Positions 1-64,000 of a stretch of DNA of 64,000 bases are shown piece after piece. Each line of letters begins with the position of its first letter. Positions within the stretch are counted from its first letter, which is position 1. The translations under genes and the position numbers were made by a program. The stretch comes from Chloroflexota bacterium (GTDB taxonomy: Bacteria > Chloroflexota > Chloroflexia > QHBQ01). The notes below the pieces were generated by a model. It saw nothing but the letters and a program-made list of their open reading frames with translations, was not told the DNA's origin and searched no databases. The stretch spans positions 1 to 64,000 of the forward strand of contig JAYUUN010000120.1 of the NCBI GenBank assembly GCA_043754535.1, written 5' to 3'.

Positions 1-136
1 TGATCCGCGCAACCAGGGCAGCTAGAGCTGTAGGTACTACCATCACCCCTCAGCTTGCCATAGCCTGGCCGAATTGAGTACAATAGGATGGTAGCAGCCG
101 ACTTTTGCCGATTAGCATAGAAGGAGAGATGAGGCG

Positions 137-1327
<1,191 letters not shown>

Positions 1328-1354
1328 GCGGCGGCCCAGCAACTTGGGGAAACG

Positions 1355-1873
1355 ATGCCTGTTTATCCTTACAAGGGCAAGTGGCCGCGCATCGCGCCTG
1401 ACGTTTATCTCGCGCCGACTGCCTGCGTGATTGGCGACGTGACGATTGGCGCAGGCAGCAGCGTGTGGTTTAATGCGGTGCTGCGCGCCGACAACGCCCC
1501 GATTGTGCTGGGCGCACGCTGCAATGTGCAGGACAATTGCACGATCCACACTGACGACGACCTCCCCGCTATCCTGGGCGATGGATGTTCGCTGGGCCAC
1601 GCAGCGGTAGTGCATGGGGCGCGGCTGGCGAATGATGTGCTGGTGGCGATGGGGGCAATCGTCCTCAGCGGAGCGACGGTGGGGGCGGAGAGCATCATTG
1701 CCGCCAACGCCGTGGTCACCGAGGGCAGACAAATCGCCGCCCGTTCGCTGGTTGTAGGCACCCCTGGCAAGGTAGCCCGCGAGGTGACGGAGGTCGAGAC
1801 CGCCCGCATCCACCTGACCAGCGACCACTACGTAGCCGAGGCACGTAACTACGCCGCCGAGAGCAAAGGCTAG
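1355..1873 (+). CDS. Gamma-carbonic anhydrase family hexapeptide-repeat protein (YrdA/PaaY/CaiE-like)
   Basis: IGDVTIG..SVWFNAVLRAD..NVQDNCTIH..GHAAVVHG motifs. Own GGGGA RBS before ATG 1355. The ORF track fuses it to the thiolase. Confidence 0.88.
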   Translation: MPVYPYKGKWPRIAPDVYLAPTACVIGDVTIGAGSSVWFNAVLRADNAPIVLGARCNVQDNCTIHTDDDLPAILGDGCSLGHAAVVHGARLANDVLVAMGAIVLSGATVGAESIIAANAVVTEGRQIAARSLVVGTPGKVAREVTEVETARIHLTSDHYVAEARNYAAESKG

Positions 1874-2679
1874 TTCTTCTCCTTGTACAAAGCAGGTGGC
1901 AGACTGATCTGGAACTCTACTCTAGGGCTGAGCAGCACCGAGTGGGGTTGCTGCGTCTCCTGGCGGCTAAGGATGCCAAGCCGTTCGAGCAGAGCGAAGC
2001 GCGCGTGCAGCAGCCTACCTGTGGTCAACTCCATCGCTGGGTGCCAGATGGTATAGCTGCCTAGCCTCCCGTCGCGCCGATAGAATACGCCCCGCACCGG
2101 GTTGGTCAGCACGTAACGTTGCTGGTCGAGCGAGTGGAAGCCAGGCAGCAAGCCCATTGCATGGCCCGTACCGACGAGAGCAATCTCTGCCGCTGCCCAT
2201 GCGCTCTGCGTCCGCACCTGATAGCGGGTGTAGCGTTGTTGGCTGGCCGAATAGGTGGTTGCGAACTGGTAGCGCGCCCGATACCAGGGTAGTTGCCAGG
2301 CATGATGCGCGAAGGCCACCGCCGCTGCACCCAGGGTGGTGCCGAAGAACCACGCCTGGTCTTCCCCCTGCTGGTCGGTTACATAGAGGCGGTAGTTGGT
2401 TTGGCCGAAGCGGAAGCGCAGCCAGGGCAGGCGGCTGAAACAGAAGTCCTGGTCGAGGAAGGGTACAACCGAGAGCAAGCCGTACTTGCGCCCATCCACC
2501 GTAAACGGCACAATCCCAAACTGGGGATTGACGTGGGGGCGCAACCGTTCTAGCGGCACCAGGTAGCTAATGATGGCGAAGTGGCGCAGGCTGGTGGTCA
2601 CGTCCAGCCAGCCCAGCGGTGGGCGTAGCAGGCGGGCAGCGAGTAGGGCGGGGTAATCGAGGGCTACTACTTCATCCAT
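1870..2679 (-). CDS. DUF2071/YqjF-like protein
   Basis: FAIISY.VP.ERLRP, LSVVPF, F.QTNYRLYV and W.LPW pattern. TGCTATAAT lies 6 nt before ATG 2679. Confidence 0.7.
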   Translation of the reverse strand: MDEVVALDYPALLAARLLRPPLGWLDVTTSLRHFAIISYLVPLERLRPHVNPQFGIVPFTVDGRKYGLLSVVPFLDQDFCFSRLPWLRFRFGQTNYRLYVTDQQGEDQAWFFGTTLGAAAVAFAHHAWQLPWYRARYQFATTYSASQQRYTRYQVRTQSAWAAAEIALVGTGHAMGLLPGFHSLDQQRYVLTNPVRGVFYRRDGRLGSYTIWHPAMELTTGRLLHARFALLERLGILSRQETQQPHSVLLSPRVEFQISLPPALYKEKN

Positions 2680-2710
2680 ACGCTTATTATAGCACAGTGC
2701 CACTCAGTGA

Positions 2711-2740
2711 CAAAAAAGAAGGGGCGCATCCGCACCCCAC
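2711..2740 (-). terminator. Intrinsic terminator after the small lipoprotein
   Basis: Minus strand GGGGTGC-GGAT-GCGCCCC followed by TTCTTTTTT. It lies inside the ORF-track extension beyond the TTA. Confidence 0.75.
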
Positions 2741-2762
2741 TTGCTCTACTCACGTAGGCAAC

Positions 2763-3023
2763 TAACGGGGTGGTGGAGGGTACATCGTTCGGCATGGACT
2801 CGCCAGTGTTCTCTGGCTGCGGTACGCCCTGAGTCGGCTGCTCTGTGGGCAAAGTTGCTGGCTTAACCCCCTTCGGGTTGGTCGTAGGCTGGCTGGCAGT
2901 GGTGGCGGACGGCTGGCGCACTGCCGTGGGGGTTGGGTTGCTCTCACCCCCACAGGCGGCCAGCAACAGGCTGGCGGTCAAGATTGCGCTGGCTACCCAG
3001 CCGACGTTCTCTAGCTTCTTCAA
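2763..3023 (-). CDS. Small Pro/Thr-rich lipoprotein; ends at in-frame TTA 2765-2763
   Basis: Basic N-terminus, hydrophobic stretch and lipobox LAAC-GG. TTG start with TAGGAG RBS. Terminator about 25 nt after the TTA. Confidence 0.7.
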
Positions 3024-3220
3024 AATAAACTTGGCTCCTATCTTTTGCTTGCTGCTTGTCCTGGTAACGCTCGGAGCAGCAGCGCATTATAACCAATCTG
3101 TGCGCAGGCGGCAAGCACACTAGCCGCTGGCAAACTACTAGCTCTGCTCAGGGGCAACGGAGAAGGCCCGCAGATGTTAGTCTGGAGCATGAGCAGCTAG
3201 TGCTTGTGGAAGCGTGTGTC

Positions 3221-3472
3221 TAACTCGTTGCGAGTGGTGGTGGCCCGTTGCAAGGCAGCGTGGCGGTGTTTGTAGGCAACCCCTACAACCCAGGCGAAGC
3301 TGGTAAATGCACCGATCATGGTGCAGCCAACCAGCCAGAACAACGTGCTGTCACCTCCAAGCAGTTCGCTGGTTAGCAGGGTGATCAACACCCCGCTGAT
3401 TGCCCCAACCAATGCCCCCACTGCGCTGAAGACAACAATAGCAGCAACCGTGTAGATTATCTGGTTCTTCAT
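3221..3472 (-). CDS. Small two-TM membrane protein; TTA at 3223-3221 (TAG at 3197 under the standard code)
   Basis: AAGGAGG RBS 5 nt before ATG 3472 and two hydrophobic helices. Confidence 0.6.
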
Positions 3473-3670
3473 GTATTCCTCCTTACTGGCCCAATAAGGA
3501 CAAGCAGATCGCTCGCACCCATTATAGCAGTATAATCGTAACACTGGTTAGCTTTGTTACGGCTGGCGGAGGAAATATGCCCAGCGTCGTACTATCCCGT
3601 CTGGTAACAGCAGCGAGCATGACTATGCGCCGCTCCTTGCAAGGGGCGGCGCACGGTGGTTGGTGGCTAC

Positions 3671-4258
3671 TTAGTTCTGCTCCTCCAACGGCACGAAGTA
3701 CACGTCGGTTGGCTTGAACTTGCTGTTGCGGACGAATTGAGCGTAGACTGGCATCCCAATCTTCAGCTTCTCTGGGGCAATGCCCACGATGCGGCTGAGG
3801 AACAGGGTGTCTACCCCTTCAAACTCGACCAAGATCAGGTTGAAGGGGGTTTCGTTGAGGAAGGCTTCACCGCCAAAGTAGCAGGTGGTGAAGGTGTGAA
3901 TCTTGCCTTCGCGGGGCAACTCCACCCACTCGGTAGGCTTGCCACCCTGCGAAGACTGATCGAAGTCCATGGCGTGGCCGCGTGGGGTAGCATAGGTGTA
4001 GCCGTCGGTCGTGCGGCTGCCCATCAGCTTGCCCTGTGAGAGGCCAACGAAGAAGGGGGTATCTTGGGCGTAGCTGTGGATGTAATCAATCTCATAGTGG
4101 TACTTGATCATGATCGGGTCGGTGTTAAAGAGGATCGTACCACTGTCGTTCTCTGGCAGCTTGTAGAGGTTAGCCCGCTCGTTCTTCGGCACGTTCGGCT
4201 GGGGAATTGGTGGGTTGTCGCTGCTGACCGCCTGAACCTGCTCGGTGCTATCGGCCAT
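3671..4258 (-). CDS. DUF35/ChsH2-type OB-fold partner of a thiolase-like protein (Zn-ribbon cysteines absent)
   Basis: YSY..DTPFF.GL.QGKLMGSR, TEWVELP.EGKIHTFT and LILVEF..IGMPV motifs. AGGAGG RBS. Directly follows the thiolase-like gene. Confidence 0.85.
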   Translation of the reverse strand: MADSTEQVQAVSSDNPPIPQPNVPKNERANLYKLPENDSGTILFNTDPIMIKYHYEIDYIHSYAQDTPFFVGLSQGKLMGSRTTDGYTYATPRGHAMDFDQSSQGGKPTEWVELPREGKIHTFTTCYFGGEAFLNETPFNLILVEFEGVDTLFLSRIVGIAPEKLKIGMPVYAQFVRNSKFKPTDVYFVPLEEQN

Positions 4259-4259
4259 C

Positions 4260-5576
4260 TTACGCCTCCTCCTTGCCGCTGTCGTTGCTGCCATTACTAC
4301 TGTTATCGGGGCTACTGAGGGAGCGAGTGCCTTCCATGATCGACACGGTGATGTAGGTACCCGTACCCGCGTGGCTGTGGATCGCAGCACGCTTGGCGTT
4401 CTTGATCGCCAGCTTGTCGTTGCCCAGGTGCTTCTTCATGCTGCCCTGCAATTGCCAGAAGGCAAAGACCGCCTGCATCAGCCCAGTTGCGCCGACGGGG
4501 TGGCCGCAAGCGAGCAGGCCGCCACTGGGGTTGACCGGCAGCTTGCCGTCCAACTCGGAATGTCCTTCTTCGATGAACTTGCCGCCGTCGCCGTACTTGC
4601 AGAGGCCCATGTCCTCGTAAGTCTGGATTTCGGAGGAGGTATAAGCATCGTGTAGTTCAACAAAATCAAGGTCTTCGATTGGGTTGGTGATGCCAGCCAT
4701 CTTGTAGGCCAGCTTGGTCGCCGCGCGCCCGCCCCGGAAGGAGTGGACACCAGGGTACTTGAGGTCTTTGTAGTCGGCCTCGTTCTCATGGTCAAGCAGG
4801 ATCACCTTGCCATGTGGGCGGTCAGACATACGCATCGTGTCGGTGCCAGAGCCAATGCCAGTGACAAGCACCGGGTCAACCGCGCCCATCTTGATCGCCA
4901 TTTCCTCGGTAGCGAAGATGACGGTCGCTGCACCGTCGGACATGGTGCAAATGTCAAGCAGGGTAAGGGGAGTAGCGACCATTGTGGCGGCGCGCACATC
5001 CTCTACCGTTAGCTTGGCAGGGTACTGCGAGTAAGGGTTGTAGAGCGCATTGCCGTGGTTCTTGATGCTGACTTTTGCCAGTTGCTCGACAGTGGTGCCA
5101 AACTCGTACATATGGCGTTGCACCATCATCGCGTAGTAGCCAGAGTAGAAGCCACCAACCGGGAAGTCAAAGTTGGTGTCACTGGCAAGAGCAATGAACT
5201 CGTTGCCCTTCCAGGTGTTAACGTGGCTCATCGTCTCGAAGCCGTAGGCCACGCAAACCTCCATGCGCCCGCTGGCAATCGACTCCCAGCCTGCCTGGAA
5301 GCAGAGGCCGCCGGTCGCGCCACCGCCCTCCACCCGCTTGCTGGGCTTCGGCACCAGGCCGAGGTAGTCCTGCACCATGATGCCCGCCATCAGTTGGCGG
5401 GTGAAGTGGTCGGAGAAGTAAGAGGCGATGCTACCATCAATCATTTCCATTGTCAGGTTCGGCACGTCACGCATGGCGTAATCGAAGGACTCCTTGACCA
5501 TTGCGCGGAAGTCCTGGCGAGGGTTGGCCTTGCGGAACTTGGTGATGCCACCTGAGACCATGTAGACGGGTCTCAT
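4260..5576 (-). CDS. SCP2/archaeal-type thiolase-domain protein lacking the nucleophilic Cys
   Basis: RVEGGGATGG in place of the CxS/CAS motif; GFETMS, SDGAA, ELHDAY and VNPSGGLLACGHPVGATG. AAGGAG RBS before ATG 5576. Confidence 0.88.
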   Translation of the reverse strand: MRPVYMVSGGITKFRKANPRQDFRAMVKESFDYAMRDVPNLTMEMIDGSIASYFSDHFTRQLMAGIMVQDYLGLVPKPSKRVEGGGATGGLCFQAGWESIASGRMEVCVAYGFETMSHVNTWKGNEFIALASDTNFDFPVGGFYSGYYAMMVQRHMYEFGTTVEQLAKVSIKNHGNALYNPYSQYPAKLTVEDVRAATMVATPLTLLDICTMSDGAATVIFATEEMAIKMGAVDPVLVTGIGSGTDTMRMSDRPHGKVILLDHENEADYKDLKYPGVHSFRGGRAATKLAYKMAGITNPIEDLDFVELHDAYTSSEIQTYEDMGLCKYGDGGKFIEEGHSELDGKLPVNPSGGLLACGHPVGATGLMQAVFAFWQLQGSMKKHLGNDKLAIKNAKRAAIHSHAGTGTYITVSIMEGTRSLSSPDNSSNGSNDSGKEEA

Positions 5577-5868
5577 TAAGTAGGGTGACTCCTTTCGACG
5601 AGAGCTACATTGCATCCGGGGCGGAGCCGGGTGGCCCGCCTGGCGGCGACGCTGCCGCTGGCGGTGATTATAGCAGGGTTGGTGGGGGGATGCAAGCGCG
5701 GCACACAAGACTCAAATGCTGCCCCACACCATCCTCACCAAAGCCACGCCGCCAACCGCCCGTTCCGTCCGTTCGACAACCCTGCGTCTACCAGTCGCTT
5801 GCATCACCCATCCACTTGTGCTATAATCCAGCCATCAGCTACTATGCTGTAGAATAAGGGGGACGGCT

Positions 5869-7392
5869 ATGCTTGCCTGCATCAACAGTTGTGCAGTGAT
5901 TGGCCTGGATGGGGCGTTGGTGCAGGTTGAGGTGGATGTGGCGCGGGGGCTGCCCAACTTCAACGTCGTGGGCCTGCCCGATAAGTCGGTGCAAGAAAGC
6001 CGCGAACGGGTGCGGGCTGCCATCCGCAACTCTGGCTACGTCTTCCCATCTGCCCGCCTGACCGTCAACCTCGCCCCTGCCGACCTGAAGAAGGAGGGGC
6101 CATCCTACGACCTGCCTATTGCCCTCGGCATCATGGCCGCCAGCGATCAGGTGGCGGCCAAGCTCGAACACTGTGTCTTCCTCGGTGAACTGAGCCTAGA
6201 CGGTAGCGTACGCCACACTGAGGGCGTGCTGCCGATGGTCGCGGTGGCGAAGGAGCGCGGTATCCGCACTGTCTACTTGCCCAGCGACGACGCAGGCGAA
6301 GCCTCGCTGGTGGAGGACATTGAGATCGTGCCGGTCAAGACGCTGACCGAACTGGTCTCGCACCTCAACGGCCTGGGCGCGATCAGCCCCTATGTGGCTG
6401 ACATGAGCGTGTTTACCGACGCAGGGCAGGGCCAATACGAGGTAGATATGGCCCACATCAAAGGGCAGGAACACGTCAAGCGGGCCATCGAAGTGGCGGC
6501 AGCGGGCGGCCACAATATGCTGATGGTGGGGCCACCAGGGAGCGGCAAGACCCTGATCGCGCGCACTATGCCCACCATCCTGCCGCCGCTTACCCCTGGC
6601 GAGATGTTGACCGTGACCAAAATCTACAGCGTCAGTGGGATGCTGCCCGCCGACCGCCCCTTCGTCAGCCAACGCCCCTTTCGCGCCCCCCACCACACGA
6701 TCAGCCACGCTGGGCTGGTGGGCGGTGGGCGGATGCCGCGTCCTGGTGAGATCACCCTAGCCAGTCACGGTGTCCTCTTTCTAGACGAGCTACCAGAGTT
6801 CAACGCCCAGGCTCTGGAGACGCTGCGCCAACCGTTGGAGGATCGAGTGGTGACGATCAGCCGCGCCGCCGGTTCGCTCACTTTCCCCGCCAACTTCATG
6901 TTGGTGGCGGCCATGAACCCCTGTCCTTGCGGCTTCTTCGGCGACCCCGCGAAGGCTTGCGTCTGCGCCTCCTCGTCGATCAGCCGCTACCAGAAGCGGA
7001 TCAGCGGCCCCCTGCTCGACCGCATCGATATCCACGTAGAGGTTCCCCGTGTGGAGTACGAGAAGCTGGCCGACAATCGGGCTGGCGAAGCCTCGGCCAC
7101 CATCCGGGCGCGGGTGGCGGCGGCCCGCAAGGTGCAGACTGCCCGCTTCGCTGATATCCATGCCAGCACCAACAGCGAGATGACCCCCGATCAGGTACAC
7201 CAGTTCTGTCCGCTAGACCAGACGGGCGCGAACCTGCTCAAGGCCGCTGTACGCCAACTGCACCTCTCTGCCCGCGCTTACCACCGCATCCTCAAGCTGG
7301 GCCGCACCATAGCCGACCTCGCGGGCGAGACCAACATCCAGCCGATGCACATTGCCGAGGCGATCCAGTACCGCCCACGAGAAGCGAGCTAG
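5869..7392 (+). CDS. comM: YifB/ComM Mg-chelatase-like AAA+ ATPase
   Basis: VGLPDKSVQESRERV, NLAPADLKKEG, GPPGSGKT, RPFRAPHH, LFLDELPEF, AMNPCPCG and LSARAYHR motifs. Confidence 0.95.
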   Translation: MLACINSCAVIGLDGALVQVEVDVARGLPNFNVVGLPDKSVQESRERVRAAIRNSGYVFPSARLTVNLAPADLKKEGPSYDLPIALGIMAASDQVAAKLEHCVFLGELSLDGSVRHTEGVLPMVAVAKERGIRTVYLPSDDAGEASLVEDIEIVPVKTLTELVSHLNGLGAISPYVADMSVFTDAGQGQYEVDMAHIKGQEHVKRAIEVAAAGGHNMLMVGPPGSGKTLIARTMPTILPPLTPGEMLTVTKIYSVSGMLPADRPFVSQRPFRAPHHTISHAGLVGGGRMPRPGEITLASHGVLFLDELPEFNAQALETLRQPLEDRVVTISRAAGSLTFPANFMLVAAMNPCPCGFFGDPAKACVCASSSISRYQKRISGPLLDRIDIHVEVPRVEYEKLADNRAGEASATIRARVAAARKVQTARFADIHASTNSEMTPDQVHQFCPLDQTGANLLKAAVRQLHLSARAYHRILKLGRTIADLAGETNIQPMHIAEAIQYRPREAS

Positions 7393-7525
7393 TCGGCCCG
7401 CTAGCCACCGCTTAGCCAGGCGATCCCCCCAAGCCTGCACGAAAGCCAAGCAGTTTACCACTTTAGGCTGATGCAACTGCCCGCTGCTGTGCTACAATTG
7501 TACCCACATCATGCAGGAGGGGAAG

Positions 7526-8923
7526 ATGGCCGAAGTCAAGGATGAACAGAACGCCCCAGAGTTGATCGCTGCCCACGAGGAACACACCCCTGCTGGCGAA
7601 GCGGCACGCTTGAGCGGGGTGGCTGATGCCGTGAAGGAGGAGGGGGTACGGGGGGAGGTAGTCAAAGCAGAGCCGCCTGCCCGCCTGCTGCGCCAGACTA
7701 CCTTCTGGCTGGTCTGGGCCGGGCAGTCGGTGTCTGTACTGGGCGACGCGATCTATGGTATCGCTCTGATCTTCTGGATTTCGACCTTGCCCGGCGGGGT
7801 GGCCCAAAACGCGGCGGCTCTGGCGGGTTTCGGCCTGGTCAGTAGCATCCCACGCCTGACCCTCGGCCCGCTGATGGCTGGGCTGATCGACCGCCTCAGC
7901 CGCAAGTGGATTATGCTCAGTGCCGATCTGCTGCGCGGTGGCGTGATCACCCTGATCAGCTTGCTGCTGGTCGCTGGGCAGTTGCAACTTTGGCACGTCT
8001 ACATTGCCGCCTTCGTTGACACTCTCTGTAATACCTTGCACGAACCCTCGTTTGAGGCCAGCATCGCCAACCTGGTGCCGAAGTCGCTGCTGACGCGGGC
8101 CAATGGGCTGGTGCAATCCTCGTTTAGCGCAGCCAACATCCTCGGCCCAGCCCTCGGCGGCACCCTGATCGCCCTGCTCGGTCTGCCGCTGGTGGTAGAG
8201 GTCAACGCGCTCAGCTTCTTCGTTGCCGCTGGCACCATGTTCTTCGCTGTCATCCCCCAACGGCGCGAAATGAGCGAGAAGCTAACCAGCTTCAGCGAGT
8301 ATTGGGGGCGTACGCTGCACGATGCGGCTTACGGCTTCAAGTTCATCCGCGCCAATCCCACTTTGTTCTACCTCCTCTCCATGTTCACCTCAGCCAACTT
8401 CTGGGGCGGGCCAGTCGCTACCCTCACCCCTCTCCTGATCCTTGATACTTTGAAGGGGAATGCTTCGACCCTCGGTATCGTCAACTCGGTGGAGGCGGCA
8501 GGCTTCCTGGTGGGGGCGACGCTGATCGGGGCGGGCTTGCTCAAGTTCCGCAAACACTACCAGGGGGTAGCCTTTGGCCTTGCTCTCGGCGGCTTCGGTG
8601 CGCTGCTGGTCGGCGCGTTCGCCGCAGTGCGCTTTACCCCCGGCGTGGTTGCCGCTGGCTTCGTGGACGCACTGGCGATCCCAGTCGCCAACACCAACAG
8701 CACCGCAATCTGGCAGCTAAAGACCCCCGATGAGGCACGAGGCCGCGTGTTCGCTGCCCGCCGCACGATAGCGCAGGCTACATTCCCGCTCAGTGTCGCT
8801 CTCTCTGCGCCCGCCGCCGCCTTCTTTGGCGTGGTCAACGTGGTAATCTTCTGCGGCGCAATGGGGATGCTGACGGGCATCGTCGGCCTGTTTCTTAAGC
8901 CACTACGCACGCTGGAGGATTGA
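7526..8923 (+). CDS. MFS transporter (DHA3/macrolide-efflux-like)
   Basis: About 12 TM segments, G.LIDRLSRK motif A, GPALGG and GRVFA. AGGAGG RBS before ATG 7526. Confidence 0.9.
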   Translation: MAEVKDEQNAPELIAAHEEHTPAGEAARLSGVADAVKEEGVRGEVVKAEPPARLLRQTTFWLVWAGQSVSVLGDAIYGIALIFWISTLPGGVAQNAAALAGFGLVSSIPRLTLGPLMAGLIDRLSRKWIMLSADLLRGGVITLISLLLVAGQLQLWHVYIAAFVDTLCNTLHEPSFEASIANLVPKSLLTRANGLVQSSFSAANILGPALGGTLIALLGLPLVVEVNALSFFVAAGTMFFAVIPQRREMSEKLTSFSEYWGRTLHDAAYGFKFIRANPTLFYLLSMFTSANFWGGPVATLTPLLILDTLKGNASTLGIVNSVEAAGFLVGATLIGAGLLKFRKHYQGVAFGLALGGFGALLVGAFAAVRFTPGVVAAGFVDALAIPVANTNSTAIWQLKTPDEARGRVFAARRTIAQATFPLSVALSAPAAAFFGVVNVVIFCGAMGMLTGIVGLFLKPLRTLED

Positions 8924-9065
8924 TAGTCGTCTGCGAACAGCGGCGGTGCAAGTAACAGCTACTGGTCGCTTGTGTCAGCACAACGTCTGTGGCATAATGC
9001 ACGTTCCAGTATGCGGATGTGGGTGGCATGGTTCCCGCATCGCTACTGTCATTAGGAGAACGCTG

Positions 9066-9938
9066 ATGTATACCCTACCCGATGATGCTAGTGGACGCAG
9101 CCGCGAACTACTAGCCCTCGCCCAGGAGCTTGCCGCCCGCTGCCCAGCCTCGCTGGCGACCGAGATCGCTGTCAGTGGCTCGGTGGCGCGGGGCGTGGCC
9201 GACCAGTACAGCGATCTGGAGGTCAACCTCTGGGCAGAGCGCGTGCCAGACCTGGCGGAGCGTAGCGTGTGGCTACACGAGATTGCTGACAGCAACCTGG
9301 AACTGGATGTGCTGTCTCTGCCTCCAGAAATGGTCAACTCAATCTGTCGCTACCAGGGAGTGTGGATCGAACTTGCTTGGCAGCCGATCACCCCGGTGGA
9401 GCGGCTGTTCCGCGACCTGCTGGTGGGCGCAGATGTGCAGAGTGGCAGCCTGCAACTGGCCGAGGCCGTCACCCACGCCCTGCCGCTCCGCACTGAGGGT
9501 AAGTTGGCTGCATGGCAAGGGCTGCTGGCGCACTACCCAGATGTGGTGCAGCGACAGGTGATCGAGAGCCGCACTGCTGACTGGAACCACCCACTGTACG
9601 CCCAGGCACGCTGGGCCGCAGCTCAACGGCGGCAACAGCTAGCCTTCACCGAGCAAGTCGTCAGCTTGCTGAACAGTACTCTTAGCATCCTCTTTGCGAT
9701 CAGCCACGAGTGGGAGCCTACCTTTAAGTGGCTGCCACAACTGAGTAGCCGCCTCTCTGTTGCCCCGCAGTAGATGTTGCAGCGCGTAGAGTGCATCCTC
9801 ACCGCCAACCAGCCGACGGCGCGACTGGCAGCCCTCTTTCGCCTGATGTTGGATACCCTCGACCTTGTACCAGCGGAGATCGACGTGAGCAAGGCGCAGG
9901 CGGTCTTGAGCGCGAGTCTGCGTGAACATGGCTACTAA
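9066..9938 (+). pseudogene. Nucleotidyltransferase-domain (DUF4037-like) protein interrupted by in-frame TAG at 9771-9773
   Basis: SGSVARGVADQYSDLEV NTase motif. After CAG-TAG the same frame continues 54 plausible codons to TAA 9936-9938. Confidence 0.6.
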
Positions 9939-10003
9939 TCGGTTGGTGGCCCACCGCTTGCTGAAAGTAGGCAGGCGGCTGGACAATAAGCAGAGGAGGG
10001 GCG

Positions 10004-10300
10004 ATGATGGACGAGCGCGAACAAACAATCCAGAACATACAGCAGGGTGGCAGCAATACGGGCGGTGCTGAGGGTGGCCTGATCAACCTGGCCGCCAACG
10101 TCGAGGAAGGCAGTGCCGAGCGCAGTGCGGTGCTGGCCGACTTGCAGAGCGGCGGCGGTGAGCATCCCGATGTTGAGGCCAACGAGCCGGGAGAGCATCA
10201 AGAGTCGCCGCTTGAAGGTGAGGGCTATCAGACCAGCGGTGATCTGCTGGGCAACGACCCCGACAGCTACGCTGGTGGGGACTACAAGAAAGAGAGCTAG
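10004..10300 (+). CDS. Small acidic, low-complexity hypothetical protein
   Basis: GAGGAGG RBS, coding-like codon bias, Gly/Glu/Asp rich. Confidence 0.6.
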   Translation: MMDEREQTIQNIQQGGSNTGGAEGGLINLAANVEEGSAERSAVLADLQSGGGEHPDVEANEPGEHQESPLEGEGYQTSGDLLGNDPDSYAGGDYKKES

Positions 10301-10302
10301 CG

Positions 10303-10560
10303 ATGGGCGACGTAGAACACGACTTGACCTACAACCTGGCTCAGGATGTGGGCGACTCTGGTATTGACGAGAGCGAGGCGGAGAGCGAAGACTATCTGGC
10401 GGTCAACGGTAGTGAGTGGGCTGCCGCTGATGCTGCCTATGCCGACGGTGAGATCGCCACGGGCAGCGAGGGTGGTGAGGAGGCAGAGGGTGGCGAACCT
10501 GGGTTGGGTGCAGAAGTAGGAAGCTACTCGGCGGAGGACGTGGAGGCAGACGGGGGATGA
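10303..10560 (+). CDS. Small very acidic hypothetical protein
   Basis: Starts 2 nt after the previous stop and its stop overlaps the sua5 start (ATGA). Confidence 0.55.
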   Translation: MGDVEHDLTYNLAQDVGDSGIDESEAESEDYLAVNGSEWAAADAAYADGEIATGSEGGEEAEGGEPGLGAEVGSYSAEDVEADGG

Positions 10561-11204
10561 AGACCCAGCTTGTTCGCAGCAATGGCTATTCGATCAGCCA
10601 GGCCATCCGCCTGCTCAAGCTGGGCGAGCCGCTGGTTTTCCCCACTGATACAGTGTATGGTCTTGGCGCACTGATCGACGAGGCGGCGGTGGCGAAGCTA
10701 TACGTAGTGAAGGGCCGGGCCTTCGACAAGCCGATTGCCGCGCTGATCGCCCGTCCCCAGGCTCTGGCGCAGGTGGCAGACCTCGACCAACTCAGCCCCG
10801 ACCGCCGCGCCCTGTGCGAGTTGCTGATCGCCCACTTCTGGCCTGGCGGTCTCACCCTGGTTCTCCCGGCTCAACCAACCGTACCAGCAAAGATGATTAG
10901 TGGTGGATCGACGGTGGGTGTGCGGATGCCGAACCATCCGATTGCCTTGACTATCCTGGAACAGTGTGGTGGGGCGTTGGCGGTGACGAGTGCGAACCAG
11001 AGCGGCCACCCCAGCCCAAACAGTGCTGAAGCCGCCCTTGCCAGCCTGGATGGCAGGTTGGAGATGATCCTTGATGGTGGCAGACAACCTATGAGCCTGG
11101 AGAGCAGCGTCCTTGATCTGAGCAGTGAGCATCCCCGTCTGCTCCGTGCAGGGGCAGTCACGGCTGACGAATTGCGGGCGGCAGGGGTGCTGTTGGCTAT
11201 CTAA
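10557..11204 (+). CDS. sua5: L-threonylcarbamoyladenylate synthase (Sua5/TsaC, YrdC domain only)
   Basis: FPTDTVYGLGA, KGR..KP, FWPGGLT, VGVRMP and TSANQSG motifs. Confidence 0.93.
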   Translation: MKTQLVRSNGYSISQAIRLLKLGEPLVFPTDTVYGLGALIDEAAVAKLYVVKGRAFDKPIAALIARPQALAQVADLDQLSPDRRALCELLIAHFWPGGLTLVLPAQPTVPAKMISGGSTVGVRMPNHPIALTILEQCGGALAVTSANQSGHPSPNSAEAALASLDGRLEMILDGGRQPMSLESSVLDLSSEHPRLLRAGAVTADELRAAGVLLAI

Positions 11205-11415
11205 TCATCCTCACTGGTTGTACGAGCGTTCTGCTCCAACACCTGGTTTTGCCACCTCCCAATTACGCTAACCCTCTTATCGAAGTTTCCCATAGGGCCG
11301 CTAGTACTTGTAATTGTGGCACGGCATTTACATTATAGCCAACAAGCCCATGAGGGCTACCACCGAGAACAAGCTATGGCAGCCGCTGCCTGGTGCAGCA
11401 CCAGAGTTATAGGAG

Positions 11416-12277
11416 ATGACAGAAATGAGCGACAACACCCACAACAACTCGGAGACGTACAGAGGTTCCACGTTCACCAACCTGAATGAGATCAAGACCG
11501 GCTACGAAGTTTATGGCATGGACAACCAGACGTTCGGCACCGTGGAGAAGGTACTGAGTGATGGTATCCAGGTCAACGGCCAGCGTATTGCCACCGCCGC
11601 CATTGCCCGTGTAGAGAACAAGCGCGTCCACCTCCAGGTAGCTGGGGCTGACTATCTTAAGGACGGCGTGCTGCGAGTGCCGATCATCGAGGAGCGGCTG
11701 ACGGTCGGCAAGCGCACGGTTGAGGCCGGGGCCGCCAAATCCGCAAGGCCGTAACCAGCGAGGAGCAGATGGTACCGATTGACCTGATGCGCGAGAAGTC
11801 AGCGTCCAGACCAACGAATTGAACCGCTCTCTCACCGCCGCAGAGGCTGCTAACGCCTTCCAGGAGGGTGTGATCTGCGTGCCAGTGCGTCAGGAGGAGG
11901 CCGTCGTTGCCAAGGAAGCAGTGGTTACTGGTGAGGTCGTTGTCAACAAGACGCAGACCAGTGAGCGGCAGCAGATCACCGACACCGTGCGACGGGTGCG
12001 CGTGGATGTGGACAACAACTACACCCAGTATCGCAACCGCTACGAGCAGCAGTTCCAGGCGAATCAGGGCCAGTACGCCAGCACCTCTTTCAGCGAGGCT
12101 GAGCCGAACTTCCAGGTTGGCTATACCGCCGCCCGTGGTGCTCGCAACAAGGGCCGCAAGTTCAACGAGGTCGAGAGCGACATCCGCTCCACCTACTATG
12201 GCGACAGCAGCAACGATGAGTGGAAGCGGCTCCGCGAGGAAGTCCGTACCGCCTACGATGATGTGCAGAACGGCTAG
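11416..12277 (+). pseudogene. YsnF/AvaK (DUF2382) stress protein with two 1-nt deletions
   Basis: VPIIEERLTVGKRTVEAG / IRKAVTSEEQMVPIDLMRE / VPVRQEEAVVAKEAVVTGEVVVNK spread over three frames, with shifts near 11735 and 11795. Confidence 0.75.
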
Positions 12278-12308
12278 TCCAACCCTTTAGCTAAAGCTAG
12301 AGATACGG

Positions 12309-12350
12309 CGGGCAGGCGCGACTACAAACGCGCTGCCCGCCCTTCGTTTT
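12309..12350 (+). terminator. Probable intrinsic terminator
   Basis: CGGGCAGGCGCG..CGCGCTGCCCG hairpin followed by CCTTCGTTTT. Confidence 0.55.
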
Positions 12351-12446
12351 GCCTCGATTTGACGACAGTACCCGTCGCCTACCCTCTTGCGCTGCAATGG
12401 TGTATAATAGGCCAAACTTCTGTTCGCAACTAGATGAGGAGCGACA

Positions 12447-13646
12447 ATGGCACGGAGCAAGAATGTAATGACCACCCGCACGATGCTAGGTGCGGGGTTG
12501 GCGGCGGGTGCAACGGTGGGCGCACTAGTTTCGGCCACGCGTAGCGGCCAGCGCAAGATTGGCACCCCTACGCTGATCAATTGGCAGCGGGCCAGGCAGG
12601 TCGCCGCCCTGCTCAACCGCGACGATCCCTTTGCCAACCAGCCGAAGGCAGAGTTCACCCGTTATTACGCTCAGCTAGTCAAGCAGGCCGCCCCTCTGGT
12701 TGCCGAGGCGATTGGCAGCAAGGTGGCAGTACCCAGCTTGCAGGTAGCGGCGGTCAGCAGGGCGCAGTGGGTAGCGGCTAACATCCACAGCTTCCGCAAC
12801 CTGTTCGACCCAATCGACCAATTCCACCTGGAGAGCTTGCAGCAGTCGGGTGCAGCGGGCAGCCTACCAAACCTGGTAGTGGGCAGCCTCAACCAGCTAG
12901 TACTCAGTGCCGAACTCGGCACCCTGCTGGGCTACCTCAGCAAGCACGTGCTGGGCCAGTACGACATCAGCTTGCTGGGAGCAGAGGCGGATCGTGGCAA
13001 GCTGTTCTTCGTTGAGCCGAATATCGCAGCTACCCAGCAGCAATTGGGGCTGGATGCCGACGACTTCCGCCTCTGGATTGCCTTGCACGAGGTTACACAC
13101 GCCTACCAGTTTGAGGCGCACCCGTGGCTGCGCCCCTACTTCAACGGCTTGCTTGGCGAATACTTCGATCACCTCAAGGGCGACCTCGGCGCAATGCGTG
13201 ATAGTGGCTTCAGTCTCGGCAATATCATAGGCCGGGTGCGCGAGGGCCGCGACGAGGGGCGGGGCTGGCTGGAAGCAGTGATGACCCCACCGCAGCGCGA
13301 CCTCTTTCAGCGAATGCAGTCGTTGATGACCATGGTCGAGGGCTACGGCAACTACGTGATGAACAGCGTTGGGGCGCGCCTGCTGCCCAGCTATGAGTTC
13401 ATCCACGAGCGGGTTGAACACCGCCAGGGCAACCGCCGGGTAGTCGAGCGGCTGTTCATGCGTGTGACGGGCATGGCTCTAAAGATGGAGCAGTATGCCC
13501 TCGGCGAAGCCTTCATCAACCACGTGGTCGAGAGTCGCGGCCCAGCCTTTGCCCCCCGCATCTGGCGTGGTCCAGACTACATCCCCACCACTGCCGAACT
13601 GAAGGATCACGAAGCGTGGATCGCCCGCGTCGAGAAGCTGGGCTGA
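12447..13646 (+). CDS. Zinc-dependent metalloprotease (Zincin_2, 'F420 biosynthesis-associated hydrolase' family)
   Basis: VLGQYD, FVEPNI, WIALHEVTH (HExxH), MTMVEGY and KMEQYALGEAF motifs. Confidence 0.85.
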   Translation: MARSKNVMTTRTMLGAGLAAGATVGALVSATRSGQRKIGTPTLINWQRARQVAALLNRDDPFANQPKAEFTRYYAQLVKQAAPLVAEAIGSKVAVPSLQVAAVSRAQWVAANIHSFRNLFDPIDQFHLESLQQSGAAGSLPNLVVGSLNQLVLSAELGTLLGYLSKHVLGQYDISLLGAEADRGKLFFVEPNIAATQQQLGLDADDFRLWIALHEVTHAYQFEAHPWLRPYFNGLLGEYFDHLKGDLGAMRDSGFSLGNIIGRVREGRDEGRGWLEAVMTPPQRDLFQRMQSLMTMVEGYGNYVMNSVGARLLPSYEFIHERVEHRQGNRRVVERLFMRVTGMALKMEQYALGEAFINHVVESRGPAFAPRIWRGPDYIPTTAELKDHEAWIARVEKLG

Positions 13647-13672
13647 TCCGCTAACAGGAAGGAGGGCGGGCC

Positions 13673-14893
13673 ATGCCCTTCGATGCAGGTACTGTCGCCA
13701 CCAAAATCAACAAGACCGCCGAGGAAGCACGGGGCAAATTGGCCGAGCAGGAGCAGGCCCGCTTGCTGGTTGCGCGCCTCTACATCGCTGCCAGCGAGAG
13801 TAGCGACAGGCTGGCTGAGTGGAGTGAAGCCGTAATCCAGGCCGAGCAGCACACCTACAGCAGCTACGCTTTGCCAGTGCAGACAACCAGCCCCAACGCC
13901 TTGGACTACCCCCTCCACCCCCCGTTCGATGAGCTAGGCTACCGGGTCGTTGCCACCGACTCGTCGTTCATCGAAGCTGACAAGCACCGGGGGGCATTCT
14001 GCCACCTGATCAACGTCGCGCAGGCGATGATCAAGTATGGCGACGAACAGGAAGCCCTGGTCGAGGCAATCCCCCACCACTACCCAGACTATCTGCTGCC
14101 GCGAGCGCGCCGCCGGGTCGATCCAGAGCGCGTGATGCAGGTGCAGTGCGCCGCCCATGAGATCAAAGCCCTCTATGCGATGGCCCAGAGTTATGACGAC
14201 CTCAGCCTGGCGATCTTTGACGGCCCACTCAACCAGACCCTCGCCCGCCTCAATGGTGCCGAGAGCAAGGCCGACGCTGGCGGCGACAGAGAGTTGAACG
14301 ACCTGTTGGCGGGCTTCGACGACACAGTTAAAGACTTTGCCCGCCAGCTACACACCCCGATAGTTGGCTACAACAGCCGCACTAAATCTGATCTGGTGAT
14401 CCGCTCTCTGGAGGAAGCACTCAGCGCGGGCTTCTTCAGCGACCTGAGCGACACGGAGCATCGCCTGCTCCAGTCTGCTCTTGGCTACCTGGACGATGGC
14501 GACCTCTTCAGCGTGCTGCTGGCCCCCGGCGAACGGTCGCTAGCCTTCACTGCCTGGCAGCCAGCCAAGAACAAGCGCAAGGACTTGAGCGAGAATCGCA
14601 TCCCGATCATCAGCTTCTACCTAGGCGTTGGCGACGGGGCGGCTACTGGTGTGGAGCGGATCGACACCCTGGCCGACTTCGGCCCGCAACTGGACACGAT
14701 CCAGCGGGTATTGGTCAGCCAGTGCAGCCTGGGCAATGGCTACCCGCCTGTGCTGAACCTGGCCGACCGCTACGCCTTCCTTACGCGGGGGGGCGACCGC
14801 GAGACGTATTTTGCTTTGCTAGAGAACGAGGGCTTGCTCAAGCCTCCCTCGCTCAAGAGCAAAGATAAGCAGAACAGTGGGAGGAACGTGTGA
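13673..14893 (+). CDS. nurA: NurA-family DNA double-strand break repair nuclease
   Basis: VVATDSS and IFDGPL acidic motifs, IVGY, L.PGERS and C-terminal GYPPVL. Adjacent to HAS-barrel and herA genes. Confidence 0.8.
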   Translation: MPFDAGTVATKINKTAEEARGKLAEQEQARLLVARLYIAASESSDRLAEWSEAVIQAEQHTYSSYALPVQTTSPNALDYPLHPPFDELGYRVVATDSSFIEADKHRGAFCHLINVAQAMIKYGDEQEALVEAIPHHYPDYLLPRARRRVDPERVMQVQCAAHEIKALYAMAQSYDDLSLAIFDGPLNQTLARLNGAESKADAGGDRELNDLLAGFDDTVKDFARQLHTPIVGYNSRTKSDLVIRSLEEALSAGFFSDLSDTEHRLLQSALGYLDDGDLFSVLLAPGERSLAFTAWQPAKNKRKDLSENRIPIISFYLGVGDGAATGVERIDTLADFGPQLDTIQRVLVSQCSLGNGYPPVLNLADRYAFLTRGGDRETYFALLENEGLLKPPSLKSKDKQNSGRNV

Positions 14894-15534
14894 GCATACG
14901 CACAACAGTTGGCGAGATAGTGACCGCCGAGTACAACAACTTCTGCGCCGAGAGCTTTGAGTTGAATCAGGCTCCCCCACTGGGCGGTCTGGTGGTCGCC
15001 GATGGGGTGGTGGGCCTGCTCTACAGCGTGCATACCGAGCGGCTAGGCGATAGCAGGCGCAAGGGTGATGGCACTGGCGACGAGGATGCCGTCTACAAGC
15101 AGCACCCTGAGCTAAAGTTCATCCTGCGGACGCAGTTTACCAGCCTCTGCCTCGGCTGCTACGACGGTCTGCGCCCGCAGCACTTCTATCCTGAACGCCC
15201 GCCACGCATCCACTATCCCGTTTATCTGTTGGCCGAGAGCGAGCTGCTGACCTTCACCGCGAAGCCCACCTACCTGCGGGCCGCCCTCAACGCCAACGAG
15301 CCAAGCGTGGATCAGGCGATCATCCGTCTGCTCTACAAGGGCTACCAGCTACGCGGAGCCGAAGCGGGCTGGGCCTATCTGCTGGATGCCAGCGAGTTCC
15401 TCGGTCGGCTGCTCAAGGGCCAGTACAACCGCCTGCTGGCGATCCTCGAAACCCTGGAGGAGGTGATCGGCGACGAGCAGCCCGCCCAGCGCACCGAGAT
15501 CGTGCGTGGGGTCGGCAACCTGCTCAACGTTTAG
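14890..15534 (+). CDS. Stand-alone HAS-barrel-like protein of nurA-herA loci
   Basis: VGEIV...F.AES.EL..APPLGGLV, YKQHPEL..LRTQF and PPRIHYPV. Translationally coupled to nurA (GTGA). Confidence 0.7.
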   Translation: MSIRTTVGEIVTAEYNNFCAESFELNQAPPLGGLVVADGVVGLLYSVHTERLGDSRRKGDGTGDEDAVYKQHPELKFILRTQFTSLCLGCYDGLRPQHFYPERPPRIHYPVYLLAESELLTFTAKPTYLRAALNANEPSVDQAIIRLLYKGYQLRGAEAGWAYLLDASEFLGRLLKGQYNRLLAILETLEEVIGDEQPAQRTEIVRGVGNLLNV

Positions 15535-15552
15535 CCCAGTCGCGGGCCAGGC

Positions 15553-15586
15553 AAAAGCCCCTCGCCTGCGAACAGAGGAGGGGCTG
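15553..15586 (-). terminator. Terminator between convergent genes
   Basis: Minus strand AGCCCCTC...GAGGGGCT followed by TTT. Confidence 0.6.
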
Positions 15587-15601
15587 CGGTTGCAACGGCT
15601 A

Positions 15602-15793
15602 CTAGACCTTGAAGTTGTCGCGGTTGTAGTATTCGGTGGTGCGCTTGCCGTCGGCCTTGACGATCTTCAGCACGACCAGCTTACGCTGCGGGATCGGCTT
15701 GCCGTCGACCTTGCAGGTGTGACCGCTGGGGGTATCATCCACCTTGCCAGTAGGCACCGTCTTGGAGAGCTTAACGTCCTTCTTGCCAGCCAT
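15602..15793 (-). CDS. Small basic 63-aa hypothetical protein
   Basis: AAAGGA RBS, TGCTATAAT promoter near 15893, strong GC3 bias and its own terminator. Confidence 0.7.
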   Translation of the reverse strand: MAGKKDVKLSKTVPTGKVDDTPSGHTCKVDGKPIPQRKLVVLKIVKADGKRTTEYYNRDNFKV

Positions 15794-15998
15794 TGTCTAA
15801 TTCCTTTCTTGCGCTCCCGGCCCCTTGCGGTCGGCACGAGTTCACCTGGGTTATGGGGTAAAAAACGACGCTGTGCGCGTCTTGTCAGGTTATTATAGCA
15901 GAAAAACCGTCCCGGCGCAACGTCTGTGCCGCTAGAGTTGCATTATACCACTTCCCCACGCAGGGACCAGGGTAGAGAGTTTGAGAGAGGAGCAGGTG

Positions 15999-17642
15999 AT
16001 GAGCAGAGAGCGCAAGGCGATTGGGCAGGTGACGGCGGCAGATAGCGAGAAGGGGGTGACGGTTCATCTGGGCCGCGAACTGCGGGTAGAGCAGTTGCGC
16101 CTCGGCCAGTTTGTGGTGGTAGAGAACCCAGAGGCGCAGTTCTTCGGCACCGTCAGTGGGCTGCGCCTGGGCGCGAACGACGCGGGCGTGACCAGCGACC
16201 CACCCGCGAGCGGCTCCCGATTGGTGCGCGAAGCCCTGGCGCGGGGGACGACCTTCGCCGAGTGTACCATCCACCTCGACCTTGAGGTGACGACCGGCGA
16301 ACGCCAGCCTGCCCGCACCATCCCCAGCCACTTTAGCAGCGTCGCCCTGGCTGACGAGACCGACGTGCAGGTGGTATTCGGCGATGAGCAGAAGGAGGGC
16401 TTCTTCGCGGTCGGTACCCCCTGCGATGCCAGCCGCAAGGAGACGGGTCAGCCAGTCTGCATTGACCTCCGCAAGTTTGTAGAGCGCAGCAACGGTATCT
16501 TTGGTCGCAGCGGCACGGGCAAGAGCATGTTGGCCCGCCTGCTACTCTGCGGGGTGATTGATCGCGGTCAAGCGGTCAACCTGATCTTCGATATGCACAA
16601 CGAGTACGCCACCTACCGCGAGACTGAGGCGGGGTTGAAGGTCAAGGGGCTACGCGACATCTTTGGCGCAAAGAAAATCAAGGTCTACACCCTCGATGCA
16701 GAGTCCAGCCGTCGCTCTGGTCGCTCGAACGACGGCGTGGTGTTGATCCCCTACAGTTCGCTTACTCTCGGCGACCTCGAAGCCCTGGAGGAGGAGATGC
16801 GCCTGAGCGGGCAGGCGGTGACCACTGGCACTCTTTTGCAGCGCAAGTGGGGCCGCGATTGGATCGGCAGGCTGGTGGCGGACGACCGCGACGCGAAGGA
16901 GATCAGCGAGGAGACGGGGGCTAACAGCGGCAGCATTGACGCGCTCCGCCGCAGCCTGCAAAAGTTGGAACGCTTTGACTTCATGGTACAGGGCAGCAAG
17001 GACGACTCTGGGATCAAGCGGATGATCGACGAACTCAAGCAGGGTAACAACGTGATTTTGGAGTTCGGCAGGCACGAGTCCACTCTCGCCTATATGCTGG
17101 TCTCCACCCTGGTCACCCGCCAGATACACGAGGCCTGGGTGGATCAGTCAGAGCGGTATGAGCGCAGCCAGAGCAAGGCGGACAAGCCGCAGCAGCTAGT
17201 AATTACCATCGAAGAAGCGCACAAGTTCCTCAACAACAAGGATACTATCTTCGGCACAATTGCGCGGGAGATGCGGAAGTACGCCGTGACCTTGCTGATC
17301 ATTGACCAGCGGCCTAGCAGCATTGACCCCGACGTGATGAGCCAACTTGGTACCCGCGTCACCGCCCTGCTCTCCGACGCACACGATATTGAGGCAGTCT
17401 TCACTGGGGTATATGGTGGCCGCCACCTGAAGGATACGCTGGCGACCCTGGACACCCGACAGGAGGCGTTGGTCTTTGGTCATGCGGTGCCTATGGCGGT
17501 GGCGATCCACACCCGCAGCTTCGACGACAAGTTCACCAATGGGCTGAATACACGGCTGGGCAGTGGCCGCGACCCCCGCACGGTCGGCTCGAACGGCAAC
17601 GGTAATGGCAGCCACGAGGCCGAGGAGGACTTGTTCGGCTAA
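15999..17642 (+). CDS. herA: HerA-family helicase/translocase ATPase
   Basis: N-terminal HAS barrel, Walker [17 protein letters not shown], Walker [16 protein letters not shown] and DQRPS. Confidence 0.9.
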
Positions 17643-18469
17643 GGCTGCCAGACCCACATATCGCGGATGTAGGCGACTTCGTAGCCATTGCGCTCTAGGT
17701 TGCGTTGGGCCAACGAGGCGGTAGGAGCCTGGGCGTAGATCGTTTGCGCCCCCAGGCTGATCGCCTCCTGGGTACGGCGGCGGACAAGGGCAGTATGCGC
17801 GCCCCTACCGCGCCACCCGCTTTCGGTGCAGGCAAAGTAGAGGCCAGCCCGTTCGCCAGCGTGTAGCAACACGCCCGCACCAATCGGGGTGTCGCCCAGC
17901 CAGGCAAAGTAGACGCGAGCGCAGGCTGCGATGCTCAAGCGCGGCATGGTCGCCATTAGCACCTTCTCTGCGCTGCCCTTCGCCCCCCAGCAGCCGCCGA
18001 GGATGTGGCCCAGCAGACGCGTTTCGCCCGCCACTAGCTTTCGCACCGCCAGGCCAGGGCGGTCGTGGATACGCCAGGTAGTGGTATCGGCCAGCAGCAG
18101 CACGCTGACCTGCCCTTGCAGGCGGAAGCCCCGTGCTTGCAGTAGCCTGCCGCTCGCTTCGTGGTCGCTGACAACCGGCACAGTGCAGCTAGTCTTCAGT
18201 TCGCGCAGCCGCTCCACCAGCGCGTCAAGCTGCCCCGCGCAGGCTGGCTGGCCTATGCCGAGGCCGAGTGCCGTGTTAAAGAGGGAGAGACCAGGCGCAA
18301 GCGTGCAACTATAGTGCCAGAGACCAGCCACCTGCGTCTGCCCCAGCCCCAGCCGCCCGGCCTCGCGCTCGCAGGCAGAGAAGATCGCGGCCATGTCCGC
18401 AGCGGCGGCGTTCTCTAGCTTGTATTGTATGGAGTCTGGACTTTGCAGAGCGGTAGTTTTGTCTTCCAT
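17639..18469 (-). CDS. GNAT-family acetyltransferase
   Basis: [11 protein letters not shown] and [14 protein letters not shown] motifs. Own GGAGGGG RBS before ATG 18469. Confidence 0.8.
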
Positions 18470-18482
18470 CCCTATCCCCTCC

Positions 18483-18516
18483 AAAAAGAGAGGGCTGTAA
18501 CTTGAAGCCACAGCCC
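18483..18516 (-). terminator. Intrinsic terminator after icd
   Basis: Minus strand GGGCTGTGGC-TTCAA-GTTACAGCCC followed by TCTCTTTTT. It sits inside the supposed icd-GNAT 'linker'. Confidence 0.75.
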
Positions 18517-18541
18517 GAATGCGAGAGCCTACCCTGAAGCC

Positions 18542-19621
18542 TAAGCGTTGCAGTTTGGCGATCAGCGCGTCGGCTACCTGCGCGGTGCCGACAGCGGTAG
18601 GGTCGTTGCGGTCAGGCTTCATGTCGTAGGTTACATCCTTGCCCTCGGCGATCAGTTCGCTCATCGCGGCTTCCAGGCGGCGGGCCGCGTGGTGTTCGCC
18701 CAGGTGACTGAGCATCATCACCCCGCTGAACATCTCGGCCAGGGGATTGACCCGGTTCTGGCCTGCGTAGTGCGGTGCGCTACCGTGCGTCGGCTCGAAG
18801 ATCGCCACGTCGGTGCCAATGTTCGCGCCAGGGGCCACCCCCAGGCCGCCGATCAGCCCCGCCCCCAGGTCGCTCAGGATGTCGCCGTAGAGGTTGGGCA
18901 GTACCAGCACATCATACTGCTCTGGCTTCTGCACCAGTTGCATACACATATTGTCCACGATGCGATCATCAAAGGCGATGTCGCTGTACTCCTTTGCCAC
19001 CCCCTGCGCAGTAGCGAGAAACAGGCCGTCAGTGGCCTTCATGATGTTTGCTTTATGCACAGCAGTGACCCGTTTGCGTCCATTCTTGCGCGCATACTCG
19101 AAGGCGAAGCGAACCACCCGCTCGCTGCCGAAGCTGGAAATCGGCTTGATGCTGATCGCCGAGTCGGGTCGGATGGTAGAGCCGTGAGCAGCGAACCAGG
19201 CAATCAACTCCCGCGCCTCTGGAGTGTCCTTGTTGTACTCTATCCCAGCGTACAAATCCTCGGTGTTCTCGCGCACTATCACCAGGTCAATGTCGGTGTA
19301 GCGCGAGCGCACTCCTTTGTAGCTCTTGCAGGGGCGCACACAGGCGTAGAGGTCAAGTGCCTTACGGAGCGCAACGTTGACGCTGCGAAAGCCCTTGCCA
19401 ACCGGGGTGGTAATCGGCCCCTTGATCGCTACTTTGGTGCGGCGCACGCTGTCCAACACCGCGTCGGGCAGTACCTGGCCTGTTTTTGCCAGCGCACCCA
19501 GACCCGCATCCTGAACATCCCAGTTGAATTGTACGCCAGTCGCTTCCAGCACGCGCCTGGTAGCCGCGCTGATCTCTGGGCCGGTGCCGTCACCAGGGAT
19601 AAAGGTAACATCATGAGCCAT
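18542..19621 (-). CDS. icd: Isocitrate dehydrogenase (NAD-type isocitrate/isopropylmalate family); ends at in-frame TTA 18544-18542
   Basis: [50 protein letters not shown] and EPTHGSAP motifs. 359 aa to the TTA. AAGGAG RBS. Confidence 0.9.
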
Positions 19622-19779
19622 TATGTTTGTATTGCTCCTTCTCTGCATTGAGTTTGGGGACGGGCCAATTATACTCTGCCCACCGCAGGCTTGCAAACTC
19701 TGTTATAATAAGCTGATCAACGGGCAAGACCCGCTTTTCTTCGCCACCCCACTCACCGCCCGAAAGGTAATGCTAGCCA

Positions 19780-21081
19780 ATGACGATCAAGATGCTGCAC
19801 ATATCCGATGTCCACCTCGGCGTAGAGAAGTATGGCAACCAGGGGGGGTTGACCGGCCAGAGTACTCGCCTCGACGACTTCCTGCGCTCGTTCGACCAGG
19901 CGATTGATGCAGCGATTGAGCGGGAGTGTGACCTGATGGTGTTTGCGGGGGACGCATTCAAGACCCGCGACCCCAACCCCACCGTGCAGCGCGAGTTCGC
20001 CCGTCGCATCATCCGTCTGGTGCAGCACGACATCCCTGCCTTCTTGCTCGTCGGCAACCACGACCTGCCCAATGCCTCAGCCCGCGCCCACACCCTGGAA
20101 ATCTACGACACGCTGAACATCCCCGGCGTGCAGGTGGCTCGCAAGCCGGGCATCTTCCACGTCGCTACCCGCCAGGGTATGGTGCAGGTAGTGGCGATCC
20201 CCTGGGTTACGCCCCACACCCTGCTGACTAAGGAAGAAAACCGCGCCCTGACGATCCAGGAACTGAACGGCTTGATGGCCGATAAGATCGAGGAGATCGT
20301 GGATACACGGGCGCAGGAGCTTGACCTTAACCGACCTGCTATCCTGACTATGCACAATAGCGTGCAGGGGGCTGCCTTCAGCAGCGAGCAGGATATCATG
20401 CTGGGCAATGACGTGATCGTGAGGGCAGACACGATCCGCAAATCTGCTTTCAGCTACGTCGCTCTCGGCCACATCCACAAGTACCAGTTGGTCTGGAACG
20501 AGCCGCTAGCCGTCTACTGCGGCAGCCTGGAGCGCATAGACTTCGGTGAGGAGAAGGAGGACAAGGGCTTCGTGATCGTCAGCTTCGACGAGCGTGAGCA
20601 GGCCGAGGTGGGCCAGAACAGGTGGCGGGCCAGCCACGAGTTCGTCAAGACCGCTGCCCGTCCCTTCCTGACGATCAAGGTGGATGGCAACGTAGCGCAG
20701 CCGACCGAGGCTGTCCTCTACGAGATCGGCAAGCAGGCGAAGAAGCTGCCAGGGGCGGTAGTCAAGGTGATCGTCCGCACCAGCACCGAGTTCGCTGCCG
20801 CTCTGCGCGAGGCCGACATCCGCCGCGCCCTGCACGAGGGGGGGGTTAGCTACATTGCTGCGGTAGTCAAGGACATGGATCGCGGGGAGCGGCTTCGCAG
20901 CAATGACCAGTTGGCCGAGCAGCTTTCACCACATGAGGCACTTGAGCGGTACCTGAAGCACCGCAAGACGGCTCCCGCCCGCGCTAGCACCCTCCTACGC
21001 TACGCGGACGAACTGATCGGGGTTGGTACGCCCACCACTAGCGGCGCAGATCATGGTGACCAGGATGGTACAGGCGAGTTA
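19780..21081 (+). CDS. sbcD: SbcD/Mre11 family metallophosphoesterase nuclease; ends at in-frame TTA 21079-21081
   Basis: HISDVHLG, FAGDAF, VGNHD, ALGHIH and YCGSLERIDFGEE..KGF motifs. Confidence 0.92.
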
Positions 21082-21434
21082 GCTAGCCAGCCGAGCAGCG
21101 TACACTCTCAGCACAGGGTGTTTTGCTTGCCGATCCGCTCTAATGCTTTGCTAATCTGCATGATGCAACCCGATCATGGGTCAACCTGTCACACTATTTA
21201 GTGGACTAGTAGCCAGGAGCAGAAGCGGTGGGTGCCGCGAGTGGGCAAGTGGTCGCTGCTATTGCCTTTATAGTGGCATGTGCTGTTGGCTACTTTATCT
21301 AGTACCTTCTTCCTAACTTTGCTGCTGACCAGCCAATTTTAATGTATTGCCCACCTACTTGTGCTATGCTGTAAGCAAGCCGCTCGGCAACGTCGCTGGG
21401 TGCAGCTACCGCTTCCACTAGAAAGATCACAACC

Positions 21435-22703
21435 ATGAACTATTATCTCCCGCTACAACGGCGTGCGGGCAAGGCGCAGCCCTTCATGTTCGCCACCGGC
21501 ATCGAAAACAGCTACCCTATGATCGTTGGTAGGGACGGCCAGCCCTTCCGGGTAGACGAGATGAGCAAGACTGACCATTACCGTCGCTGGCGCGAAGATT
21601 TCGCCTTGACCAGCGAGATGGGCATTGACTACCTCCGCTACGGCCCCCCTTACTATCAAACCCATGTTGCCCCAGGTGTCTACGACTGGACCTTCAGCGA
21701 TGAGGTATTCGCTGAGTTGCGGCGGCTCAACATCACCCCCATCGTTGACCTCTGCCACTTCGGGGTACCAGAATGGATAGGCAACTTCCAGAACCCCGCC
21801 TGGCCCGCCTACTTCGCTGAATATGCGCGTGCCTTTGCTGAACGCTACCCCTACCTGCACCTCTATACCCCTGTCAACGAAATCTACATCTGTGCCAAGT
21901 TCTCCGCCTTGCATGGCTGGTGGAATGAGCGCAAGAGCGACGACCGCAGCTTCGTTACTGCGCTCAAACATCTGGTGCAGGCCAACATCATGGCCGAAGA
22001 AGCGATCCTCGCCGTGCAACCAACCGCCTACTTCATCCAGAGCGAGTCGGTTGAATACTTCCACCCGACCACTCCTGACCCACACGTGCAGGAGCTTGCC
22101 GAGAAGCTGAACCAGATTCGCTTCCTCTCGCTCGACCTCTCCTACGGCTATCATGGGGTGGGCCAGATTGCCTACGACTACTTGCTCGAAAATGGGGTGA
22201 GCCGCAGCGAGTGCCAGTGGTTCATGGCTCATGGACGCGCCCTGCGCCCACACCAGATCATGGGGACGGACTACTACGCCAGCAACGAGCATATGGTGGA
22301 CATGGATGGGGTAATCAGCCCGGCGTGGGATACCTTCGGCTACTATCTGGTGACAAAGGACTACTATGACCGCTATCGGCTGCCGGTGATGCACACCGAA
22401 ACCAACTACTGCGATGTGGATCAAGCCCCCGGCTGGCTCTGGAAGCAGTGGCGCAACACAATGAAGCTACGTGCAGACGGGGTGCCAATGGTCGGCTTCA
22501 CCTGGTACAGCCTGATCGACCAGGTGGATTGGGATAGCGCACTAACCCACGATGACGGTCACGTGATCCCACTCGGCCTCTACGATATGGATCGCCAGTT
22601 GCGCCCAGTTGGAGTGGCCTATTGCAGGCTAATCGAACAGTGGCAGGCGATGCTGCCTGCTGAACACAGCCACCTTGACCTGCACGCGCCGCTGCCGCTG
22701 TTA
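21435..22703 (+). CDS. Glycoside hydrolase family 1-like beta-glycosidase; ends at in-frame TTA 22701-22703
   Basis: FATGIE, DHYRRWREDF, DLCHFGVP, TPVNE (acid/base), HTETN (nucleophile) and GFTWYSLIDQVDW motifs. Confidence 0.88.
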
Positions 22704-22714
22704 GCCGCTAGTGC

Positions 22715-22750
22715 AAAGCCGCTCCCCCAGCCTGTGGGGAGGGGCTTTTT
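22715..22750 (+). terminator. Intrinsic terminator after the GH1 gene
   Basis: AAAGCCGCTCCCC..GGGGAGGGGCTTTTT, 11 nt after the TTA. Confidence 0.75.
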
Positions 22751-22855
22751 GTGTCAAAACGGCACTGACAGGCTGGGTCACAGGTTGCCAAGCCCGCCCC
22801 TTTGTGCTAAGATCACATTGTCAGTTTGTCCACCCTGCGTCCAAAGGAGCAACCA

Positions 22856-24352
22856 TTGACATTGCCAGCAAAGAAAAGTGAAGGCAAGGCAGCCAGCCCG
22901 CTCAAGGTTTTGATCGTCGCCGCCGAGGTAGTACCGTTCGCCAAAGTTGGTGGTCTTGCCGATGTAGCCGGGGCGTTGCCACTCGCCTTGCAGAAGCTAG
23001 GGGTAGATGTGCGGGTGGTCATGCCCAAGTATGGCCGCATTGACAATGCCAAGTTCAACCTCCAGCCTGCCGTCCCCCCCTTCAGCGTGCCGATGAACGA
23101 GCAGATGGAGACGGTGGACATCGTGCAGGGAACGATTGGCGACCACATCCCTGTTTATCTTGTGCATAGCGAACGTTATTTCGACCGTGAAGGTATCTAC
23201 AGCTACCAGGATGATGACGAACGCTTCATTCTCTTTTGCCGCGCCGCCGTGGAGATGCTCAAGAAGCTGGATTGGTCGCCCGACGTGATCCACTGCAACG
23301 ACTGGCAGACCGCGATCATCCCCAACTGGATGAAGACCCTCTACCGCGATGACCCCTTCTTTGCAGGCACCGCCACCGTCTACACCATCCACAACCTGGC
23401 CTACCAGGGCATCTTCGGCCAGCGCGTGCTAGAGATCGCGGGCATTGCCGAGAAGGGCTTTGTCTACCCCCAAATACCCGACCTCGCCGGGGTGGTAGAC
23501 CTAATGGGTCGGGGCATCCTCTACGCCGATGTTGTTAGCACGGTCAGCGAGACCTATGCGAAGGAGATACTGACCCCCGAATATGGTGAGAAGCTCGATC
23601 CGCTGCTGCGCGAACGGCAGGATCGCCTCTTTGGCATCCTCAACGGCATTGACACCGAACTGATGGACCCTGCTACCGATAGCTACATCGCCGCCAACTT
23701 TGATGCATTGCACCAGACCGACCGGGCCGCCAACAAGCTCGACCTGCAACGCGACGGTAACCTCACTCCCGACCCTGATGTGCCGGTGATCGGCCTGATT
23801 TCGCGGCTGGCGAACCAGAAGGGCTTCGACATCCTCGCTCCGGTGGTTGATCCGCTGATGAACCTGCTCAACGTGCAACTGGTGCTGCTTGGCACGGGCG
23901 ACCAGTACTATCACGAGATGTTCGGCAAGATCGCCGCCCGCTACCCAGGCAAGGCCGCCGTCTTTCTTACCTTCAACGCCAGCCTTGCGCAGAAGATATA
24001 CGCGGGCAGCGACATCTTCCTCATGCCATCGCGCTTCGAACCGTGCGGCCTGGGCCAACTGATTGCTATGCGCTACGGCTCAATCCCAGTCGTGCGCCAG
24101 ACTGGTGGCCTCGCCGACACCGTGACCGACTTCGACCCGACCAGCGGCGAAGGCAACGGCTTCTCCTTCCAGCCCTACGAGCCAATGGCCCTCTACGCTA
24201 CTATCGTGCGCGCCCTCGAAAACTATCGCTACAAGGACACCTGGCGCAAGCTGATGACCCGCGATATGCAGGCCGACTACTCCTGGGCCACCAGCGCACG
24301 CAAGTACATAGACCTCTACACCAAAGCGGTGGCCTTCAAGAAGGCAAGCTGA
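22856..24352 (+). CDS. glgA: Glycogen synthase (GT5)
   Basis: PFAKVGGLADV, HCNDWQTA, TIHNLAYQG, SRLANQKG and PSRFEPCGL motifs. AAGGAG RBS before TTG 22856. Confidence 0.96.
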   Translation: MTLPAKKSEGKAASPLKVLIVAAEVVPFAKVGGLADVAGALPLALQKLGVDVRVVMPKYGRIDNAKFNLQPAVPPFSVPMNEQMETVDIVQGTIGDHIPVYLVHSERYFDREGIYSYQDDDERFILFCRAAVEMLKKLDWSPDVIHCNDWQTAIIPNWMKTLYRDDPFFAGTATVYTIHNLAYQGIFGQRVLEIAGIAEKGFVYPQIPDLAGVVDLMGRGILYADVVSTVSETYAKEILTPEYGEKLDPLLRERQDRLFGILNGIDTELMDPATDSYIAANFDALHQTDRAANKLDLQRDGNLTPDPDVPVIGLISRLANQKGFDILAPVVDPLMNLLNVQLVLLGTGDQYYHEMFGKIAARYPGKAAVFLTFNASLAQKIYAGSDIFLMPSRFEPCGLGQLIAMRYGSIPVVRQTGGLADTVTDFDPTSGEGNGFSFQPYEPMALYATIVRALENYRYKDTWRKLMTRDMQADYSWATSARKYIDLYTKAVAFKKAS

Positions 24353-24395
24353 AGCACCCAGCTTTGGCGATCAGGTGCTAGGGACAGGAGGGTGT

Positions 24396-25466
24396 ATGGA
24401 AGATAGTATCGTCAACCTGGAGGTGCTAGTTGCGGCCTTGCCCCGTGAGACGCGGGCGATAGCACGGCGCATCTACCAGATCAGCACCACAGTGGGCCAT
24501 ACTGTGCCACCGCCAGAGATGTACGCCTGGATTGAGCGGCAGTTTGGCAGCCTGGGCCGGGTGGAGGAGCAGCATATCGTCAAAGTAACAAACGTGGTTA
24601 CCTTTGAGGGTGCGCTGTTCAACGAGTTGCGGGCCAGCCGCCCAATGGGGGCGCGGACGAGCAGAGATCTGGAGGCACGAATCGTGGCGGGCCGGGCGGA
24701 CGACACCTTCGGTGACCCGCTGACCGGCACCCCCGCCGACGTGTTTGGTCGCCTCAAGGGTCAGCATAGCATCACCGCCAGTAACGTCGCCAAGTACGAC
24801 GGCTTCCACGGCGTGCTGATCTTCGACGAGTACAACCCGCTCGCTTTCACCCGCGAGAGTATTGCAGATGCGCTAGCGACTGCCCAACGTTGGGGAGCAA
24901 TGGCAATGGCTGCCGACGCTCGCGCCCGCTACTTCTTCTTTATGTGGAACTGTCTCTGGAGAAGCGGAGCCAGCATCCTGCATGGTCACACTCAGATGAC
25001 CGTGACCAGCGACTTCCCTTACGCGAAGGTAGAGCAATTGCGCCGCGCTGCCCACCAGTACCGCCAACAGCACGGGCAGAGTTACTTTGCCGACCTTATA
25101 AGCATCCACACTGCCTTGGGGCTGGCTAAGGCTTTGGCAGGGGGGATCACAGCCTTCGCCTCGCTTACCCCAGTCAAGGAGAAGGAGGTCTGGCTGCTCG
25201 GTGCTGCCCTGGACGAGAACATGGCCGCCGCCATCTACCGCGTCCTCAGCGTCTACCGCAGCCTGGGGGTCAGCAGTTTCAACGTAGCAGCCTATCTGCC
25301 CCCCAACCAACTGGTGGATGGTGACACGTGGACAGACTTTCCCGCCATCGTCCGCCTGGTAGACCGGGGCGATCCGCTCAACCAGACTGCCGACATCGGC
25401 GCAATGGAACTGTTCGCCCAGAGCGTAGTCTCCTCTGACCCCTTCAAGCTAGCCACTCGGCTTTGA
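24396..25466 (+). CDS. GalT/HIT-superfamily nucleotidyltransferase-like protein
   Basis: WNCLWRSGASILHGHTQ matches the GalT N...GAS..HxHxQ signature. AGGAGG RBS. Confidence 0.65.
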   Translation: MEDSIVNLEVLVAALPRETRAIARRIYQISTTVGHTVPPPEMYAWIERQFGSLGRVEEQHIVKVTNVVTFEGALFNELRASRPMGARTSRDLEARIVAGRADDTFGDPLTGTPADVFGRLKGQHSITASNVAKYDGFHGVLIFDEYNPLAFTRESIADALATAQRWGAMAMAADARARYFFFMWNCLWRSGASILHGHTQMTVTSDFPYAKVEQLRRAAHQYRQQHGQSYFADLISIHTALGLAKALAGGITAFASLTPVKEKEVWLLGAALDENMAAAIYRVLSVYRSLGVSSFNVAAYLPPNQLVDGDTWTDFPAIVRLVDRGDPLNQTADIGAMELFAQSVVSSDPFKLATRL

Positions 25467-25507
25467 AGTGACCAGCGAAAGAGCAGCCCACTTTGCGCCA
25501 CGTCCTG

Positions 25508-25537
25508 TTGACATAATGAGGCAAGCTGCGCTATAAT
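25508..25537 (+). promoter_or_regulatory. Sigma-70-type promoter
   Basis: TTGACA-N18-TATAAT upstream of the SPFH gene. Confidence 0.7.
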
Positions 25538-25603
25538 GATCACAATCTTGGAAAGATACTGGCTGGGTAGAACGGCCAGGGTTGCTTAGAGGGGGTTGAG
25601 GTT

Positions 25604-26575
25604 ATGGACAATCTGCCAGGCTGCCTGGTTGTTTTGCTGATCGCTGTCGTCCTACTTGCGGTCGTCTACTCGGTGCTAAAGAGTATCGTGATCGTCAAGG
25701 AAGGCACGGTAGTGCTGACCGAACTGGACGGACGCTTCTTCCGGATGCTCAAGCCGGGTCGCCATTATATGTTGCCGATGATGGAGACAGTGCGCGGTGA
25801 GGCGATCAAGCTGCACCAGGTTCACTTTGACATCCCCGAAGTGGTACTTAACACACGCAACTTCGCACCCGTCACCTTTGGTATGAGTGTCCACTTCCAG
25901 ATCATGCGCGACCCCAGTAGCCCCTACCTGATCCCCTCCAAAGAGGCTGTTTATCGGGCCATCTATACGGTAGAGGATTGGCAGAAGATAACCCACGAGG
26001 AGGCTTTGGCGGCTGTCACTGAGATCGTAGCCGGTCTGGACTTTAAGGCTAGCATTATCGACTCGGACAACTGGATACACGAGCTATCGGAGCGGGTGCG
26101 TAGCGAACTGAACGACCGGGCCAACCACTGGGGGGTCTATGTGGACGACGTAAACCTGATCAACGTCAAGTTCAGCGATGCCACCCGCGAAATCTCCAGC
26201 TTTGAGGGCAAGGCCAAGCGGCAGGCTCGCCTGCGCGAGATCGAGGCAGAGAGTGAGCGGCAGAACGCCCAAATCCTCGGCCTCAACACCCCGGAGCAAC
26301 TGATCCAGTGGCACTACATCGAGACGATGAAGGAAGTGGTGAAGAACAACCCGCAGGCGCGCATCATCTTTGCCAGCCCAGAGATGATGACTAGCCAGGT
26401 ACACAACGAAGATATGCGGCTACTGGGCGATGGGCAGAGTGGTCAGACGCAGATGTTGCCCGCAGGCGAGAGCTTCCGTGCCGCTAACCAGCCCCGCCCT
26501 ACCCCCGCGCAGGTGGTGGCTGATGATCGCCCCGCTCCTGCCCGCACTGCCCGCAGCCGGGAAGTTGAGGAGTTA
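25604..26575 (+). CDS. SPFH/band-7 domain membrane protein; ends at in-frame TTA 26573-26575
   Basis: N-terminal TM, G.F.R.LKPG.H, WGVYVDDVNL and a coiled region. The TTA lies 4 nt before the next gene's start. Confidence 0.8.
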
Positions 26576-26579
26576 GGCC

Positions 26580-26948
26580 TTGCCCCTTGCAGGCTTCTGG
26601 GAGGCAGTGCGGGGGCTGGTGCGACAGGTACCGCCGGGCAAGGTCGCTAGCTACGGTCAGATCGCTGCCTACCTCGGCTACCCGCGCCACGCCCGCGTGG
26701 TCGGTTGGGTGCTGCACGACTTGCCTGCTGGCACAGATGTACCCTGGCAGCGGATCATCAATGCAGCGGGCCGCATCTCTACCTCTTGCGAAACGCACTC
26801 TGCGGACTTGCAGCGGCTGTTGCTTAAAGAAGAAGGCGTAGAGTTTGATCAGCGTGGCTACATAGACCTGGGCCGCTTCCGTTGGGAAGGGCCACCTATC
26901 TTTCCACCCGCCGCAGCCGCTGACGATGAGACAACAAAAACCTCCTGA
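26580..26948 (+). CDS. Alkyltransferase-like protein (ATL, MGMT family)
   Basis: VPPGKVASYGQIA, ARVVGW and PWQRIINAAG (Trp replaces the PCHR Cys). TTG start with GAGGAG RBS. Confidence 0.88.
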   Translation: MPLAGFWEAVRGLVRQVPPGKVASYGQIAAYLGYPRHARVVGWVLHDLPAGTDVPWQRIINAAGRISTSCETHSADLQRLLLKEEGVEFDQRGYIDLGRFRWEGPPIFPPAAAADDETTKTS

Positions 26949-26975
26949 GCCAAACGGTTCAGGAGGTTTCGTTTC
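26936..26975. terminator. Bidirectional terminator between ATL and rplA
   Basis: AAAAACCTCCTGAGCC..GGTTCAGGAGGTTTCGTTT. Confidence 0.75.
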
Positions 26976-26989
26976 AGGGTCGTTGCTGA

Positions 26990-27718
26990 CTAGCTAGATG
27001 CTCCAGTGGAAGCGGCCAGGGTGGGGGTCACGTCCAGCGGAATGCCTGGACCCATCGTGCTGGCAACGGTGATGCTCCGTACGTAGGCACCTTTTGCGCC
27101 AGTTGGCTTTGCCTTGTTGACCGCATCCACGATAGCAAGGATGTTTTCGGTAATCTGGCTGTTGTCAAAGCTGATTTTGCCCACGCCGACGTGGATCAGG
27201 CCAGTCTTGTCGTTGCGAAACTCGATCTTACCACGCCGCACTTCGCCGATCACCCGTGGTAGGTCGCCAGGGGTCTGCACGATGGTGCCGCTCTTGGGCG
27301 AGGGCATTAGACCGCGCCGACCGAGAATCTTGCCCAGCTTACCAACCTTGCCCATCATGTCTGCCGTGGCAACGGCAATATCAAAGTCCAGGAAGTCTTC
27401 CTTCTCGATGCGGGTGATCAACTCGTCGCCACCCACTACGTCGGCTCCAGCTTCGCGGGCGATGCGCTCGCCTTCGCCCTGGGTGAAGACCAGGATACGA
27501 ACCTTCTTGCCGGTGCCATGTGGCAGTACCGCTGTGCCACGCACAAGCTGGTCAGCATGGCGAGGGTCAATGCCGAGGCGCATATGTACTTCAATGGTGC
27601 CATCAAACTTGGTGAACGAGGTCTTCTTCAGCAGTTCAGCCGCTTCCTGAATGGTATAGAGCTTGTCTTCTTCAAGCATCTGGGCGGCAGCGTTATACTT
27701 CTTGCCGTGCTTTGCCAT
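26990..27718 (-). CDS. rplA: 50S ribosomal protein L1
   Basis: [29 protein letters not shown] and STMGPG motifs. Confidence 0.98.
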
Positions 27719-27730
27719 GGTCTTCTCCTT

Positions 27731-27770
27731 GTGTGGTTATGGTAGCGGGCTGGTTGCCAGCCCTCCCACT
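27731..27770 (-). promoter_or_regulatory. Probable L1 autoregulatory RNA site in front of rplA
   Basis: Minus strand GTGGGAG-GGCTGG-CAA-CCAGCC-CGCTACCATAACCAC just before the RBS, resembling the GUGGGAG..CCGCUA..ACCAC rplA leader of Gram-positive bacteria. Confidence 0.65.
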
Positions 27771-27822
27771 GATGGCGCATACTCTGCGCCAATAATGCTA
27801 ACTTGCTTCGCTGGGAGGCTAG

Positions 27823-28248
27823 TTAGCGGGTAACATCAATACCCATGCTGCGGGCCGTGCCTTCGATGATGCGCTCAGCAGCGTCTACGTCGTAGGCGTT
27901 GAGGTCCTTCATCTTGGTTTCGGCGATCTCCCGCAACTGCTTGCGGCTGATACGGCCTACCTTCTCCAGGTTAGGCTTACCCGAACCATGTTCTACTTTG
28001 GCGGCCTTACGCAGCAGGTCGGCCACCGGCGGCATCTTGGTGATGAAGCTGTATGAGCGATCCTCGTAGATCGTGATTTCGACTGGGATGATCGAACCGA
28101 TGTTGGCGGCAGTGCGCTCGTTGTACTCCTTGACGAAGTTGACGAGGGCAATGCCGTAACCACCGAGGGTGGAGCCGACCGGGGGGGCCGGGGTTGCCTT
28201 GCCAGCGTTCAGTTGCAGCTTGACGACAGCTCTTACTTTCTTAGACAC
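27823..28248 (-). CDS. rplK: 50S ribosomal protein L11
   Basis: [24 protein letters not shown] and GTARSMG motifs. GTG start with AAGGAG RBS. Confidence 0.98.
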
Positions 28249-28360
28249 GTGATATTGCTCCTTTGGCGCATAGGGTGACGCGCCACACGCTTGAGATTTA
28301 ACATGACGTGTGCGGCCCGGTGGACCGCACACTCCCCTTTGTTAGAACGGTTAGAACTGG

Positions 28361-29002
28361 TTACTTGCCTCCGCGCACGGTGTGGGCAGAGCCGCCCTCA
28401 TCACCACTGTAGGGATCGTTGCGCTTGACTTGCAGGAAGTCGAGCGTGGTGGGGGTCTCGCGTCCGAAGATGGAGATCAGCACGCGCACCTGCTGCTTGT
28501 CGGTCATCACTGCGTCAATCGTGCCTTCCATGTCGGCGAAAGGTCCATCAATGACCTTGACCGACATACCGGGGGCGAAGGCAGTCTTCACCTTCGGCGC
28601 AGCCTCGGCCTTGATCGAGTTGAGGATTTTGTCTACCTCTGGTTGCTCCAGCGGCACTGGCTTGTTGCCCATGCCGACAAAGCTGGTCACACCTGGGGTG
28701 TTACGCACCACATACCACGACTCGTCGCTCATCACCATCTCAACCATCACATAGCCAGGGTAGACTTTGCGCTGCACACTACGGCGTTGCCCGTCCTTGA
28801 TCTCTACCTCGTTTTCAGTCGGCACTACCACCTGGAAGATACGGTCGGTCATGTCAAGAGCCTGGATGCGGTGTTCAAGGTTCTTCTTGACCTTGTTTTC
28901 GTAGCCAGAATAGGTGTGGATCACAAACCAGTGCCGCCCAGATTCGGGCCGGTCGTCACCCCTGGGGGGCTGAAAGGTAGATTTGTAAGATTGCGAGTCC
29001 AT
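28361..29002 (-). CDS. nusG: Transcription termination/antitermination factor NusG
   Basis: WFVIHTYSGYENKV, YPGYV, VRNTPGVTSFVG and a KOW domain (DGPF, IFGRETP). Confidence 0.98.
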   Translation of the reverse strand: MDSQSYKSTFQPPRGDDRPESGRHWFVIHTYSGYENKVKKNLEHRIQALDMTDRIFQVVVPTENEVEIKDGQRRSVQRKVYPGYVMVEMVMSDESWYVVRNTPGVTSFVGMGNKPVPLEQPEVDKILNSIKAEAAPKVKTAFAPGMSVKVIDGPFADMEGTIDAVMTDKQQVRVLISIFGRETPTTLDFLQVKRNDPYSGDEGGSAHTVRGGK

Positions 29003-29028
29003 AGCGGGGGGCTTCTTTCGGCGAGGGG

Positions 29029-29307
29029 TTACTTACCGAACTGGCTGATGATCAGGGTGAGACCGCCATCGATCAATGAAAGCACGATGCCGACAGCGGC
29101 AGAAATGCCCATCACCACGATGGTCAGGTTGCGGGTTTCCTGTGGGCTGGGCCAGGTGATCTTCTGAATCTCAGATAGAACATCACGCCAACGGTCGCCA
29201 ATACGCGACCAGACGCTCTTGACTTTCTGCTCTGGCTGCTTGGGCTGATCTGGCTGCCGCTGCTGGCGCACGCTGTTGACAGGTTTTGGTGTGTCCACTG
29301 TAGCCAT
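29029..29307 (-). CDS. secE: Preprotein translocase subunit SecE
   Basis: EIQKITWPS motif plus a single TM. Canonical position between tRNA-Trp and nusG. Confidence 0.92.
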   Translation of the reverse strand: MATVDTPKPVNSVRQQRQPDQPKQPEQKVKSVWSRIGDRWRDVLSEIQKITWPSPQETRNLTIVVMGISAAVGIVLSLIDGGLTLIISQFGK

Positions 29308-29386
29308 CCTCGGTTTATACTCCTTGCTTGAGGTGAAAACGTAGGGGGCAGCAAGGTGCGCCCCCTACGACAACGGATATAGTGCC

Positions 29387-29462
29387 TGGCACGCCTGGAG
29401 GGACTCGAACCCCCAACCTACGGTTTTGGAGACCGCCACTCTGCCAATTGAGCTACAGGCGT
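29387..29462 (-). tRNA. trnW: tRNA-Trp (CCA)
   Basis: Cloverleaf ACGCCTG/CAGGCGT, anticodon loop CT-CCA-AA, GGTTCGAGTCC, encoded CCA end. Confidence 0.96.
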
Positions 29463-29521
29463 ATGTCGGTTTTCGGCTTGCGCTAGACGACCTCATATAA
29501 ACTTGCGTCGGCAACGGATGT

Positions 29522-29550
29522 ATTATAGCATAGGGCTAATTCTTTGTCAA
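29522..29550 (-). promoter_or_regulatory. Consensus promoter of the tRNA-Trp/secE operon
   Basis: TTGACA-N17-TATAAT with extended TG. Confidence 0.85.
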
Positions 29551-29555
29551 ATGCG

Positions 29556-30080
29556 CTAGAGCCGAAAACCAGCGATGAAGTTGGCGATCAAGGCGGCATA
29601 TTCGCGCTTGCGCCCATAGTTGAAGTGGATCAAGAAGTCGGCTAGCGAACAAACCGAATCGCACCAGGGCAGTAGGCCGGGAGTATTCAGCCGCTGAGTG
29701 TCTAGCAGAGCGACCAAGCTGATCGCCCGCTGATAGGCGGCGTAGTCGCTCTGCACTTCAGCCAGGTCGCTGTTATGGTAGTAGTCCACTAGCTCCTGCT
29801 CCAGGTCTGCACCCGCCGCCTCCATCTCTGCGATCATCCCTGCCAACCGCTCGGTGGTCGCCTCGGCTTGCACGCTGAGGATCGCTTCTATAGTAACTTC
29901 CTCGTTGCGGGTCAGGATGATGTAGTAGTCCTTGACCGTCCAAGCCTTACTGACCCCCGCTGTCTCCCAGTTCAACGCCGAGAGACCAGCCACCGCTGCC
30001 GCCAGCAAGTTGCGCCCCTTGGTTAGTAGCAATATCGCATCCACCTGCTTGCCCTCCTCGTCAGCCTTTGGCCGCATCAT
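29556..30080 (-). CDS. Divergent DinB/DfsB-like four-helix protein
   Basis: GVSKAWTVKD motif and helical pattern. The usual His ligands are absent. Confidence 0.5.
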   Translation of the reverse strand: MMRPKADEEGKQVDAILLLTKGRNLLAAAVAGLSALNWETAGVSKAWTVKDYYIILTRNEEVTIEAILSVQAEATTERLAGMIAEMEAAGADLEQELVDYYHNSDLAEVQSDYAAYQRAISLVALLDTQRLNTPGLLPWCDSVCSLADFLIHFNYGRKREYAALIANFIAGFRL

Positions 30081-30163
30081 TGGCTACTACTATAGCACGG
30101 TGGTCAACCAACAGCCCGTTTCTGCCAGTTGGTATCAATAAGGTGGCATTGTTGATACTGTGG

Positions 30164-30192
30164 TTGACACCAGGCTAGCTACTTGCTATACT
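30164..30192 (+). promoter_or_regulatory. Sigma-70-type promoter of the metal ABC genes
   Basis: TTGACA-N17-TATACT with extended TG. Confidence 0.75.
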
Positions 30193-30302
30193 CCCCTTAG
30201 ACAGGCAAGCCACCCGGTGCCGACTTTCTTTTAGCCCCCACCCGATACCGCGTATCATTAGTGGAGGAGCAACCTGAACTGGCTTAGATAGGCAAACTAC
30301 TT

Positions 30303-31139
30303 ATGCTGCAAGATGCTGAACAAGCAAAATCATTCCTCCCTGCGGACTGCGCCCTCTACGTGCGCGGCCTCAATGTGCGCTACGGCGAAAACGTTGCCCT
30401 GCATGATGTCGATCTGGCTATTGGCTGGGGCAAGCTGGTCGGGGTGATCGGGCCAAACGGCGCAGGCAAGTCTACCCTGCTCAAGGCGATCCTCGGTGTG
30501 GTGCCGCACCAGGCTCAGGAGATCAGCATTGCTGGTCGGCGGCAGGCACAGGGGCGCAAGCTGCTGGCCTATGTGCCGCAGCGAGAGGAGGTGCGCTGGG
30601 ATTTCCCAGTGACAGTTGAGGATGTGACCTTGATGGGCAGCTATGGCAGGCTGGGACTGCTGGCCCGACCCTCTGTGCAGGACAGGAAGCTAACTGCTTT
30701 CGCTCTAGAGCAGGTGGGGATGTACGACCTCCGTCGCAGCCAGATCAGCCAGTTGTCGGGCGGCCAACAGCAACGCGTCTTCCTGGCCCGCGCTCTCGTG
30801 CAGCAAGGGCGCATCCTGGTGTTGGATGAGCCGCTCAACGGCGTGGACAGCAGCACCCAGGAGACGATCCTCAACCTGCTGACTGACTTCCGCCAGAGTG
30901 GGGGGACGGTATTGATGGCGACCCACGACCTGGAGACTGCCGCCCGCCTCTGCGACGAGTTGTGTTGCATCAACCGCACAGTGATCGCTTACGGCCCAGC
31001 TGCGGCGGTATTTACCCCAGAGACGCTGGCCCGCACCTACGGCGGCACCCTATTGCACGCTGGGCATCAGGACATAATCATTGGCACTAACGGCCCCCTG
31101 ATGCTGCCAACGAAGCCAGAGGGAGAGCCGCGTGTTTGA
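30303..31139 (+). CDS. Zn/Mn ABC transporter ATP-binding protein (ZnuC-like)
   Basis: GPNGAGKST, YVPQR, FPVTV, LSGGQQQRVFLARAL, LDEP and THDL motifs. Confidence 0.93.
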   Translation: MLQDAEQAKSFLPADCALYVRGLNVRYGENVALHDVDLAIGWGKLVGVIGPNGAGKSTLLKAILGVVPHQAQEISIAGRRQAQGRKLLAYVPQREEVRWDFPVTVEDVTLMGSYGRLGLLARPSVQDRKLTAFALEQVGMYDLRRSQISQLSGGQQQRVFLARALVQQGRILVLDEPLNGVDSSTQETILNLLTDFRQSGGTVLMATHDLETAARLCDELCCINRTVIAYGPAAAVFTPETLARTYGGTLLHAGHQDIIIGTNGPLMLPTKPEGEPRV

Positions 31140-32025
31140 CGCTTTTCAGCAGTGCATAAGCGCAGGCGGGGTGGGCAACTGCCTGAGCAACCCGCTAAAC
31201 TACGCTTTCATGCGGAACGGGCTGATCGAGGTCGCGCTGGTCGGCCTGATCTGCGGGGTGGTGGGCTGCTATGTCGTATTGCGCGGCCTCTCCTTCCTCG
31301 GTGACGCTTTCTCACACGGCATCTTGCCTGGCGTGGTGATCGCCTACATGTTGGGCCAGTCGGTCTTTCTCGGTGGGCTGCTGGCGGCGGTGGTGATTGG
31401 GCTGATCATCAGCCTGCTGACCCAGAGCCAGCGCATCAGCGAGGACACCTCCATCGGCATCTTGTTTGCGGGGTCGTTCGCTCTGGGCATTGTGCTGCTC
31501 AGTAGCCAGCGCAACTACACTTCGAGCCTGACCACGATCCTGATCGGCTACGTGCTGGGAGTCAGCGAAAGCGACATCTACACCACGCTGCTGGCTGGGG
31601 CGGTGGTCTTGGGCATTGTCTTCCTGTTCTACAAGCAATTTCTGATCACCAGCTTCGACCGGGGCATGGCGGCAGCAATGGGCTTCAGGCTAGGGCTGAT
31701 CGACCTGGGGCTGATCGTGCTGATCGCCCTGGCGGTGGTCACCAGCCTGCAAGCCCTGGGCAACATCCTGGTGCTGGCAATGCTGATCACGCCCGCAGCA
31801 ACGGCGCGGCTGCTGACCGACCGCCTGCCGGTGATGATGGGCCTGGCTGGGTTGATCGGGGCGGCAGAGGGGCTGGTTGGTCTCTACTTCAGCTTCTACG
31901 TCAAGATCGCAGCGGGCGGGGCAATAGTTCTGCTAGCAACCCTGGTCTTCTTCATCGTAATCACCCTCTCGCCGAAGCATGGTGTGATCGGCTGGCTGCG
32001 TCAGCGGCAACGACAGGCGAAGTAG
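31132..32025 (+). CDS. Zn/Mn ABC transporter permease (ZnuB-like)
   Basis: GDAFSHGILPG, EDTSIG, SFD and LITPAATAR motifs, multiple TM segments. Confidence 0.92.
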   Translation: MFDAFQQCISAGGVGNCLSNPLNYAFMRNGLIEVALVGLICGVVGCYVVLRGLSFLGDAFSHGILPGVVIAYMLGQSVFLGGLLAAVVIGLIISLLTQSQRISEDTSIGILFAGSFALGIVLLSSQRNYTSSLTTILIGYVLGVSESDIYTTLLAGAVVLGIVFLFYKQFLITSFDRGMAAAMGFRLGLIDLGLIVLIALAVVTSLQALGNILVLAMLITPAATARLLTDRLPVMMGLAGLIGAAEGLVGLYFSFYVKIAAGGAIVLLATLVFFIVITLSPKHGVIGWLRQRQRQAK

Positions 32026-32270
32026 CCAGCGTACTTCGTTAGCTGTGAGCCAGAACTGCTAGGCTGCGGGAGCTATAAGCATCCAATCTGCTGGAAATCA
32101 AACCCAGCCGCACTGATCAACTACCACTCGCTTGTTTGCTGGATATACGCCGCTGCTTGCTGCGAAACGATGAGCAGCACCTGCTAATGGACGCTTTCGC
32201 TAGAGTGTGGTATAATAAGGCCAGACCTGCTGAAAGCGGTCTACCTGGCAGGCTGGCACTTAGGACAAGA

Positions 32271-34757
32271 ATGATGAGCGACCCAACAATCAGGGCAGAT
32301 GCCTACCAGCATCCGGGTGAAGTTGACTACCCACTGCTCCCCCTCAAAAACGTGGTGATCTTCCCCCGCACCTCCGTCAGCCTGGTAGTTGGACGGCTAC
32401 GGTCGGTCAAGGCACTGGAACAGGCTCTGGCAGGTAATGCGCGGCTGCTGGTGCTAACTCAGCGCGACCTCACCCGCGAGGAGCCACGAGCAGAAGACCT
32501 CTACCAAACTGGGATCATCGCCGAAGTTGTCCAGCACAATCGCCAGCCCGACGGTCACTATCAGGTGACCATCGAAGGTCTTCGTCGCGTGCAGGCAGTC
32601 CACTTCACTGCCACCGAATACCTCTACAGTGTCACAGTGCGCGAAGTGGCCGAACGTGGTAGCCAGGGTTCTGTTACCGAGGCCTTGAGCCGCCACGTTC
32701 TAGACCTCTTTAGCGACTACCTCCACCTTAACCAGCGCATCCCAGCGGACGTGCTAGGGGTGGCCCGAGGCATCCACAACCCCGGCCATCTGGCCGACCT
32801 GATCGCCGCCCACGTAATCAGTCAGGTGGACAAGCGGCAGCAGTTGTTGGAGATCGCCGACAGTTATGAGCGGCTGGAAGCGGTTGGCGTGTTCCTGGTC
32901 AGCGAACTGGAAGTTTTGCAGATCGACGAGCGTATCCGTAGCAAAGTGCGCCAGCAGATCGACAAGAACCAGCGCGAGTTCTACCTACGCGAGCAGTTGA
33001 AGGCGATCCACGACGAACTGGCGGGTGAGGGAGGTAATGAGATCGCCGACCTGCGCCAGAAGGTGGTCACCCTCGGTTTGCCAGAGGAGGTGGCGGCCAA
33101 GATGCTCAAGGAGTTGGGCCGCCTGGAGCGGGTGACTGCTGCCAGCCCCGAAGCGGCGGTGATCCGCAACTACGTGGACTGGGTGCTGGCTCTCCCCTGG
33201 CAGCAGCAGACGACTGATAAGCTGAACATGGCCTTTGCCAAACAGGTGCTGGACGAGGATCATTACGGGTTGGACAAGGTGAAGGAGCGTATCCTCGAAT
33301 ACCTAGCCGTGCGCCAACTGGTCGCCCTCGGCAACCACAAGGGCAGTGCGCAGATACTTTGCTTCGCTGGCCCACCGGGGGTAGGTAAGACCAGCCTGGG
33401 CCAGAGCATCGCCCGTAGTCTGGATCGCAAGTTTGTGCGGATCAGCCTGGGTGGGGTGCGCGACGAGGCAGAGGTGCGCGGCCACCGCCGTACTTATATC
33501 GGAGCAATGCCAGGGCGGATCATCCAGGGCATCAAGACGGCGGCTACGCTCAATCCGGTCGTGCTACTTGATGAGATCGACAAGATGAGCAGCGACTACA
33601 AGGGTGACCCGACCGCCGCTATGCTAGAAGTGCTTGATCCCGCCCAGAACAACACTTTTGTTGACCACTACCTCGACATCCCCTTCGACCTGTCGCAGGT
33701 GCTGTTCATCTGCACTGCCAACGTGCTGGCCGACATCCCGCGCCCCCTGCGCGACCGGATGGAGATCATCGAGTTGAGCGGCTACAGTGAGGAGGAGAAG
33801 TTGCAGATTGCCCGCCGCTATCTGATGAGCCGCGAACTGGACGCGCATGGCTTGAAGGCGGGCTACATCGAAATACCGGAGAAGGTATACCGGGCGATCA
33901 TCCGACATTACACCCATGAGGCCGGTGTGCGTGATCTCGCCCGCAAGCTGGCGGCGATCTGCCGCAAAGCAGCCCGGCGCATGGTTGAGGGGCGCACCAC
34001 CCGCGTGCGGATCACCCTCACCAACCTGGAGGAGTACCTCGGCCTGGCTCGCTACGCCGAGGACAAGGTGATGACCCAGATGAACCAGATCGGGGTTGTC
34101 AGCGGGCTGGCCTACACCGAAGCGGGTGGCGCGGTGCTGCCAGTTGAAGTGGCGACTATGCCTGGTCATGGTAGCCTGCTGATCACTGGGCGGCTAGGCG
34201 ATGTGATGCAGGAGTCGGCACGGGCCGCCCTCAGCTACGTGCGCTCCCGTGCTGCCCAACTGAAGATCGAGCCAAACTTTCAGGAAAAGCTAGACCTGCA
34301 CATCCACTTCCCCGAAGGGGCGGTGCCAAAGGACGGCCCCTCCGCCGGGATCGCTATTGCTACCGCCCTCATCTCCGCCCTCACCCGCCAACCTGTGCGT
34401 GGTGACACGGGCATGACCGGCGAAATTACCCTGCGTGGGCGGGTGCTGCCGATTGGCGGCCTGCGCGAGAAGGCAACCGCTGCTCATCGGGCTGGGATCA
34501 AGCGCGTGATCGCCCCCCACCAGAACGAGCGCGACCTGCCAGAGATACCGCGCATTGTGCGCCAGGAGCTAGAGTTTATCTGGGTTGAAAGCATGGACGA
34601 GGTGATCGCTGCTGCCTTCCAGTTCCCCCTTGAACTGTTGAGCCAGGGCGAAGGTGGCAGCCTGCCACCTATCCTCGAACTGCCTGCCAGCGAGTCGCTG
34701 ATTGCCAGCCCAACCAATATTGACCAAACCGACGTGCTGGAAGCTCAGAGTAACTGA
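32271..34757 (+). CDS. lon: ATP-dependent protease La
   Basis: LON N-domain, [30 protein letters not shown] (Ser) and IGGLREK (Lys). Confidence 0.97.
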
Positions 34758-34865
34758 AGCCGCCCCAGCCACATAGCAGCCCACAAAACCCACCACTTGT
34801 TGCACAGCGGCCCTTTGCCCGTGCAGCAGCGGCGGGAGGGCGCAGATAAGAGAGCTACAGTTAAG

Positions 34866-37800
34866 ATGCCAAATAACAATCAGTCCCAGAATGGCGGCAG
34901 CCGCGGGAATCAACCCACTGGCCGCCGCATAGACCTACCCCCAGAGAAGTTGAGCCGCCGCAGTGCCGACCCCCAACCCGATGAGCGGGCCAGCCTACCA
35001 CCCGAACGCAGCAGCCGCCCTCAACACCAGCGCAGCAACCTGGTCACTACCCGCCGCAACCCCTTGCAAGATCGCTTGCGCCGCCGCCCCGAAATGGATG
35101 AGGTCAGCGTAAGCAGCAGCTATACGGCTCAGCAGATGCGTGACGAGCAAGCCGCCCGCACCCGCGAGGAGGAGCTGCACCCCGGCTACCACTGGTACCG
35201 CATGGATCTGCACTGCCACACCCCCCGCTCTACCGTCTGCTACCAGCAGCCCGAAACTAGCTACCTGCAAATCTTGCAGAAGGCTGAGGAGCGCGGCGTG
35301 GACATCCTGGCAATCACCGACCACAATACCATTGCTGCTTACGCCGACATTCAGCGCGAGCGTGAAGATTTGGAGCGGTTGGAGCGCGAGGGGCGCAGCA
35401 CCCCGGACGAGAAGCACCGCCTCGGTGAGTACCGCCGCATCTTTGGCAAGATACTCGTCCTGCCTGGCTTCGAGTTCAGCGCGACTTTCGGCTTCCACAT
35501 CCTCTGCATCTTCCCCCCCAGTATGTCGATCCGCCGCATCGAGTACGTCCTAATGTCTATGGGCATTAGCGAGGAGAAGATGTTGCTCGGCAGCCCCGAA
35601 GTGGGGGCGACCACCGACGTGCTGACCGTCTATCGCACGGTAGCCGAAGCGGGTGGCATCTGCATTGGGGCGCACGCCAACTCCTCCAACGGGGTGATGA
35701 TGCGCGGCCTCAACTTTGGCGGGCAGACCAAGATTTCGTTCACCCAAGACCCCAACCTCTCGGCCCTTGAAGTGACCGACCTCGACAGCCCCGACCGCCG
35801 CAACTCGGCTAACTTCTTCAATGGTAGCAAGCCAGAGTACCCACGTCGGATGTTCTGCATTCAGAGTTCCGACTCGCACCGTGCCTACCGCGACCTGGAC
35901 GAGAAGGCGCACTCGCTCGGCACTGGCGACCGCACGACGGAGGTGTTGCTGCCAGAGCAGAGCTTCCGCGCCTTGAAGGAGATGTTCGCCAGCAACGAGT
36001 TCACTCGCTGCCGCCCCAGCCGCCCCTTCACCGAACCACAGATCGATGTGGTGAGACAGGCGCGCGTGCTGGGCAACAATCTAGTCCAATCGTTCCATGA
36101 GCGGCTGCCCCTGCGCCGCCAGAGCGCGCACCACATCCTGCGCGACCTGGCCGCCTTTGCCAACACCAACGGTGGCACCGTCTTCCTCGGCGTAGCTCCC
36201 GACAGCAGTACCCCCGCTTATGGGGTAGAGAGTCCGGTCGAAGTGATCGAGACGATGCGCTCTGAAATCCAGCGCAATATCTATCCACTACTCAAGGTGA
36301 CGCTAGACGTGCGGACTAGTGAGGGTAAGAGCGTCGTCCTGGTCAACGTGGCGAAGGGTGCGGAGCGGCCCTACGCGATTGACAATAGTCAAATCTACAT
36401 TCGGCAGGAGGGGGAGACTAGCCTGGCCGCTCGTGACGAGATCGTGCAGCTTGTGCGCGATGCCCTGACCGAAGCGGGCGCAACCCTGCCTGCCCTGGCA
36501 ACCAGCAGCCAGCCACCCCCCCGTCCGACCATACAGCCGCCGACAGTGCAGCCACCGACAGTGCAGCCCCCTGCTGCTCAGCAGAACGAACCGCCAGCAC
36601 AGCCCGCTGCCCCACGCCTCACCTTCCAGGAGCGGCGCGAACTTCGGGAGCGTGAACGGCTGACGCGCCTGGAGCCGAGCGTTAGCAGCCAGCCGGTTGC
36701 CCCAACCGCCCCAACCAGCCCCACTGTTGGGCAGCCCGTTACTAGCCAACCCACCACCAGCCCGACTGTCAGTACCCAGCGGCCAGCCTTCAATCAGCGG
36801 CCTGACAGCGGTCAGCGAGCGGCGCAGCCCGCTGTCGGCCAGCCCGCTAGTAGCCAGCCTGTCAGCCAACGACCGGCACCGCAGCAGCCCGCTGTCTCCA
36901 CCGCCAGCCCAGCCCAACCGTTGGTTGAGGGTGAAAGCACTGCTCTGCGAAACGCCCGACTTGACCGCGAGGAGCGGCGGGCCGCCCGCGCCATGTACGG
37001 GGCTGCCTACATACCGCCTGGTTCTAGCTTTACCCGCCCAGAGCCGGTCGCCCCAGTGGTGCCTGTCAAGCAGCCGCCGATTGAGCCAGCACTAGCCGAG
37101 GCAATGACCAGCGTCAACGAGGGCGATCCGCAGGTGGCCCCTGCTGAGGCGCGGGAGGAGCAAGCGACCACGGGTGATGCCCGCAACCGTAACCGCCGCA
37201 GCCGTAGCCGTCGCAGCAATGCCCCCGCGCTAACGGGCGACCTGATCGCTGATGGCGAGGCCGCCGCAGTGGATGGCGCGGGCATGGCGATGCCCTTTGA
37301 GGTTGCTTCGCTAGCTGTTGACTTGAGCGGAACCATGCCTGCCGTTGAGGCGACCGCCCTGGCCGCAGCCGAGCAGAGTCCCCCTGCTGCCTCTGCCGAA
37401 CTGCCGCTAGACATGAGCGTGGAGGCCGATGGTCGTATCGCTCCACCCCGCACCGGCGTGGAGATCGTGGAGACGGTCGAGCGTGATGGTGGCAACACCC
37501 ACCACACGATGAAAGACCTCCGCAATGGCAATCTTGTTCATAATGTCAGCCGCCACTCGGCGCGTCGTCTCTGGCGGTACGCGATCACCCAACGGGAACA
37601 TGATGAGCCGAAGCTAGAGCAGATCGAGTGGCGCGAGCCGTTCGGGGAGAGTGGCGGACAGATCGGCATCTGGCGCAGCACCAGCCGCAACGGAGCGCGC
37701 CGCTATGATCTCGCTCAACGCGACCCCGACAGCACCCTGCACATCTACTATGGCGTGACCGATGAGGGGCTGCACGGCCCCTGGCTTGAGTTCATGAACG

Positions 37801-38825
37801 TGGCGGCCCAGGTGGAGGTTGCTGAGGGGGATGAGCCAACCCTGCGCCCCCCCCTTGAAGGCCAGCTAGCCCCAATGGAAGACGAAACTCCCGGCCTACC
37901 AGAGCCGTTCGGCATGGTAGCCGACCAGTTCGCCAGCCCCACTAATGAGCAGATCACCGCTCTGTTCAGTCATCCCTTTGCCGACGAGATTGAGGCTGCC
38001 TTCAACCAGGATGACGTGCTGAAGAACACAGCAGAGGAGGAGGGCAGTACAGTAGTCGCCGCCCCCGAGGACTGGGTGGAGATGGGTGCGCTGGCCGCCG
38101 CTTTCGAGCTGGCCGACGCATCGCTGGCTGAGTTGCGCGAGGTGGCGGCTGTTCAGCCTACCCGCTTCGCCACCGCCGACGACCAACCACAACCGGTTGT
38201 AGAGCCTGAAGCCACCGCCAGTGCAGTAGATATGGACGAGGAAGCTGAAGTCAACCACCGCAACCGTCGCCCACGCGGTGGGCGCGGACGCGGGAAGCAA
38301 GCCACGCCGCAAGAGACCACTAGCAACGAGACGATCCAGTACCCTGCCTATCTGGCAACGCCGGAGCGCGAACAGATCGCCGAACCCTCTTTTGACCAGC
38401 TCAGCCCGGCAGTTGAGGGCGATCGGAAGCGCGTCATCCAGCCAGTGGAGTTGCGCCTGACTCCGCCCAGTGAGGAGCGACCCACCGAGGAGCAGCCCAT
38501 TGAGGCTGGCAAGCGGCGGCGTGGCACACGCGGGCGCGGCAAGTCTACCGAGCAGGATGTAACGGTTGAACCGCAAGCCGAAATCACCACCACTGCCCAG
38601 GCCGCTGAGCAGCCCGCCGCTGAGCAGCCAAAGCGTAGCCGCACCCGCACCCGCAAGCCTGCGGTCAAGACCAGCGAGGAGAGCGACGAGCAGGAAGTAC
38701 TGGCCGCCAACGACGAGGTTGGCCGCAACGCCATGAGCGTGATCCGCAACGACCTGCGCCGAGGCCGCGACGAGAACCCAGTCAATCCTGACAACCAGCC
38801 GATCCTCGGTTATGAGGATTACTAG
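34866..38825 (+). CDS. Large PHP-domain / Schlafen AlbA_2 fusion protein with disordered linkers and an additional globular domain
   Basis: DLHCHTP, AITDHN, GFE, GAH and SSDSH (PHP); [23 protein letters not shown] (AlbA_2); Pro/Gln-rich and Glu/Arg-rich tracts. Confidence 0.8.
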
Positions 38826-39368
38826 ATGTATGCTGACGCACAGGGGGCGGCAGATTTGGCCGCCCCCACCCCGGTTGAAGTGATCCGCAGTAGTCGGCGC
38901 AAGAGCAGTTCCAGTGCAGAGCGAGTGGGCGGCAAAATCGTTGTGCGCTTGCCCATTGGTCTCACTGCTCAGCAGGAGGAGGAGACGATCAGCCGCCTGC
39001 TCACCGCCCTGGAGCGGCAGCAGCGCAAGCGGCAACTAAACGCCGTCCAGGACCTGGCCGCCCGCGCCAGCGAACTGAATGTCACCTACTTTGGCGGCAG
39101 GCTGCGCCTTAGCAGCATCGAGTTCGTTAGCAATCAGCAACGCCGCTTTGGTAGCTGCACCCCTGCCACCGCCAGCATCCGCCTTTCTGATCGCCTGGCG
39201 AAGATGCCCCTCTGGGTGCTGGACTACGTGATCGTCCACGAACTGGCCCACCTGCTGGAAGCCAACCACTCGCTCGCTTTCTGGAAGCTGGTCAACCGCT
39301 ACAAGCTGGCCGAGCGCGCCCGTGGCTACCTGATCGCGGTCGGCATGGAGGAGACGGAGCAGGATTAG
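38826..39368 (+). CDS. YgjP/DUF45 (M48-like) zinc metallohydrolase
   Basis: RFGSCT, IRLSDRL and DYVIVHELAHLLEANHSLAFW motifs. Confidence 0.88.
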   Translation: MYADAQGAADLAAPTPVEVIRSSRRKSSSSAERVGGKIVVRLPIGLTAQQEEETISRLLTALERQQRKRQLNAVQDLAARASELNVTYFGGRLRLSSIEFVSNQQRRFGSCTPATASIRLSDRLAKMPLWVLDYVIVHELAHLLEANHSLAFWKLVNRYKLAERARGYLIAVGMEETEQD

Positions 39369-39489
39369 TGAGCAGGTGAGGGCAGCTTGCGCTCACCATA
39401 TAGCAGCAGATCATGAGGGTGGCACAGCCGTCCTCATCCGTTTGGGGCAGGAAACTACTCTCAGCAATCCAGATTGAAAAATCGCCTGA

Positions 39490-39537
39490 TTTGGTAAGGT
39501 TTTGGTAAGGTTATGTTGGCTATTTAGGTGGTATAAT
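39490..39537 (+). promoter_or_regulatory. 11-bp tandem direct repeat plus extended -10 promoter
   Basis: TTTGGTAAGGT twice (39490-39511), then TGGTATAAT (TATAAT at 39532-39537). Confidence 0.6.
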
Positions 39538-39599
39538 AGTGATGGCTTATTGTAACGTCATCAACCCTTACGTGCCTTATCTAGGAGGTGGATAGAGAG

Positions 39600-41828
39600 A
39601 TGTATAGTCGAAACCGTCGTACCCTCAACCTGGCCTTGAGCCTTGCGCTGCTGTTGAGCGCAGTAGCCTTTGCCCTCAGTGGGGGCGGATTGGCCGCCGC
39701 CAGCCCGCCGACCCTCAGCCCAGCGGCAGCAGTCCAGCCCGCCAGCGGGGTTGGCCCCAACCTGATCTCGCTGACCAGTGGTAGCATTGCCGCTAGCGAC
39801 CCCAGCTACACCCGCACCTTTGCGTTCGCGCAGGGTAATACCTGCTTTGTGAGCAGTGCCTTCACGCACTACAAGTTCTACGAGGTGCAGTCGGCTAGCG
39901 CACAGACGGTCGTCGCCAGCCTTGCCAGCCTCGGCGGCAGTGCCAATTACGACAGCTTCGTAAGCATTTACCAGGCAGCGGGAGGGGGGCAGATAGCCAA
40001 CTTCGTCCCCTCTGGCTGCACCAACGCTATTACTGCCAGCGACGATGCCTATACTACACCTCAGTCGCAGGTAGTAGCTAGCCTTGCTGCTGGATACTTC
40101 TATGTGGTCATTGCTGGGTATGACAGTAGTGCTGTCGGCAACTACACCCTCGCCCTGGCAACCGAGTTCGGCCTACAAACCAACCTGCCTGGCAGTCTGC
40201 TGGCTAGCAGCCCTACCTACAACCGTACCGTCGCATTCCCGCAGGGTGGTGTCTGTACGCTTGGTACCAACAATCCACACTATATCGCTTACGAGTTCCA
40301 GGTAAATAGCCCCCAGGCCGTGGTTGCCAGCCTGATCAGTCTTGGTGGGGCCGCCAGTTTCAATAGCGTCCTGACCGTCTACCAGGCGGCTGGCGGGGCG
40401 CGCATCAACAGCTTTGTCCCTGCCGGTTGCACTAACGCCATTGCTGCTAGCACTATCAGCTATGGCGTGTTCAAGCCAGAAGTAGCCGCTACAGTTGTTG
40501 CTGGCTACTTCTACGTGGTGGTTGCAGGCTCCACCGCCACGGACATTGGCAGCTACACCCTGGCGGTCACTGCGGCTTCGTCCGTCTCGATCACCTCCAC
40601 GCCAACCAACACCCCAACTGTAACCAACACCCCGACCATCACCCGCACGCCAACCAACACGCCAACCGCCACCAACACTGGCACTGCGACCAGCACCAGC
40701 ACTGCAACTGGCACCAGCACTGCAACTGGCACCAGCACCGGCACCGCCACCCGGACGGCCACTGGCACCAGCACTAGTACCACTACCAGCACGCCAACTG
40801 TAACTGGCACGCCACCGACCAGCACGCCAACTGTAACTGGCACGCCGCCGACCAGCACCAGCACAGCGACGGCAACTGCTGTCGTCAGCAACACGGCAAC
40901 CGCCACTGCCACCAGCATCGTCAGCAACACTGCGACCGTGACTGGCACCCCGCCGACTAGCACGCCAACTGTGACTGGCACACCACCGACCAGCACCGCC
41001 ACCGCTAGTGCCACCAGCATCGTCAGCAATACAGCGACCGTGACTGGCACCCCGCCGACCAGCACGCCAACTGTGACTGGTACGCCACCGACCAGCACCG
41101 CCACCGCCAGTGCCACTGGTGTCGTCAGTAGCACGGCGACTGGCGCAGCCGCCACTGCCACCCGCACTGCTACTAGCGCAGTTGGCACTGGCACGGCCAC
41201 CAGCATAGCCACTACTGCTACTCCTGCGCCGCCAACCCTCACCAGCGTGTCTGCGACTGAGACCCCCTGTGGTATCAGCTTCACTGACGTGCCGCCTGGC
41301 TACCTGTTCTACAGTGACATCGAGTTCCTTGCCTGCCGCGGCATCGTCAATGGCGTGGGCAACGGCCTCTATCTGCCTGGCAACTTTACCACTCGCGGCC
41401 AGTTTGCCAAGATCGTCACCATTGCCTTTAGCGTTCCCTCCTTTACACCGAGCAGCGGCCAAACCTTCAGCGATGTGCCGCCGAGTAACTTCTTCTACCC
41501 CTACGTCGAGGCTGCGGCTCACTCTGGCTACCTGTTTGGCTACGCCAATGGCAGCTTCCGCCCCGACTTGCGGATTAACCGCGTAGAGACGGCGGTAGTG
41601 ATCCAGCGCGTCCGCAACTACCCTGCCTTCATCCCTGCCACACCGAGCTTCCTGGACATTCAGCCCGGCGACTTTGGCTACGTCGATGTAGAAACCCTTG
41701 TCCACGAGGGGATCATCAATGGTGGGCGTTGTGCCAGCGGTAACGGCCTCTGCTTCCGCCGCAACGACTTCATCCGCCGCGACGAGATGGCGAAGATCGT
41801 CCGTCGCTCTATCGAAACCCTGCCCTAA
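39600..41828 (+). CDS. Secreted SLH-domain surface protein with two PPC-like beta-sandwich repeats and a Thr-rich linker
   Basis: Signal peptide; duplicated ~135-aa domain ending GYFYVV..G.YTLA; C-terminal [24 protein letters not shown] motifs. Confidence 0.85.
40590..41265 (+). repeat. Coding tandem repeats ([11 protein letters not shown] units; ~102-nt higher-order repeat)
   Basis: Recurrent ACGCCAACTGT(A/G)ACTGGCAC.CC.CCGACCAGC units. Confidence 0.85.
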
Positions 41829-41846
41829 GCCTATCGCCCAACGCAC

Positions 41847-41878
41847 AAAAGGGGTCAGCCGCAAGGTTGACCCCTTCT
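41847..41878. terminator. Bidirectional terminator
   Basis: AAAAGGGGTCAGCC-GCAA-GGTTGACCCCTTCT. Confidence 0.8.
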
Positions 41879-41957
41879 GCTTGCTTGCTGAACAAGAGGC
41901 AAGCCTTAGGTTGGACTACATCTGACCAGCCACTTCTTTGCACGCGAGGGTTGTGGC

Positions 41958-42584
41958 TAACTGCCGTGGTACTGTGATGTTGATTGGCTGGTTGAGGCGG
42001 CTGATATCTAGCTGGCGGCGGCTACTCTGCTTGCCACTGTGCGTGTCAACCACGATCCGCCGGGGGATGTTGTCGGCGGCCAGCCAATATGTGGTGTAGA
42101 TGCTAGAGTCGCCACTACCCTGCCGCTCGCCATAGCCGCGACAGGTTACGCCGTCAAGCGTCTTGCTGCCAAGATCGCTGCTGCCGCCTATTTCGTGGGC
42201 CTGGGCTTGCTGTGCGCTGAGGTTGACTATAGCAAAGCTAGCAAGGATGCTCCTACCACCGCCACCCACGCGCACCCAGCCTCCACCATCGTTGCTGTAG
42301 AGGTCGTCGCCAACTATCACCTGCTGGAAGCTACGCCCCTGCTTGCTGAAGGTAAACTGCGCCCGTTGGTCCGCCACATCTACATAACCCTCAAGGCTAG
42401 TAACCTCGTGTTCGTTAGCCTGCTGGCCCTCACTGCTCTGCACCACATAGAAGCTACTAACCCTCATGCTGCGAGCTGTCTGCGTAGGGCCGTTGGTCAC
42501 TGCGCCGCCAGCCGCCTGCTCGCAACCTACACTGAGGGCGGCGCAAAGTAGAACCGCAAGCAGTATGACAATCCGCTTAAACAT
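41958..42584 (-). CDS. LppX/LprAFG-like lipoprotein; ends at in-frame TTA 41960-41958
   Basis: Lipobox-like SVGC, IVGDDLY, TLDGVTC..Y, YWLAAD and the typical terminal NQPINITVP. AAGGAG RBS before ATG 42584. Confidence 0.7.
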
Positions 42585-42618
42585 AGGTCGATCTCCTTCA
42601 GCAAAGGTGTTGGCTAAC

Positions 42619-42647
42619 AAAAAAGCTGACCTGGAAAGGTCAGCTTG
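42619..42647 (-). terminator. Terminator after the tRNA-Thr/Tyr pair
   Basis: AAGCTGACC-TTTCCA-GGTCAGCTT followed by TTTT. Confidence 0.85.
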
Positions 42648-42652
42648 CGGGG

Positions 42653-42735
42653 TGGGCAGGATAGGATTCGAACCTATGAAGGGGTACCCCATCTGATTTA
42701 CAGTCAGACCCATTTGGCCGCTTTGGTACCTGCCC
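42653..42735 (-). tRNA. trnY: tRNA-Tyr (GTA)
   Basis: GGGCAGG/CCTGCCC acceptor stem, loop CT-GTA-AA, long variable arm, GGTTCGAATCC. CCA not encoded. Confidence 0.95.
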
Positions 42736-42748
42736 TTGTGTTGCACGG

Positions 42749-42820
42749 AGCCGACTAAGGGATTCGAACCCTTAACCTGCTGTTTACAAAACAGCTGCTC
42801 TGCCGTTGAGCTAAGTCGGC
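42749..42820 (-). tRNA. trnT: tRNA-Thr (TGT)
   Basis: GCCGACT/AGTCGGC acceptor stem, GCTGT-TTTGTAA-ACAGC anticodon arm, GGTTCGAATCC. Confidence 0.95.
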
Positions 42821-42866
42821 GTGGTTCGGCATAGCATCCGGTGTTCGGCTTCGCTTGCGCCCGCTT

Positions 42867-42895
42867 ATTATACCCAAGCGCGGCGGCGTTGTCAA
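42867..42895 (-). promoter_or_regulatory. Consensus promoter of the tRNA pair
   Basis: TTGACA-N17-TATAAT. Confidence 0.85.
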
Positions 42896-43002
42896 GCGCA
42901 TTTTGGCCCTGCCAGCTACTACTTTGGGCTGATCGTAGGAGGATTGCTACCCTTGCCGAGAGGTGCTATACTGTTAGCACAACCATGTGCAAGGAGACAG
43001 AA

Positions 43003-44889
43003 ATGCGTGAGACCCTACCTTATGGCCTCTGGCCCAGCCCAATTAGCCCCGATAGCCTGGCCCAGAGCCTGCGCCTCAGCGATGTCGGTTGGGACAGCGA
43101 TGGGCAGACGTTGGTCTGGCTGGAAGGTCGCTCTGACCGGGGCGTGCTGGTGGCTCTGCGGCTGGACGGCGGTGCGGCGCGAGACCTGACCACTGGTAGC
43201 CTGTCGGTGCGGGCGCGGGTGGGTTACGGCGGTGGCGACTTTGCACTGCATGATGGCACTGTTTACTTTGTGGAGAACAGTGGGCGCATCTACCGCCAAT
43301 CGCTGTTGGGCGGGCAGGCTCAACCGATCACCCCCGCTTTCGGCCACGCCGCGGCCCCCACCCCTTCGCCTGATGGCAAGTGGCTGGTCTATGTCCACAC
43401 CTACGAGGGAGAGGACACGTTGGCAGTGGCCGACAGTGAGGGGGCGCAGTGGCCGCAGCAGCTAGTTGGCGGCCATGACTTCTTTATGCAACCAACCTGG
43501 CACCCACAAGGTACCATGCTGGCCTGGGTCGCCTGGAACAACCCACTGATGCCCTGGGACGGCACGGAGCTTTACCTCAGCAAGCTGGATTATAGCAGTG
43601 GTAGCCCACGCATTGTTGACCCCCAGAAGATCGCGGGCGGCGAAAACACCGCGATCTTCCAGCCTGCCTTCTCGCCTGACGGTAGCAGCCTGGCCTACGT
43701 GTCGGATCAGAGTGGCTGGGGCAACCTCTACCTCTACGACCTTGCTAGCGGCGAAAGCAAGGCGATCACTAATGAGCAGGCCGAGCTTGGCGCGCCCGCC
43801 TGGGTGCAGGGCGAGCGGCGTTACGGCTGGGCCGATCCACAGACGATCTACTTTCTCCGTAACGAGCAGGGCTTCCATACTATGCAGCGGCTGGACGTGG
43901 CTAGCGGCAAGAGTGAGCCAGTGGCGGCCCTGGACGAGTACACCTACCTCGATCAACCAGCTATCGCCCCAACTGGCGACCGGCTGGCGGTGTTGGCCTC
44001 TGCTGCTACCACGCCGAGCCGCGTGGTCAGCCTCGAACTGGCGACGGTTAGGGCAACGGTGCGCGCCCGCAGCAGTGGTGAGGATGTGGCCGCCGCCCAG
44101 CTTTCCCAGCCCCAGGCAATCTCCTGGCCGACGGCGGGTGCTGCCACCGCCTATGGACTCTACTACCCGCCGATCAACCCCCAGTACCAGAGTGGTGGCA
44201 AGCCGCCGCTGATCGTGCTGATCCACGGCGGCCCAACCTCGCAGGTGGCGGCGGCCTACAGCGGCCAGACGCAATTCTTCGCCACGCGGGGCTACGGCGT
44301 GTTGTGGGTCAACTATCGCGGCAGCACCGGCTATGGCCGCCCCTACATGGAAGCCCTGCGTGGCACCTGGGGCGTGGTCGATGTGGAGGATGCGATCAGC
44401 GGGGCGCACCACCTGCGCGATGCCGGGTTGGTAGATGGCGAGAAGCTGGTGATCATGGGCGGCAGTGCGGGCGGCTACACCGTCTTGCAGGTGTTGGCCC
44501 ACCACCCCGGCGCGTTCAAGGCAGGGATCAACCTGTTCGGCCTCGCCAATCTGTTTACCTTTGTCACCGACACGCACAAGTTTGAGGCGCGCTACCTCGA
44601 CTCGCTAATTGGCACCCTGCCAGAGGACAGCAAGAAGTACCGCGAACGCTCTCCCCTGTTCTACGCTGACCAGATCAGCGACCCGCTGGCCGTCTTTCAG
44701 GGCGAGATTGATACTGTAGTGCCGCGCAATCAGTCGGACGTGATCGTGGCAGCCTTGCAGCGGCGCGGCGTGCCGCACGAGTACCACGTCTACGCGGGTG
44801 AAGGCCACGGCTGGCGCAAGACCGAGACGATAGCCACCTTCTACGCGGCGGTGGACAAGTTCCTGCGCGAGTACGTGCTGTTTGCTTAA
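43003..44889 (+). CDS. S9 family peptidase (acylaminoacyl/dipeptidyl peptidase-like)
   Basis: Beta-propeller, IHGGPT, NYRGSTGYGR, GGSAGG nucleophile, D.VVP and GEGHG motifs. AAGGAG RBS. Confidence 0.93.
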   Translation: MRETLPYGLWPSPISPDSLAQSLRLSDVGWDSDGQTLVWLEGRSDRGVLVALRLDGGAARDLTTGSLSVRARVGYGGGDFALHDGTVYFVENSGRIYRQSLLGGQAQPITPAFGHAAAPTPSPDGKWLVYVHTYEGEDTLAVADSEGAQWPQQLVGGHDFFMQPTWHPQGTMLAWVAWNNPLMPWDGTELYLSKLDYSSGSPRIVDPQKIAGGENTAIFQPAFSPDGSSLAYVSDQSGWGNLYLYDLASGESKAITNEQAELGAPAWVQGERRYGWADPQTIYFLRNEQGFHTMQRLDVASGKSEPVAALDEYTYLDQPAIAPTGDRLAVLASAATTPSRVVSLELATVRATVRARSSGEDVAAAQLSQPQAISWPTAGAATAYGLYYPPINPQYQSGGKPPLIVLIHGGPTSQVAAAYSGQTQFFATRGYGVLWVNYRGSTGYGRPYMEALRGTWGVVDVEDAISGAHHLRDAGLVDGEKLVIMGGSAGGYTVLQVLAHHPGAFKAGINLFGLANLFTFVTDTHKFEARYLDSLIGTLPEDSKKYRERSPLFYADQISDPLAVFQGEIDTVVPRNQSDVIVAALQRRGVPHEYHVYAGEGHGWRKTETIATFYAAVDKFLREYVLFA

Positions 44890-44916
44890 CTCTGCGGGTT
44901 TATAGGTTGAGGAGGG

Positions 44917-46383
44917 ATGATGGCGGAGGCGAAGGGAAAAGATGGGCAGCCAGAAGCCGCCCTCCTGATCAGGGGCGGGCGCATCGTTGACCCGGCCAAC
45001 CAGATTGACGTGGTGGGAGACTTGCTGATCGTGGGCGGCAAGGTGGCCGCCGTCGGCGCAGTTACGTCGCCAAGTGGGGCGACTGTGCTGGACGCAAGTG
45101 GCAAGGTGGTGGCCCCAGGCTTCATCGATCTGCACTGCCACCTGCGTGAACCGGGGCAAGAGGACAAGGAGACGATCCAGAGCGGCACAGCGGCGGCAGC
45201 GGCTGGTGGCTTCACTGCTGTCTGCGCGATGCCTAATACTCAGCCTGCGATTGACGACCGCGCTGCTGTGGAGTTCGTGCAGCAGCTAGCGCGCTTGCGG
45301 GGCAGCGTGCGTGTCTATGCCGTGGGCGCGATCACGAAGGGGCGCAAAGGCGAGCAGTTGGCAGAGTTGGCAGATATGGCCGCTGGTGGCGCAGTCGGCT
45401 TCAGCGACGATGGCAGCGGGGTACAAAACAGCCGCCTGCTCCGCAACGCCCTACAATACTCTACCATGTTGGGCCTGCCGATCATTGAGCATTGCGAAGA
45501 TGCAGAGCTGGTGGCGGAGGGCGCGATGAACGAGGGCGTGGTCAGCAACAGCCTGGGCCTACCAGGGATGCCCGCCGAGAGCGAGAGTATCATGGCTGCT
45601 CGCAATATCGCACTGGCGGGCTTGACTGGCAGCCACCTGCACCTTGCCCACGTCAGCACCGCTCAGACCGTCGCTCATCTGCGCGCCGCTCAGGCTGCGG
45701 GCCAACAGGTGACAGCCGAGGTGACACCTCACCACTTGACCATGACTGACGAGTGGGTAGCAGGCTACAAGTCGCTGGCGGGCCAGCCGGTCAGCAGCCA
45801 GCGGCCTAGCTACAGCTTCGCCACCGCCACTGCCCCCACCACCGCCGCCCTCGATCAGCAACCACCACCACAGCCCCCCGCCAAGGAGGAGGGGGAGCGG
45901 GGCTACGCTGAGCTTGCTGCCTACGACACGAACACAAAGGTTAACCCACCGCTGCGAGGCGAAGCCGACCGGCTGGCAGTGTTGGCCGCACTGCGCGATG
46001 GCACTATCTCTGTGATAGCCACCGACCACGCCCCGCACACGGCGGTGGACAAGGCCGAGGAGTACGGCTACGCGGCCTTCGGTATCAGCGGGATCGAGAC
46101 CGCTTTCGGCCTGCTGATGACCCTCGTCCACAGCAGCGTACTAGATTTGCCAACCCTGATCGAGCGGCTCACTGCTGGCCCAGCCCGTACCTTCAACCTG
46201 CCGGGTGGCAATCTCGCTGTTGGGCAGCCAGGTGACGTGGTGATCCTTGACCCCGACGCACAGTGGTCGGTCGAACCGGCGAAGCTGCTGAGCAAGGGCA
46301 AGAACACCCCGCTTGCTGGTCTGACCCTGCGCGGCAAGGTGCTGGCGACTATCGTTGGCGGTAAGCTGGTTTACGAGGGCTGA
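44917..46383 (+). CDS. pyrC: Dihydroorotase (type I)
   Basis: DLHCHLREPG, MPNT, EHCED, AHVST, EVTPHHL, KVNPPLR and ATDHAPH motifs. Confidence 0.95.
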   Translation: MMAEAKGKDGQPEAALLIRGGRIVDPANQIDVVGDLLIVGGKVAAVGAVTSPSGATVLDASGKVVAPGFIDLHCHLREPGQEDKETIQSGTAAAAAGGFTAVCAMPNTQPAIDDRAAVEFVQQLARLRGSVRVYAVGAITKGRKGEQLAELADMAAGGAVGFSDDGSGVQNSRLLRNALQYSTMLGLPIIEHCEDAELVAEGAMNEGVVSNSLGLPGMPAESESIMAARNIALAGLTGSHLHLAHVSTAQTVAHLRAAQAAGQQVTAEVTPHHLTMTDEWVAGYKSLAGQPVSSQRPSYSFATATAPTTAALDQQPPPQPPAKEEGERGYAELAAYDTNTKVNPPLRGEADRLAVLAALRDGTISVIATDHAPHTAVDKAEEYGYAAFGISGIETAFGLLMTLVHSSVLDLPTLIERLTAGPARTFNLPGGNLAVGQPGDVVILDPDAQWSVEPAKLLSKGKNTPLAGLTLRGKVLATIVGGKLVYEG

Positions 46384-46409
46384 GGTGGTGCGCGTTAGCT
46401 TCCCGGCCT

Positions 46410-49400
46410 TCACTCTACCTCCTCTAGCTGCTCTCTACCTCCTGTGCTTGCGGCCTGCTCATCTTGCTCTATCAGCACTGTATCTACTGGCTCCCGCACT
46501 ACGTCCGCGTCTAGTTGGGCGATGGTTTCGTCGCTGAGCGGGCCAAAGATGGCATTGGTGGCAAGCTCTACTACGCCGCGCTTGAGCAACTTCTCTGCTT
46601 CGCGCACCTTGCCGAGCAGCGGCTCCTCGCGGCCTGTTTGCCGTTGCACGGCAAGCAGCATATCACGCATCTGGCGTAGCAAGTCGAGCGTCTTGTTGAG
46701 GGTCTGCACGATGTCGCCCTCGCTCATCTCCACTGAGCCAAGGATTTCCTTCAACGCCACGCCCTTGCACCAGTCGCGGGCCGCTCCGTAGAAGCGGGGA
46801 TTGAAGCCGGTCGAGATAGTGAAGCTCTGTTCGCGTTCGGCCTTGAAGATGCCAAGCTCCAGGTCTTGCAACTCGCGGCGCAAGGTGACGAGGTGGCGGG
46901 GCAGGTAATACTGGTTGGGGAAGTCGGTTTCGCGGTCATAGGCGTACCATGAGAGACACTCGGCCAGGTCGGGCGCGTTGAGATTGTCGAAGTAGCCGTT
47001 GACCACCGCCTCGCTGAGAACCAGGGCATTGCGGTCAAACACGTTTGCCAGGTAGACTGTCTTGCGCGTGGGTTGGCCTTGTCGCAGGTAGTCGAAGCCC
47101 TCTAGCACGCTGACGATGCCGCGTAGGGTGCGTTCCAGGCGGGTTTCCTCCTCGCGCTTGCGGCGGGCCAACTGCTTCTCCTCGTCGCGGATCAGCGTCT
47201 CAAAGCCAGCCCGTTCACGGCGGTAACCCCGATGCTCTTTGCGACGCGGGCAGTCCTCGCAGGGATGCTTGCGGAGGACGAGATTGGAGTCGTGCGCCTC
47301 TTGCTGGGTGGTAGCCGCCACCTCGCGGGCTGCCTTGATCTGGTCAGCAAGCTGCGACCCCAGCTTCTCCTGGTGTTCGCGCTTCCACTGCTCAAGGTCG
47401 GGCAGTAGGGCCAGTGCCTCCTGCACCCGCCGCCCCAGGCTGGCGGCCTGCTGCTCACCGATCATCGCGGCAATATCGCTGCGGTAGGCTGGCTCCTCAA
47501 GCTGGATTGGTAGTTCGATTGGCGGTGCGTCGGGCGGGAAGAAGTCTACGCTGCTATACTGTTTGAGACCCGCAATTTGCGGCTGCCCAGCTTCGTCGTA
47601 GTAGAGGTAGAGGGCAATATCGCCGAAGGCCGTCCCCTTGCCCAGGTAGAAGACCCAACCGTTCTCTACCGTGTGGAAGGGTGCGCCAGGGGTGAGATCG
47701 CGGAAGGCGTGGCGCAGGCTGTCGCGGCGAGGGAGTTCCCAGGGCTGGCTAGTCAGGCGTGCTTCCACCCGCTCGACCTCACGTTTCGCCTGCTCCTCGC
47801 TCTTACGCAGCAGCGACACATCCCGGCCCATGCTCTCGTACTCGTCTAGCAGGATTTCGCCCTCTGGGTAGCCGATCAGGCAGCCGAATGGGATCGCTGC
47901 CAACTCCTGTTGGTACTGGCGCAGCCCCCCTGACTGTTCGCGCAAACGGCGGGCCTGCTGGAATTGCAGGAGGCTGCGGCGCATCAGGTTGAGGACGCGC
48001 TGGCCTGTAGGCGGATCCCAGAGGTTGAGGACGGCATTGTAGTGGATGCTGAACGCGCTCTCTACTGGCAGCAGGTTGCTGACCGCAATGCCAATCGCCT
48101 CGCGGAAAGTCACCCACGGCGAGTAGGGGATCACGATGTGGCCTTCCTTGTCAATCCCCCGTCGCCCTGCTCGCCCCGCCATCTGTTGAAACTCGTTGGG
48201 CAGCAGGGGGCGGCGGCTGGTGCCGTCGTACTTGCTCATGCGGCCAATTACTACCGTGCGGGCTGGCATATTCACCCCCAGGGCCAGGGTGTCGGTGGCA
48301 AAGACGACGCGCAGTAGACCGCTGCTGAACAACTCCTCCACCAGTTGCTTGAGGATCGGCAGCAGGCCCGCGTGGTGGTAGGCGACCCCACGCCGAGTCA
48401 GGCGGATGATCGTCTTGACCTGGGCCAGGTTTCTGTCCTCCTCGTTGAGGCGGGCCATGTAGTTGCTGATGATGTCGTTGATGCGCTCAATATCGCGTTT
48501 GACGCTGGCGAAGTTGTAGGCCGACGCTTCCTCAGCGGCCTGCTCACAGTCGCGGCGGCTAAAGAGGAAGTAGATCGCTGGCAGCAGATCGAGATGGTCA
48601 AGCTGGGTGACGATCTCGCGTGGCTCCGGCTCGGTCTGTTGGCGGGCCTTCAGTTCGTCTGACTTGAGGCGGTCGCGCAGGTTGCCCCGCCCGCTGTGTT
48701 CGCTGCTGCCGCCCCGCCCGCTGCCGCGCCCTCGCCCATTGCTGCCGCCGCTCGGCCCGCGATTACCTTGGAAGCCTGCTCGGTTCTCACCACCCACATT
48801 GAAGTCAAGCACCTGCCTGCCGCGACTGTCGATCACCAGTTGCAACTGCTTGTCGAAGTAGTAGTAGTAGCTAAGGGGAACAGCCCGCTTGGTGTGGGTG
48901 ATCAGGCGGATCGGCGAGTGTGTCTCGCTGATCCACTGAGCGATCTCCTCGGCGTTGGCAACAGTCGCGCTGAGGCAGATCAGTTGCACGTGGGGTGGGC
49001 AGAGAATAATCGCCTCCTCCCAGGCCGTGCCGCGCTCGATGTCGGCCAGGTAATGTACCTCGTCGAAGATAATCGCCGATACGTCGGCCAACTCCTCCGG
49101 CGATTGGAGCAGCATATTGCGTAGAACCTCGGTGGTCATCACCACGATGCGGGCCGTGCGATTTTCGATGATGTCGCCTGTGAGCAGGCCCACGTCCTCG
49201 GCTCCATAAACGGCGCGCAGGTCGCGGAACTTCTGGTTGCTGAGAGCCTTGATCGGGGTGGTGTACATCACCCGCCCACCGCTCATGCTAGCCTTGTAGA
49301 TGCCAAACTCGGCTACGATGGTCTTGCCAGTGCCAGTTGGGGCAGCGACCATCACGCTGTCGCCCCCGGCCAGGATGCCAATCGCCTCCTCCTGAAAGTC

Positions 49401-49457
49401 GTCGAGGGGGAAAGGGTATCGCTTGCGGAATTGCTCAATCACATAAGGGGTAGTCAA
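46410..49457 (-). CDS. Ski2/HelY-like DEAD/DEAH RNA helicase with DSHCT domain
   Basis: APTGTGKT, TPIKALSNQK, FDEVHY, LSAT, HHAGLLP, QMAGRAGRRG and C-terminal SEGDIV motifs. Confidence 0.93.
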   Translation of the reverse strand: MTTPYVIEQFRKRYPFPLDDFQEEAIGILAGGDSVMVAAPTGTGKTIVAEFGIYKASMSGGRVMYTTPIKALSNQKFRDLRAVYGAEDVGLLTGDIIENRTARIVVMTTEVLRNMLLQSPEELADVSAIIFDEVHYLADIERGTAWEEAIILCPPHVQLICLSATVANAEEIAQWISETHSPIRLITHTKRAVPLSYYYYFDKQLQLVIDSRGRQVLDFNVGGENRAGFQGNRGPSGGSNGRGRGSGRGGSSEHSGRGNLRDRLKSDELKARQQTEPEPREIVTQLDHLDLLPAIYFLFSRRDCEQAAEEASAYNFASVKRDIERINDIISNYMARLNEEDRNLAQVKTIIRLTRRGVAYHHAGLLPILKQLVEELFSSGLLRVVFATDTLALGVNMPARTVVIGRMSKYDGTSRRPLLPNEFQQMAGRAGRRGIDKEGHIVIPYSPWVTFREAIGIAVSNLLPVESAFSIHYNAVLNLWDPPTGQRVLNLMRRSLLQFQQARRLREQSGGLRQYQQELAAIPFGCLIGYPEGEILLDEYESMGRDVSLLRKSEEQAKREVERVEARLTSQPWELPRRDSLRHAFRDLTPGAPFHTVENGWVFYLGKGTAFGDIALYLYYDEAGQPQIAGLKQYSSVDFFPPDAPPIELPIQLEEPAYRSDIAAMIGEQQAASLGRRVQEALALLPDLEQWKREHQEKLGSQLADQIKAAREVAATTQQEAHDSNLVLRKHPCEDCPRRKEHRGYRRERAGFETLIRDEEKQLARRKREEETRLERTLRGIVSVLEGFDYLRQGQPTRKTVYLANVFDRNALVLSEAVVNGYFDNLNAPDLAECLSWYAYDRETDFPNQYYLPRHLVTLRRELQDLELGIFKAEREQSFTISTGFNPRFYGAARDWCKGVALKEILGSVEMSEGDIVQTLNKTLDLLRQMRDMLLAVQRQTGREEPLLGKVREAEKLLKRGVVELATNAIFGPLSDETIAQLDADVVREPVDTVLIEQDEQAASTGGREQLEEVE

Positions 49458-49496
49458 TGTTTTTGCCTCAAAAGTTTATAGTAGTACATGACGAAA

Positions 49497-50411
49497 CTAC
49501 AAGCGGAGCATGGACTCGTACATCATATCTCCATACTCGCGCAGGCCGAAGGAGCGGTAGAGGCTCTGAGCGGGCCAGTTGCCGATAGTGACCATCAGGC
49601 CGAAGGTGCGGTAGTTAGCCGCCTGCGCGTTGTTGATCGCCTGGGTGAGCATCGCCTTGCCCAGGCCGCGCCCGCGCCACGCTGCTGCCAGCGAGATGTC
49701 CAGCACCCAGGCCAGCCACTCGCCTTTGCTGTGGCCCATGTCGCCAAACAGCAGATTGCCCACCGCCTGCCCCGCCTCGTCCTCAGCGATTAGCGAGTTG
49801 GCAGGGTCGAAGCGACTATACTCGTTGCCGAAGATGGCGCGTATATCGTGCTGCACCTGGGTATGGTCGCTGCTGAAGTCGCTATCAAACGTCCCCCGGT
49901 AGTGGGCAAACATCATCCGTGCCGCCTCCTGCTCGTCGTCCAGCCGGGCCGGGCGCAGGCTGACCCCCGTCGGCAGCTTGATCGGCTGCGGTTGCCAGCT
50001 AGCCAGGGTGCGCTTCATTTGAGTGCGCGTTATCTGTTTGAAGTAGGCGGCCAGAAAGAGCGGGCTGTAAGTGGCTGCGTGCTGGGCGATGATCAGCCGC
50101 GCCCCTGCGAGCCGGGCCTGCTCTACCACCATCTGCATCACTAGTGCGCCCGCCTCGGCAAAGTGGGCTGGGTTCAGGCGGAAGCTACGTAGCTCGACCA
50201 CGCTGCCAATCGGGTAGAGGACGTAGCGGCCAATTGCCTGCTCACCTTGCCAGATCAGGTGGCGGTTGGTGGCGGTTAGCGGCTCAGCGGCCTGGTACTG
50301 GGCGTAAAGTTTAGCCACCTCCTCCTCCTCCTGTTCGCCGCCCTCGAAGGCTTGTAGCCCCATCCACGCCGCGGCATCTTCTGGGCTAGCGGGCTTGATC
50401 GTGATTGTCAT
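49497..50411 (-). CDS. Tandem GNAT acetyltransferase
   Basis: WRGRGLGKAML and N.PAQSLYRSFG motifs. AAGGAG RBS. Confidence 0.85.
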   Translation of the reverse strand: MTITIKPASPEDAAAWMGLQAFEGGEQEEEEVAKLYAQYQAAEPLTATNRHLIWQGEQAIGRYVLYPIGSVVELRSFRLNPAHFAEAGALVMQMVVEQARLAGARLIIAQHAATYSPLFLAAYFKQITRTQMKRTLASWQPQPIKLPTGVSLRPARLDDEQEAARMMFAHYRGTFDSDFSSDHTQVQHDIRAIFGNEYSRFDPANSLIAEDEAGQAVGNLLFGDMGHSKGEWLAWVLDISLAAAWRGRGLGKAMLTQAINNAQAANYRTFGLMVTIGNWPAQSLYRSFGLREYGDMMYESMLRL

Positions 50412-50480
50412 TGTTGCTCCTTGTTGCTCTGCCCTCACAGGGTGGGGGAAGGTAAGCGTATTATACCAATTATGCTGCTC

Positions 50481-51053
50481 TCAGCGGCCTTGCACCTCGA
50501 ACCAGGCAAGCACGGTAGAGAGGAACTCGCGCCCGTTGCAGCCAAGCTGGTCGGGGTACCAATCGCGCCCTGCTACGTAACCAACAGCGGCTAGGCCCAG
50601 GCTGTTGCACAAATAGAGGCTGCGTGGCAGGTGGTAGGCCTGGGTGACCACGATCACGCTTGCCAGGTGCAGGGCAGCGTTGCGACAACTGGCGGAGGTG
50701 TTCGTCCCCGCGTCATCTTGGGTTATGCTGCTGGCGGGTACACCCTGCCCCACCGCGTAACGCTGCATGGCGGCAGGTTCACCGTTCGCCCCACTCATCA
50801 GCAGGCTCTGCACCTTGCCCGCCCGGTAGAGGCCAACAGCGGCATTCACCCTGTCAGTCAGCATCTCCCCCGGCGTGCCGTCACGGTTCAGCCCTGCGCC
50901 GAGGACGAGCGCAACGGGAGCGGCTGGCAAGGCAGCGATCTCGCTATAGACCTTTCCCTGCTCTTGGGCCGCCACGTACCGCACCAGGACGGTCGGCGGC
51001 AAGAGCAGCGCAATCAGCGCGATCAGCAGCCATCTCAACCAGCGTCGTTTCAT
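50481..51053 (-). CDS. SanA/YdcF (DUF218, ElyC) family protein
   Basis: VLGAGL, LTDRV, LLMSG, VTQAYHLPR and REFL motifs. Confidence 0.88.
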   Translation of the reverse strand: MKRRWLRWLLIALIALLLPPTVLVRYVAAQEQGKVYSEIAALPAAPVALVLGAGLNRDGTPGEMLTDRVNAAVGLYRAGKVQSLLMSGANGEPAAMQRYAVGQGVPASSITQDDAGTNTSASCRNAALHLASVIVVTQAYHLPRSLYLCNSLGLAAVGYVAGRDWYPDQLGCNGREFLSTVLAWFEVQGR

Positions 51054-51105
51054 CACACCCTCTCTTGCTAGCACTTCCACCCGCCCTGTGAGGGGGAGGG
51101 CCGAA

Positions 51106-51755
51106 TCAGTCGCCCGTCCTCACGTCCAGCCAGGCCAGGAGGGTAGCGGCAAACTCGCGCAGGCTGAACCAGAGTTGGCCGCGATGCTCGGTCAGGTCAG
51201 CGCGCACCCCCACCGCAGCTATGCCCAGCTTGCGGCAAGTGTAGATGGCGCGAGGCAGGTGGTAGTTCTGCGTAACCAGCGTTGCCTGCTTGATGCCGAG
51301 AGCGGCGGCGTTCTGGCAGCTATCATACGTCCTTAGCCCCAGCCCATCGGTGATCAGGGCAGTGGTTGGCACACCCTGAGCCTCGGCGAAACGCTGCATT
51401 GCTGCTGGTTCAGCACCGCCGCCAGTGAGCAGCAGCTTCTGCACCTTGTCCGCTTTGTACAAGTCAACCGCCACCCGCAGGCGGTCGCGTAGTACGTCGC
51501 TGGGTGTACCGTCGGCTCGCAACGGGGCGGTGGTCGAAGATCGAAGTGCGTCTGCTTGACGCGTAGTACGTCGCTGGGTGTACCGTCGGCTCGCAACCCT
51601 GCCCCAAAGACGATAGCGATTGGCTGCCTGGGTGCATCAGCTACGTTCTGGTAGATGTGGGGCTGGGCTGCCAGGTTGACGTAAGCGACAATGGCGACCG
51701 GCGCAAGGATCAGCAGGACGGCGATTAGCCAGAACACGCGGCGGCTCCTTCGCAC
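51106..51755 (-). pseudogene. Second SanA/YdcF paralog frameshifted by a 74-bp insertion
   Basis: Removing 74 nt restores IVFGAGLRADGTPSDVLRDRL...VTQNYHLPRA...LRE. Confidence 0.85.
51486..51597. repeat. Perfect 38-bp direct repeat flanking a 36-bp unique insert
   Basis: CGCGTAGTACGTCGCTGGGTGTACCGTCGGCTCGCAAC at 51486-51523 and 51560-51597. Confidence 0.95.
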
Positions 51756-51757
51756 AA

Positions 51758-52147
51758 CTACTCGGTCTCCTCTGCGATAGCTAGTTGCCTGCCATGCCCC
51801 TCATCATGCACAACTGAGCTAACCCGATTGTGGTCATCCACAAAGACGCAGGTAGGCGGCACGAAGCGTTCCAGCACTGCGAAGGTGAAGATGGTCACGA
51901 TATCACCGACCAACCCCTGGCGAGCCGTCCCCCCGTTGAGGCTGATCATGCCGCTGCCCTGCGGCCCTTCAATGGCGTAGGTCTCAAAGCGCGCCCCATT
52001 GGTGAAGTTGCTGACCAGTACCTTCTCGTAGGGTTCGATGCCCGCCGCTAGCATCAGGTCGTGGTCAATGGTGATCGACCCGATATAGTTGAGGTCCGAC
52101 TCGGTGACATGGGCGCGGTGAATCTTGGCGGAGAGATATATCTTCAC
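51758..52147 (-). CDS. panD: Aspartate 1-decarboxylase
   Basis: KIHRAHVT, YIG-SITID autocleavage site, NGARFETYAI and LNGGTAR motifs. Confidence 0.96.
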   Translation of the reverse strand: MKIYLSAKIHRAHVTESDLNYIGSITIDHDLMLAAGIEPYEKVLVSNFTNGARFETYAIEGPQGSGMISLNGGTARQGLVGDIVTIFTFAVLERFVPPTCVFVDDHNRVSSVVHDEGHGRQLAIAEETE

Positions 52148-52148
52148 G

Positions 52149-54086
52149 TTACTTTAGCTCCATTGCTAGCATCTTCAGGTAGCCGTCCTCCCCGCCCGGC
52201 GTGGGATAGTCCAGGGTAGGCTCCCGGTAGTAGCCGAACACGTTCGCCTGACGGCCCGCCTGTTCGACGGCGGTCAGCACCTGCTTGCGAAAGTCGCGGC
52301 GGTTGACCCCTGCATGGTTGGTGCAGGCCAGCAGGGTACCCCCCGATGATACCACATTGGTCGCCAGCCTTGCCAGTTCGCCGTAGTTCTGGCTGGCACT
52401 GAAGCGCGAAGTGCGGGCGGTGGCGAAGCTGGGCGGATCGAGGATCACCAGGTCGAAGCGTTCGTCGCGCCGCACCAGTCGCTTGAGCCAGTCGAACACG
52501 TCACCGTTGAGGAAGTCGTGGTCGTCCACCGCAAAGCCGTTGGCCTGGTAGTTCTGCTTGCCCCAGTCAAGATAGCGGTCGGAGAGATCAACGTTGAGGA
52601 CGCGGCTAGCCCCGCCAGCGGTGGCCGCCACCCCAAACGGGCAGGTGTAGGCGAAGCAGTTGAGGACGCTCTTACCCTTTGCCCAGCCGCGCACTCTTGC
52701 CCGCGTCTCGCGCATATCGAGGAACAGGCCGATGCTCAGGCCTGCACCGGGGCGGATCAGGTAGGTCAGGCCGTTCTCGCGCACGGCGATCTGCTCTGGC
52801 CCCTTGCCCATCGCCGGGGCAGTAGGGGCCACGAACTCGCCGGTGTCCTCGCTCAGGTTGGCCGCACTCTTGGGCCTACGCTTGAGGTAGACCGCCTGTG
52901 GCTGCACGCTGCGGGCAAGAGCAGAGAGCAAGGTTTTCTCCTGCTCCTCGCTCGCCTCATTGTAGAGGTTTAGCACAAGGACTGCCTGTTGCTCACTCGC
53001 CACCCCGTTTTCTGCTGCTAGGGGGGGGGGCAAGTCGTCGGGCAGGCTGGGCGCGGGTGTGAAGCAGTCTACTGTGATCCCTGGTAGGCCGTCGGCGGCG
53101 GCATTGAACAGGCGGTAGGCAGAGGTGTCACTGGGGTCGGCAGCGAAGGGCGCGCGGCGGTCGGCAGCGGCGGCGAATAGGGCCACTAGCGTGTCCGCGT
53201 CGGCGCGCTCGAAGGCGTACTCCCCGGCACGGTAGAACTGCATCGCCCGCTTTGGCTCACCCTGCCTACCCAGCGTGGGTGGAGGCGGTGGCAGCGGGGC
53301 AGAGCGGGCGATCAACTCCAACTCTGGCAGCCCACGCTTGAGCGACTCGAAGGCCAGTGGCAGCGGGGCTTCAACCACCAGTTGCTCCTTTGTCGTTGGG
53401 TGGGTCAGTTGCAGCTTCGCGGCGTGCAGGTAGAGGCGGGCGGCAGGTCGGTGCTGCGGATCGTAGAGTGGGTCGCCAACAACGGGGTAGCCGAGATGGG
53501 CCAGATGAACACGAATCTGGTGGGTGCGCCCGCTTAGCGGCTCCACCTCCAGCATCGTATAGCGCGCATCACGGTCGCTCTGCACCACGCGCACGCGGGT
53601 AGCAGCCTCCTGCGCCAGGCGATCCCGTGGCGGGGCAACGACCATCCGCTCTGCGTCGTTCGCATCAGGGGCAAGGGGCAAGTCGATGCCCACCCAGCGG
53701 CCAACCCCGCCGCCATGCTTGGCCCGCGAGAGGGGGGCAGCCCGCCTGCCCGTCTTCGCCAACTCTGCTGCCAAGCGGCGTTCCAGTTCGTCAGCGGTAA
53801 CATGGCCGTAGACGATAGCAATGTAGGTCTTGTCCACCAGCCGCTCATCAAAGGCTGCCGCCAGTTCCTTGTTCCCCTTCTGGCCGAGGGTAAAGAGCAG
53901 CACCCCACTCGTCTCACGGTCTAGCCGCTGGTGGATGCCCAGGTAGCCGATGGCAAGTTGCCGCTTTAGCACGCTGGCAACGTCGCTGATCGTAGGATCG
54001 CGGCCCTCAGTTGGATGAGTGTTCAGCCCAGCCGGTTTGTTGACCACTACCAGGATGCTGTCTTTGTAGATAATTGGTATTTGCAT
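52149..54086 (-). CDS. RluA-family pseudouridine synthase fused to an RlmI/RlmK-like SAM methyltransferase
   Basis: NKPAG, HQRLDRETSG, GRTHQIRVH and LHA; then GLFLDMR, LNCFAYTC and ILDPPSF. Confidence 0.9.
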   Translation of the reverse strand: MQIPIIYKDSILVVVNKPAGLNTHPTEGRDPTISDVASVLKRQLAIGYLGIHQRLDRETSGVLLFTLGQKGNKELAAAFDERLVDKTYIAIVYGHVTADELERRLAAELAKTGRRAAPLSRAKHGGGVGRWVGIDLPLAPDANDAERMVVAPPRDRLAQEAATRVRVVQSDRDARYTMLEVEPLSGRTHQIRVHLAHLGYPVVGDPLYDPQHRPAARLYLHAAKLQLTHPTTKEQLVVEAPLPLAFESLKRGLPELELIARSAPLPPPPPTLGRQGEPKRAMQFYRAGEYAFERADADTLVALFAAAADRRAPFAADPSDTSAYRLFNAAADGLPGITVDCFTPAPSLPDDLPPPLAAENGVASEQQAVLVLNLYNEASEEQEKTLLSALARSVQPQAVYLKRRPKSAANLSEDTGEFVAPTAPAMGKGPEQIAVRENGLTYLIRPGAGLSIGLFLDMRETRARVRGWAKGKSVLNCFAYTCPFGVAATAGGASRVLNVDLSDRYLDWGKQNYQANGFAVDDHDFLNGDVFDWLKRLVRRDERFDLVILDPPSFATARTSRFSASQNYGELARLATNVVSSGGTLLACTNHAGVNRRDFRKQVLTAVEQAGRQANVFGYYREPTLDYPTPGGEDGYLKMLAMELK

Positions 54087-54300
54087 AGGGTCAATTATAA
54101 CGAGTCTGGCCCTCAGTTACCAACCTGATCGCGGCTGGTAAGTGGTCAGTATTACAGGGCGCAGCCAGCAATTGCCTAAACTGCTACCGCCACCTCTTTC
54201 CTTCACATCCGTGCTGTGCTATAATCAACTGGACATAATCTAGTAGATTGCTGCCGAGGCGGGCCGACGGCGGCCAGGGATGATATAGGAGGTGGCTGAA

Positions 54301-57291
54301 ATGGTTCGCAAAACAAGTGCAGTCCTGCTGACTCTCGTACTGCTAGTTGCGTTCGGCGCAATGGTTGGCTCGGTGGCGGCACAGGTGTGGCCCACCGCGC
54401 CCAGTGCAGCCCTCAAGTGGCGTAACTACTACCCATCGTTCAAAGAGGTGGATGGCACCTCGGCTAGCGACGTGTGGGCGATGGGCAATGCTGGGCGGAT
54501 CGAACACTTCGACGGCACTAGTTGGACCGACGTACCCTCACCGGTCTCCGGTTCAGCGAACATTACCGCCCTGGATATGATCTCTGCCACTGACGGCTGG
54601 GCCTTCACTGTGGATAGTGACATCCTGCACTACGTCAGCGGTAGCTGGGCCAACGTTGGCACCCTCCCCAATTCTTCGCACATTCAAAGCGTAGCGATGA
54701 TCAGTGCAGCTGAGGGCTGGGCGGTAGGCGACGCTAGTTTTGAGGCGGTCATCTTCCACTACACCACCGCTGGGGGCTGGCAGTCAGTTACCCCCCCAGT
54801 TAGTGCTGGCCCGCTGAACTCGATCACTATGCTCAGTGCCACGCGTGGCTTCGCAGTCGGTCTCAACTCTACCATCCTCGACTACAATGCTGGCACCTGG
54901 ACGCTTGTCACTCTGCCTAACGGCCACACCGTCAGCAACCTCTACGCCGTCTTTGCCCTCAGCGCAACGGACGTGTGGGCTAGCGGTCAGTCGGGGGTCT
55001 CCTGGCACTATGACGGCAGCAGCTGGACAGAAGTGGATGTGGACACCGGCAGTCAGGCGATCTACGCAATCTGGATGTTCGGCCCCAACGACGGCTGGGC
55101 GGTCGGCACCGCCGGGGTACGGTTGCGCTACACTGGCAGCTGGGCTGTTGACCGCAATGGGGCTGCACTCGGCGCACTCAACGATATCTTTGGCTACAAT
55201 AATGGTAGCAATCAATTGTGGGCAGTTGGTGACGGCGGCCTCCTGGAGTTCTACAACGGCACAAGCTGGTTGAGCTTTCCCACCCCCCCTGCTCGTGGCG
55301 GCATCATCCCTGCCCCTTACCACAGCGTCAGCCTGCTCTCTAATACCGACGGTTGGGCGGTTGGTGGCATCTCTGCCTTCGGCTCGTCCAGCGGCGAGAT
55401 TGATCACCTGACTAGCCTCGGCGGCGTGCCAACGTGGGTGCGCTATGTGCGACCCGGCAACGCGGTCTTCCCTGGCGAACTGTATGGCGTAGACATGGTG
55501 AGTAGCAGCGATGGCTGGGCGGTCGGCAACAACAACGTGATCTTCCATTACACTGGTGGGGACTGGAACCAGGTCAGCTTTACCCCCGCGAGCGCAATCA
55601 TCTACCGGGCAGTGGACATGGTGAGCAGCAGCGACGGCTGGCTGGTCGGCGATGGCGGGCGCATCTTGCACTACGACGGCACAAGTTGGGCCAGCTACAC
55701 TAGTCCCACCGCCAGCACTCTCCACGCGGTCAAGATGGTGGGCGCAAACGAGGGCTGGGCAGCGGGCGCGGGCGGCACTATCCTCTACTACACTACTACC
55801 ACAGGCACTGGCGTGTGGAGCGTCAGCCGCACTGGTGGCAGCAACCTCTACGGCCTATCGATGTACGACCGCAGCAACGGGGTGGCAGTCGGCGCGAACG
55901 GCAGCGGCCTACGCTACAATGGCACCAGTTGGCTGACGATCCCCGCCACCAACGTCCGTAACCTCTACGGCGTAAAGCTGACCAGCCCCACCTACGGCTG
56001 GGCGGTGGGCGAGTCCGGCCAGTTGCAGGAGTTTAACGGTAGCGGTTGGAGCCTCTACTACGAACTGCCCGCCTACTTCGACCTCGGTGGTATTGACCTG
56101 CTCACCCCTAGCAACAGCGATTGGGGCTGGGCGGTTGGTGGCTCGACCGGCAACAACGGTGGGCCAGCCTTCCTTGTCATCTCCGGCCTACCCAATCAAC
56201 TCACCCCCACGCCAACTGCTACCAGTCCTGCTAGCAGCACGCCAACTGCTACCCCTACCGGCACGATTACGCCACTAGTAACCAATACGCCCAGCAGTAC
56301 GCCCGGCCCCAGTGGTACGCCGACGTTGACCGGCACCCCCGGCCCTACTGGTACACCAACTACTACGCCGACGATTACTAGCACGCCCGGCCCCACTGGT
56401 ACGCCGACGATTACTAGCACGCCTGGCCCCACTGGTACACCTACGGCCACGCCCACCGTGACGAACACGCCGCTGCCGACTGGCACGCCGACGATCACCA
56501 GCACACCGCTGCCAACTGGTACGCCGACGCTGACTGGCACCACTGGCCCCACTGGGACAGCTAGCAGCACGCGAACTGTGACTAGCACACCGGGTGCGGG
56601 TGGCACTGCTACGCTGACCAGCACGCCCGGCGGAGTTGGCACGGCCACCAGGGTGCCAACCGCATCACCGACCAGTTGCGGCATCAACTTCCCCGATATG
56701 CCAGCTAACAACCCCTTCTACTACTACGCGCACTATCTGGTTTGTGCCAACGCGATCAATGGCTTCAGCGATGGCTTGTTCCACCCAGAGCGGTTCGCCA
56801 CCCGTGGTGAGTTCGCCAAGATGTTGGTGCGAACCTACAATTGGCCGCGTACTACGCCGACTAGCGGCCAGAGCTTCGGCGACGTGCCAGCAACCAGCAT
56901 CTGGTTCGGCTACGTCGAGACCCTGAAGGGGCGCAGCGTAGTGGAGGGCTATGATGATACCATGATAGGTCGGCCCTGCGCCACCGCCGCTGTTAGCTCG
57001 CCTTGCTACCTCTCCAACCGCACGATCACCCGCGCCGAACTGGTCAAGCTGGTGGTTACGGCGCGAGGCTGGCCGCGCAATACAGCAGGCACCCCCTTCT
57101 TTGCCGACGTGCCGCTACCCTACTGGGGTCGCGTTTGGATCGAAACCGCCCGCAACCACGCTGTGATCAGCGGCCAGCCTTGCGCCAGTGGCAGTGGCAC
57201 CTGCTTCCGCCCCAACGACCAGATTCGCCGCGACGAGTTGAGCAAAGTCCTGGTTCTTAGCGTAGTCAACGATCTGCTGGGCCGACCTTAG
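54301..57291 (+). CDS. Secreted beta-propeller (YCF48/BNR-like) repeat protein with Pro/Thr linker and SLH domains
   Basis: Signal peptide, many [16 protein letters not shown] repeats, TPGPTGTP repeats, and FPDMP/TRGEFAK/TRAELVK SLH motifs. Confidence 0.85.
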
Positions 57292-57484
57292 CAGGCCCCC
57301 CGCACCGAGCCAGCGGCATAGAGCGGGTCTGCGGATCAGCAGCCGTGCGCAGTTACCTTGCTGCGCACTTGCCCCGTGTGGGCAGAAGTTGACAAGCGCG
57401 GCTAAAACGTGTATCCTTGCCCAGTAAAGCAGGCGGTGAACACCATGCCTGATCATGCCATTTTATATAGGAGAATCGCAAAAC

Positions 57485-58984
57485 ATGGATGTCAGAGTAG
57501 ACAGCGGCGCGGTGACTGCGCTCCAAGCTGATGCCCTAATCGTCGGCCTCTTCTTCGGCCAAACCGAACTCAGTGGCGCGCTAGCTGATCTGGACAAAGC
57601 CCTCGACGGTGCGATCAGCGAACTATTGGCGAACAAAGAGTTCAAGGGCGCACGCTACGAAGCCGAGATGGTGTTGACGATGGGCAAACTGGGGGCGCGC
57701 CGCGTGGTGCTGGCTGGCCTGGGTAAAGAGGATCAGTACAGCAGCTACTATGTGCGTACCTGTGCCGCCGCTGCTGCCCGCTCTGCGCGCAAGAAGGGCG
57801 CGACCACTCTTGCCATCCACTTCCCCACTGCTCCCGACACCCACGCCCAGGAAATGGCCCAAGCCCTCACCGAAGGGGTCGTCATGGGCCTGGTTGATCC
57901 TGACATCTACAAGTCGGACAACGAAGATAAGGTAACGGTCACTGCCCTCACCATCCTGAGTGGTGAAGGGGACAGTGCCGCTGCCAGTGAGGGAGTACGC
58001 CGAGGCAACATCATGGCTGAAGCCAGCAATCTCGCCCGCAGCCTGGCCGAGGAACCAGCCAACGTAATGAACCCGGTGCGCCTGGCTGCCGAAGCGCGCA
58101 AGGTGGCCGAGCAATACGGGTTGGAGATTGAGGTGCTGGGCCGTGCCGAGATGGAGCAGCGGGGCATGGGCAGTATCCTGGGGGTTGCCCTGGGCAGTGT
58201 CACCGAGCCACAACTGATCGCCCTGAAGTACATGAAGGGTGGTGTAGATGCAGAGACGGTTGCCCTCATCGGCAAGGGTATTACCTTCGACACTGGTGGC
58301 ACCAGTATCAAGCCTGCTGAGAATATGCACTACATGAAGTATGATATGTGTGGGGCGGCGGCAGTGTTGGGCGCGATCAAGGCTATCGCCGAGTTTGGCC
58401 CAGCCGCCAACGTGATCGGCGTAATGTGCTGCGTAGAGAATATGCCCGGTGGGGCAGCCCAGCGGCCTGGTGATGTGGTGCGTGCCAGCAACGGCAAGAC
58501 GATTGAGGTGCTGAACACCGATGCGGAAGGCCGCTTGGTGCTGGCCGACGGCATCGTTTGGGCGCAGAAGTTGGGCGCGAGGCACGTGGTAGACATCTGC
58601 ACCCTGACTGGGGCCGCCGTGATCACTCTGGGCCACGCCGCTACCTGTCTGCTTGGTAGTCCCCAGGTGTGGGTGGATCAAGTCAAGCGCGCCTCCGACG
58701 AGTCGGGCGAGCGGGTCTGGCAACTGCCGATCTTCCCCGAATACCGCGAACAACTAAAGAGCAACATCGCAGACCTCGCCAACGTCGGCGGGCGGCCCGC
58801 AGGTACGATCACTGCTGCCGTCTTCATCCAGCAGTTTGTGGAAGACGGCAATAGCTGGGCGCACCTCGACATCGCCGCCACCGCCTACACCGAGCGCGAC
58901 CTGCCCTATCTGCCGCAAGGCTCCTCCGGGGCTGGTGTCCGCACCATGACCAATCTAATCCTTGACCTTGCTAACGGCAAGTAA
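57485..58984 (+). CDS. pepA: Leucyl aminopeptidase (M17)
   Basis: GKGITFDTGG, MKYDMCGAA, NTDAEGRLVLAD, TLTGA and WAHLDIA motifs. Confidence 0.96.
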   Translation: MDVRVDSGAVTALQADALIVGLFFGQTELSGALADLDKALDGAISELLANKEFKGARYEAEMVLTMGKLGARRVVLAGLGKEDQYSSYYVRTCAAAAARSARKKGATTLAIHFPTAPDTHAQEMAQALTEGVVMGLVDPDIYKSDNEDKVTVTALTILSGEGDSAAASEGVRRGNIMAEASNLARSLAEEPANVMNPVRLAAEARKVAEQYGLEIEVLGRAEMEQRGMGSILGVALGSVTEPQLIALKYMKGGVDAETVALIGKGITFDTGGTSIKPAENMHYMKYDMCGAAAVLGAIKAIAEFGPAANVIGVMCCVENMPGGAAQRPGDVVRASNGKTIEVLNTDAEGRLVLADGIVWAQKLGARHVVDICTLTGAAVITLGHAATCLLGSPQVWVDQVKRASDESGERVWQLPIFPEYREQLKSNIADLANVGGRPAGTITAAVFIQQFVEDGNSWAHLDIAATAYTERDLPYLPQGSSGAGVRTMTNLILDLANGK

Positions 58985-59035
58985 CCACCTGCCGAGCTAG
59001 CAGCGCAGGCAGGGCAATCGCTGGCGTACCTTTGG

Positions 59036-60091
59036 GTGCGCCGCTTTGTTGCTGGAAGGCCAATCAGTGTGCCAGTGACCAGCCCAGCCTTGCGCCGTCT
59101 GGCCGAGGCTGCCCTGGGTGATTACGACCTGGTTGGCAGCCTGCGCCTGGTTTCGCGGCGCAACAACCTGATCTTCCGCCTGACTTGCGCGGCGGGTGAC
59201 TTCGCCCTACGTATCCACGATCCCTTCAACCAGGGGAGTGGCACCCTTGAGCAGGAGCTTGCCTACGTCGGCTCCGAACTCACTTGGCTACGCGCCCTCA
59301 GCCGAGACACCCGGTTGGTGCTACCACGCCCTGTCGCCAACAGGGCTGGTGGGTTGGTGACGCAGGTAGGGGTGGATGGAGTAGAGGGGGCGCGGAACTG
59401 TTCGCTGGTAGCCTGGGTGGACGGCAGGTTCTACGACAAAGGCTTGCGCCCCTGGCACCTGGAGCAGGTAGGCGAGATGACCGCGCACCTGCACGACTAC
59501 TCGCTCAGCTTCGTGCCGCCAGCCAGCTTCGAGCGCGGCCACCCCGATGGGCTGGATGGGCCAGAGGGGGAAGCGCAGTTTGCCCCCCTGCACAGCGAGG
59601 TTGAGGCTGCCGCTGCCGCCGTTGGTGGTGAGTTCGCCGCCCACTCAGCCTCAGCGGGTGACCTGGTGCAGCGGGCGATCCGCCGCATCTGGGCCGACCT
59701 ACGCGAACTGGGGGCTGGGCGCGAAGTCTACGGTCTGATCCACGCCGACATCCACCAGGCGAATTACCTGTTCGCAGGCCGCGCCGGTCGGCTGATCGAC
59801 TTCAACAACTGTGGCTTTGCTCACTATCTCTACGACTTTGCCCCGATCTTGCACAATCTGCTTGACCGCCCCGACTACCCTGCTCTGCGGGCGGCTCTGC
59901 TGCGCGGCTATCAACGAGTGGGCCGCCTGCCTGCCGCCTTTGATCGCTACCTCAACAGCCTGTTGGCCCTGCGGAGCCTCTCGGTCGCGCACTGGCCGCT
60001 GATTAACCCCGACCACCCCTACTTCGCGGGCAAGCCGCAGCTGGATGTGGCACGGGGGCTGGCTGAAGTGGCAAGGTACATGGCCGGGTTA
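59036..60091 (+). CDS. Aminoglycoside phosphotransferase / type II homoserine kinase-like protein; probably ends at in-frame TTA 60089-60091
   Basis: ALRIH, ELTWL, GLIHADIHQAN and LIDF motifs. Start uncertain. The TTA coincides with the purA TAA on the opposite strand. Confidence 0.75.
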
Positions 60092-61480
60092 TTCTTCCCC
60101 CCCCCACTTTGCCCCAGCAGAGCGGTCGCCCAACGTGCTGACGTAGCGGCTGACGGTGGCGGGTAGTGCATCGAACGGTTTGTTAATCATGATGGTCTGT
60201 TTGCGGTCGGGGCCGACCGATACTATATCCAGCCTCGCACCAATCAACACTTGCAGGCGGTTGAGGTAGGCCCGCGCATTGGCGGGTAGCTCCTTCCACT
60301 CGGTCACGCTGCTGGTCGGGGTCTGCCAGCCGGGTAGCTCCTCGTAGATCGGCACGGCCTTGAGCAGTGAAGCCACATCGCTCGGCATATACTGCACCAC
60401 CGTGTCATTGATCTGGTAGGCGGTGCAGACTTTGATCGTCGCCATGTCATCTAGCGCATCGAGGCGGGTGATCACCAGCCCGCTGATGCCGTTCAGCCGT
60501 GCTACATAGCGCGCCGCTACGCCGTCGAACCAGCCAACCCGCCGCGGTCGCCCGGTGACGGTGCCATACTCGCGGTGGCCTTCGCCGCCCTGATTCCGCA
60601 GGTAGTCGGCTTGTTCGCCCTCAAGCTCGGTCGGGAACGGCCCCTCACCAACGCGGGTGCAGTATGCCTTGTAAACCCCCACCACGTTGTCAATCGCATT
60701 CGGCGGCACACCCGCTCCCAGGCACGCCCCACCTGCTGTCGGTGAAGATGAGGTGACGTAGGGGTAGGTACCATAGTCAATGTCGAGCAATGCACCTTGC
60801 GCCCCCTCTAGCAGGATGTTGTGCCGTTCGTCGAGGGCGCGGTGGATGACAAGGTGGGTGTCAAGGATGTGCTTCCGCAGGCGATGGCCGTAGTCTACGC
60901 ATTGTAGGTAGATGTGGTGGAGGTCGAGTGGCTGTTCGCCATACACTTTGGTCAGCAGTTGGTTCTTCATGTTGAGGACGAAGGAGAGCTTGCTGAGGAG
61001 GGTCTCCTCTTGCACAAGGTCGCCGACGCGGATGCCAATGCGGGCTACCTTGTCCTGGTAAGCCGGGCCGATGCCCCGCTTGGTGGTGCCTACCGATTGG
61101 CCGCTGGCGGCACGGTTGGTCTCCTCCAACTGATCGAGCAGCGCATGGTAGGGCATGAGGACGTGGGCGCGTTCGCTGACCAGCAGGCGGTTGGTGGGGA
61201 TGCCCCGCGCCTCAAGCTCAGCCATCTCACCCAGCAAGGCAGCCGGGTCAACTACCACGCCGTTGCCGATCACTGCGATGATGCGGGGGTTGAAGATGCC
61301 AGAAGGGATCAGGCGCATCTTGAAGGTACCATGCTGGTTGACGATGGTGTGACCGGCGTTGGTGCCACCCTGGTAGCGCACTACTACCCGCGCCTGCTCG
61401 GCAAGGAGGTCAACGATCTTCCCCTTGCCCTCGTCGCCCCACTGCGCGCCGATAATTGCCACGACTGCCATGCTTGCCAC
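60089..61480 (-). CDS. purA: Adenylosuccinate synthetase
   Basis: GAQWGDEGKGK, NAGHT, GTTKRGIGPAY, EGAQG and GTVTGRPRRVGW motifs. Confidence 0.97.
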   Translation of the reverse strand: MASMAVVAIIGAQWGDEGKGKIVDLLAEQARVVVRYQGGTNAGHTIVNQHGTFKMRLIPSGIFNPRIIAVIGNGVVVDPAALLGEMAELEARGIPTNRLLVSERAHVLMPYHALLDQLEETNRAASGQSVGTTKRGIGPAYQDKVARIGIRVGDLVQEETLLSKLSFVLNMKNQLLTKVYGEQPLDLHHIYLQCVDYGHRLRKHILDTHLVIHRALDERHNILLEGAQGALLDIDYGTYPYVTSSSPTAGGACLGAGVPPNAIDNVVGVYKAYCTRVGEGPFPTELEGEQADYLRNQGGEGHREYGTVTGRPRRVGWFDGVAARYVARLNGISGLVITRLDALDDMATIKVCTAYQINDTVVQYMPSDVASLLKAVPIYEELPGWQTPTSSVTEWKELPANARAYLNRLQVLIGARLDIVSVGPDRKQTIMINKPFDALPATVSRYVSTLGDRSAGAKWGGEE

Positions 61481-61557
61481 TCCCGCCTCTCGTTTTGACC
61501 CTCACTGCTGCCATCCTGGTCAATTATAACACAGACGGCGTGGCTGGGAGGGCGTGG

Positions 61558-63657
61558 CTACTTGACCACGTGCAGGCTGCCGCGTCTCTTTGGCGTTAGC
61601 TTAGTGGGCGGCTCCGCAGGCTCGGCGTGCTGGCCGTTGCCGTTGGCAGCACTGAGGCTACCGCTGGCGGGGTTGGGGCTGCCGTTGGCAGGCGGCAAGG
61701 CGTTCTTTGGTGGGCGGCCCCGTCGCTTGCCGTTGGGATTGAGGGTGATGATGTTGCTGCCCCGACCTTGACCAGCCTCCGCCTCGTAGGATGAGCTAGC
61801 AGGCTGACGGCTGCGCCTCGGCTCATCTGGGACAGAGCCGGGCAGTTTGCGCGGACGACCACGCTTCTTCTGCTCTGGTTGAGCGGGGCGGTGACGGGCG
61901 GCTGCCTCAGCTTGTTCGACGATGAAGCCGACCGACCGGGCTAGTTCGCTGGGGTCTAGCAGTTCGCTCGCGTCCATGATCGTGTAGTGGTAGCCCTGCT
62001 CGGTGAGGAACAGTTGGCGGTTAGCGGCGAAGTCCTGATCGTTGCTGTCGCGGGTGACGATGCTGTAGAAGTGGGCGATCTGGCCGTCCTTCTTTGGGCG
62101 TAGGATGCGGCCCAGCCGTTGCGCCTCCTCCTGCCTGCTGCCAAAGGTGCCGCTCATCTGGATTGCTACGCTCGCATCGGGCAGGTCAATGGCGAAGTTC
62201 GCCACCTTGCTGACCACCAACACTTTTACCTCGCCAGTGCGGAACTGCTCGTATAGCACCTCGCGCTCAGAGTTAGGGGTTTTGCCAGTGACGAGCGGCG
62301 CGCCCAGCAAGTCGCTGATCAGCTTCAACTGCTCAAGGTACTGGCCGATCACCAGGATTTGCTCGCCTTCATGCTTCTTCAGCAGCTTCTGCATCACCAG
62401 TAGCTTACGCACGTTCTCGGCGGCTAGTCGATACTTGATTCGGCTGTCCTCGGCAACAACGTACTCGCTGCGCTGCTCGTCGTCCAGGCCAATCCGTATC
62501 TCTGTGCAGTCGGCGGTGGCGATCCAGCCCTGCCTCTCCAAATCCTTCCAGGGGACATCGTACTTCTTCGGCCCGATCAGGCTGAACACGTCGGTCTCGC
62601 GGCCATCCTCGCGCACCAGGGTTGCAGTCAGGCCCAGGCGACGGCGGGCCTGGATTTCGGCGGTGATGCGGAAGACAGGAGCGGGCAGCAGGTGGACCTC
62701 GTCGTAGATGATCAGCCCCCAGTCGCGCTCGTTAAAGAGGCCAAAGTGAGGGAACTCGCCGATCTCGCCCGTCTGCTCGTCCACCGTGAAGGGGCGGTAG
62801 GTCATGATCTGGTAGGTAGTAACGGTGACGGGGCGCACTTGCTTCTTCTCGCCAGTGTACTCACCCACCTGATCAGGGGTAAGGTCGGTCTTCTCCAACA
62901 ACTCCTCGATCCATTGGCGCACCGCAATCGTGTTGGGGGTCATGATCAAGGTCTGGCATTGCAGCTTGTTGATCGTGCCAATGCCGACTACCGTCTTGCC
63001 CGCCCCGCAGGGAAGGACGATCACCCCACTGCCACCCCGGCTGCTACCACCCGCCCAGAAGGTATCTACCGCGTCCTGCTGATAGTGGCGCATAGCGAAG
63101 GGCTTGCCTGGCTCAAGTTCGCTGACGAGGCTGAGGACTAGCGGCGCACCCTCCACATAGCCCGCCAAATCCTCGGCAGGGTAGCCAAAGGCAACCAACT
63201 CCTGCTTGACGTGGCCGCGCTTAGCTGGGTCAACCAGGATGGTGAAAGCGTCCAACTGGCCGAGCAGGTAAGCAGCCATGCGCTTGCGGTGCATGATCTC
63301 GGTGATCAGCAGCCTGTCCTCACTCTTGAGGACGAGCAGGCCATCGTCAGTCTTGAGCAGCTTGACACGACCGAAGCGGGCGACATACTCGCGCACCTCG
63401 ACGGCGACGTTGCTAGGCAGATCGAACTTGCTATACTGGGCCAGCACTGCTACTATTTGCTCCGCCGTCTCACCAGCCGCCGCCGCATTCCAAAGGCTGA
63501 GCGGGGTAATGCGGTAAGTATGGATGTGTTCGGGCGATTTCTCCAACTCAGCGAAGCGGGCCAGGTAATCGCGGGCTTCGCTGTAGAGCGGGTTGTCTAC
63601 TTCGAGCAGCAGCGACTTGTCGCTCTGCACGACCAGCGGATTTTGTGGGTTGTACAT
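61558..63657 (-). CDS. Bacterial XPB (Ssl2/ERCC3) DNA repair helicase with a low-complexity tail
   Basis: PLVVQSD, ELEKSPEHIHTY, LPCGAGKT, YDEVH, LGLTAT and QRLGRILRPK motifs. Confidence 0.93.
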   Translation of the reverse strand: MYNPQNPLVVQSDKSLLLEVDNPLYSEARDYLARFAELEKSPEHIHTYRITPLSLWNAAAAGETAEQIVAVLAQYSKFDLPSNVAVEVREYVARFGRVKLLKTDDGLLVLKSEDRLLITEIMHRKRMAAYLLGQLDAFTILVDPAKRGHVKQELVAFGYPAEDLAGYVEGAPLVLSLVSELEPGKPFAMRHYQQDAVDTFWAGGSSRGGSGVIVLPCGAGKTVVGIGTINKLQCQTLIMTPNTIAVRQWIEELLEKTDLTPDQVGEYTGEKKQVRPVTVTTYQIMTYRPFTVDEQTGEIGEFPHFGLFNERDWGLIIYDEVHLLPAPVFRITAEIQARRRLGLTATLVREDGRETDVFSLIGPKKYDVPWKDLERQGWIATADCTEIRIGLDDEQRSEYVVAEDSRIKYRLAAENVRKLLVMQKLLKKHEGEQILVIGQYLEQLKLISDLLGAPLVTGKTPNSEREVLYEQFRTGEVKVLVVSKVANFAIDLPDASVAIQMSGTFGSRQEEAQRLGRILRPKKDGQIAHFYSIVTRDSNDQDFAANRQLFLTEQGYHYTIMDASELLDPSELARSVGFIVEQAEAAARHRPAQPEQKKRGRPRKLPGSVPDEPRRSRQPASSSYEAEAGQGRGSNIITLNPNGKRRGRPPKNALPPANGSPNPASGSLSAANGNGQHAEPAEPPTKLTPKRRGSLHVVK

Positions 63658-63761
63658 ACTTTGCGAATATTCCCCAGCGCAGTGTGAGATTTGCTGCGGC
63701 CCTGTCTGGCTCATTACAGCACTTGCCAGTTTATCATAAGCGTAGTATTGCTGTCAAATAT

Positions 63762-64000
63762 TTAGCCCCGGTTGAGGAAGGCGGTGAGGTAGACGAAGAC
63801 CATGCCCAGCCCTGCGACCACGCTGAACTCGACCACCGCCCTGCTGGTCAGCCCCTCGGTCAGATAGAGAGCCATCAGGCCATAGAGGACGTAGAGGCTG
63901 AGGAGCAGGAACATCCCGCCAACCAGCGGTACTACCGGCCAGTAGTTGATTGCCCAGGTCACCTGCCCCAGCAGCAGCCCCGCCGCGCCCGCCAGCAGGA
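63762..64000 (-). CDS. 3' part of an uncharacterised integral membrane protein (runs off the window)
   Basis: Consecutive hydrophobic helices ending at TAA 63764-63762. Confidence 0.6.
   Translation of the reverse strand, partial: LLAGAAGLLLGQVTWAINYWPVVPLVGGMFLLLSLYVLYGLMALYLTEGLTSRAVVEFSVVAGLGMVFVYLTAFLNRG

Follow-up and report, generated by a model that had tools for sequence, protein, structure and literature searches.

Nine open frames of the window end at TTA

The window, i.e., the whole stretch of 64,000 nucleotides that was analysed, belongs to a genome (G000) of family f1 (G000-G004) in the Chloroflexota, class Chloroflexia. A sequence-only reading of this stretch had claimed nine terminal TTAs, and all nine were found with the contexts it described. 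According to gene calls made with our own codon model, 8 of the 51 genes of the window end in TTA, and the ninth site closes an open frame that was not called. The features are as follows:

137..1327 (+), thiolase, 396 aa; Thiolase_N at 7-262; ends at TTA 1325-1327 (GCT TTA G)
1355..1873 (+), separate hexapeptide-repeat gene with its own ATG, 27 nt 3' of the thiolase TTA
2763..2765 (-), TTA (CCG TTA G, from 2765) closing an open frame of 107 codons whose N-terminus looks lipoprotein-like; no Pfam match
3221..3472 (-), membrane protein, 83 aa; ends at TTA 3223-3221 (GAG TTA G); no Pfam match
18542..19621 (-), isocitrate/isopropylmalate dehydrogenase-family protein, 359 aa; ends at TTA from 18544 (CGC TTA G)
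19780..21081 (+), metallophosphoesterase (Pfam), 433 aa; ends at TTA from 21079 (GAG TTA G)
21435..22703 (+), glycosyl hydrolase family 1-like protein (Pfam), 422 aa; ends at TTA from 22701 (CTG TTA G)
25604..26575 (+), SPFH/Band 7 protein (Pfam), 323 aa; ends at TTA from 26573 (GAG TTA G)
41958..42467 (-), 169-aa gene; ends at TTA from 41960 (CAG TTA G); no Pfam match
59075..60091 (+), APH-family phosphotransferase (Pfam), 338 aa; ends at TTA 60089-60091 (GGG TTA T), beyond the interval 1325..41960 first singled out

In the thiolase, Thiolase_C covers residues 270-393 (122/123 positions) and TTA is codon 397. Table 11 joins this gene to the hexapeptide-repeat gene, which we take to be gamma-carbonic-anhydrase-like, and Hexapep/LbH matches lie at 421-528 of the fusion. 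Likewise, the Iso_dh match of the dehydrogenase covers residues 5-352 (347/348 positions), TTA is codon 360, and table 11 joins the protein to a GNAT-like gene (17639-18469), with a Shine-Dalgarno-like word at the split. The orthologue of the metallophosphoesterase in G002 has its in-register end at TTA T, and the TTA of the APH gene, read on the other strand, is precisely the TAA stop of the convergent gene 60089-61471 (-). The site at 2763..2765 is the weakest among the nine. The sequence-only reading had also considered a sequencing artefact unlikely, which is borne out by four runs from four other studies with identical letters at the four sites compared, those of the dehydrogenase, metallophosphoesterase, glycosyl hydrolase and SPFH/Band 7 genes (one substitution row not shown).

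Genome-wide use of TTA as a probable stop

Among the 2989 genes called in G000, 251 end in TTA, 1141 in TAG, 896 in TGA and 701 in TAA, and the cores of long ORFs contain TTA at 0.11 per 1000. Since TTA is nearly gone inside genes and ends about one gene in 12, it is very probably a fourth stop codon. In the same genome, 214 of 245 in-frame TTAs lie at most 80 codons from the table-11 stop and 9 at most 80 from the start; the share near the table-11 stop is 0.87 for TTA, while the codon that comes next reaches 0.34 and the overall value is 0.22. The coding score is +0.12 to +0.16 before TTA and falls to between -0.20 and -0.40 after it, close to the -0.28 after normal stops. Neighboring codons keep ordinary roles: TTG is used at 13.8 per 1000 with tRNA-Leu(CAA) present, and TCA remains a sense codon (1.9 per 1000) with tRNA-Ser(UGA) present.

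Homologous proteins stop where TTA stands. TTA falls inside an aligned homologous block at 1 of 69 testable G000 sites vs. 48 of 88 in sister families. Pfam matches were found in 57 of 76 read-through proteins, and the best listed stretches finish before the TTA in 55; a single Pfam stretch runs past a TTA, by 10 residues (protein 27). In the arginyl-tRNA synthetase (ArgRS), G000 and its congener G001, which together form genus g1, have Met-TTA where 20/20 other relatives have Met-stop. Over 421 in-register G000/G001 pairs, TTA stands opposite TTA 21 times and opposite a standard stop 5 times, and a TTA in G002, from the sister genus g2 (G002-G004), faces TAA (5), TAG (5), TGA (2) or TTA (1) at G000 orthologues. 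TTA overlaps the following start as TTA-TG in 18 of 152 codirectional TTA-ended genes of G000, and exact antiparallel TTA/TAA overlaps occur in 14 of 90 convergent ones. To judge from the sequences, UUA is thus purged from coding, located where homologues stop and interchangeable with standard stops, and it participates in stop/start coupling.

Back-up stops after TTA show no excess in G000 (9/251). A back-up enrichment suspected in a small sample of genus g2 was gone in the larger G002 set (17/53 vs. 117/417, p=0.52). Table-11 annotation would be wrong for about 8-11% of f1 genes, giving them spurious C-terminal tails or fusing them wrongly; 18 table-11 ORFs are split at TTA, one of them an antisense artefact.

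The base following TTA

In the window, eight of nine terminal TTAs precede G, and a four-base stop had been proposed on that ground. This proportion is an upward fluctuation: genome-wide, G follows only 137/251 terminal TTAs (54.6%), the others being T (58), C (32) and A (24), and even at 54.6% eight of nine has p=0.036. A preference for +4 G is nevertheless real in genus g1, since G follows 615 of 1597 TAA and TGA stops (Fisher p=2e-6) and 30.5% of intergenic TTAs (n=10,669), but it is no requirement, as 114/251 sites lack it.

As a main mechanism, a four-base UUAG stop, or a stall on UUA with a slip onto UAG read by RF1, is hardly plausible. The enrichment of G in both G000 and G001 (19/31) speaks for it, and A or G at +4 is marginally more frequent after TTA than after TAA/TGA (161/251 vs. 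919/1597, p=0.054). However, the coding score falls at all four +4 bases, and Pfam domains also finish at TTA-T and TTA-C sites (proteins 75 and 9). An obligatory slip is contradicted by the 90/251 sites with T or C, which lie a median of about 20 codons from a +1-frame stop, and by TTA-A, which also places a stop (UAA) in the +1 frame and yet is depleted (24/251 vs. 304/1597, p=2e-4). At orthologous TTA stops of G000 and G001, the +4 base is kept at 16/21 and changed at 5/21, which makes it less conserved than the base following other stops. In G002, +4 G is found at 15/53 sites, with no bias, like its own TAA/TGA (p=0.87). A background-like +4 distribution had been named as the sign of a plain triplet stop; given the genome-wide tabulation and the lack of bias in G002, we therefore favor a plain triplet stop, the preference for +4 G being a matter of context and restricted to genus g1. 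In its +4 profile (G>T>C,A), TTA looks like TGA and not like TAG (C 47%).

Overall, UUA almost certainly terminates as a triplet in f1, and we consider it highly likely that the whole of the observations is best explained by a reassignment in which UUA, once leucine, became a plain triplet stop beside UAA, UAG and UGA.

Distribution in family f1 and its relatives

The habitats concerned are glacier, freshwater or sediment. The sequence analysed amounted to about 0.65 Mb for G001, 0.63 Mb for G002, 0.02 Mb for G003 and 0.14 Mb for G004; the G000 assembly is 89% complete, and 16S rRNA is absent from the assemblies of all five. Core TTA was counted 4 times in 81,585 codons of G001, 0 in 40,113 of G002 and 1 in 24,570 of G004, whereas five sister genomes with comparable GC have 1.7-4.6 per 1000. 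Nothing can be concluded on this point from G003, with 0 in 2,998 core codons, or from G006, G008 and G016, which are relatives of high GC. The four f1 genomes with informative samples have a common UUA-stop code.

That TTA would merely be a very rare leucine codon, with the pattern due to gene calling or assembly, has a practically negligible probability. GC-rich genomes do use little TTA (G006, at 70% GC, has 4 in 15,645 core codons), and one internal TTA of G000 aligns with leucine, a TTG in G001. Rarity, however, does not explain why 87% of TTAs lie at gene ends or why TTA follows the terminal Met of ArgRS, nor its position between the thiolase/LbH, TldD/PmbA-type and other gene pairs; the letters recur in independent runs, as above, and 0/57 loci from other bacteria, at GC up to 63%, were without core TTA.

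tRNA-Leu(UAA) and ribosome rescue

The tRNA-Leu(UAA) was absent from the 44 Rfam tRNAs and the ARAGORN calls of G000, and a pattern search of the partial G001 genome did not find it. This absence is weak evidence, because the same kind of pattern found the tRNA in just 19 of 36 non-f1 relatives. ARAGORN at low threshold with introns returned only noise in G000, and its 'Pyl' call does not correspond to any Rfam tRNA. A loss in all five f1 genomes, suggested by a strict pattern, was discarded when looser patterns showed that G002-G004 retain the tRNA, with a C31.A39 mismatch.

We also considered that UUA is unassigned, ribosomes stalling for want of a tRNA and being rescued by tmRNA or by an Arf-like helper with RF2. 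Consistent with this, no tRNA-Leu(UAA) was seen in G000, tmRNA is present, and the TTA-ended fraction drops from 11.8% to 4.3% along codon-score quintiles, as expected of a weaker stop. It is very unlikely all the same: the products of about 8% of genes, ArgRS among them, would be marked for degradation, TTA-TG coupling implies that termination is normal, G002-G004 stop at TTA despite their retained tRNA, and RF2 is altered at near-invariant sites. In addition, searches for known factors found neither ArfA nor a rescue gene of PrfH/ArfB type nor an additional class-I factor in the 89% complete G000 assembly, which yielded only two RF-1-family genes.

Release factors

A triplet UUA stop calls attention to RF2, whose codon-reading head in f1 carries D143E/A and L201M, and also V198Q, F207Y and H214Q (E. 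coli numbering). D143 and L201 are both changed in 5/5 f1 genomes; in other RF2s, D143 is D in 96/97, 113/113, 81/81 and 141/145, and L201 is L in 97/97 and 149/150. S205 (of the SPF motif) and S216 are kept in all five. D143, as we assume, takes part in reading codon base 2, and the altered head presumably admits U as that base. RF2 thus probably reads UUA, to go by its residues.

Each of V198Q, F207Y, H214Q and L201M is also found on its own in TTA-as-leucine users or in unrelated organisms, and L201M alone was dismissed as a cause for its presence outside f1. H214Q was set aside because the RRQTSF motif is found in 74/150 diverse RF2s; GTDB contains at least 120 matches to it, mostly Actinomycetota among the matches listed. 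The same holds for SPY in place of SPF: six non-f1 genomes with SPY have core TTA at 1.3-2.6 per 1000, and SPY in RF2 has been called common (PMC3472500). At the prfB frameshift site, G001-G004 carry the usual CTT TGA C, as does a near-identical metagenome contig, and TTA is not used there. Viral contigs yielded two ordinary RF2s, Terminase_6N was not found in G000-G004, and one of five CRISPR arrays, compared with cultured phages, gave no match; G000 has 67 spacers.

Reading of the UUA triplet by an altered RF1, or by both factors and not RF2 alone, is rather unlikely. The f1 RF1 does show many differences from 26 kin, including the residues after PxT-E and after GGQ, and a modified mtRF1a has been proposed for the UUA/UUG stops of algal mitochondria (PMC12574857). 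By contrast, PxT is intact, the organellar cases of RF1 type use UUG as well as UUA as stops whereas here TTG serves as an ordinary codon, and the +4 profile of TTA follows TGA.

A tentative course of reassignment

Read across the genomes, f1 may, though we doubt it somewhat, represent a sense-to-stop reassignment under way in free-living bacteria, with UUA dual in meaning in g2 and its tRNA lost in g1. In sister families, UUA would be leucine, with a normal tRNA and a normal RF2. In g2, the altered RF2 would stop at UUA, yet a tRNA-Leu(UAA) whose anticodon stem is opened would insert leucine at a few UUAs in a weak context, TTA-AT, e.g., in a signal peptide common to G002 and G004. UUA could there be a regulatory codon, and g1 would have dispensed with the tRNA. 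The odd tRNA of g2 and the one internal TTA common to G002 and G004 are possibly the marks of a half-finished reassignment.

If true, the bacterial case would offer a natural RF2 variant with widened second-base specificity, testable in E. coli, and would be relevant to the rejection of pyrimidines at position 2 by release factors and to the question whether new stops pass through an ambiguous or an unassigned stage.

Comparison with known systems

No precedent for a bacterial UUA stop was found in the literature; in print, such stops were found only for mitochondria and plastids. The Thraustochytrium mitochondrial code is NCBI table 23. Streptomyces bldA illustrates regulation through UUA as a rare leucine codon. 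As in Streptomyces, UUA is the rarest codon of a GC-rich genome, and a lone tRNA could gate a few genes, which may hold in g2; unlike in Streptomyces, where UUA is leucine inside genes, it is almost wholly terminal here.

UUA is a stop in the mitochondria of Labyrinthulea (Thraustochytrium), and UUA and UCA are stops in peDinoflagellate plastids, called the first sense-to-stop change outside mitochondria, according to a 2025 study (PMC12574857). As in these organelles, UUA has passed from leucine to stop beside three standard stops and an RF2-type reader is proposed; unlike them, f1 would do so on a bacterial chromosome of about 3000 genes, with TCA kept as sense. The organellar UUA-reading RF2 is changed at the invariant 'Ser204' according to that source, whereas f1 keeps S205 and S216, the numbering match being inexact, and is altered at D143 and L201 instead of the serine. 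In Marsupiomonadales and Pseudoscourfieldia (Pycnococcus) mitochondria, UUA and UUG are stops (PMC12574857, PMC6821328). UUA closes genes there as it does here, but those mitochondria use UUG as a further stop and have a modified mtRF1a, whereas in f1 TTG is leucine and RF1 keeps PxT.

Known prokaryotic variants comprise UGA to Trp or Gly and sense-to-sense changes of CGG, CGA, AGG and ACA, and a CGA stop may exist in two archaeal assemblies (10.64898/2026.04.02.715157). KACI and Codetta are unable to infer stops (10.64898/2026.04.02.715157; for Codetta also PMC9825746), and sense-to-stop changes thus escape the large code screens of prokaryotes. Like the known variants, the f1 code is lineage-restricted and found in uncultured genomes; unlike these changes, which turn a stop into a sense codon or one sense meaning into another, it would be sense-to-stop.

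Terminal TTA codons across the genome

Under the standard bacterial code (table 11), the genes of G000, the Chloroflexota genome under study, held 245 in-frame TTA codons, in 221 of 2894 genes. These were found within 80 codons of the table-11 stop in 214 cases and within 80 codons of the start in 9, and the gene-end share of TTA was 0.87, compared to 0.34 for AGA, the next codon, and 0.22 for all codons. The coding score lay above zero up to the first TTA and fell below zero past it, whichever base followed. Using gene calls from our own codon-likelihood model, in which TTA was given zero score, 251 of 2989 genes ended at TTA when it was taken as a stop, spread over 88 of the 132 contigs (assembly of 3.87 Mb, GC 61.4%, completeness 89%). 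DNA near-identical to this genome is present in freshwater and glacier metagenomes. Long open frames contained 4296 TTA sites, of which 69 could be matched to a homologue in the available proteins of the congener G001 and of G002 from the sister genus, and a single one of these lay inside an aligned block; in the sister-family DNA used as a control, 763 sites gave 88 matches, with 48 inside a block and 25 opposite leucine. When 76 of the 251 genes, density-chosen on 20 regions, were extended past TTA by up to 60 codons, 57 of the proteins had Pfam matches, and the best stretches listed stopped before TTA in 55. Of the remaining two, one crossed TTA by 10 residues and the other was the next gene.

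In gene architecture, TTA behaves like a stop. It overlapped a following ATG as TTA-TG in 18 of 152 codirectional cases, and in 14 of 90 convergent cases, one of them at position 60089 of the window, its three bases also formed the TAA stop of the facing gene. Immediate back-up stops (9/251) were no commoner than after other stops. The cleanest case of a TTA where homologues stop is ArgRS, in which the last of the 117 DALR domain positions falls on residue 687, with TTA as codon 688. G001 also has TTA after that Met, and a standard stop follows the same Met in all 20 other relatives listed, G002-G004 included; this listing leaves out three unpublished genomes, and one further genome gave no match. 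Two long table-11 ORFs were split by TTA:

G000 C1:32852-37573, minus strand: ORF of 4722 nt, in-frame TTA-T after codon 783, GH35 domain from 801
G000 C107:21316-24957, plus strand: ORF of 1213 aa (L303), three genes parted by two TTAs (short-chain dehydrogenase, PmbA/TldD-family and a third)

Because the TTA-T precedes the GH35 domain, the GT-C/GH35 fusion at the first locus is most likely a table-11 artefact.

The nine terminal TTA contexts listed by the sequence-only reading were all found in the window (C120:1-64000 of G000). The Pfam C-terminal domain of the thiolase ends on residue 393 with TTA as codon 397, the Pfam domain of the dehydrogenase ends on residue 352 with TTA as codon 360, and past TTA table 11 extends both into an unrelated gene. 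An inserted T had been judged an unlikely source of these codons, and this was borne out: the artefact reading fails because contigs from four runs, of four other studies, list the same letters at all four TTA sites of window positions 18000-27000 (one substitution row not displayed), the sole indel being at 19743 in one run. TTA endings were less frequent among high-score genes (4.3%). Consistent with this, the highly expressed window genes that we take from N-terminal motifs to be rplA-, rplK-, nusG- and secE-like (26990-29462, with tRNA-Trp) stop at TAA or TAG; tRNA-Tyr/Thr lies at 42651-42820.

The base following TTA

We then considered the base after TTA (+4), which at the 251 sites was G in 137, T in 58, C in 32 and A in 24. 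Compared to TAA and TGA, G was truly in excess after TTA (p=2e-6), and the eight TTA-G among nine window sites were a lucky draw from this distribution (p=0.036). G is not required, since 90 of 251 sites have T or C. A four-base UUAG stop or a +1 slip onto UAG, as had been proposed, did not survive these data. At the 90 sites with T or C, the next +1-frame stop lay about 20 codons away (median), and TTA-A, which would give UAA, was depleted (p=2e-4). Of the 21 TTA stops shared by G000 and G001 orthologues, 5 had a changed +4 base, its conservation being higher after TAA (63/73), TAG (133/146) and TGA (120/131). In G002, 53 of the 470 genes called in 629 kb ended at TTA, with G at +4 in only 15 (p=8e-4 compared to G000), and the orthologue of the window gene ending TTA-G at 21079 ends TTA-T. 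Because G is absent from +4 at many sites and not preferred in G002, and the +4 base is less conserved than after other stops, the stop is, as read from these sequences, the UUA triplet, and +4 G is a context preference of the genus of G000 and G001 only. An accessory +1 route may act at TTAG sites alongside the triplet stop; the share of purines at +4, compared to TAA and TGA, gave p=0.054.

Extent of the code and tRNA-Leu(UAA)

Well inside coding regions, TTA was found 4 times in 81,585 codons of G001, 0 in 40,113 of G002 and once in 24,570 of G004, whereas five sister genomes (GC 57-62%) had 1.7-4.6 per 1000; G003 (0/2,998) was too small, and three high-GC relatives too GC-rich, to judge. 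Core TTA was missing in none of 57 RF2-flanking loci of other bacteria (GC up to 63%). Across 421 in-register G000/G001 orthologues, the partner of a TTA was again TTA in 21 cases and a standard stop in 5, and a G002 TTA opposite a G000 stop faced a standard one 12 times and TTA once. On this comparison, the UUA-stop code maps to the family of G000-G004 (f1), and we have very little doubt that UUA changed from leucine to stop, as a code, in a bacterial family.

tRNA-Leu(UAA) was not found in G000 or G001; this absence is weak evidence, because the search pattern recovers the gene from no more than 19 of 36 non-f1 relatives (four unpublished genomes included, two with a match). Upstream of cysS, it is present in G002 and G004, with none at the G000 spot. 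The sister genus retains it although TTA is a stop there, each copy scoring 53-54 bits with Rfam and carrying C31.A39:

G002 C96:14753-14834: tRNA-Leu(UAA), L296
G003 C600:1379-1461: tRNA-Leu(UAA), L297
G004 C292:1497-1580: tRNA-Leu(UAA), L295

This mismatch gives a 9-nt anticodon loop in all three, and the G003 copy also carries a compensatory change in the stem. A 31-39 pair is present in each of the 19 other copies. tRNA-Leu(CAA) is also present in G002-G004. An in-frame TTA-AT occupies the same place of a signal-peptide-like hydrophobic stretch in G002 C9 (L341) and G004 C100 (L342), and another lies in a membrane/signal stretch of a G002-only gene (L346, C2); the three are candidate leucine read-through sites. 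Because the tRNA is kept and such sites exist, a rare leucine reading of UUA is possible in the sister genus. In the reverse search of G001-G004, none of 888, 1171 and 332 frames had a TTA within an aligned block, the search being blind to cases where every available orthologue has TTA. The single internal TTA of G000 in an aligned block (L302, C103:85234-85683, minus strand) corresponds to a TTG of G001, so that a recent nonsense change is possible.

Among other tRNA features of G000, CGN arginine codons have anticodons GCG, UCG and CCG, ACG not being found in the tRNA set, and tRNA-Sec lies at C84:51665-51759. An ARAGORN 'tRNA-Pyl(cta)' call at C31:4032-4124 was a false positive, not an Rfam tRNA; it adjoins one of five CRISPR arrays (67 spacers; C27, C31, C50, C62, C112). 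A short intergenic GAGTTTTGAG-like repeat occurs in dozens of places in G002-G004 and not in G000 or G001. Genome G009, with 70 tRNA matches, has a dense, tRNA-array-like cluster at C2 ~1281000-1283700.

Release factors

G000 has two RF-1-family genes, RF1, with PxT kept, and RF2; no ArfA match was found in this 89% complete assembly. Homologues of this RF2 are labelled Chloroflexota, and an RF2 encoded in a genome from the same class is 99% identical to one attributed by its source to Ca. Chlorohelix, so that G000 probably belongs to class Chloroflexia. In all five f1 genomes, the RF2 recognition loop is GQHRMVRISPYDSQHRRQTSF and position 143 (E. coli numbering, from chain 1ml5_Z) is E or A in place of D. 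Other RF2s keep D143 in 96 of 97 cases, the exception being a misaligned fragment, and in two further comparisons in 113/113 and 81/81; among cluster representatives it is kept in 141/145. L201 is L in 97/97 and 149/150 RF2s and M in five metagenome loci, the four tested of which use TTA heavily; V198Q, F207Y and H214Q are each seen singly elsewhere. Since D143 and L201 are changed, and D143 presumably lies in alpha-5 within the network reading base 2 (T. thermophilus structures), the altered pocket could let S205 and its neighbours accept U at base 2. The codon-recognition domain is described as helix alpha-5 plus the tripeptide (PMC3472500), and RF2 as requiring base 2, which it contacts through S205, to carry an amino or carbonyl group (PMC5776981). 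We consider it probable that the altered RF2 reads UUA, and the +4 profile of TTA, closer to TGA than to TAG, lends weak support to RF2. RF1 carries f1-specific changes too and could, less probably, be the reader.

Comparison with known systems

No report of a bacterial UUA stop was found in the literature covered (subscription journals and bioRxiv supplements outside scope), and TTA, UUA and Chloroflex do not occur in the available text of 10.64898/2026.04.02.715157, PMC13695967 and 10.64898/2026.05.03.722492. Codetta and KACI are described as unable to infer stops (PMC9825746; 10.64898/2026.04.02.715157), and a CGA stop was raised as a candidate for two archaeal assemblies (10.64898/2026.04.02.715157). 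UCA/UCG and UUR stops are described in algal mitochondria (PMC6821328), UUA/UUG stops via mtRF1a, and UUA stops via an RF2 'Ser204' change in the mitochondria of Labyrinthulea and the plastids of peDinoflagellates, the plastid case being called the first outside mitochondria (PMC12574857). The codon-level features of this organellar code are found in f1, whereas its RF2 serine feature is not. Overall, these comparisons suggest that at the codon level the f1 code works like the organellar UUA-stop code.

Follow-up and report, generated by a model that had tools for sequence, protein, structure and literature searches.

In Escherichia coli, non-canonical integration by Cas1-Cas2 gives rise to 'neo-CRISPR' units (Nivala, Shipman and Church, Nat Microbiol 2018; as related in 10.1101/148544, PMC6607411, PMC6698737, PMC7054753 and PMC9456107), and for integration of this kind in nature one of these accounts speaks only of 'circumstantial evidence in two other species' (10.1101/148544). 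For subtype I-D, the Cas1-Cas2 of Synechocystis placed in E. coli integrates without any leader, at a much reduced rate (Kieper, Almendros and Brouns 2019, PMC6607411). The off-target sites of Pyrococcus furiosus Cas1-Cas2 in vitro are reported to share features of the repeat (PMC6698737), Streptococcus thermophilus can acquire spacers ectopically within its arrays (PMC7999890), and casposons are integrated by the casposase, a homologue of Cas1 (PMC7786333). In the full-text literature outside subscription journals, no description was found of natural ectopic integration at multiple sites in a type I-D host. The scar analysed here, in an uncultured Chloroflexia bacterium, is most likely an unusually well documented natural case of the process known from the E. 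coli experiments. It lies in a stretch of 64,000 nt (C120:1-64000, hereafter the window) of a binned assembly of 3.87 Mb in 132 contigs, which is 88.9% complete with 0.72% contamination.

Within a minus-strand gene of the window, two identical 38-mers enclose an insert of 36 nt (Table 1), the sequence being exactly as quoted in the preliminary description, which had reported a perfect 38-bp duplication around an unrelated 36-bp insert. The duplication is exactly 38 nt, as the adjoining bases are unlike on either side. Searches with words of at least 16 nt revealed no occurrence of the 38-mer or of the insert elsewhere in the 3.87-Mb assembly, and no inverted repeats were found in the 36-nt insert. 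The net gain of 74 nt leaves a remainder of 2 on division by 3 and thus shifts the frame of the gene, as had been claimed: its N-terminal part with an out-of-frame tail now forms one ORF (51354-51755) and its C-terminal part another (51106-51522). Without the 74 nt, the gene would measure 576 nt or 191 codons, as it does in the sister species (G001). On the minus strand, the duplicated segment begins GTTGCGAG, in agreement with the start given for it earlier, and ends ...CTACGCG. The site reads ...GGGGCAGG followed directly by GTTGCGAG..., that is, a G-rich flank and then the first five bases of the canonical CRISPR repeat of this genome, and the TTTGGGGCAGG in front of copy 2 is similar to the ...GG(N) with which the canonical leaders end. 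The position of the segment's start is occupied by GCTGC in the sister species.

Table 1. Positions of the scar and its host genes (window coordinates), of the canonical CRISPR arrays and of the further repeat-insert-repeat units (contig coordinates).
Feature	Position	Strand	Remark
Split DUF218 (SanA/YdcF-like) gene	51106..51755	-	broken by the 74-nt insertion after about codon 64
Intact tandem paralog, DUF218, 199 aa	50481..51080	-	directly downstream of the split gene
Copy 1 of the 38-nt target ('neo-repeat')	51486..51523	-	source of the TTG start for the C-terminal ORF fragment
Insert, spacer length	51524..51559	-	36 nt, 61% G+C, unique in the genome
Copy 2 of the 38-nt target, 'leader-side' on the minus strand	51560..51597	-	preceded by ...TTTGGGGCAGG
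Canonical array	C62		13 repeats
Canonical array	C27		26 repeats
Canonical array	C50		24 repeats
Canonical array	C31		11 repeats
Canonical array	C112		5 repeats
Canonical array	C43		3 repeats
Canonical array	C94		3 repeats
Unit, perfect	C87:9675-9787		
Unit, perfect	C57:7588-7698		
Unit, perfect	C71:43038-43152		
Unit, perfect	C71:24902-25010		
Unit, perfect	C117:4434-4548		
Unit, perfect	C43:1095-1201		
Unit, perfect	C90:1829-1948		
Unit with one or two mismatches	C46:3560-3672		
Unit with one or two mismatches	C105:24702-24807		

The split gene, which had been called sanA, and its neighbour both encode membrane proteins and belong to DUF218 in Pfam (74-80 bits, cut-off 27.6). With the SanA model of NCBIfam (NF008092, an outer membrane permeability protein), they score 62-69 bits (62.3 and 69), far below the cut-off of 363, so that the earlier name survives in its resemblance only and 'SanA-like DUF218 protein' is the right one, SanA proper being set aside. 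The neighbouring genes are panD on the upstream side and one for a GNAT acetyltransferase on the downstream side. The statement that one of two tandem paralogs was knocked out holds, as the split gene adjoins an intact DUF218 gene. The intact paralog is 49% identical to the sister-species ortholog of the split gene, and its presence would buffer the loss, which is probably tolerable for this reason. In the sister species, it is the other DUF218 paralog (L003:357-725 on contig C137) that is internally deleted, leaving 122 aa with a jump from ...RYVAAQ to AYHLLRSL...; a different member of the tandem pair is thus lost in each species, and the copy split here is the one that is intact there.

The window was correctly described as free of cas genes, though the genome has them. 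A complete type I-D locus on contig C62 encodes Cas6, Cas5d/Csc1, Cas7d/Csc2, Cas10d/Csc3, Cas3', Cas4, Cas1d and Cas2, followed by a 13-repeat array; the cas1-cas2 pair on which the preliminary description had made its reading depend is therefore present, as cas4-cas1d-cas2 next to the full type I-D effector set. Cas4, Cas1d and Cas2 are all open frames, and Cas1d scores 412 bits against a cut-off of 385. It is the single Cas1-family gene found in the assembly, and a second integrase may lie in the unassembled part of this binned genome. The cas locus (C62) and the scar (C120) are on separate contigs, linked by binning only. An ORF of 850 aa with a Csm1_B domain (type III Cas10) at C46:1002-3554 on the minus strand shows that a type III effector is present besides type I-D, and the arrays whose repeats run from GTTGCAAC to ATTGAAAC may serve both.

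All canonical repeats, which make up at least seven arrays, are 37 nt long, begin [G/A]TTGCA and end ATTGAAAC; one strand reads GTTGCA... and the opposite strand GTTTCAAT.... The 72 canonical spacers measured in six arrays range from 33 to 42 nt with a mode of 36, which together with the 37-nt repeats gives array periods of 70-79 nt. A leader motif, CTCTCGCA, is found about 30-60 nt upstream of five of the seven canonical arrays (C62, C43, C50, C27 and C94), and the visible leaders end ...GG(N) right before the repeat, giving the junction ...GG(N) followed by GTTGCAAC. Contig C27 also carries, at about 5313-5438 and 3.5 kb from its large array, a two-repeat mini-array with a C112-type repeat (ATTGCATCCACTGCCCCG...), the second copy of which is degenerate.

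The scar comes close to these dimensions, with a duplication of 38 nt, an insert of 36 nt and a period of 74 nt set against a repeat of 37 nt and a spacer mode of 36, the insert falling inside the host spacer range of 33-42 nt. The comparison of lengths and ends suggested in the preliminary description thus speaks for its reading: repeats of 37 nt beginning [G/A]TTGCA and spacers with a mode of 36 stand beside a 38 + 36 unit whose junction (...CAGG followed by GTTGCGAG) can be laid beside the canonical one (...GG(N) followed by GTTGCAAC). A strict ruler is not matched, since the duplication is 38 rather than 37 nt and the ten events described below span 36-41 nt, which calls for coincident boundary bases or a loose ruler. 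At least one coincident boundary base is expected in about 44% of events, and the 38 + 36 unit fits 37 + 37 with one ambiguous boundary base, which would imply a true stagger of 37 nt. As a functional array, the unit falls short: its 38-mer is DUF218 coding sequence ending ...CTACGCG, without the ATTGAAAC Cas6 handle. Lacking both this 3' handle and the leader motif, the neo-unit would be expected to give no crRNA.

A genome-wide scan for two-copy direct repeats outside arrays revealed seven more perfect units and two with one or two mismatches (C46 and C105), on eight other contigs (Table 1). Over all ten events, the duplications measure 36-41 nt, the inserts 34-41 nt and the periods 70-79 nt; the ten duplicated sequences are all different, as are the ten inserts. 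Duplication and insert lengths show no compensation (r = +0.20). Repeats were classed as clean when they had no third copy, when the insert shared no 8-mer with the repeat and when the flanks were dissimilar. Among the clean perfect repeats of at least 36 nt with periods of 30-1000 nt in the whole genome, eight of nine have periods of 71-79 nt, a clustering far beyond chance, and the exception, on C83 with a period of 183, belongs to a longer repeat that has diverged. At C10:9183-9269 and C128:154314-154395, clean perfect duplications of 30 nt enclose inserts of 27 and 22 nt (periods 57 and 52), both falling below the CRISPR-sized class. A tandem repeat at C104:6494-6660, with a 48-nt unit present at least four times, combines an invariant 22-nt part with an inverted repeat (TTATTTCAGGCTGAAATA) and a 26-nt part that varies slightly; its dimensions are unlike those of CRISPR.

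Seven of the ten events are found inside short intergenic regions or at their borders; most events are either placed in this way or straddle gene starts and stops, with the signal kept intact in one copy. The unit on C117 adds 26 codons in frame, and those on C105 and in the DUF218 gene frameshift their genes. Such placement is expected for random hits filtered by selection; a preference of the events for gene boundaries was also considered, but selection against gene disruption explains the intergenic bias equally well. Two locations may be recorded for their own sake: the C43:1095 unit lies about 570 nt downstream of a canonical 3-repeat array, and the C46:3560 unit a few bases upstream of the Csm1/Cas10-like gene.

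The 20 duplication ends of the ten events, each read 5'-3' on its own strand, were compared with a null of 20,000 random genomic site sets. A GT start was found at 7 of the 20 ends (null mean 1.08, P = 5e-5) and a G start at 13 (null mean 6.1, P = 0.0015), and the summed match of the ends to the canonical repeat ends was 74, compared with 52 +/- 5 in the null (P < 5e-5). Because GTT.CA is what stands at either end of the canonical repeat when the attacked strands are read, a G/GT bias at the targets is what would be expected from the same integrase. The leader motif CTCTCGCA was found within 200 nt of none of the ten ectopic sites. A resemblance to the leader beyond the last two to four bases was dropped for this reason, and the absence of the motif agrees with the leader-independent integration known for type I-D (PMC6607411).

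Taken together, the sizes, the cas genes, the nine further units, the bias of the target ends, the two alleles described below and the want of any alternative template support the reading of the scar as a natural off-target (ectopic) spacer integration by Cas1-Cas2, to which we assign a probability of roughly 0.88. The footprint itself is what points to Cas1-Cas2 as the likely catalyst. According to this reading, the spacer-inserting enzyme would have used, by mistake, a site resembling a repeat end inside the DUF218 gene, making two staggered attacks about 37 nt apart. Subsequent gap filling would have duplicated 37-38 nt of coding sequence around a spacer of 36-37 nt, the outcome being a gain of 74 nt and a frameshifted DUF218 gene.

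The competing explanation that survives best, though we regard it as improbable, is a process unconnected with CRISPR, such as filler-DNA repair of staggered breaks, an undescribed small-insertion mechanism or a casposase-like enzyme, which would add about 72-74 nt at many sites. It draws its support from the inserts, for which neither protospacer nor PAM was found. The phage or plasmid source and the PAM that had been thought worth seeking for the 36-mer did not emerge from viral, phage, genome or metagenome searches: the exact 36-mer had no match in viral_contigs, blastn against 50,697 phage records gave none either, and its 26-nt core was absent from genome_contigs and present in metagenome_contigs only in the organism's own scar. 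The insert cores of C87, C57 and the two units on C71 also had no matches in viral_contigs. Against the 72 canonical spacers, the ten inserts shared chance words of 7-10 nt only, and nine of the ten have no copy in the genome. The tenth, at C90:1870-1907, resembles not a virus but a gene of the same genome, an HlyD-family membrane-fusion gene of a MacB-type ABC operon (C48:97729-97766), at 32 of 34 positions before an indel. With two mismatches and an indel, the C48 copy is not the donor, and no PAM can be read there; the C90 insert thus came from a diverged bacterial homologue and is not obviously viral. Against a process of this kind stands the fact that the duplication length tracks the repeat length of this very genome and the insert length its spacer range, that the GT/G signature of the canonical repeats recurs at the ends of the duplications, that duplication and insert lengths do not compensate, that nine of the ten inserts lack a copy in the genome, and that the sole Cas1-family gene found lies inside the type I-D locus. 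Casposon target duplications are about 14-15 bp, and duplications of 36-41 nt thus also argue against a casposase-like enzyme.

Off-target spacer integration presupposes that the unit exists in the organism, and here an artefact of assembly, in which a loop of the de Bruijn graph or a chimeric read created the repeat-insert-repeat structure, had to be weighed. The genome is a fragmented metagenome bin, and 38 equals k-1 at k = 39, a value in use by some assemblers; the ten duplications, however, span 36-41 nt and so fit no single k-1 value. A search of public metagenome contigs with the 26-nt insert core returned one record, locus L021, an independent contig of 49 kb with an identical repeat-insert-repeat and 4 differences from the window in 3026 positions. 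At least half of the sampled words of the stretch were found in ten public runs, none of them listed as RNA (share 0.98 in eight, 0.85 in two); eight of the ten carry a flag as potential sources of the assembly, and four (X1, X5, X9 and X10) were examined in detail, the evidence being Logan contigs and unitigs (k = 31) rather than raw reads. X1 and X5 belong to two separate studies, and the assembly could have been made from either. In both, a 96-nt unitig spans 30 nt of each copy together with the whole insert, the graph of k = 31 unitigs is as expected for the filled allele, and the 38-nt repeat unitig has about twice the depth of the flanks (42.4 against 20.8 in X1 and 131.2 against 60 in X5). 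The one depth that could be read in favour of an artefact is that of the X1 insert unitig, 11.8 against 20.8 for the flanks. It would put the filled allele at about 57%, and the 38-mer depth of 42.4 at about 100%; the empty allele has no private word in X1 because k = 31 is below 38. The independent contig and the junction-spanning unitigs, found in runs from both studies, show that the structure did not arise by misassembly, the first of the dangers that the preliminary description had named, and we consider an artefact extremely unlikely.

The empty site is found both within the population and in the sister species. In X9 and X10, a single contig omits exactly 51486-51559, with no other difference over 186 + 241 nt. 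The sister species is the sole other genome of the same genus among the 40 relatives searched, with about 95% nucleotide identity at the locus, which is exactly 74 nt shorter, holds a single copy of the 38-mer without the insert and encodes an intact 191-aa ORF; a further relative (G007) gave only a weak match of 35 nt. Both alleles, for which a look at the reads had been recommended, are thus accounted for, by contigs that skip exactly 74 nt and by an empty site in an intact gene. Apart from the insertion, the filled and empty alleles found in nature share an identical background; the insertion is real and derived, and the identity of the flanks indicates that it is also recent. For four of the nine other events (C57, C71:24902, C105 and C71:43038), the sister species likewise has empty sites. 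The gap is exactly 73 nt at the first, 72 nt at the second and 70 nt at the third; at C71:43038 it is 94 nt, the target region there being 17 nt shorter in the sister species. The other five gave no such site in this genome: the regions of C87, C117 and C46 have either rearrangements or an identity of just 67-80%, no match was obtained for C43, and C90 matched in flanking repeated DNA only.

The footprint of an excised transposon or IS, which would also leave direct repeats around foreign DNA, and the decayed remnant of a true mini-CRISPR array are both far-fetched, the former because IS target duplications are usually 2-14 bp, far shorter than 36-41 nt, and because the insert has neither inverted repeats nor a match of at least 16 nt elsewhere in the genome, which disposes of the IS remnant and of the local template switch raised earlier, and the latter because the ATTGAAAC 3' end found on every canonical repeat is missing from the duplicated sequence, which, being single-copy coding sequence of the intact gene in the sister species, was never a CRISPR repeat.

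If off-target integration by the type I-D enzyme is accepted for the scar, a wider reading suggests itself, which we hold only tentatively and regard as somewhat doubtful. In this Chloroflexia lineage, the I-D integrase may be habitually promiscuous, integrating wherever a distance of about 37 nt separates two ends that begin with G(T), with no leader required, acting as a recurrent natural mutagen and seeding proto-arrays. Were this so, genes would be knocked out or remodelled, alleles would be left segregating in wild populations, single-unit proto-arrays would be seeded continually as a possible origin of new CRISPR loci, and the ten scars would amount to a natural in vivo specificity map of the I-D integrase.

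Off-target spacer integration has been well shown only in E. coli over-producing Cas1-Cas2, and a clean natural case bears on how frequent it is in nature, what it costs and whether it can found arrays. Together, the nine further scars would reveal the rules followed by the integrase in vivo, namely a ruler of about 37 nt, G or GT at both attacked ends and no need of a leader, and the fidelity and fitness cost of a type I-D adaptation module become directly testable. Annotators are warned that an integrase, and not a sequencing error, can be behind short repeat-insert-repeat units that shift the frame in a CRISPR-bearing genome.

The experiments of Nivala, Shipman and Church reportedly concerned the type I-E system of E. 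coli with over-produced Cas1-Cas2, a 28-nt repeat and an IHF-dependent choice of site. The neo-CRISPR units of that work reportedly share with the scar an insert of spacer length, a duplication of repeat length, a chromosomal site resembling a leader-repeat junction or repeat ends, and the want of function in immunity. The present case differs from them in its subtype (I-D), its 37-nt repeat, its host, an uncultured Chloroflexia bacterium, and the absence of a leader motif nearby, as well as in its ten or so events, fixed or segregating, and in an empty-site allele seen in nature. The Synechocystis study shares the subtype, and the leader-free integration that it describes is the very property needed for ectopic events, but its target was a true repeat borne on a plasmid, and no integration into non-repeat chromosomal sites is reported there (PMC6607411). 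The P. furiosus sites were obtained in vitro on plasmids with a 30-nt repeat, in contrast to the natural chromosomal footprints found here (PMC6698737). In S. thermophilus, a spacer is likewise inserted away from the leader-proximal repeat, although the events reportedly use a genuine internal repeat of the array, whereas the target here is ordinary coding DNA (PMC7999890). The casposase resembles the present system as a Cas1-family integrase that makes staggered attacks and duplicates its target, yet casposons are kilobase elements with terminal inverted repeats, and the scar consists of a 36-nt insert within a duplication of repeat length (PMC7786333).
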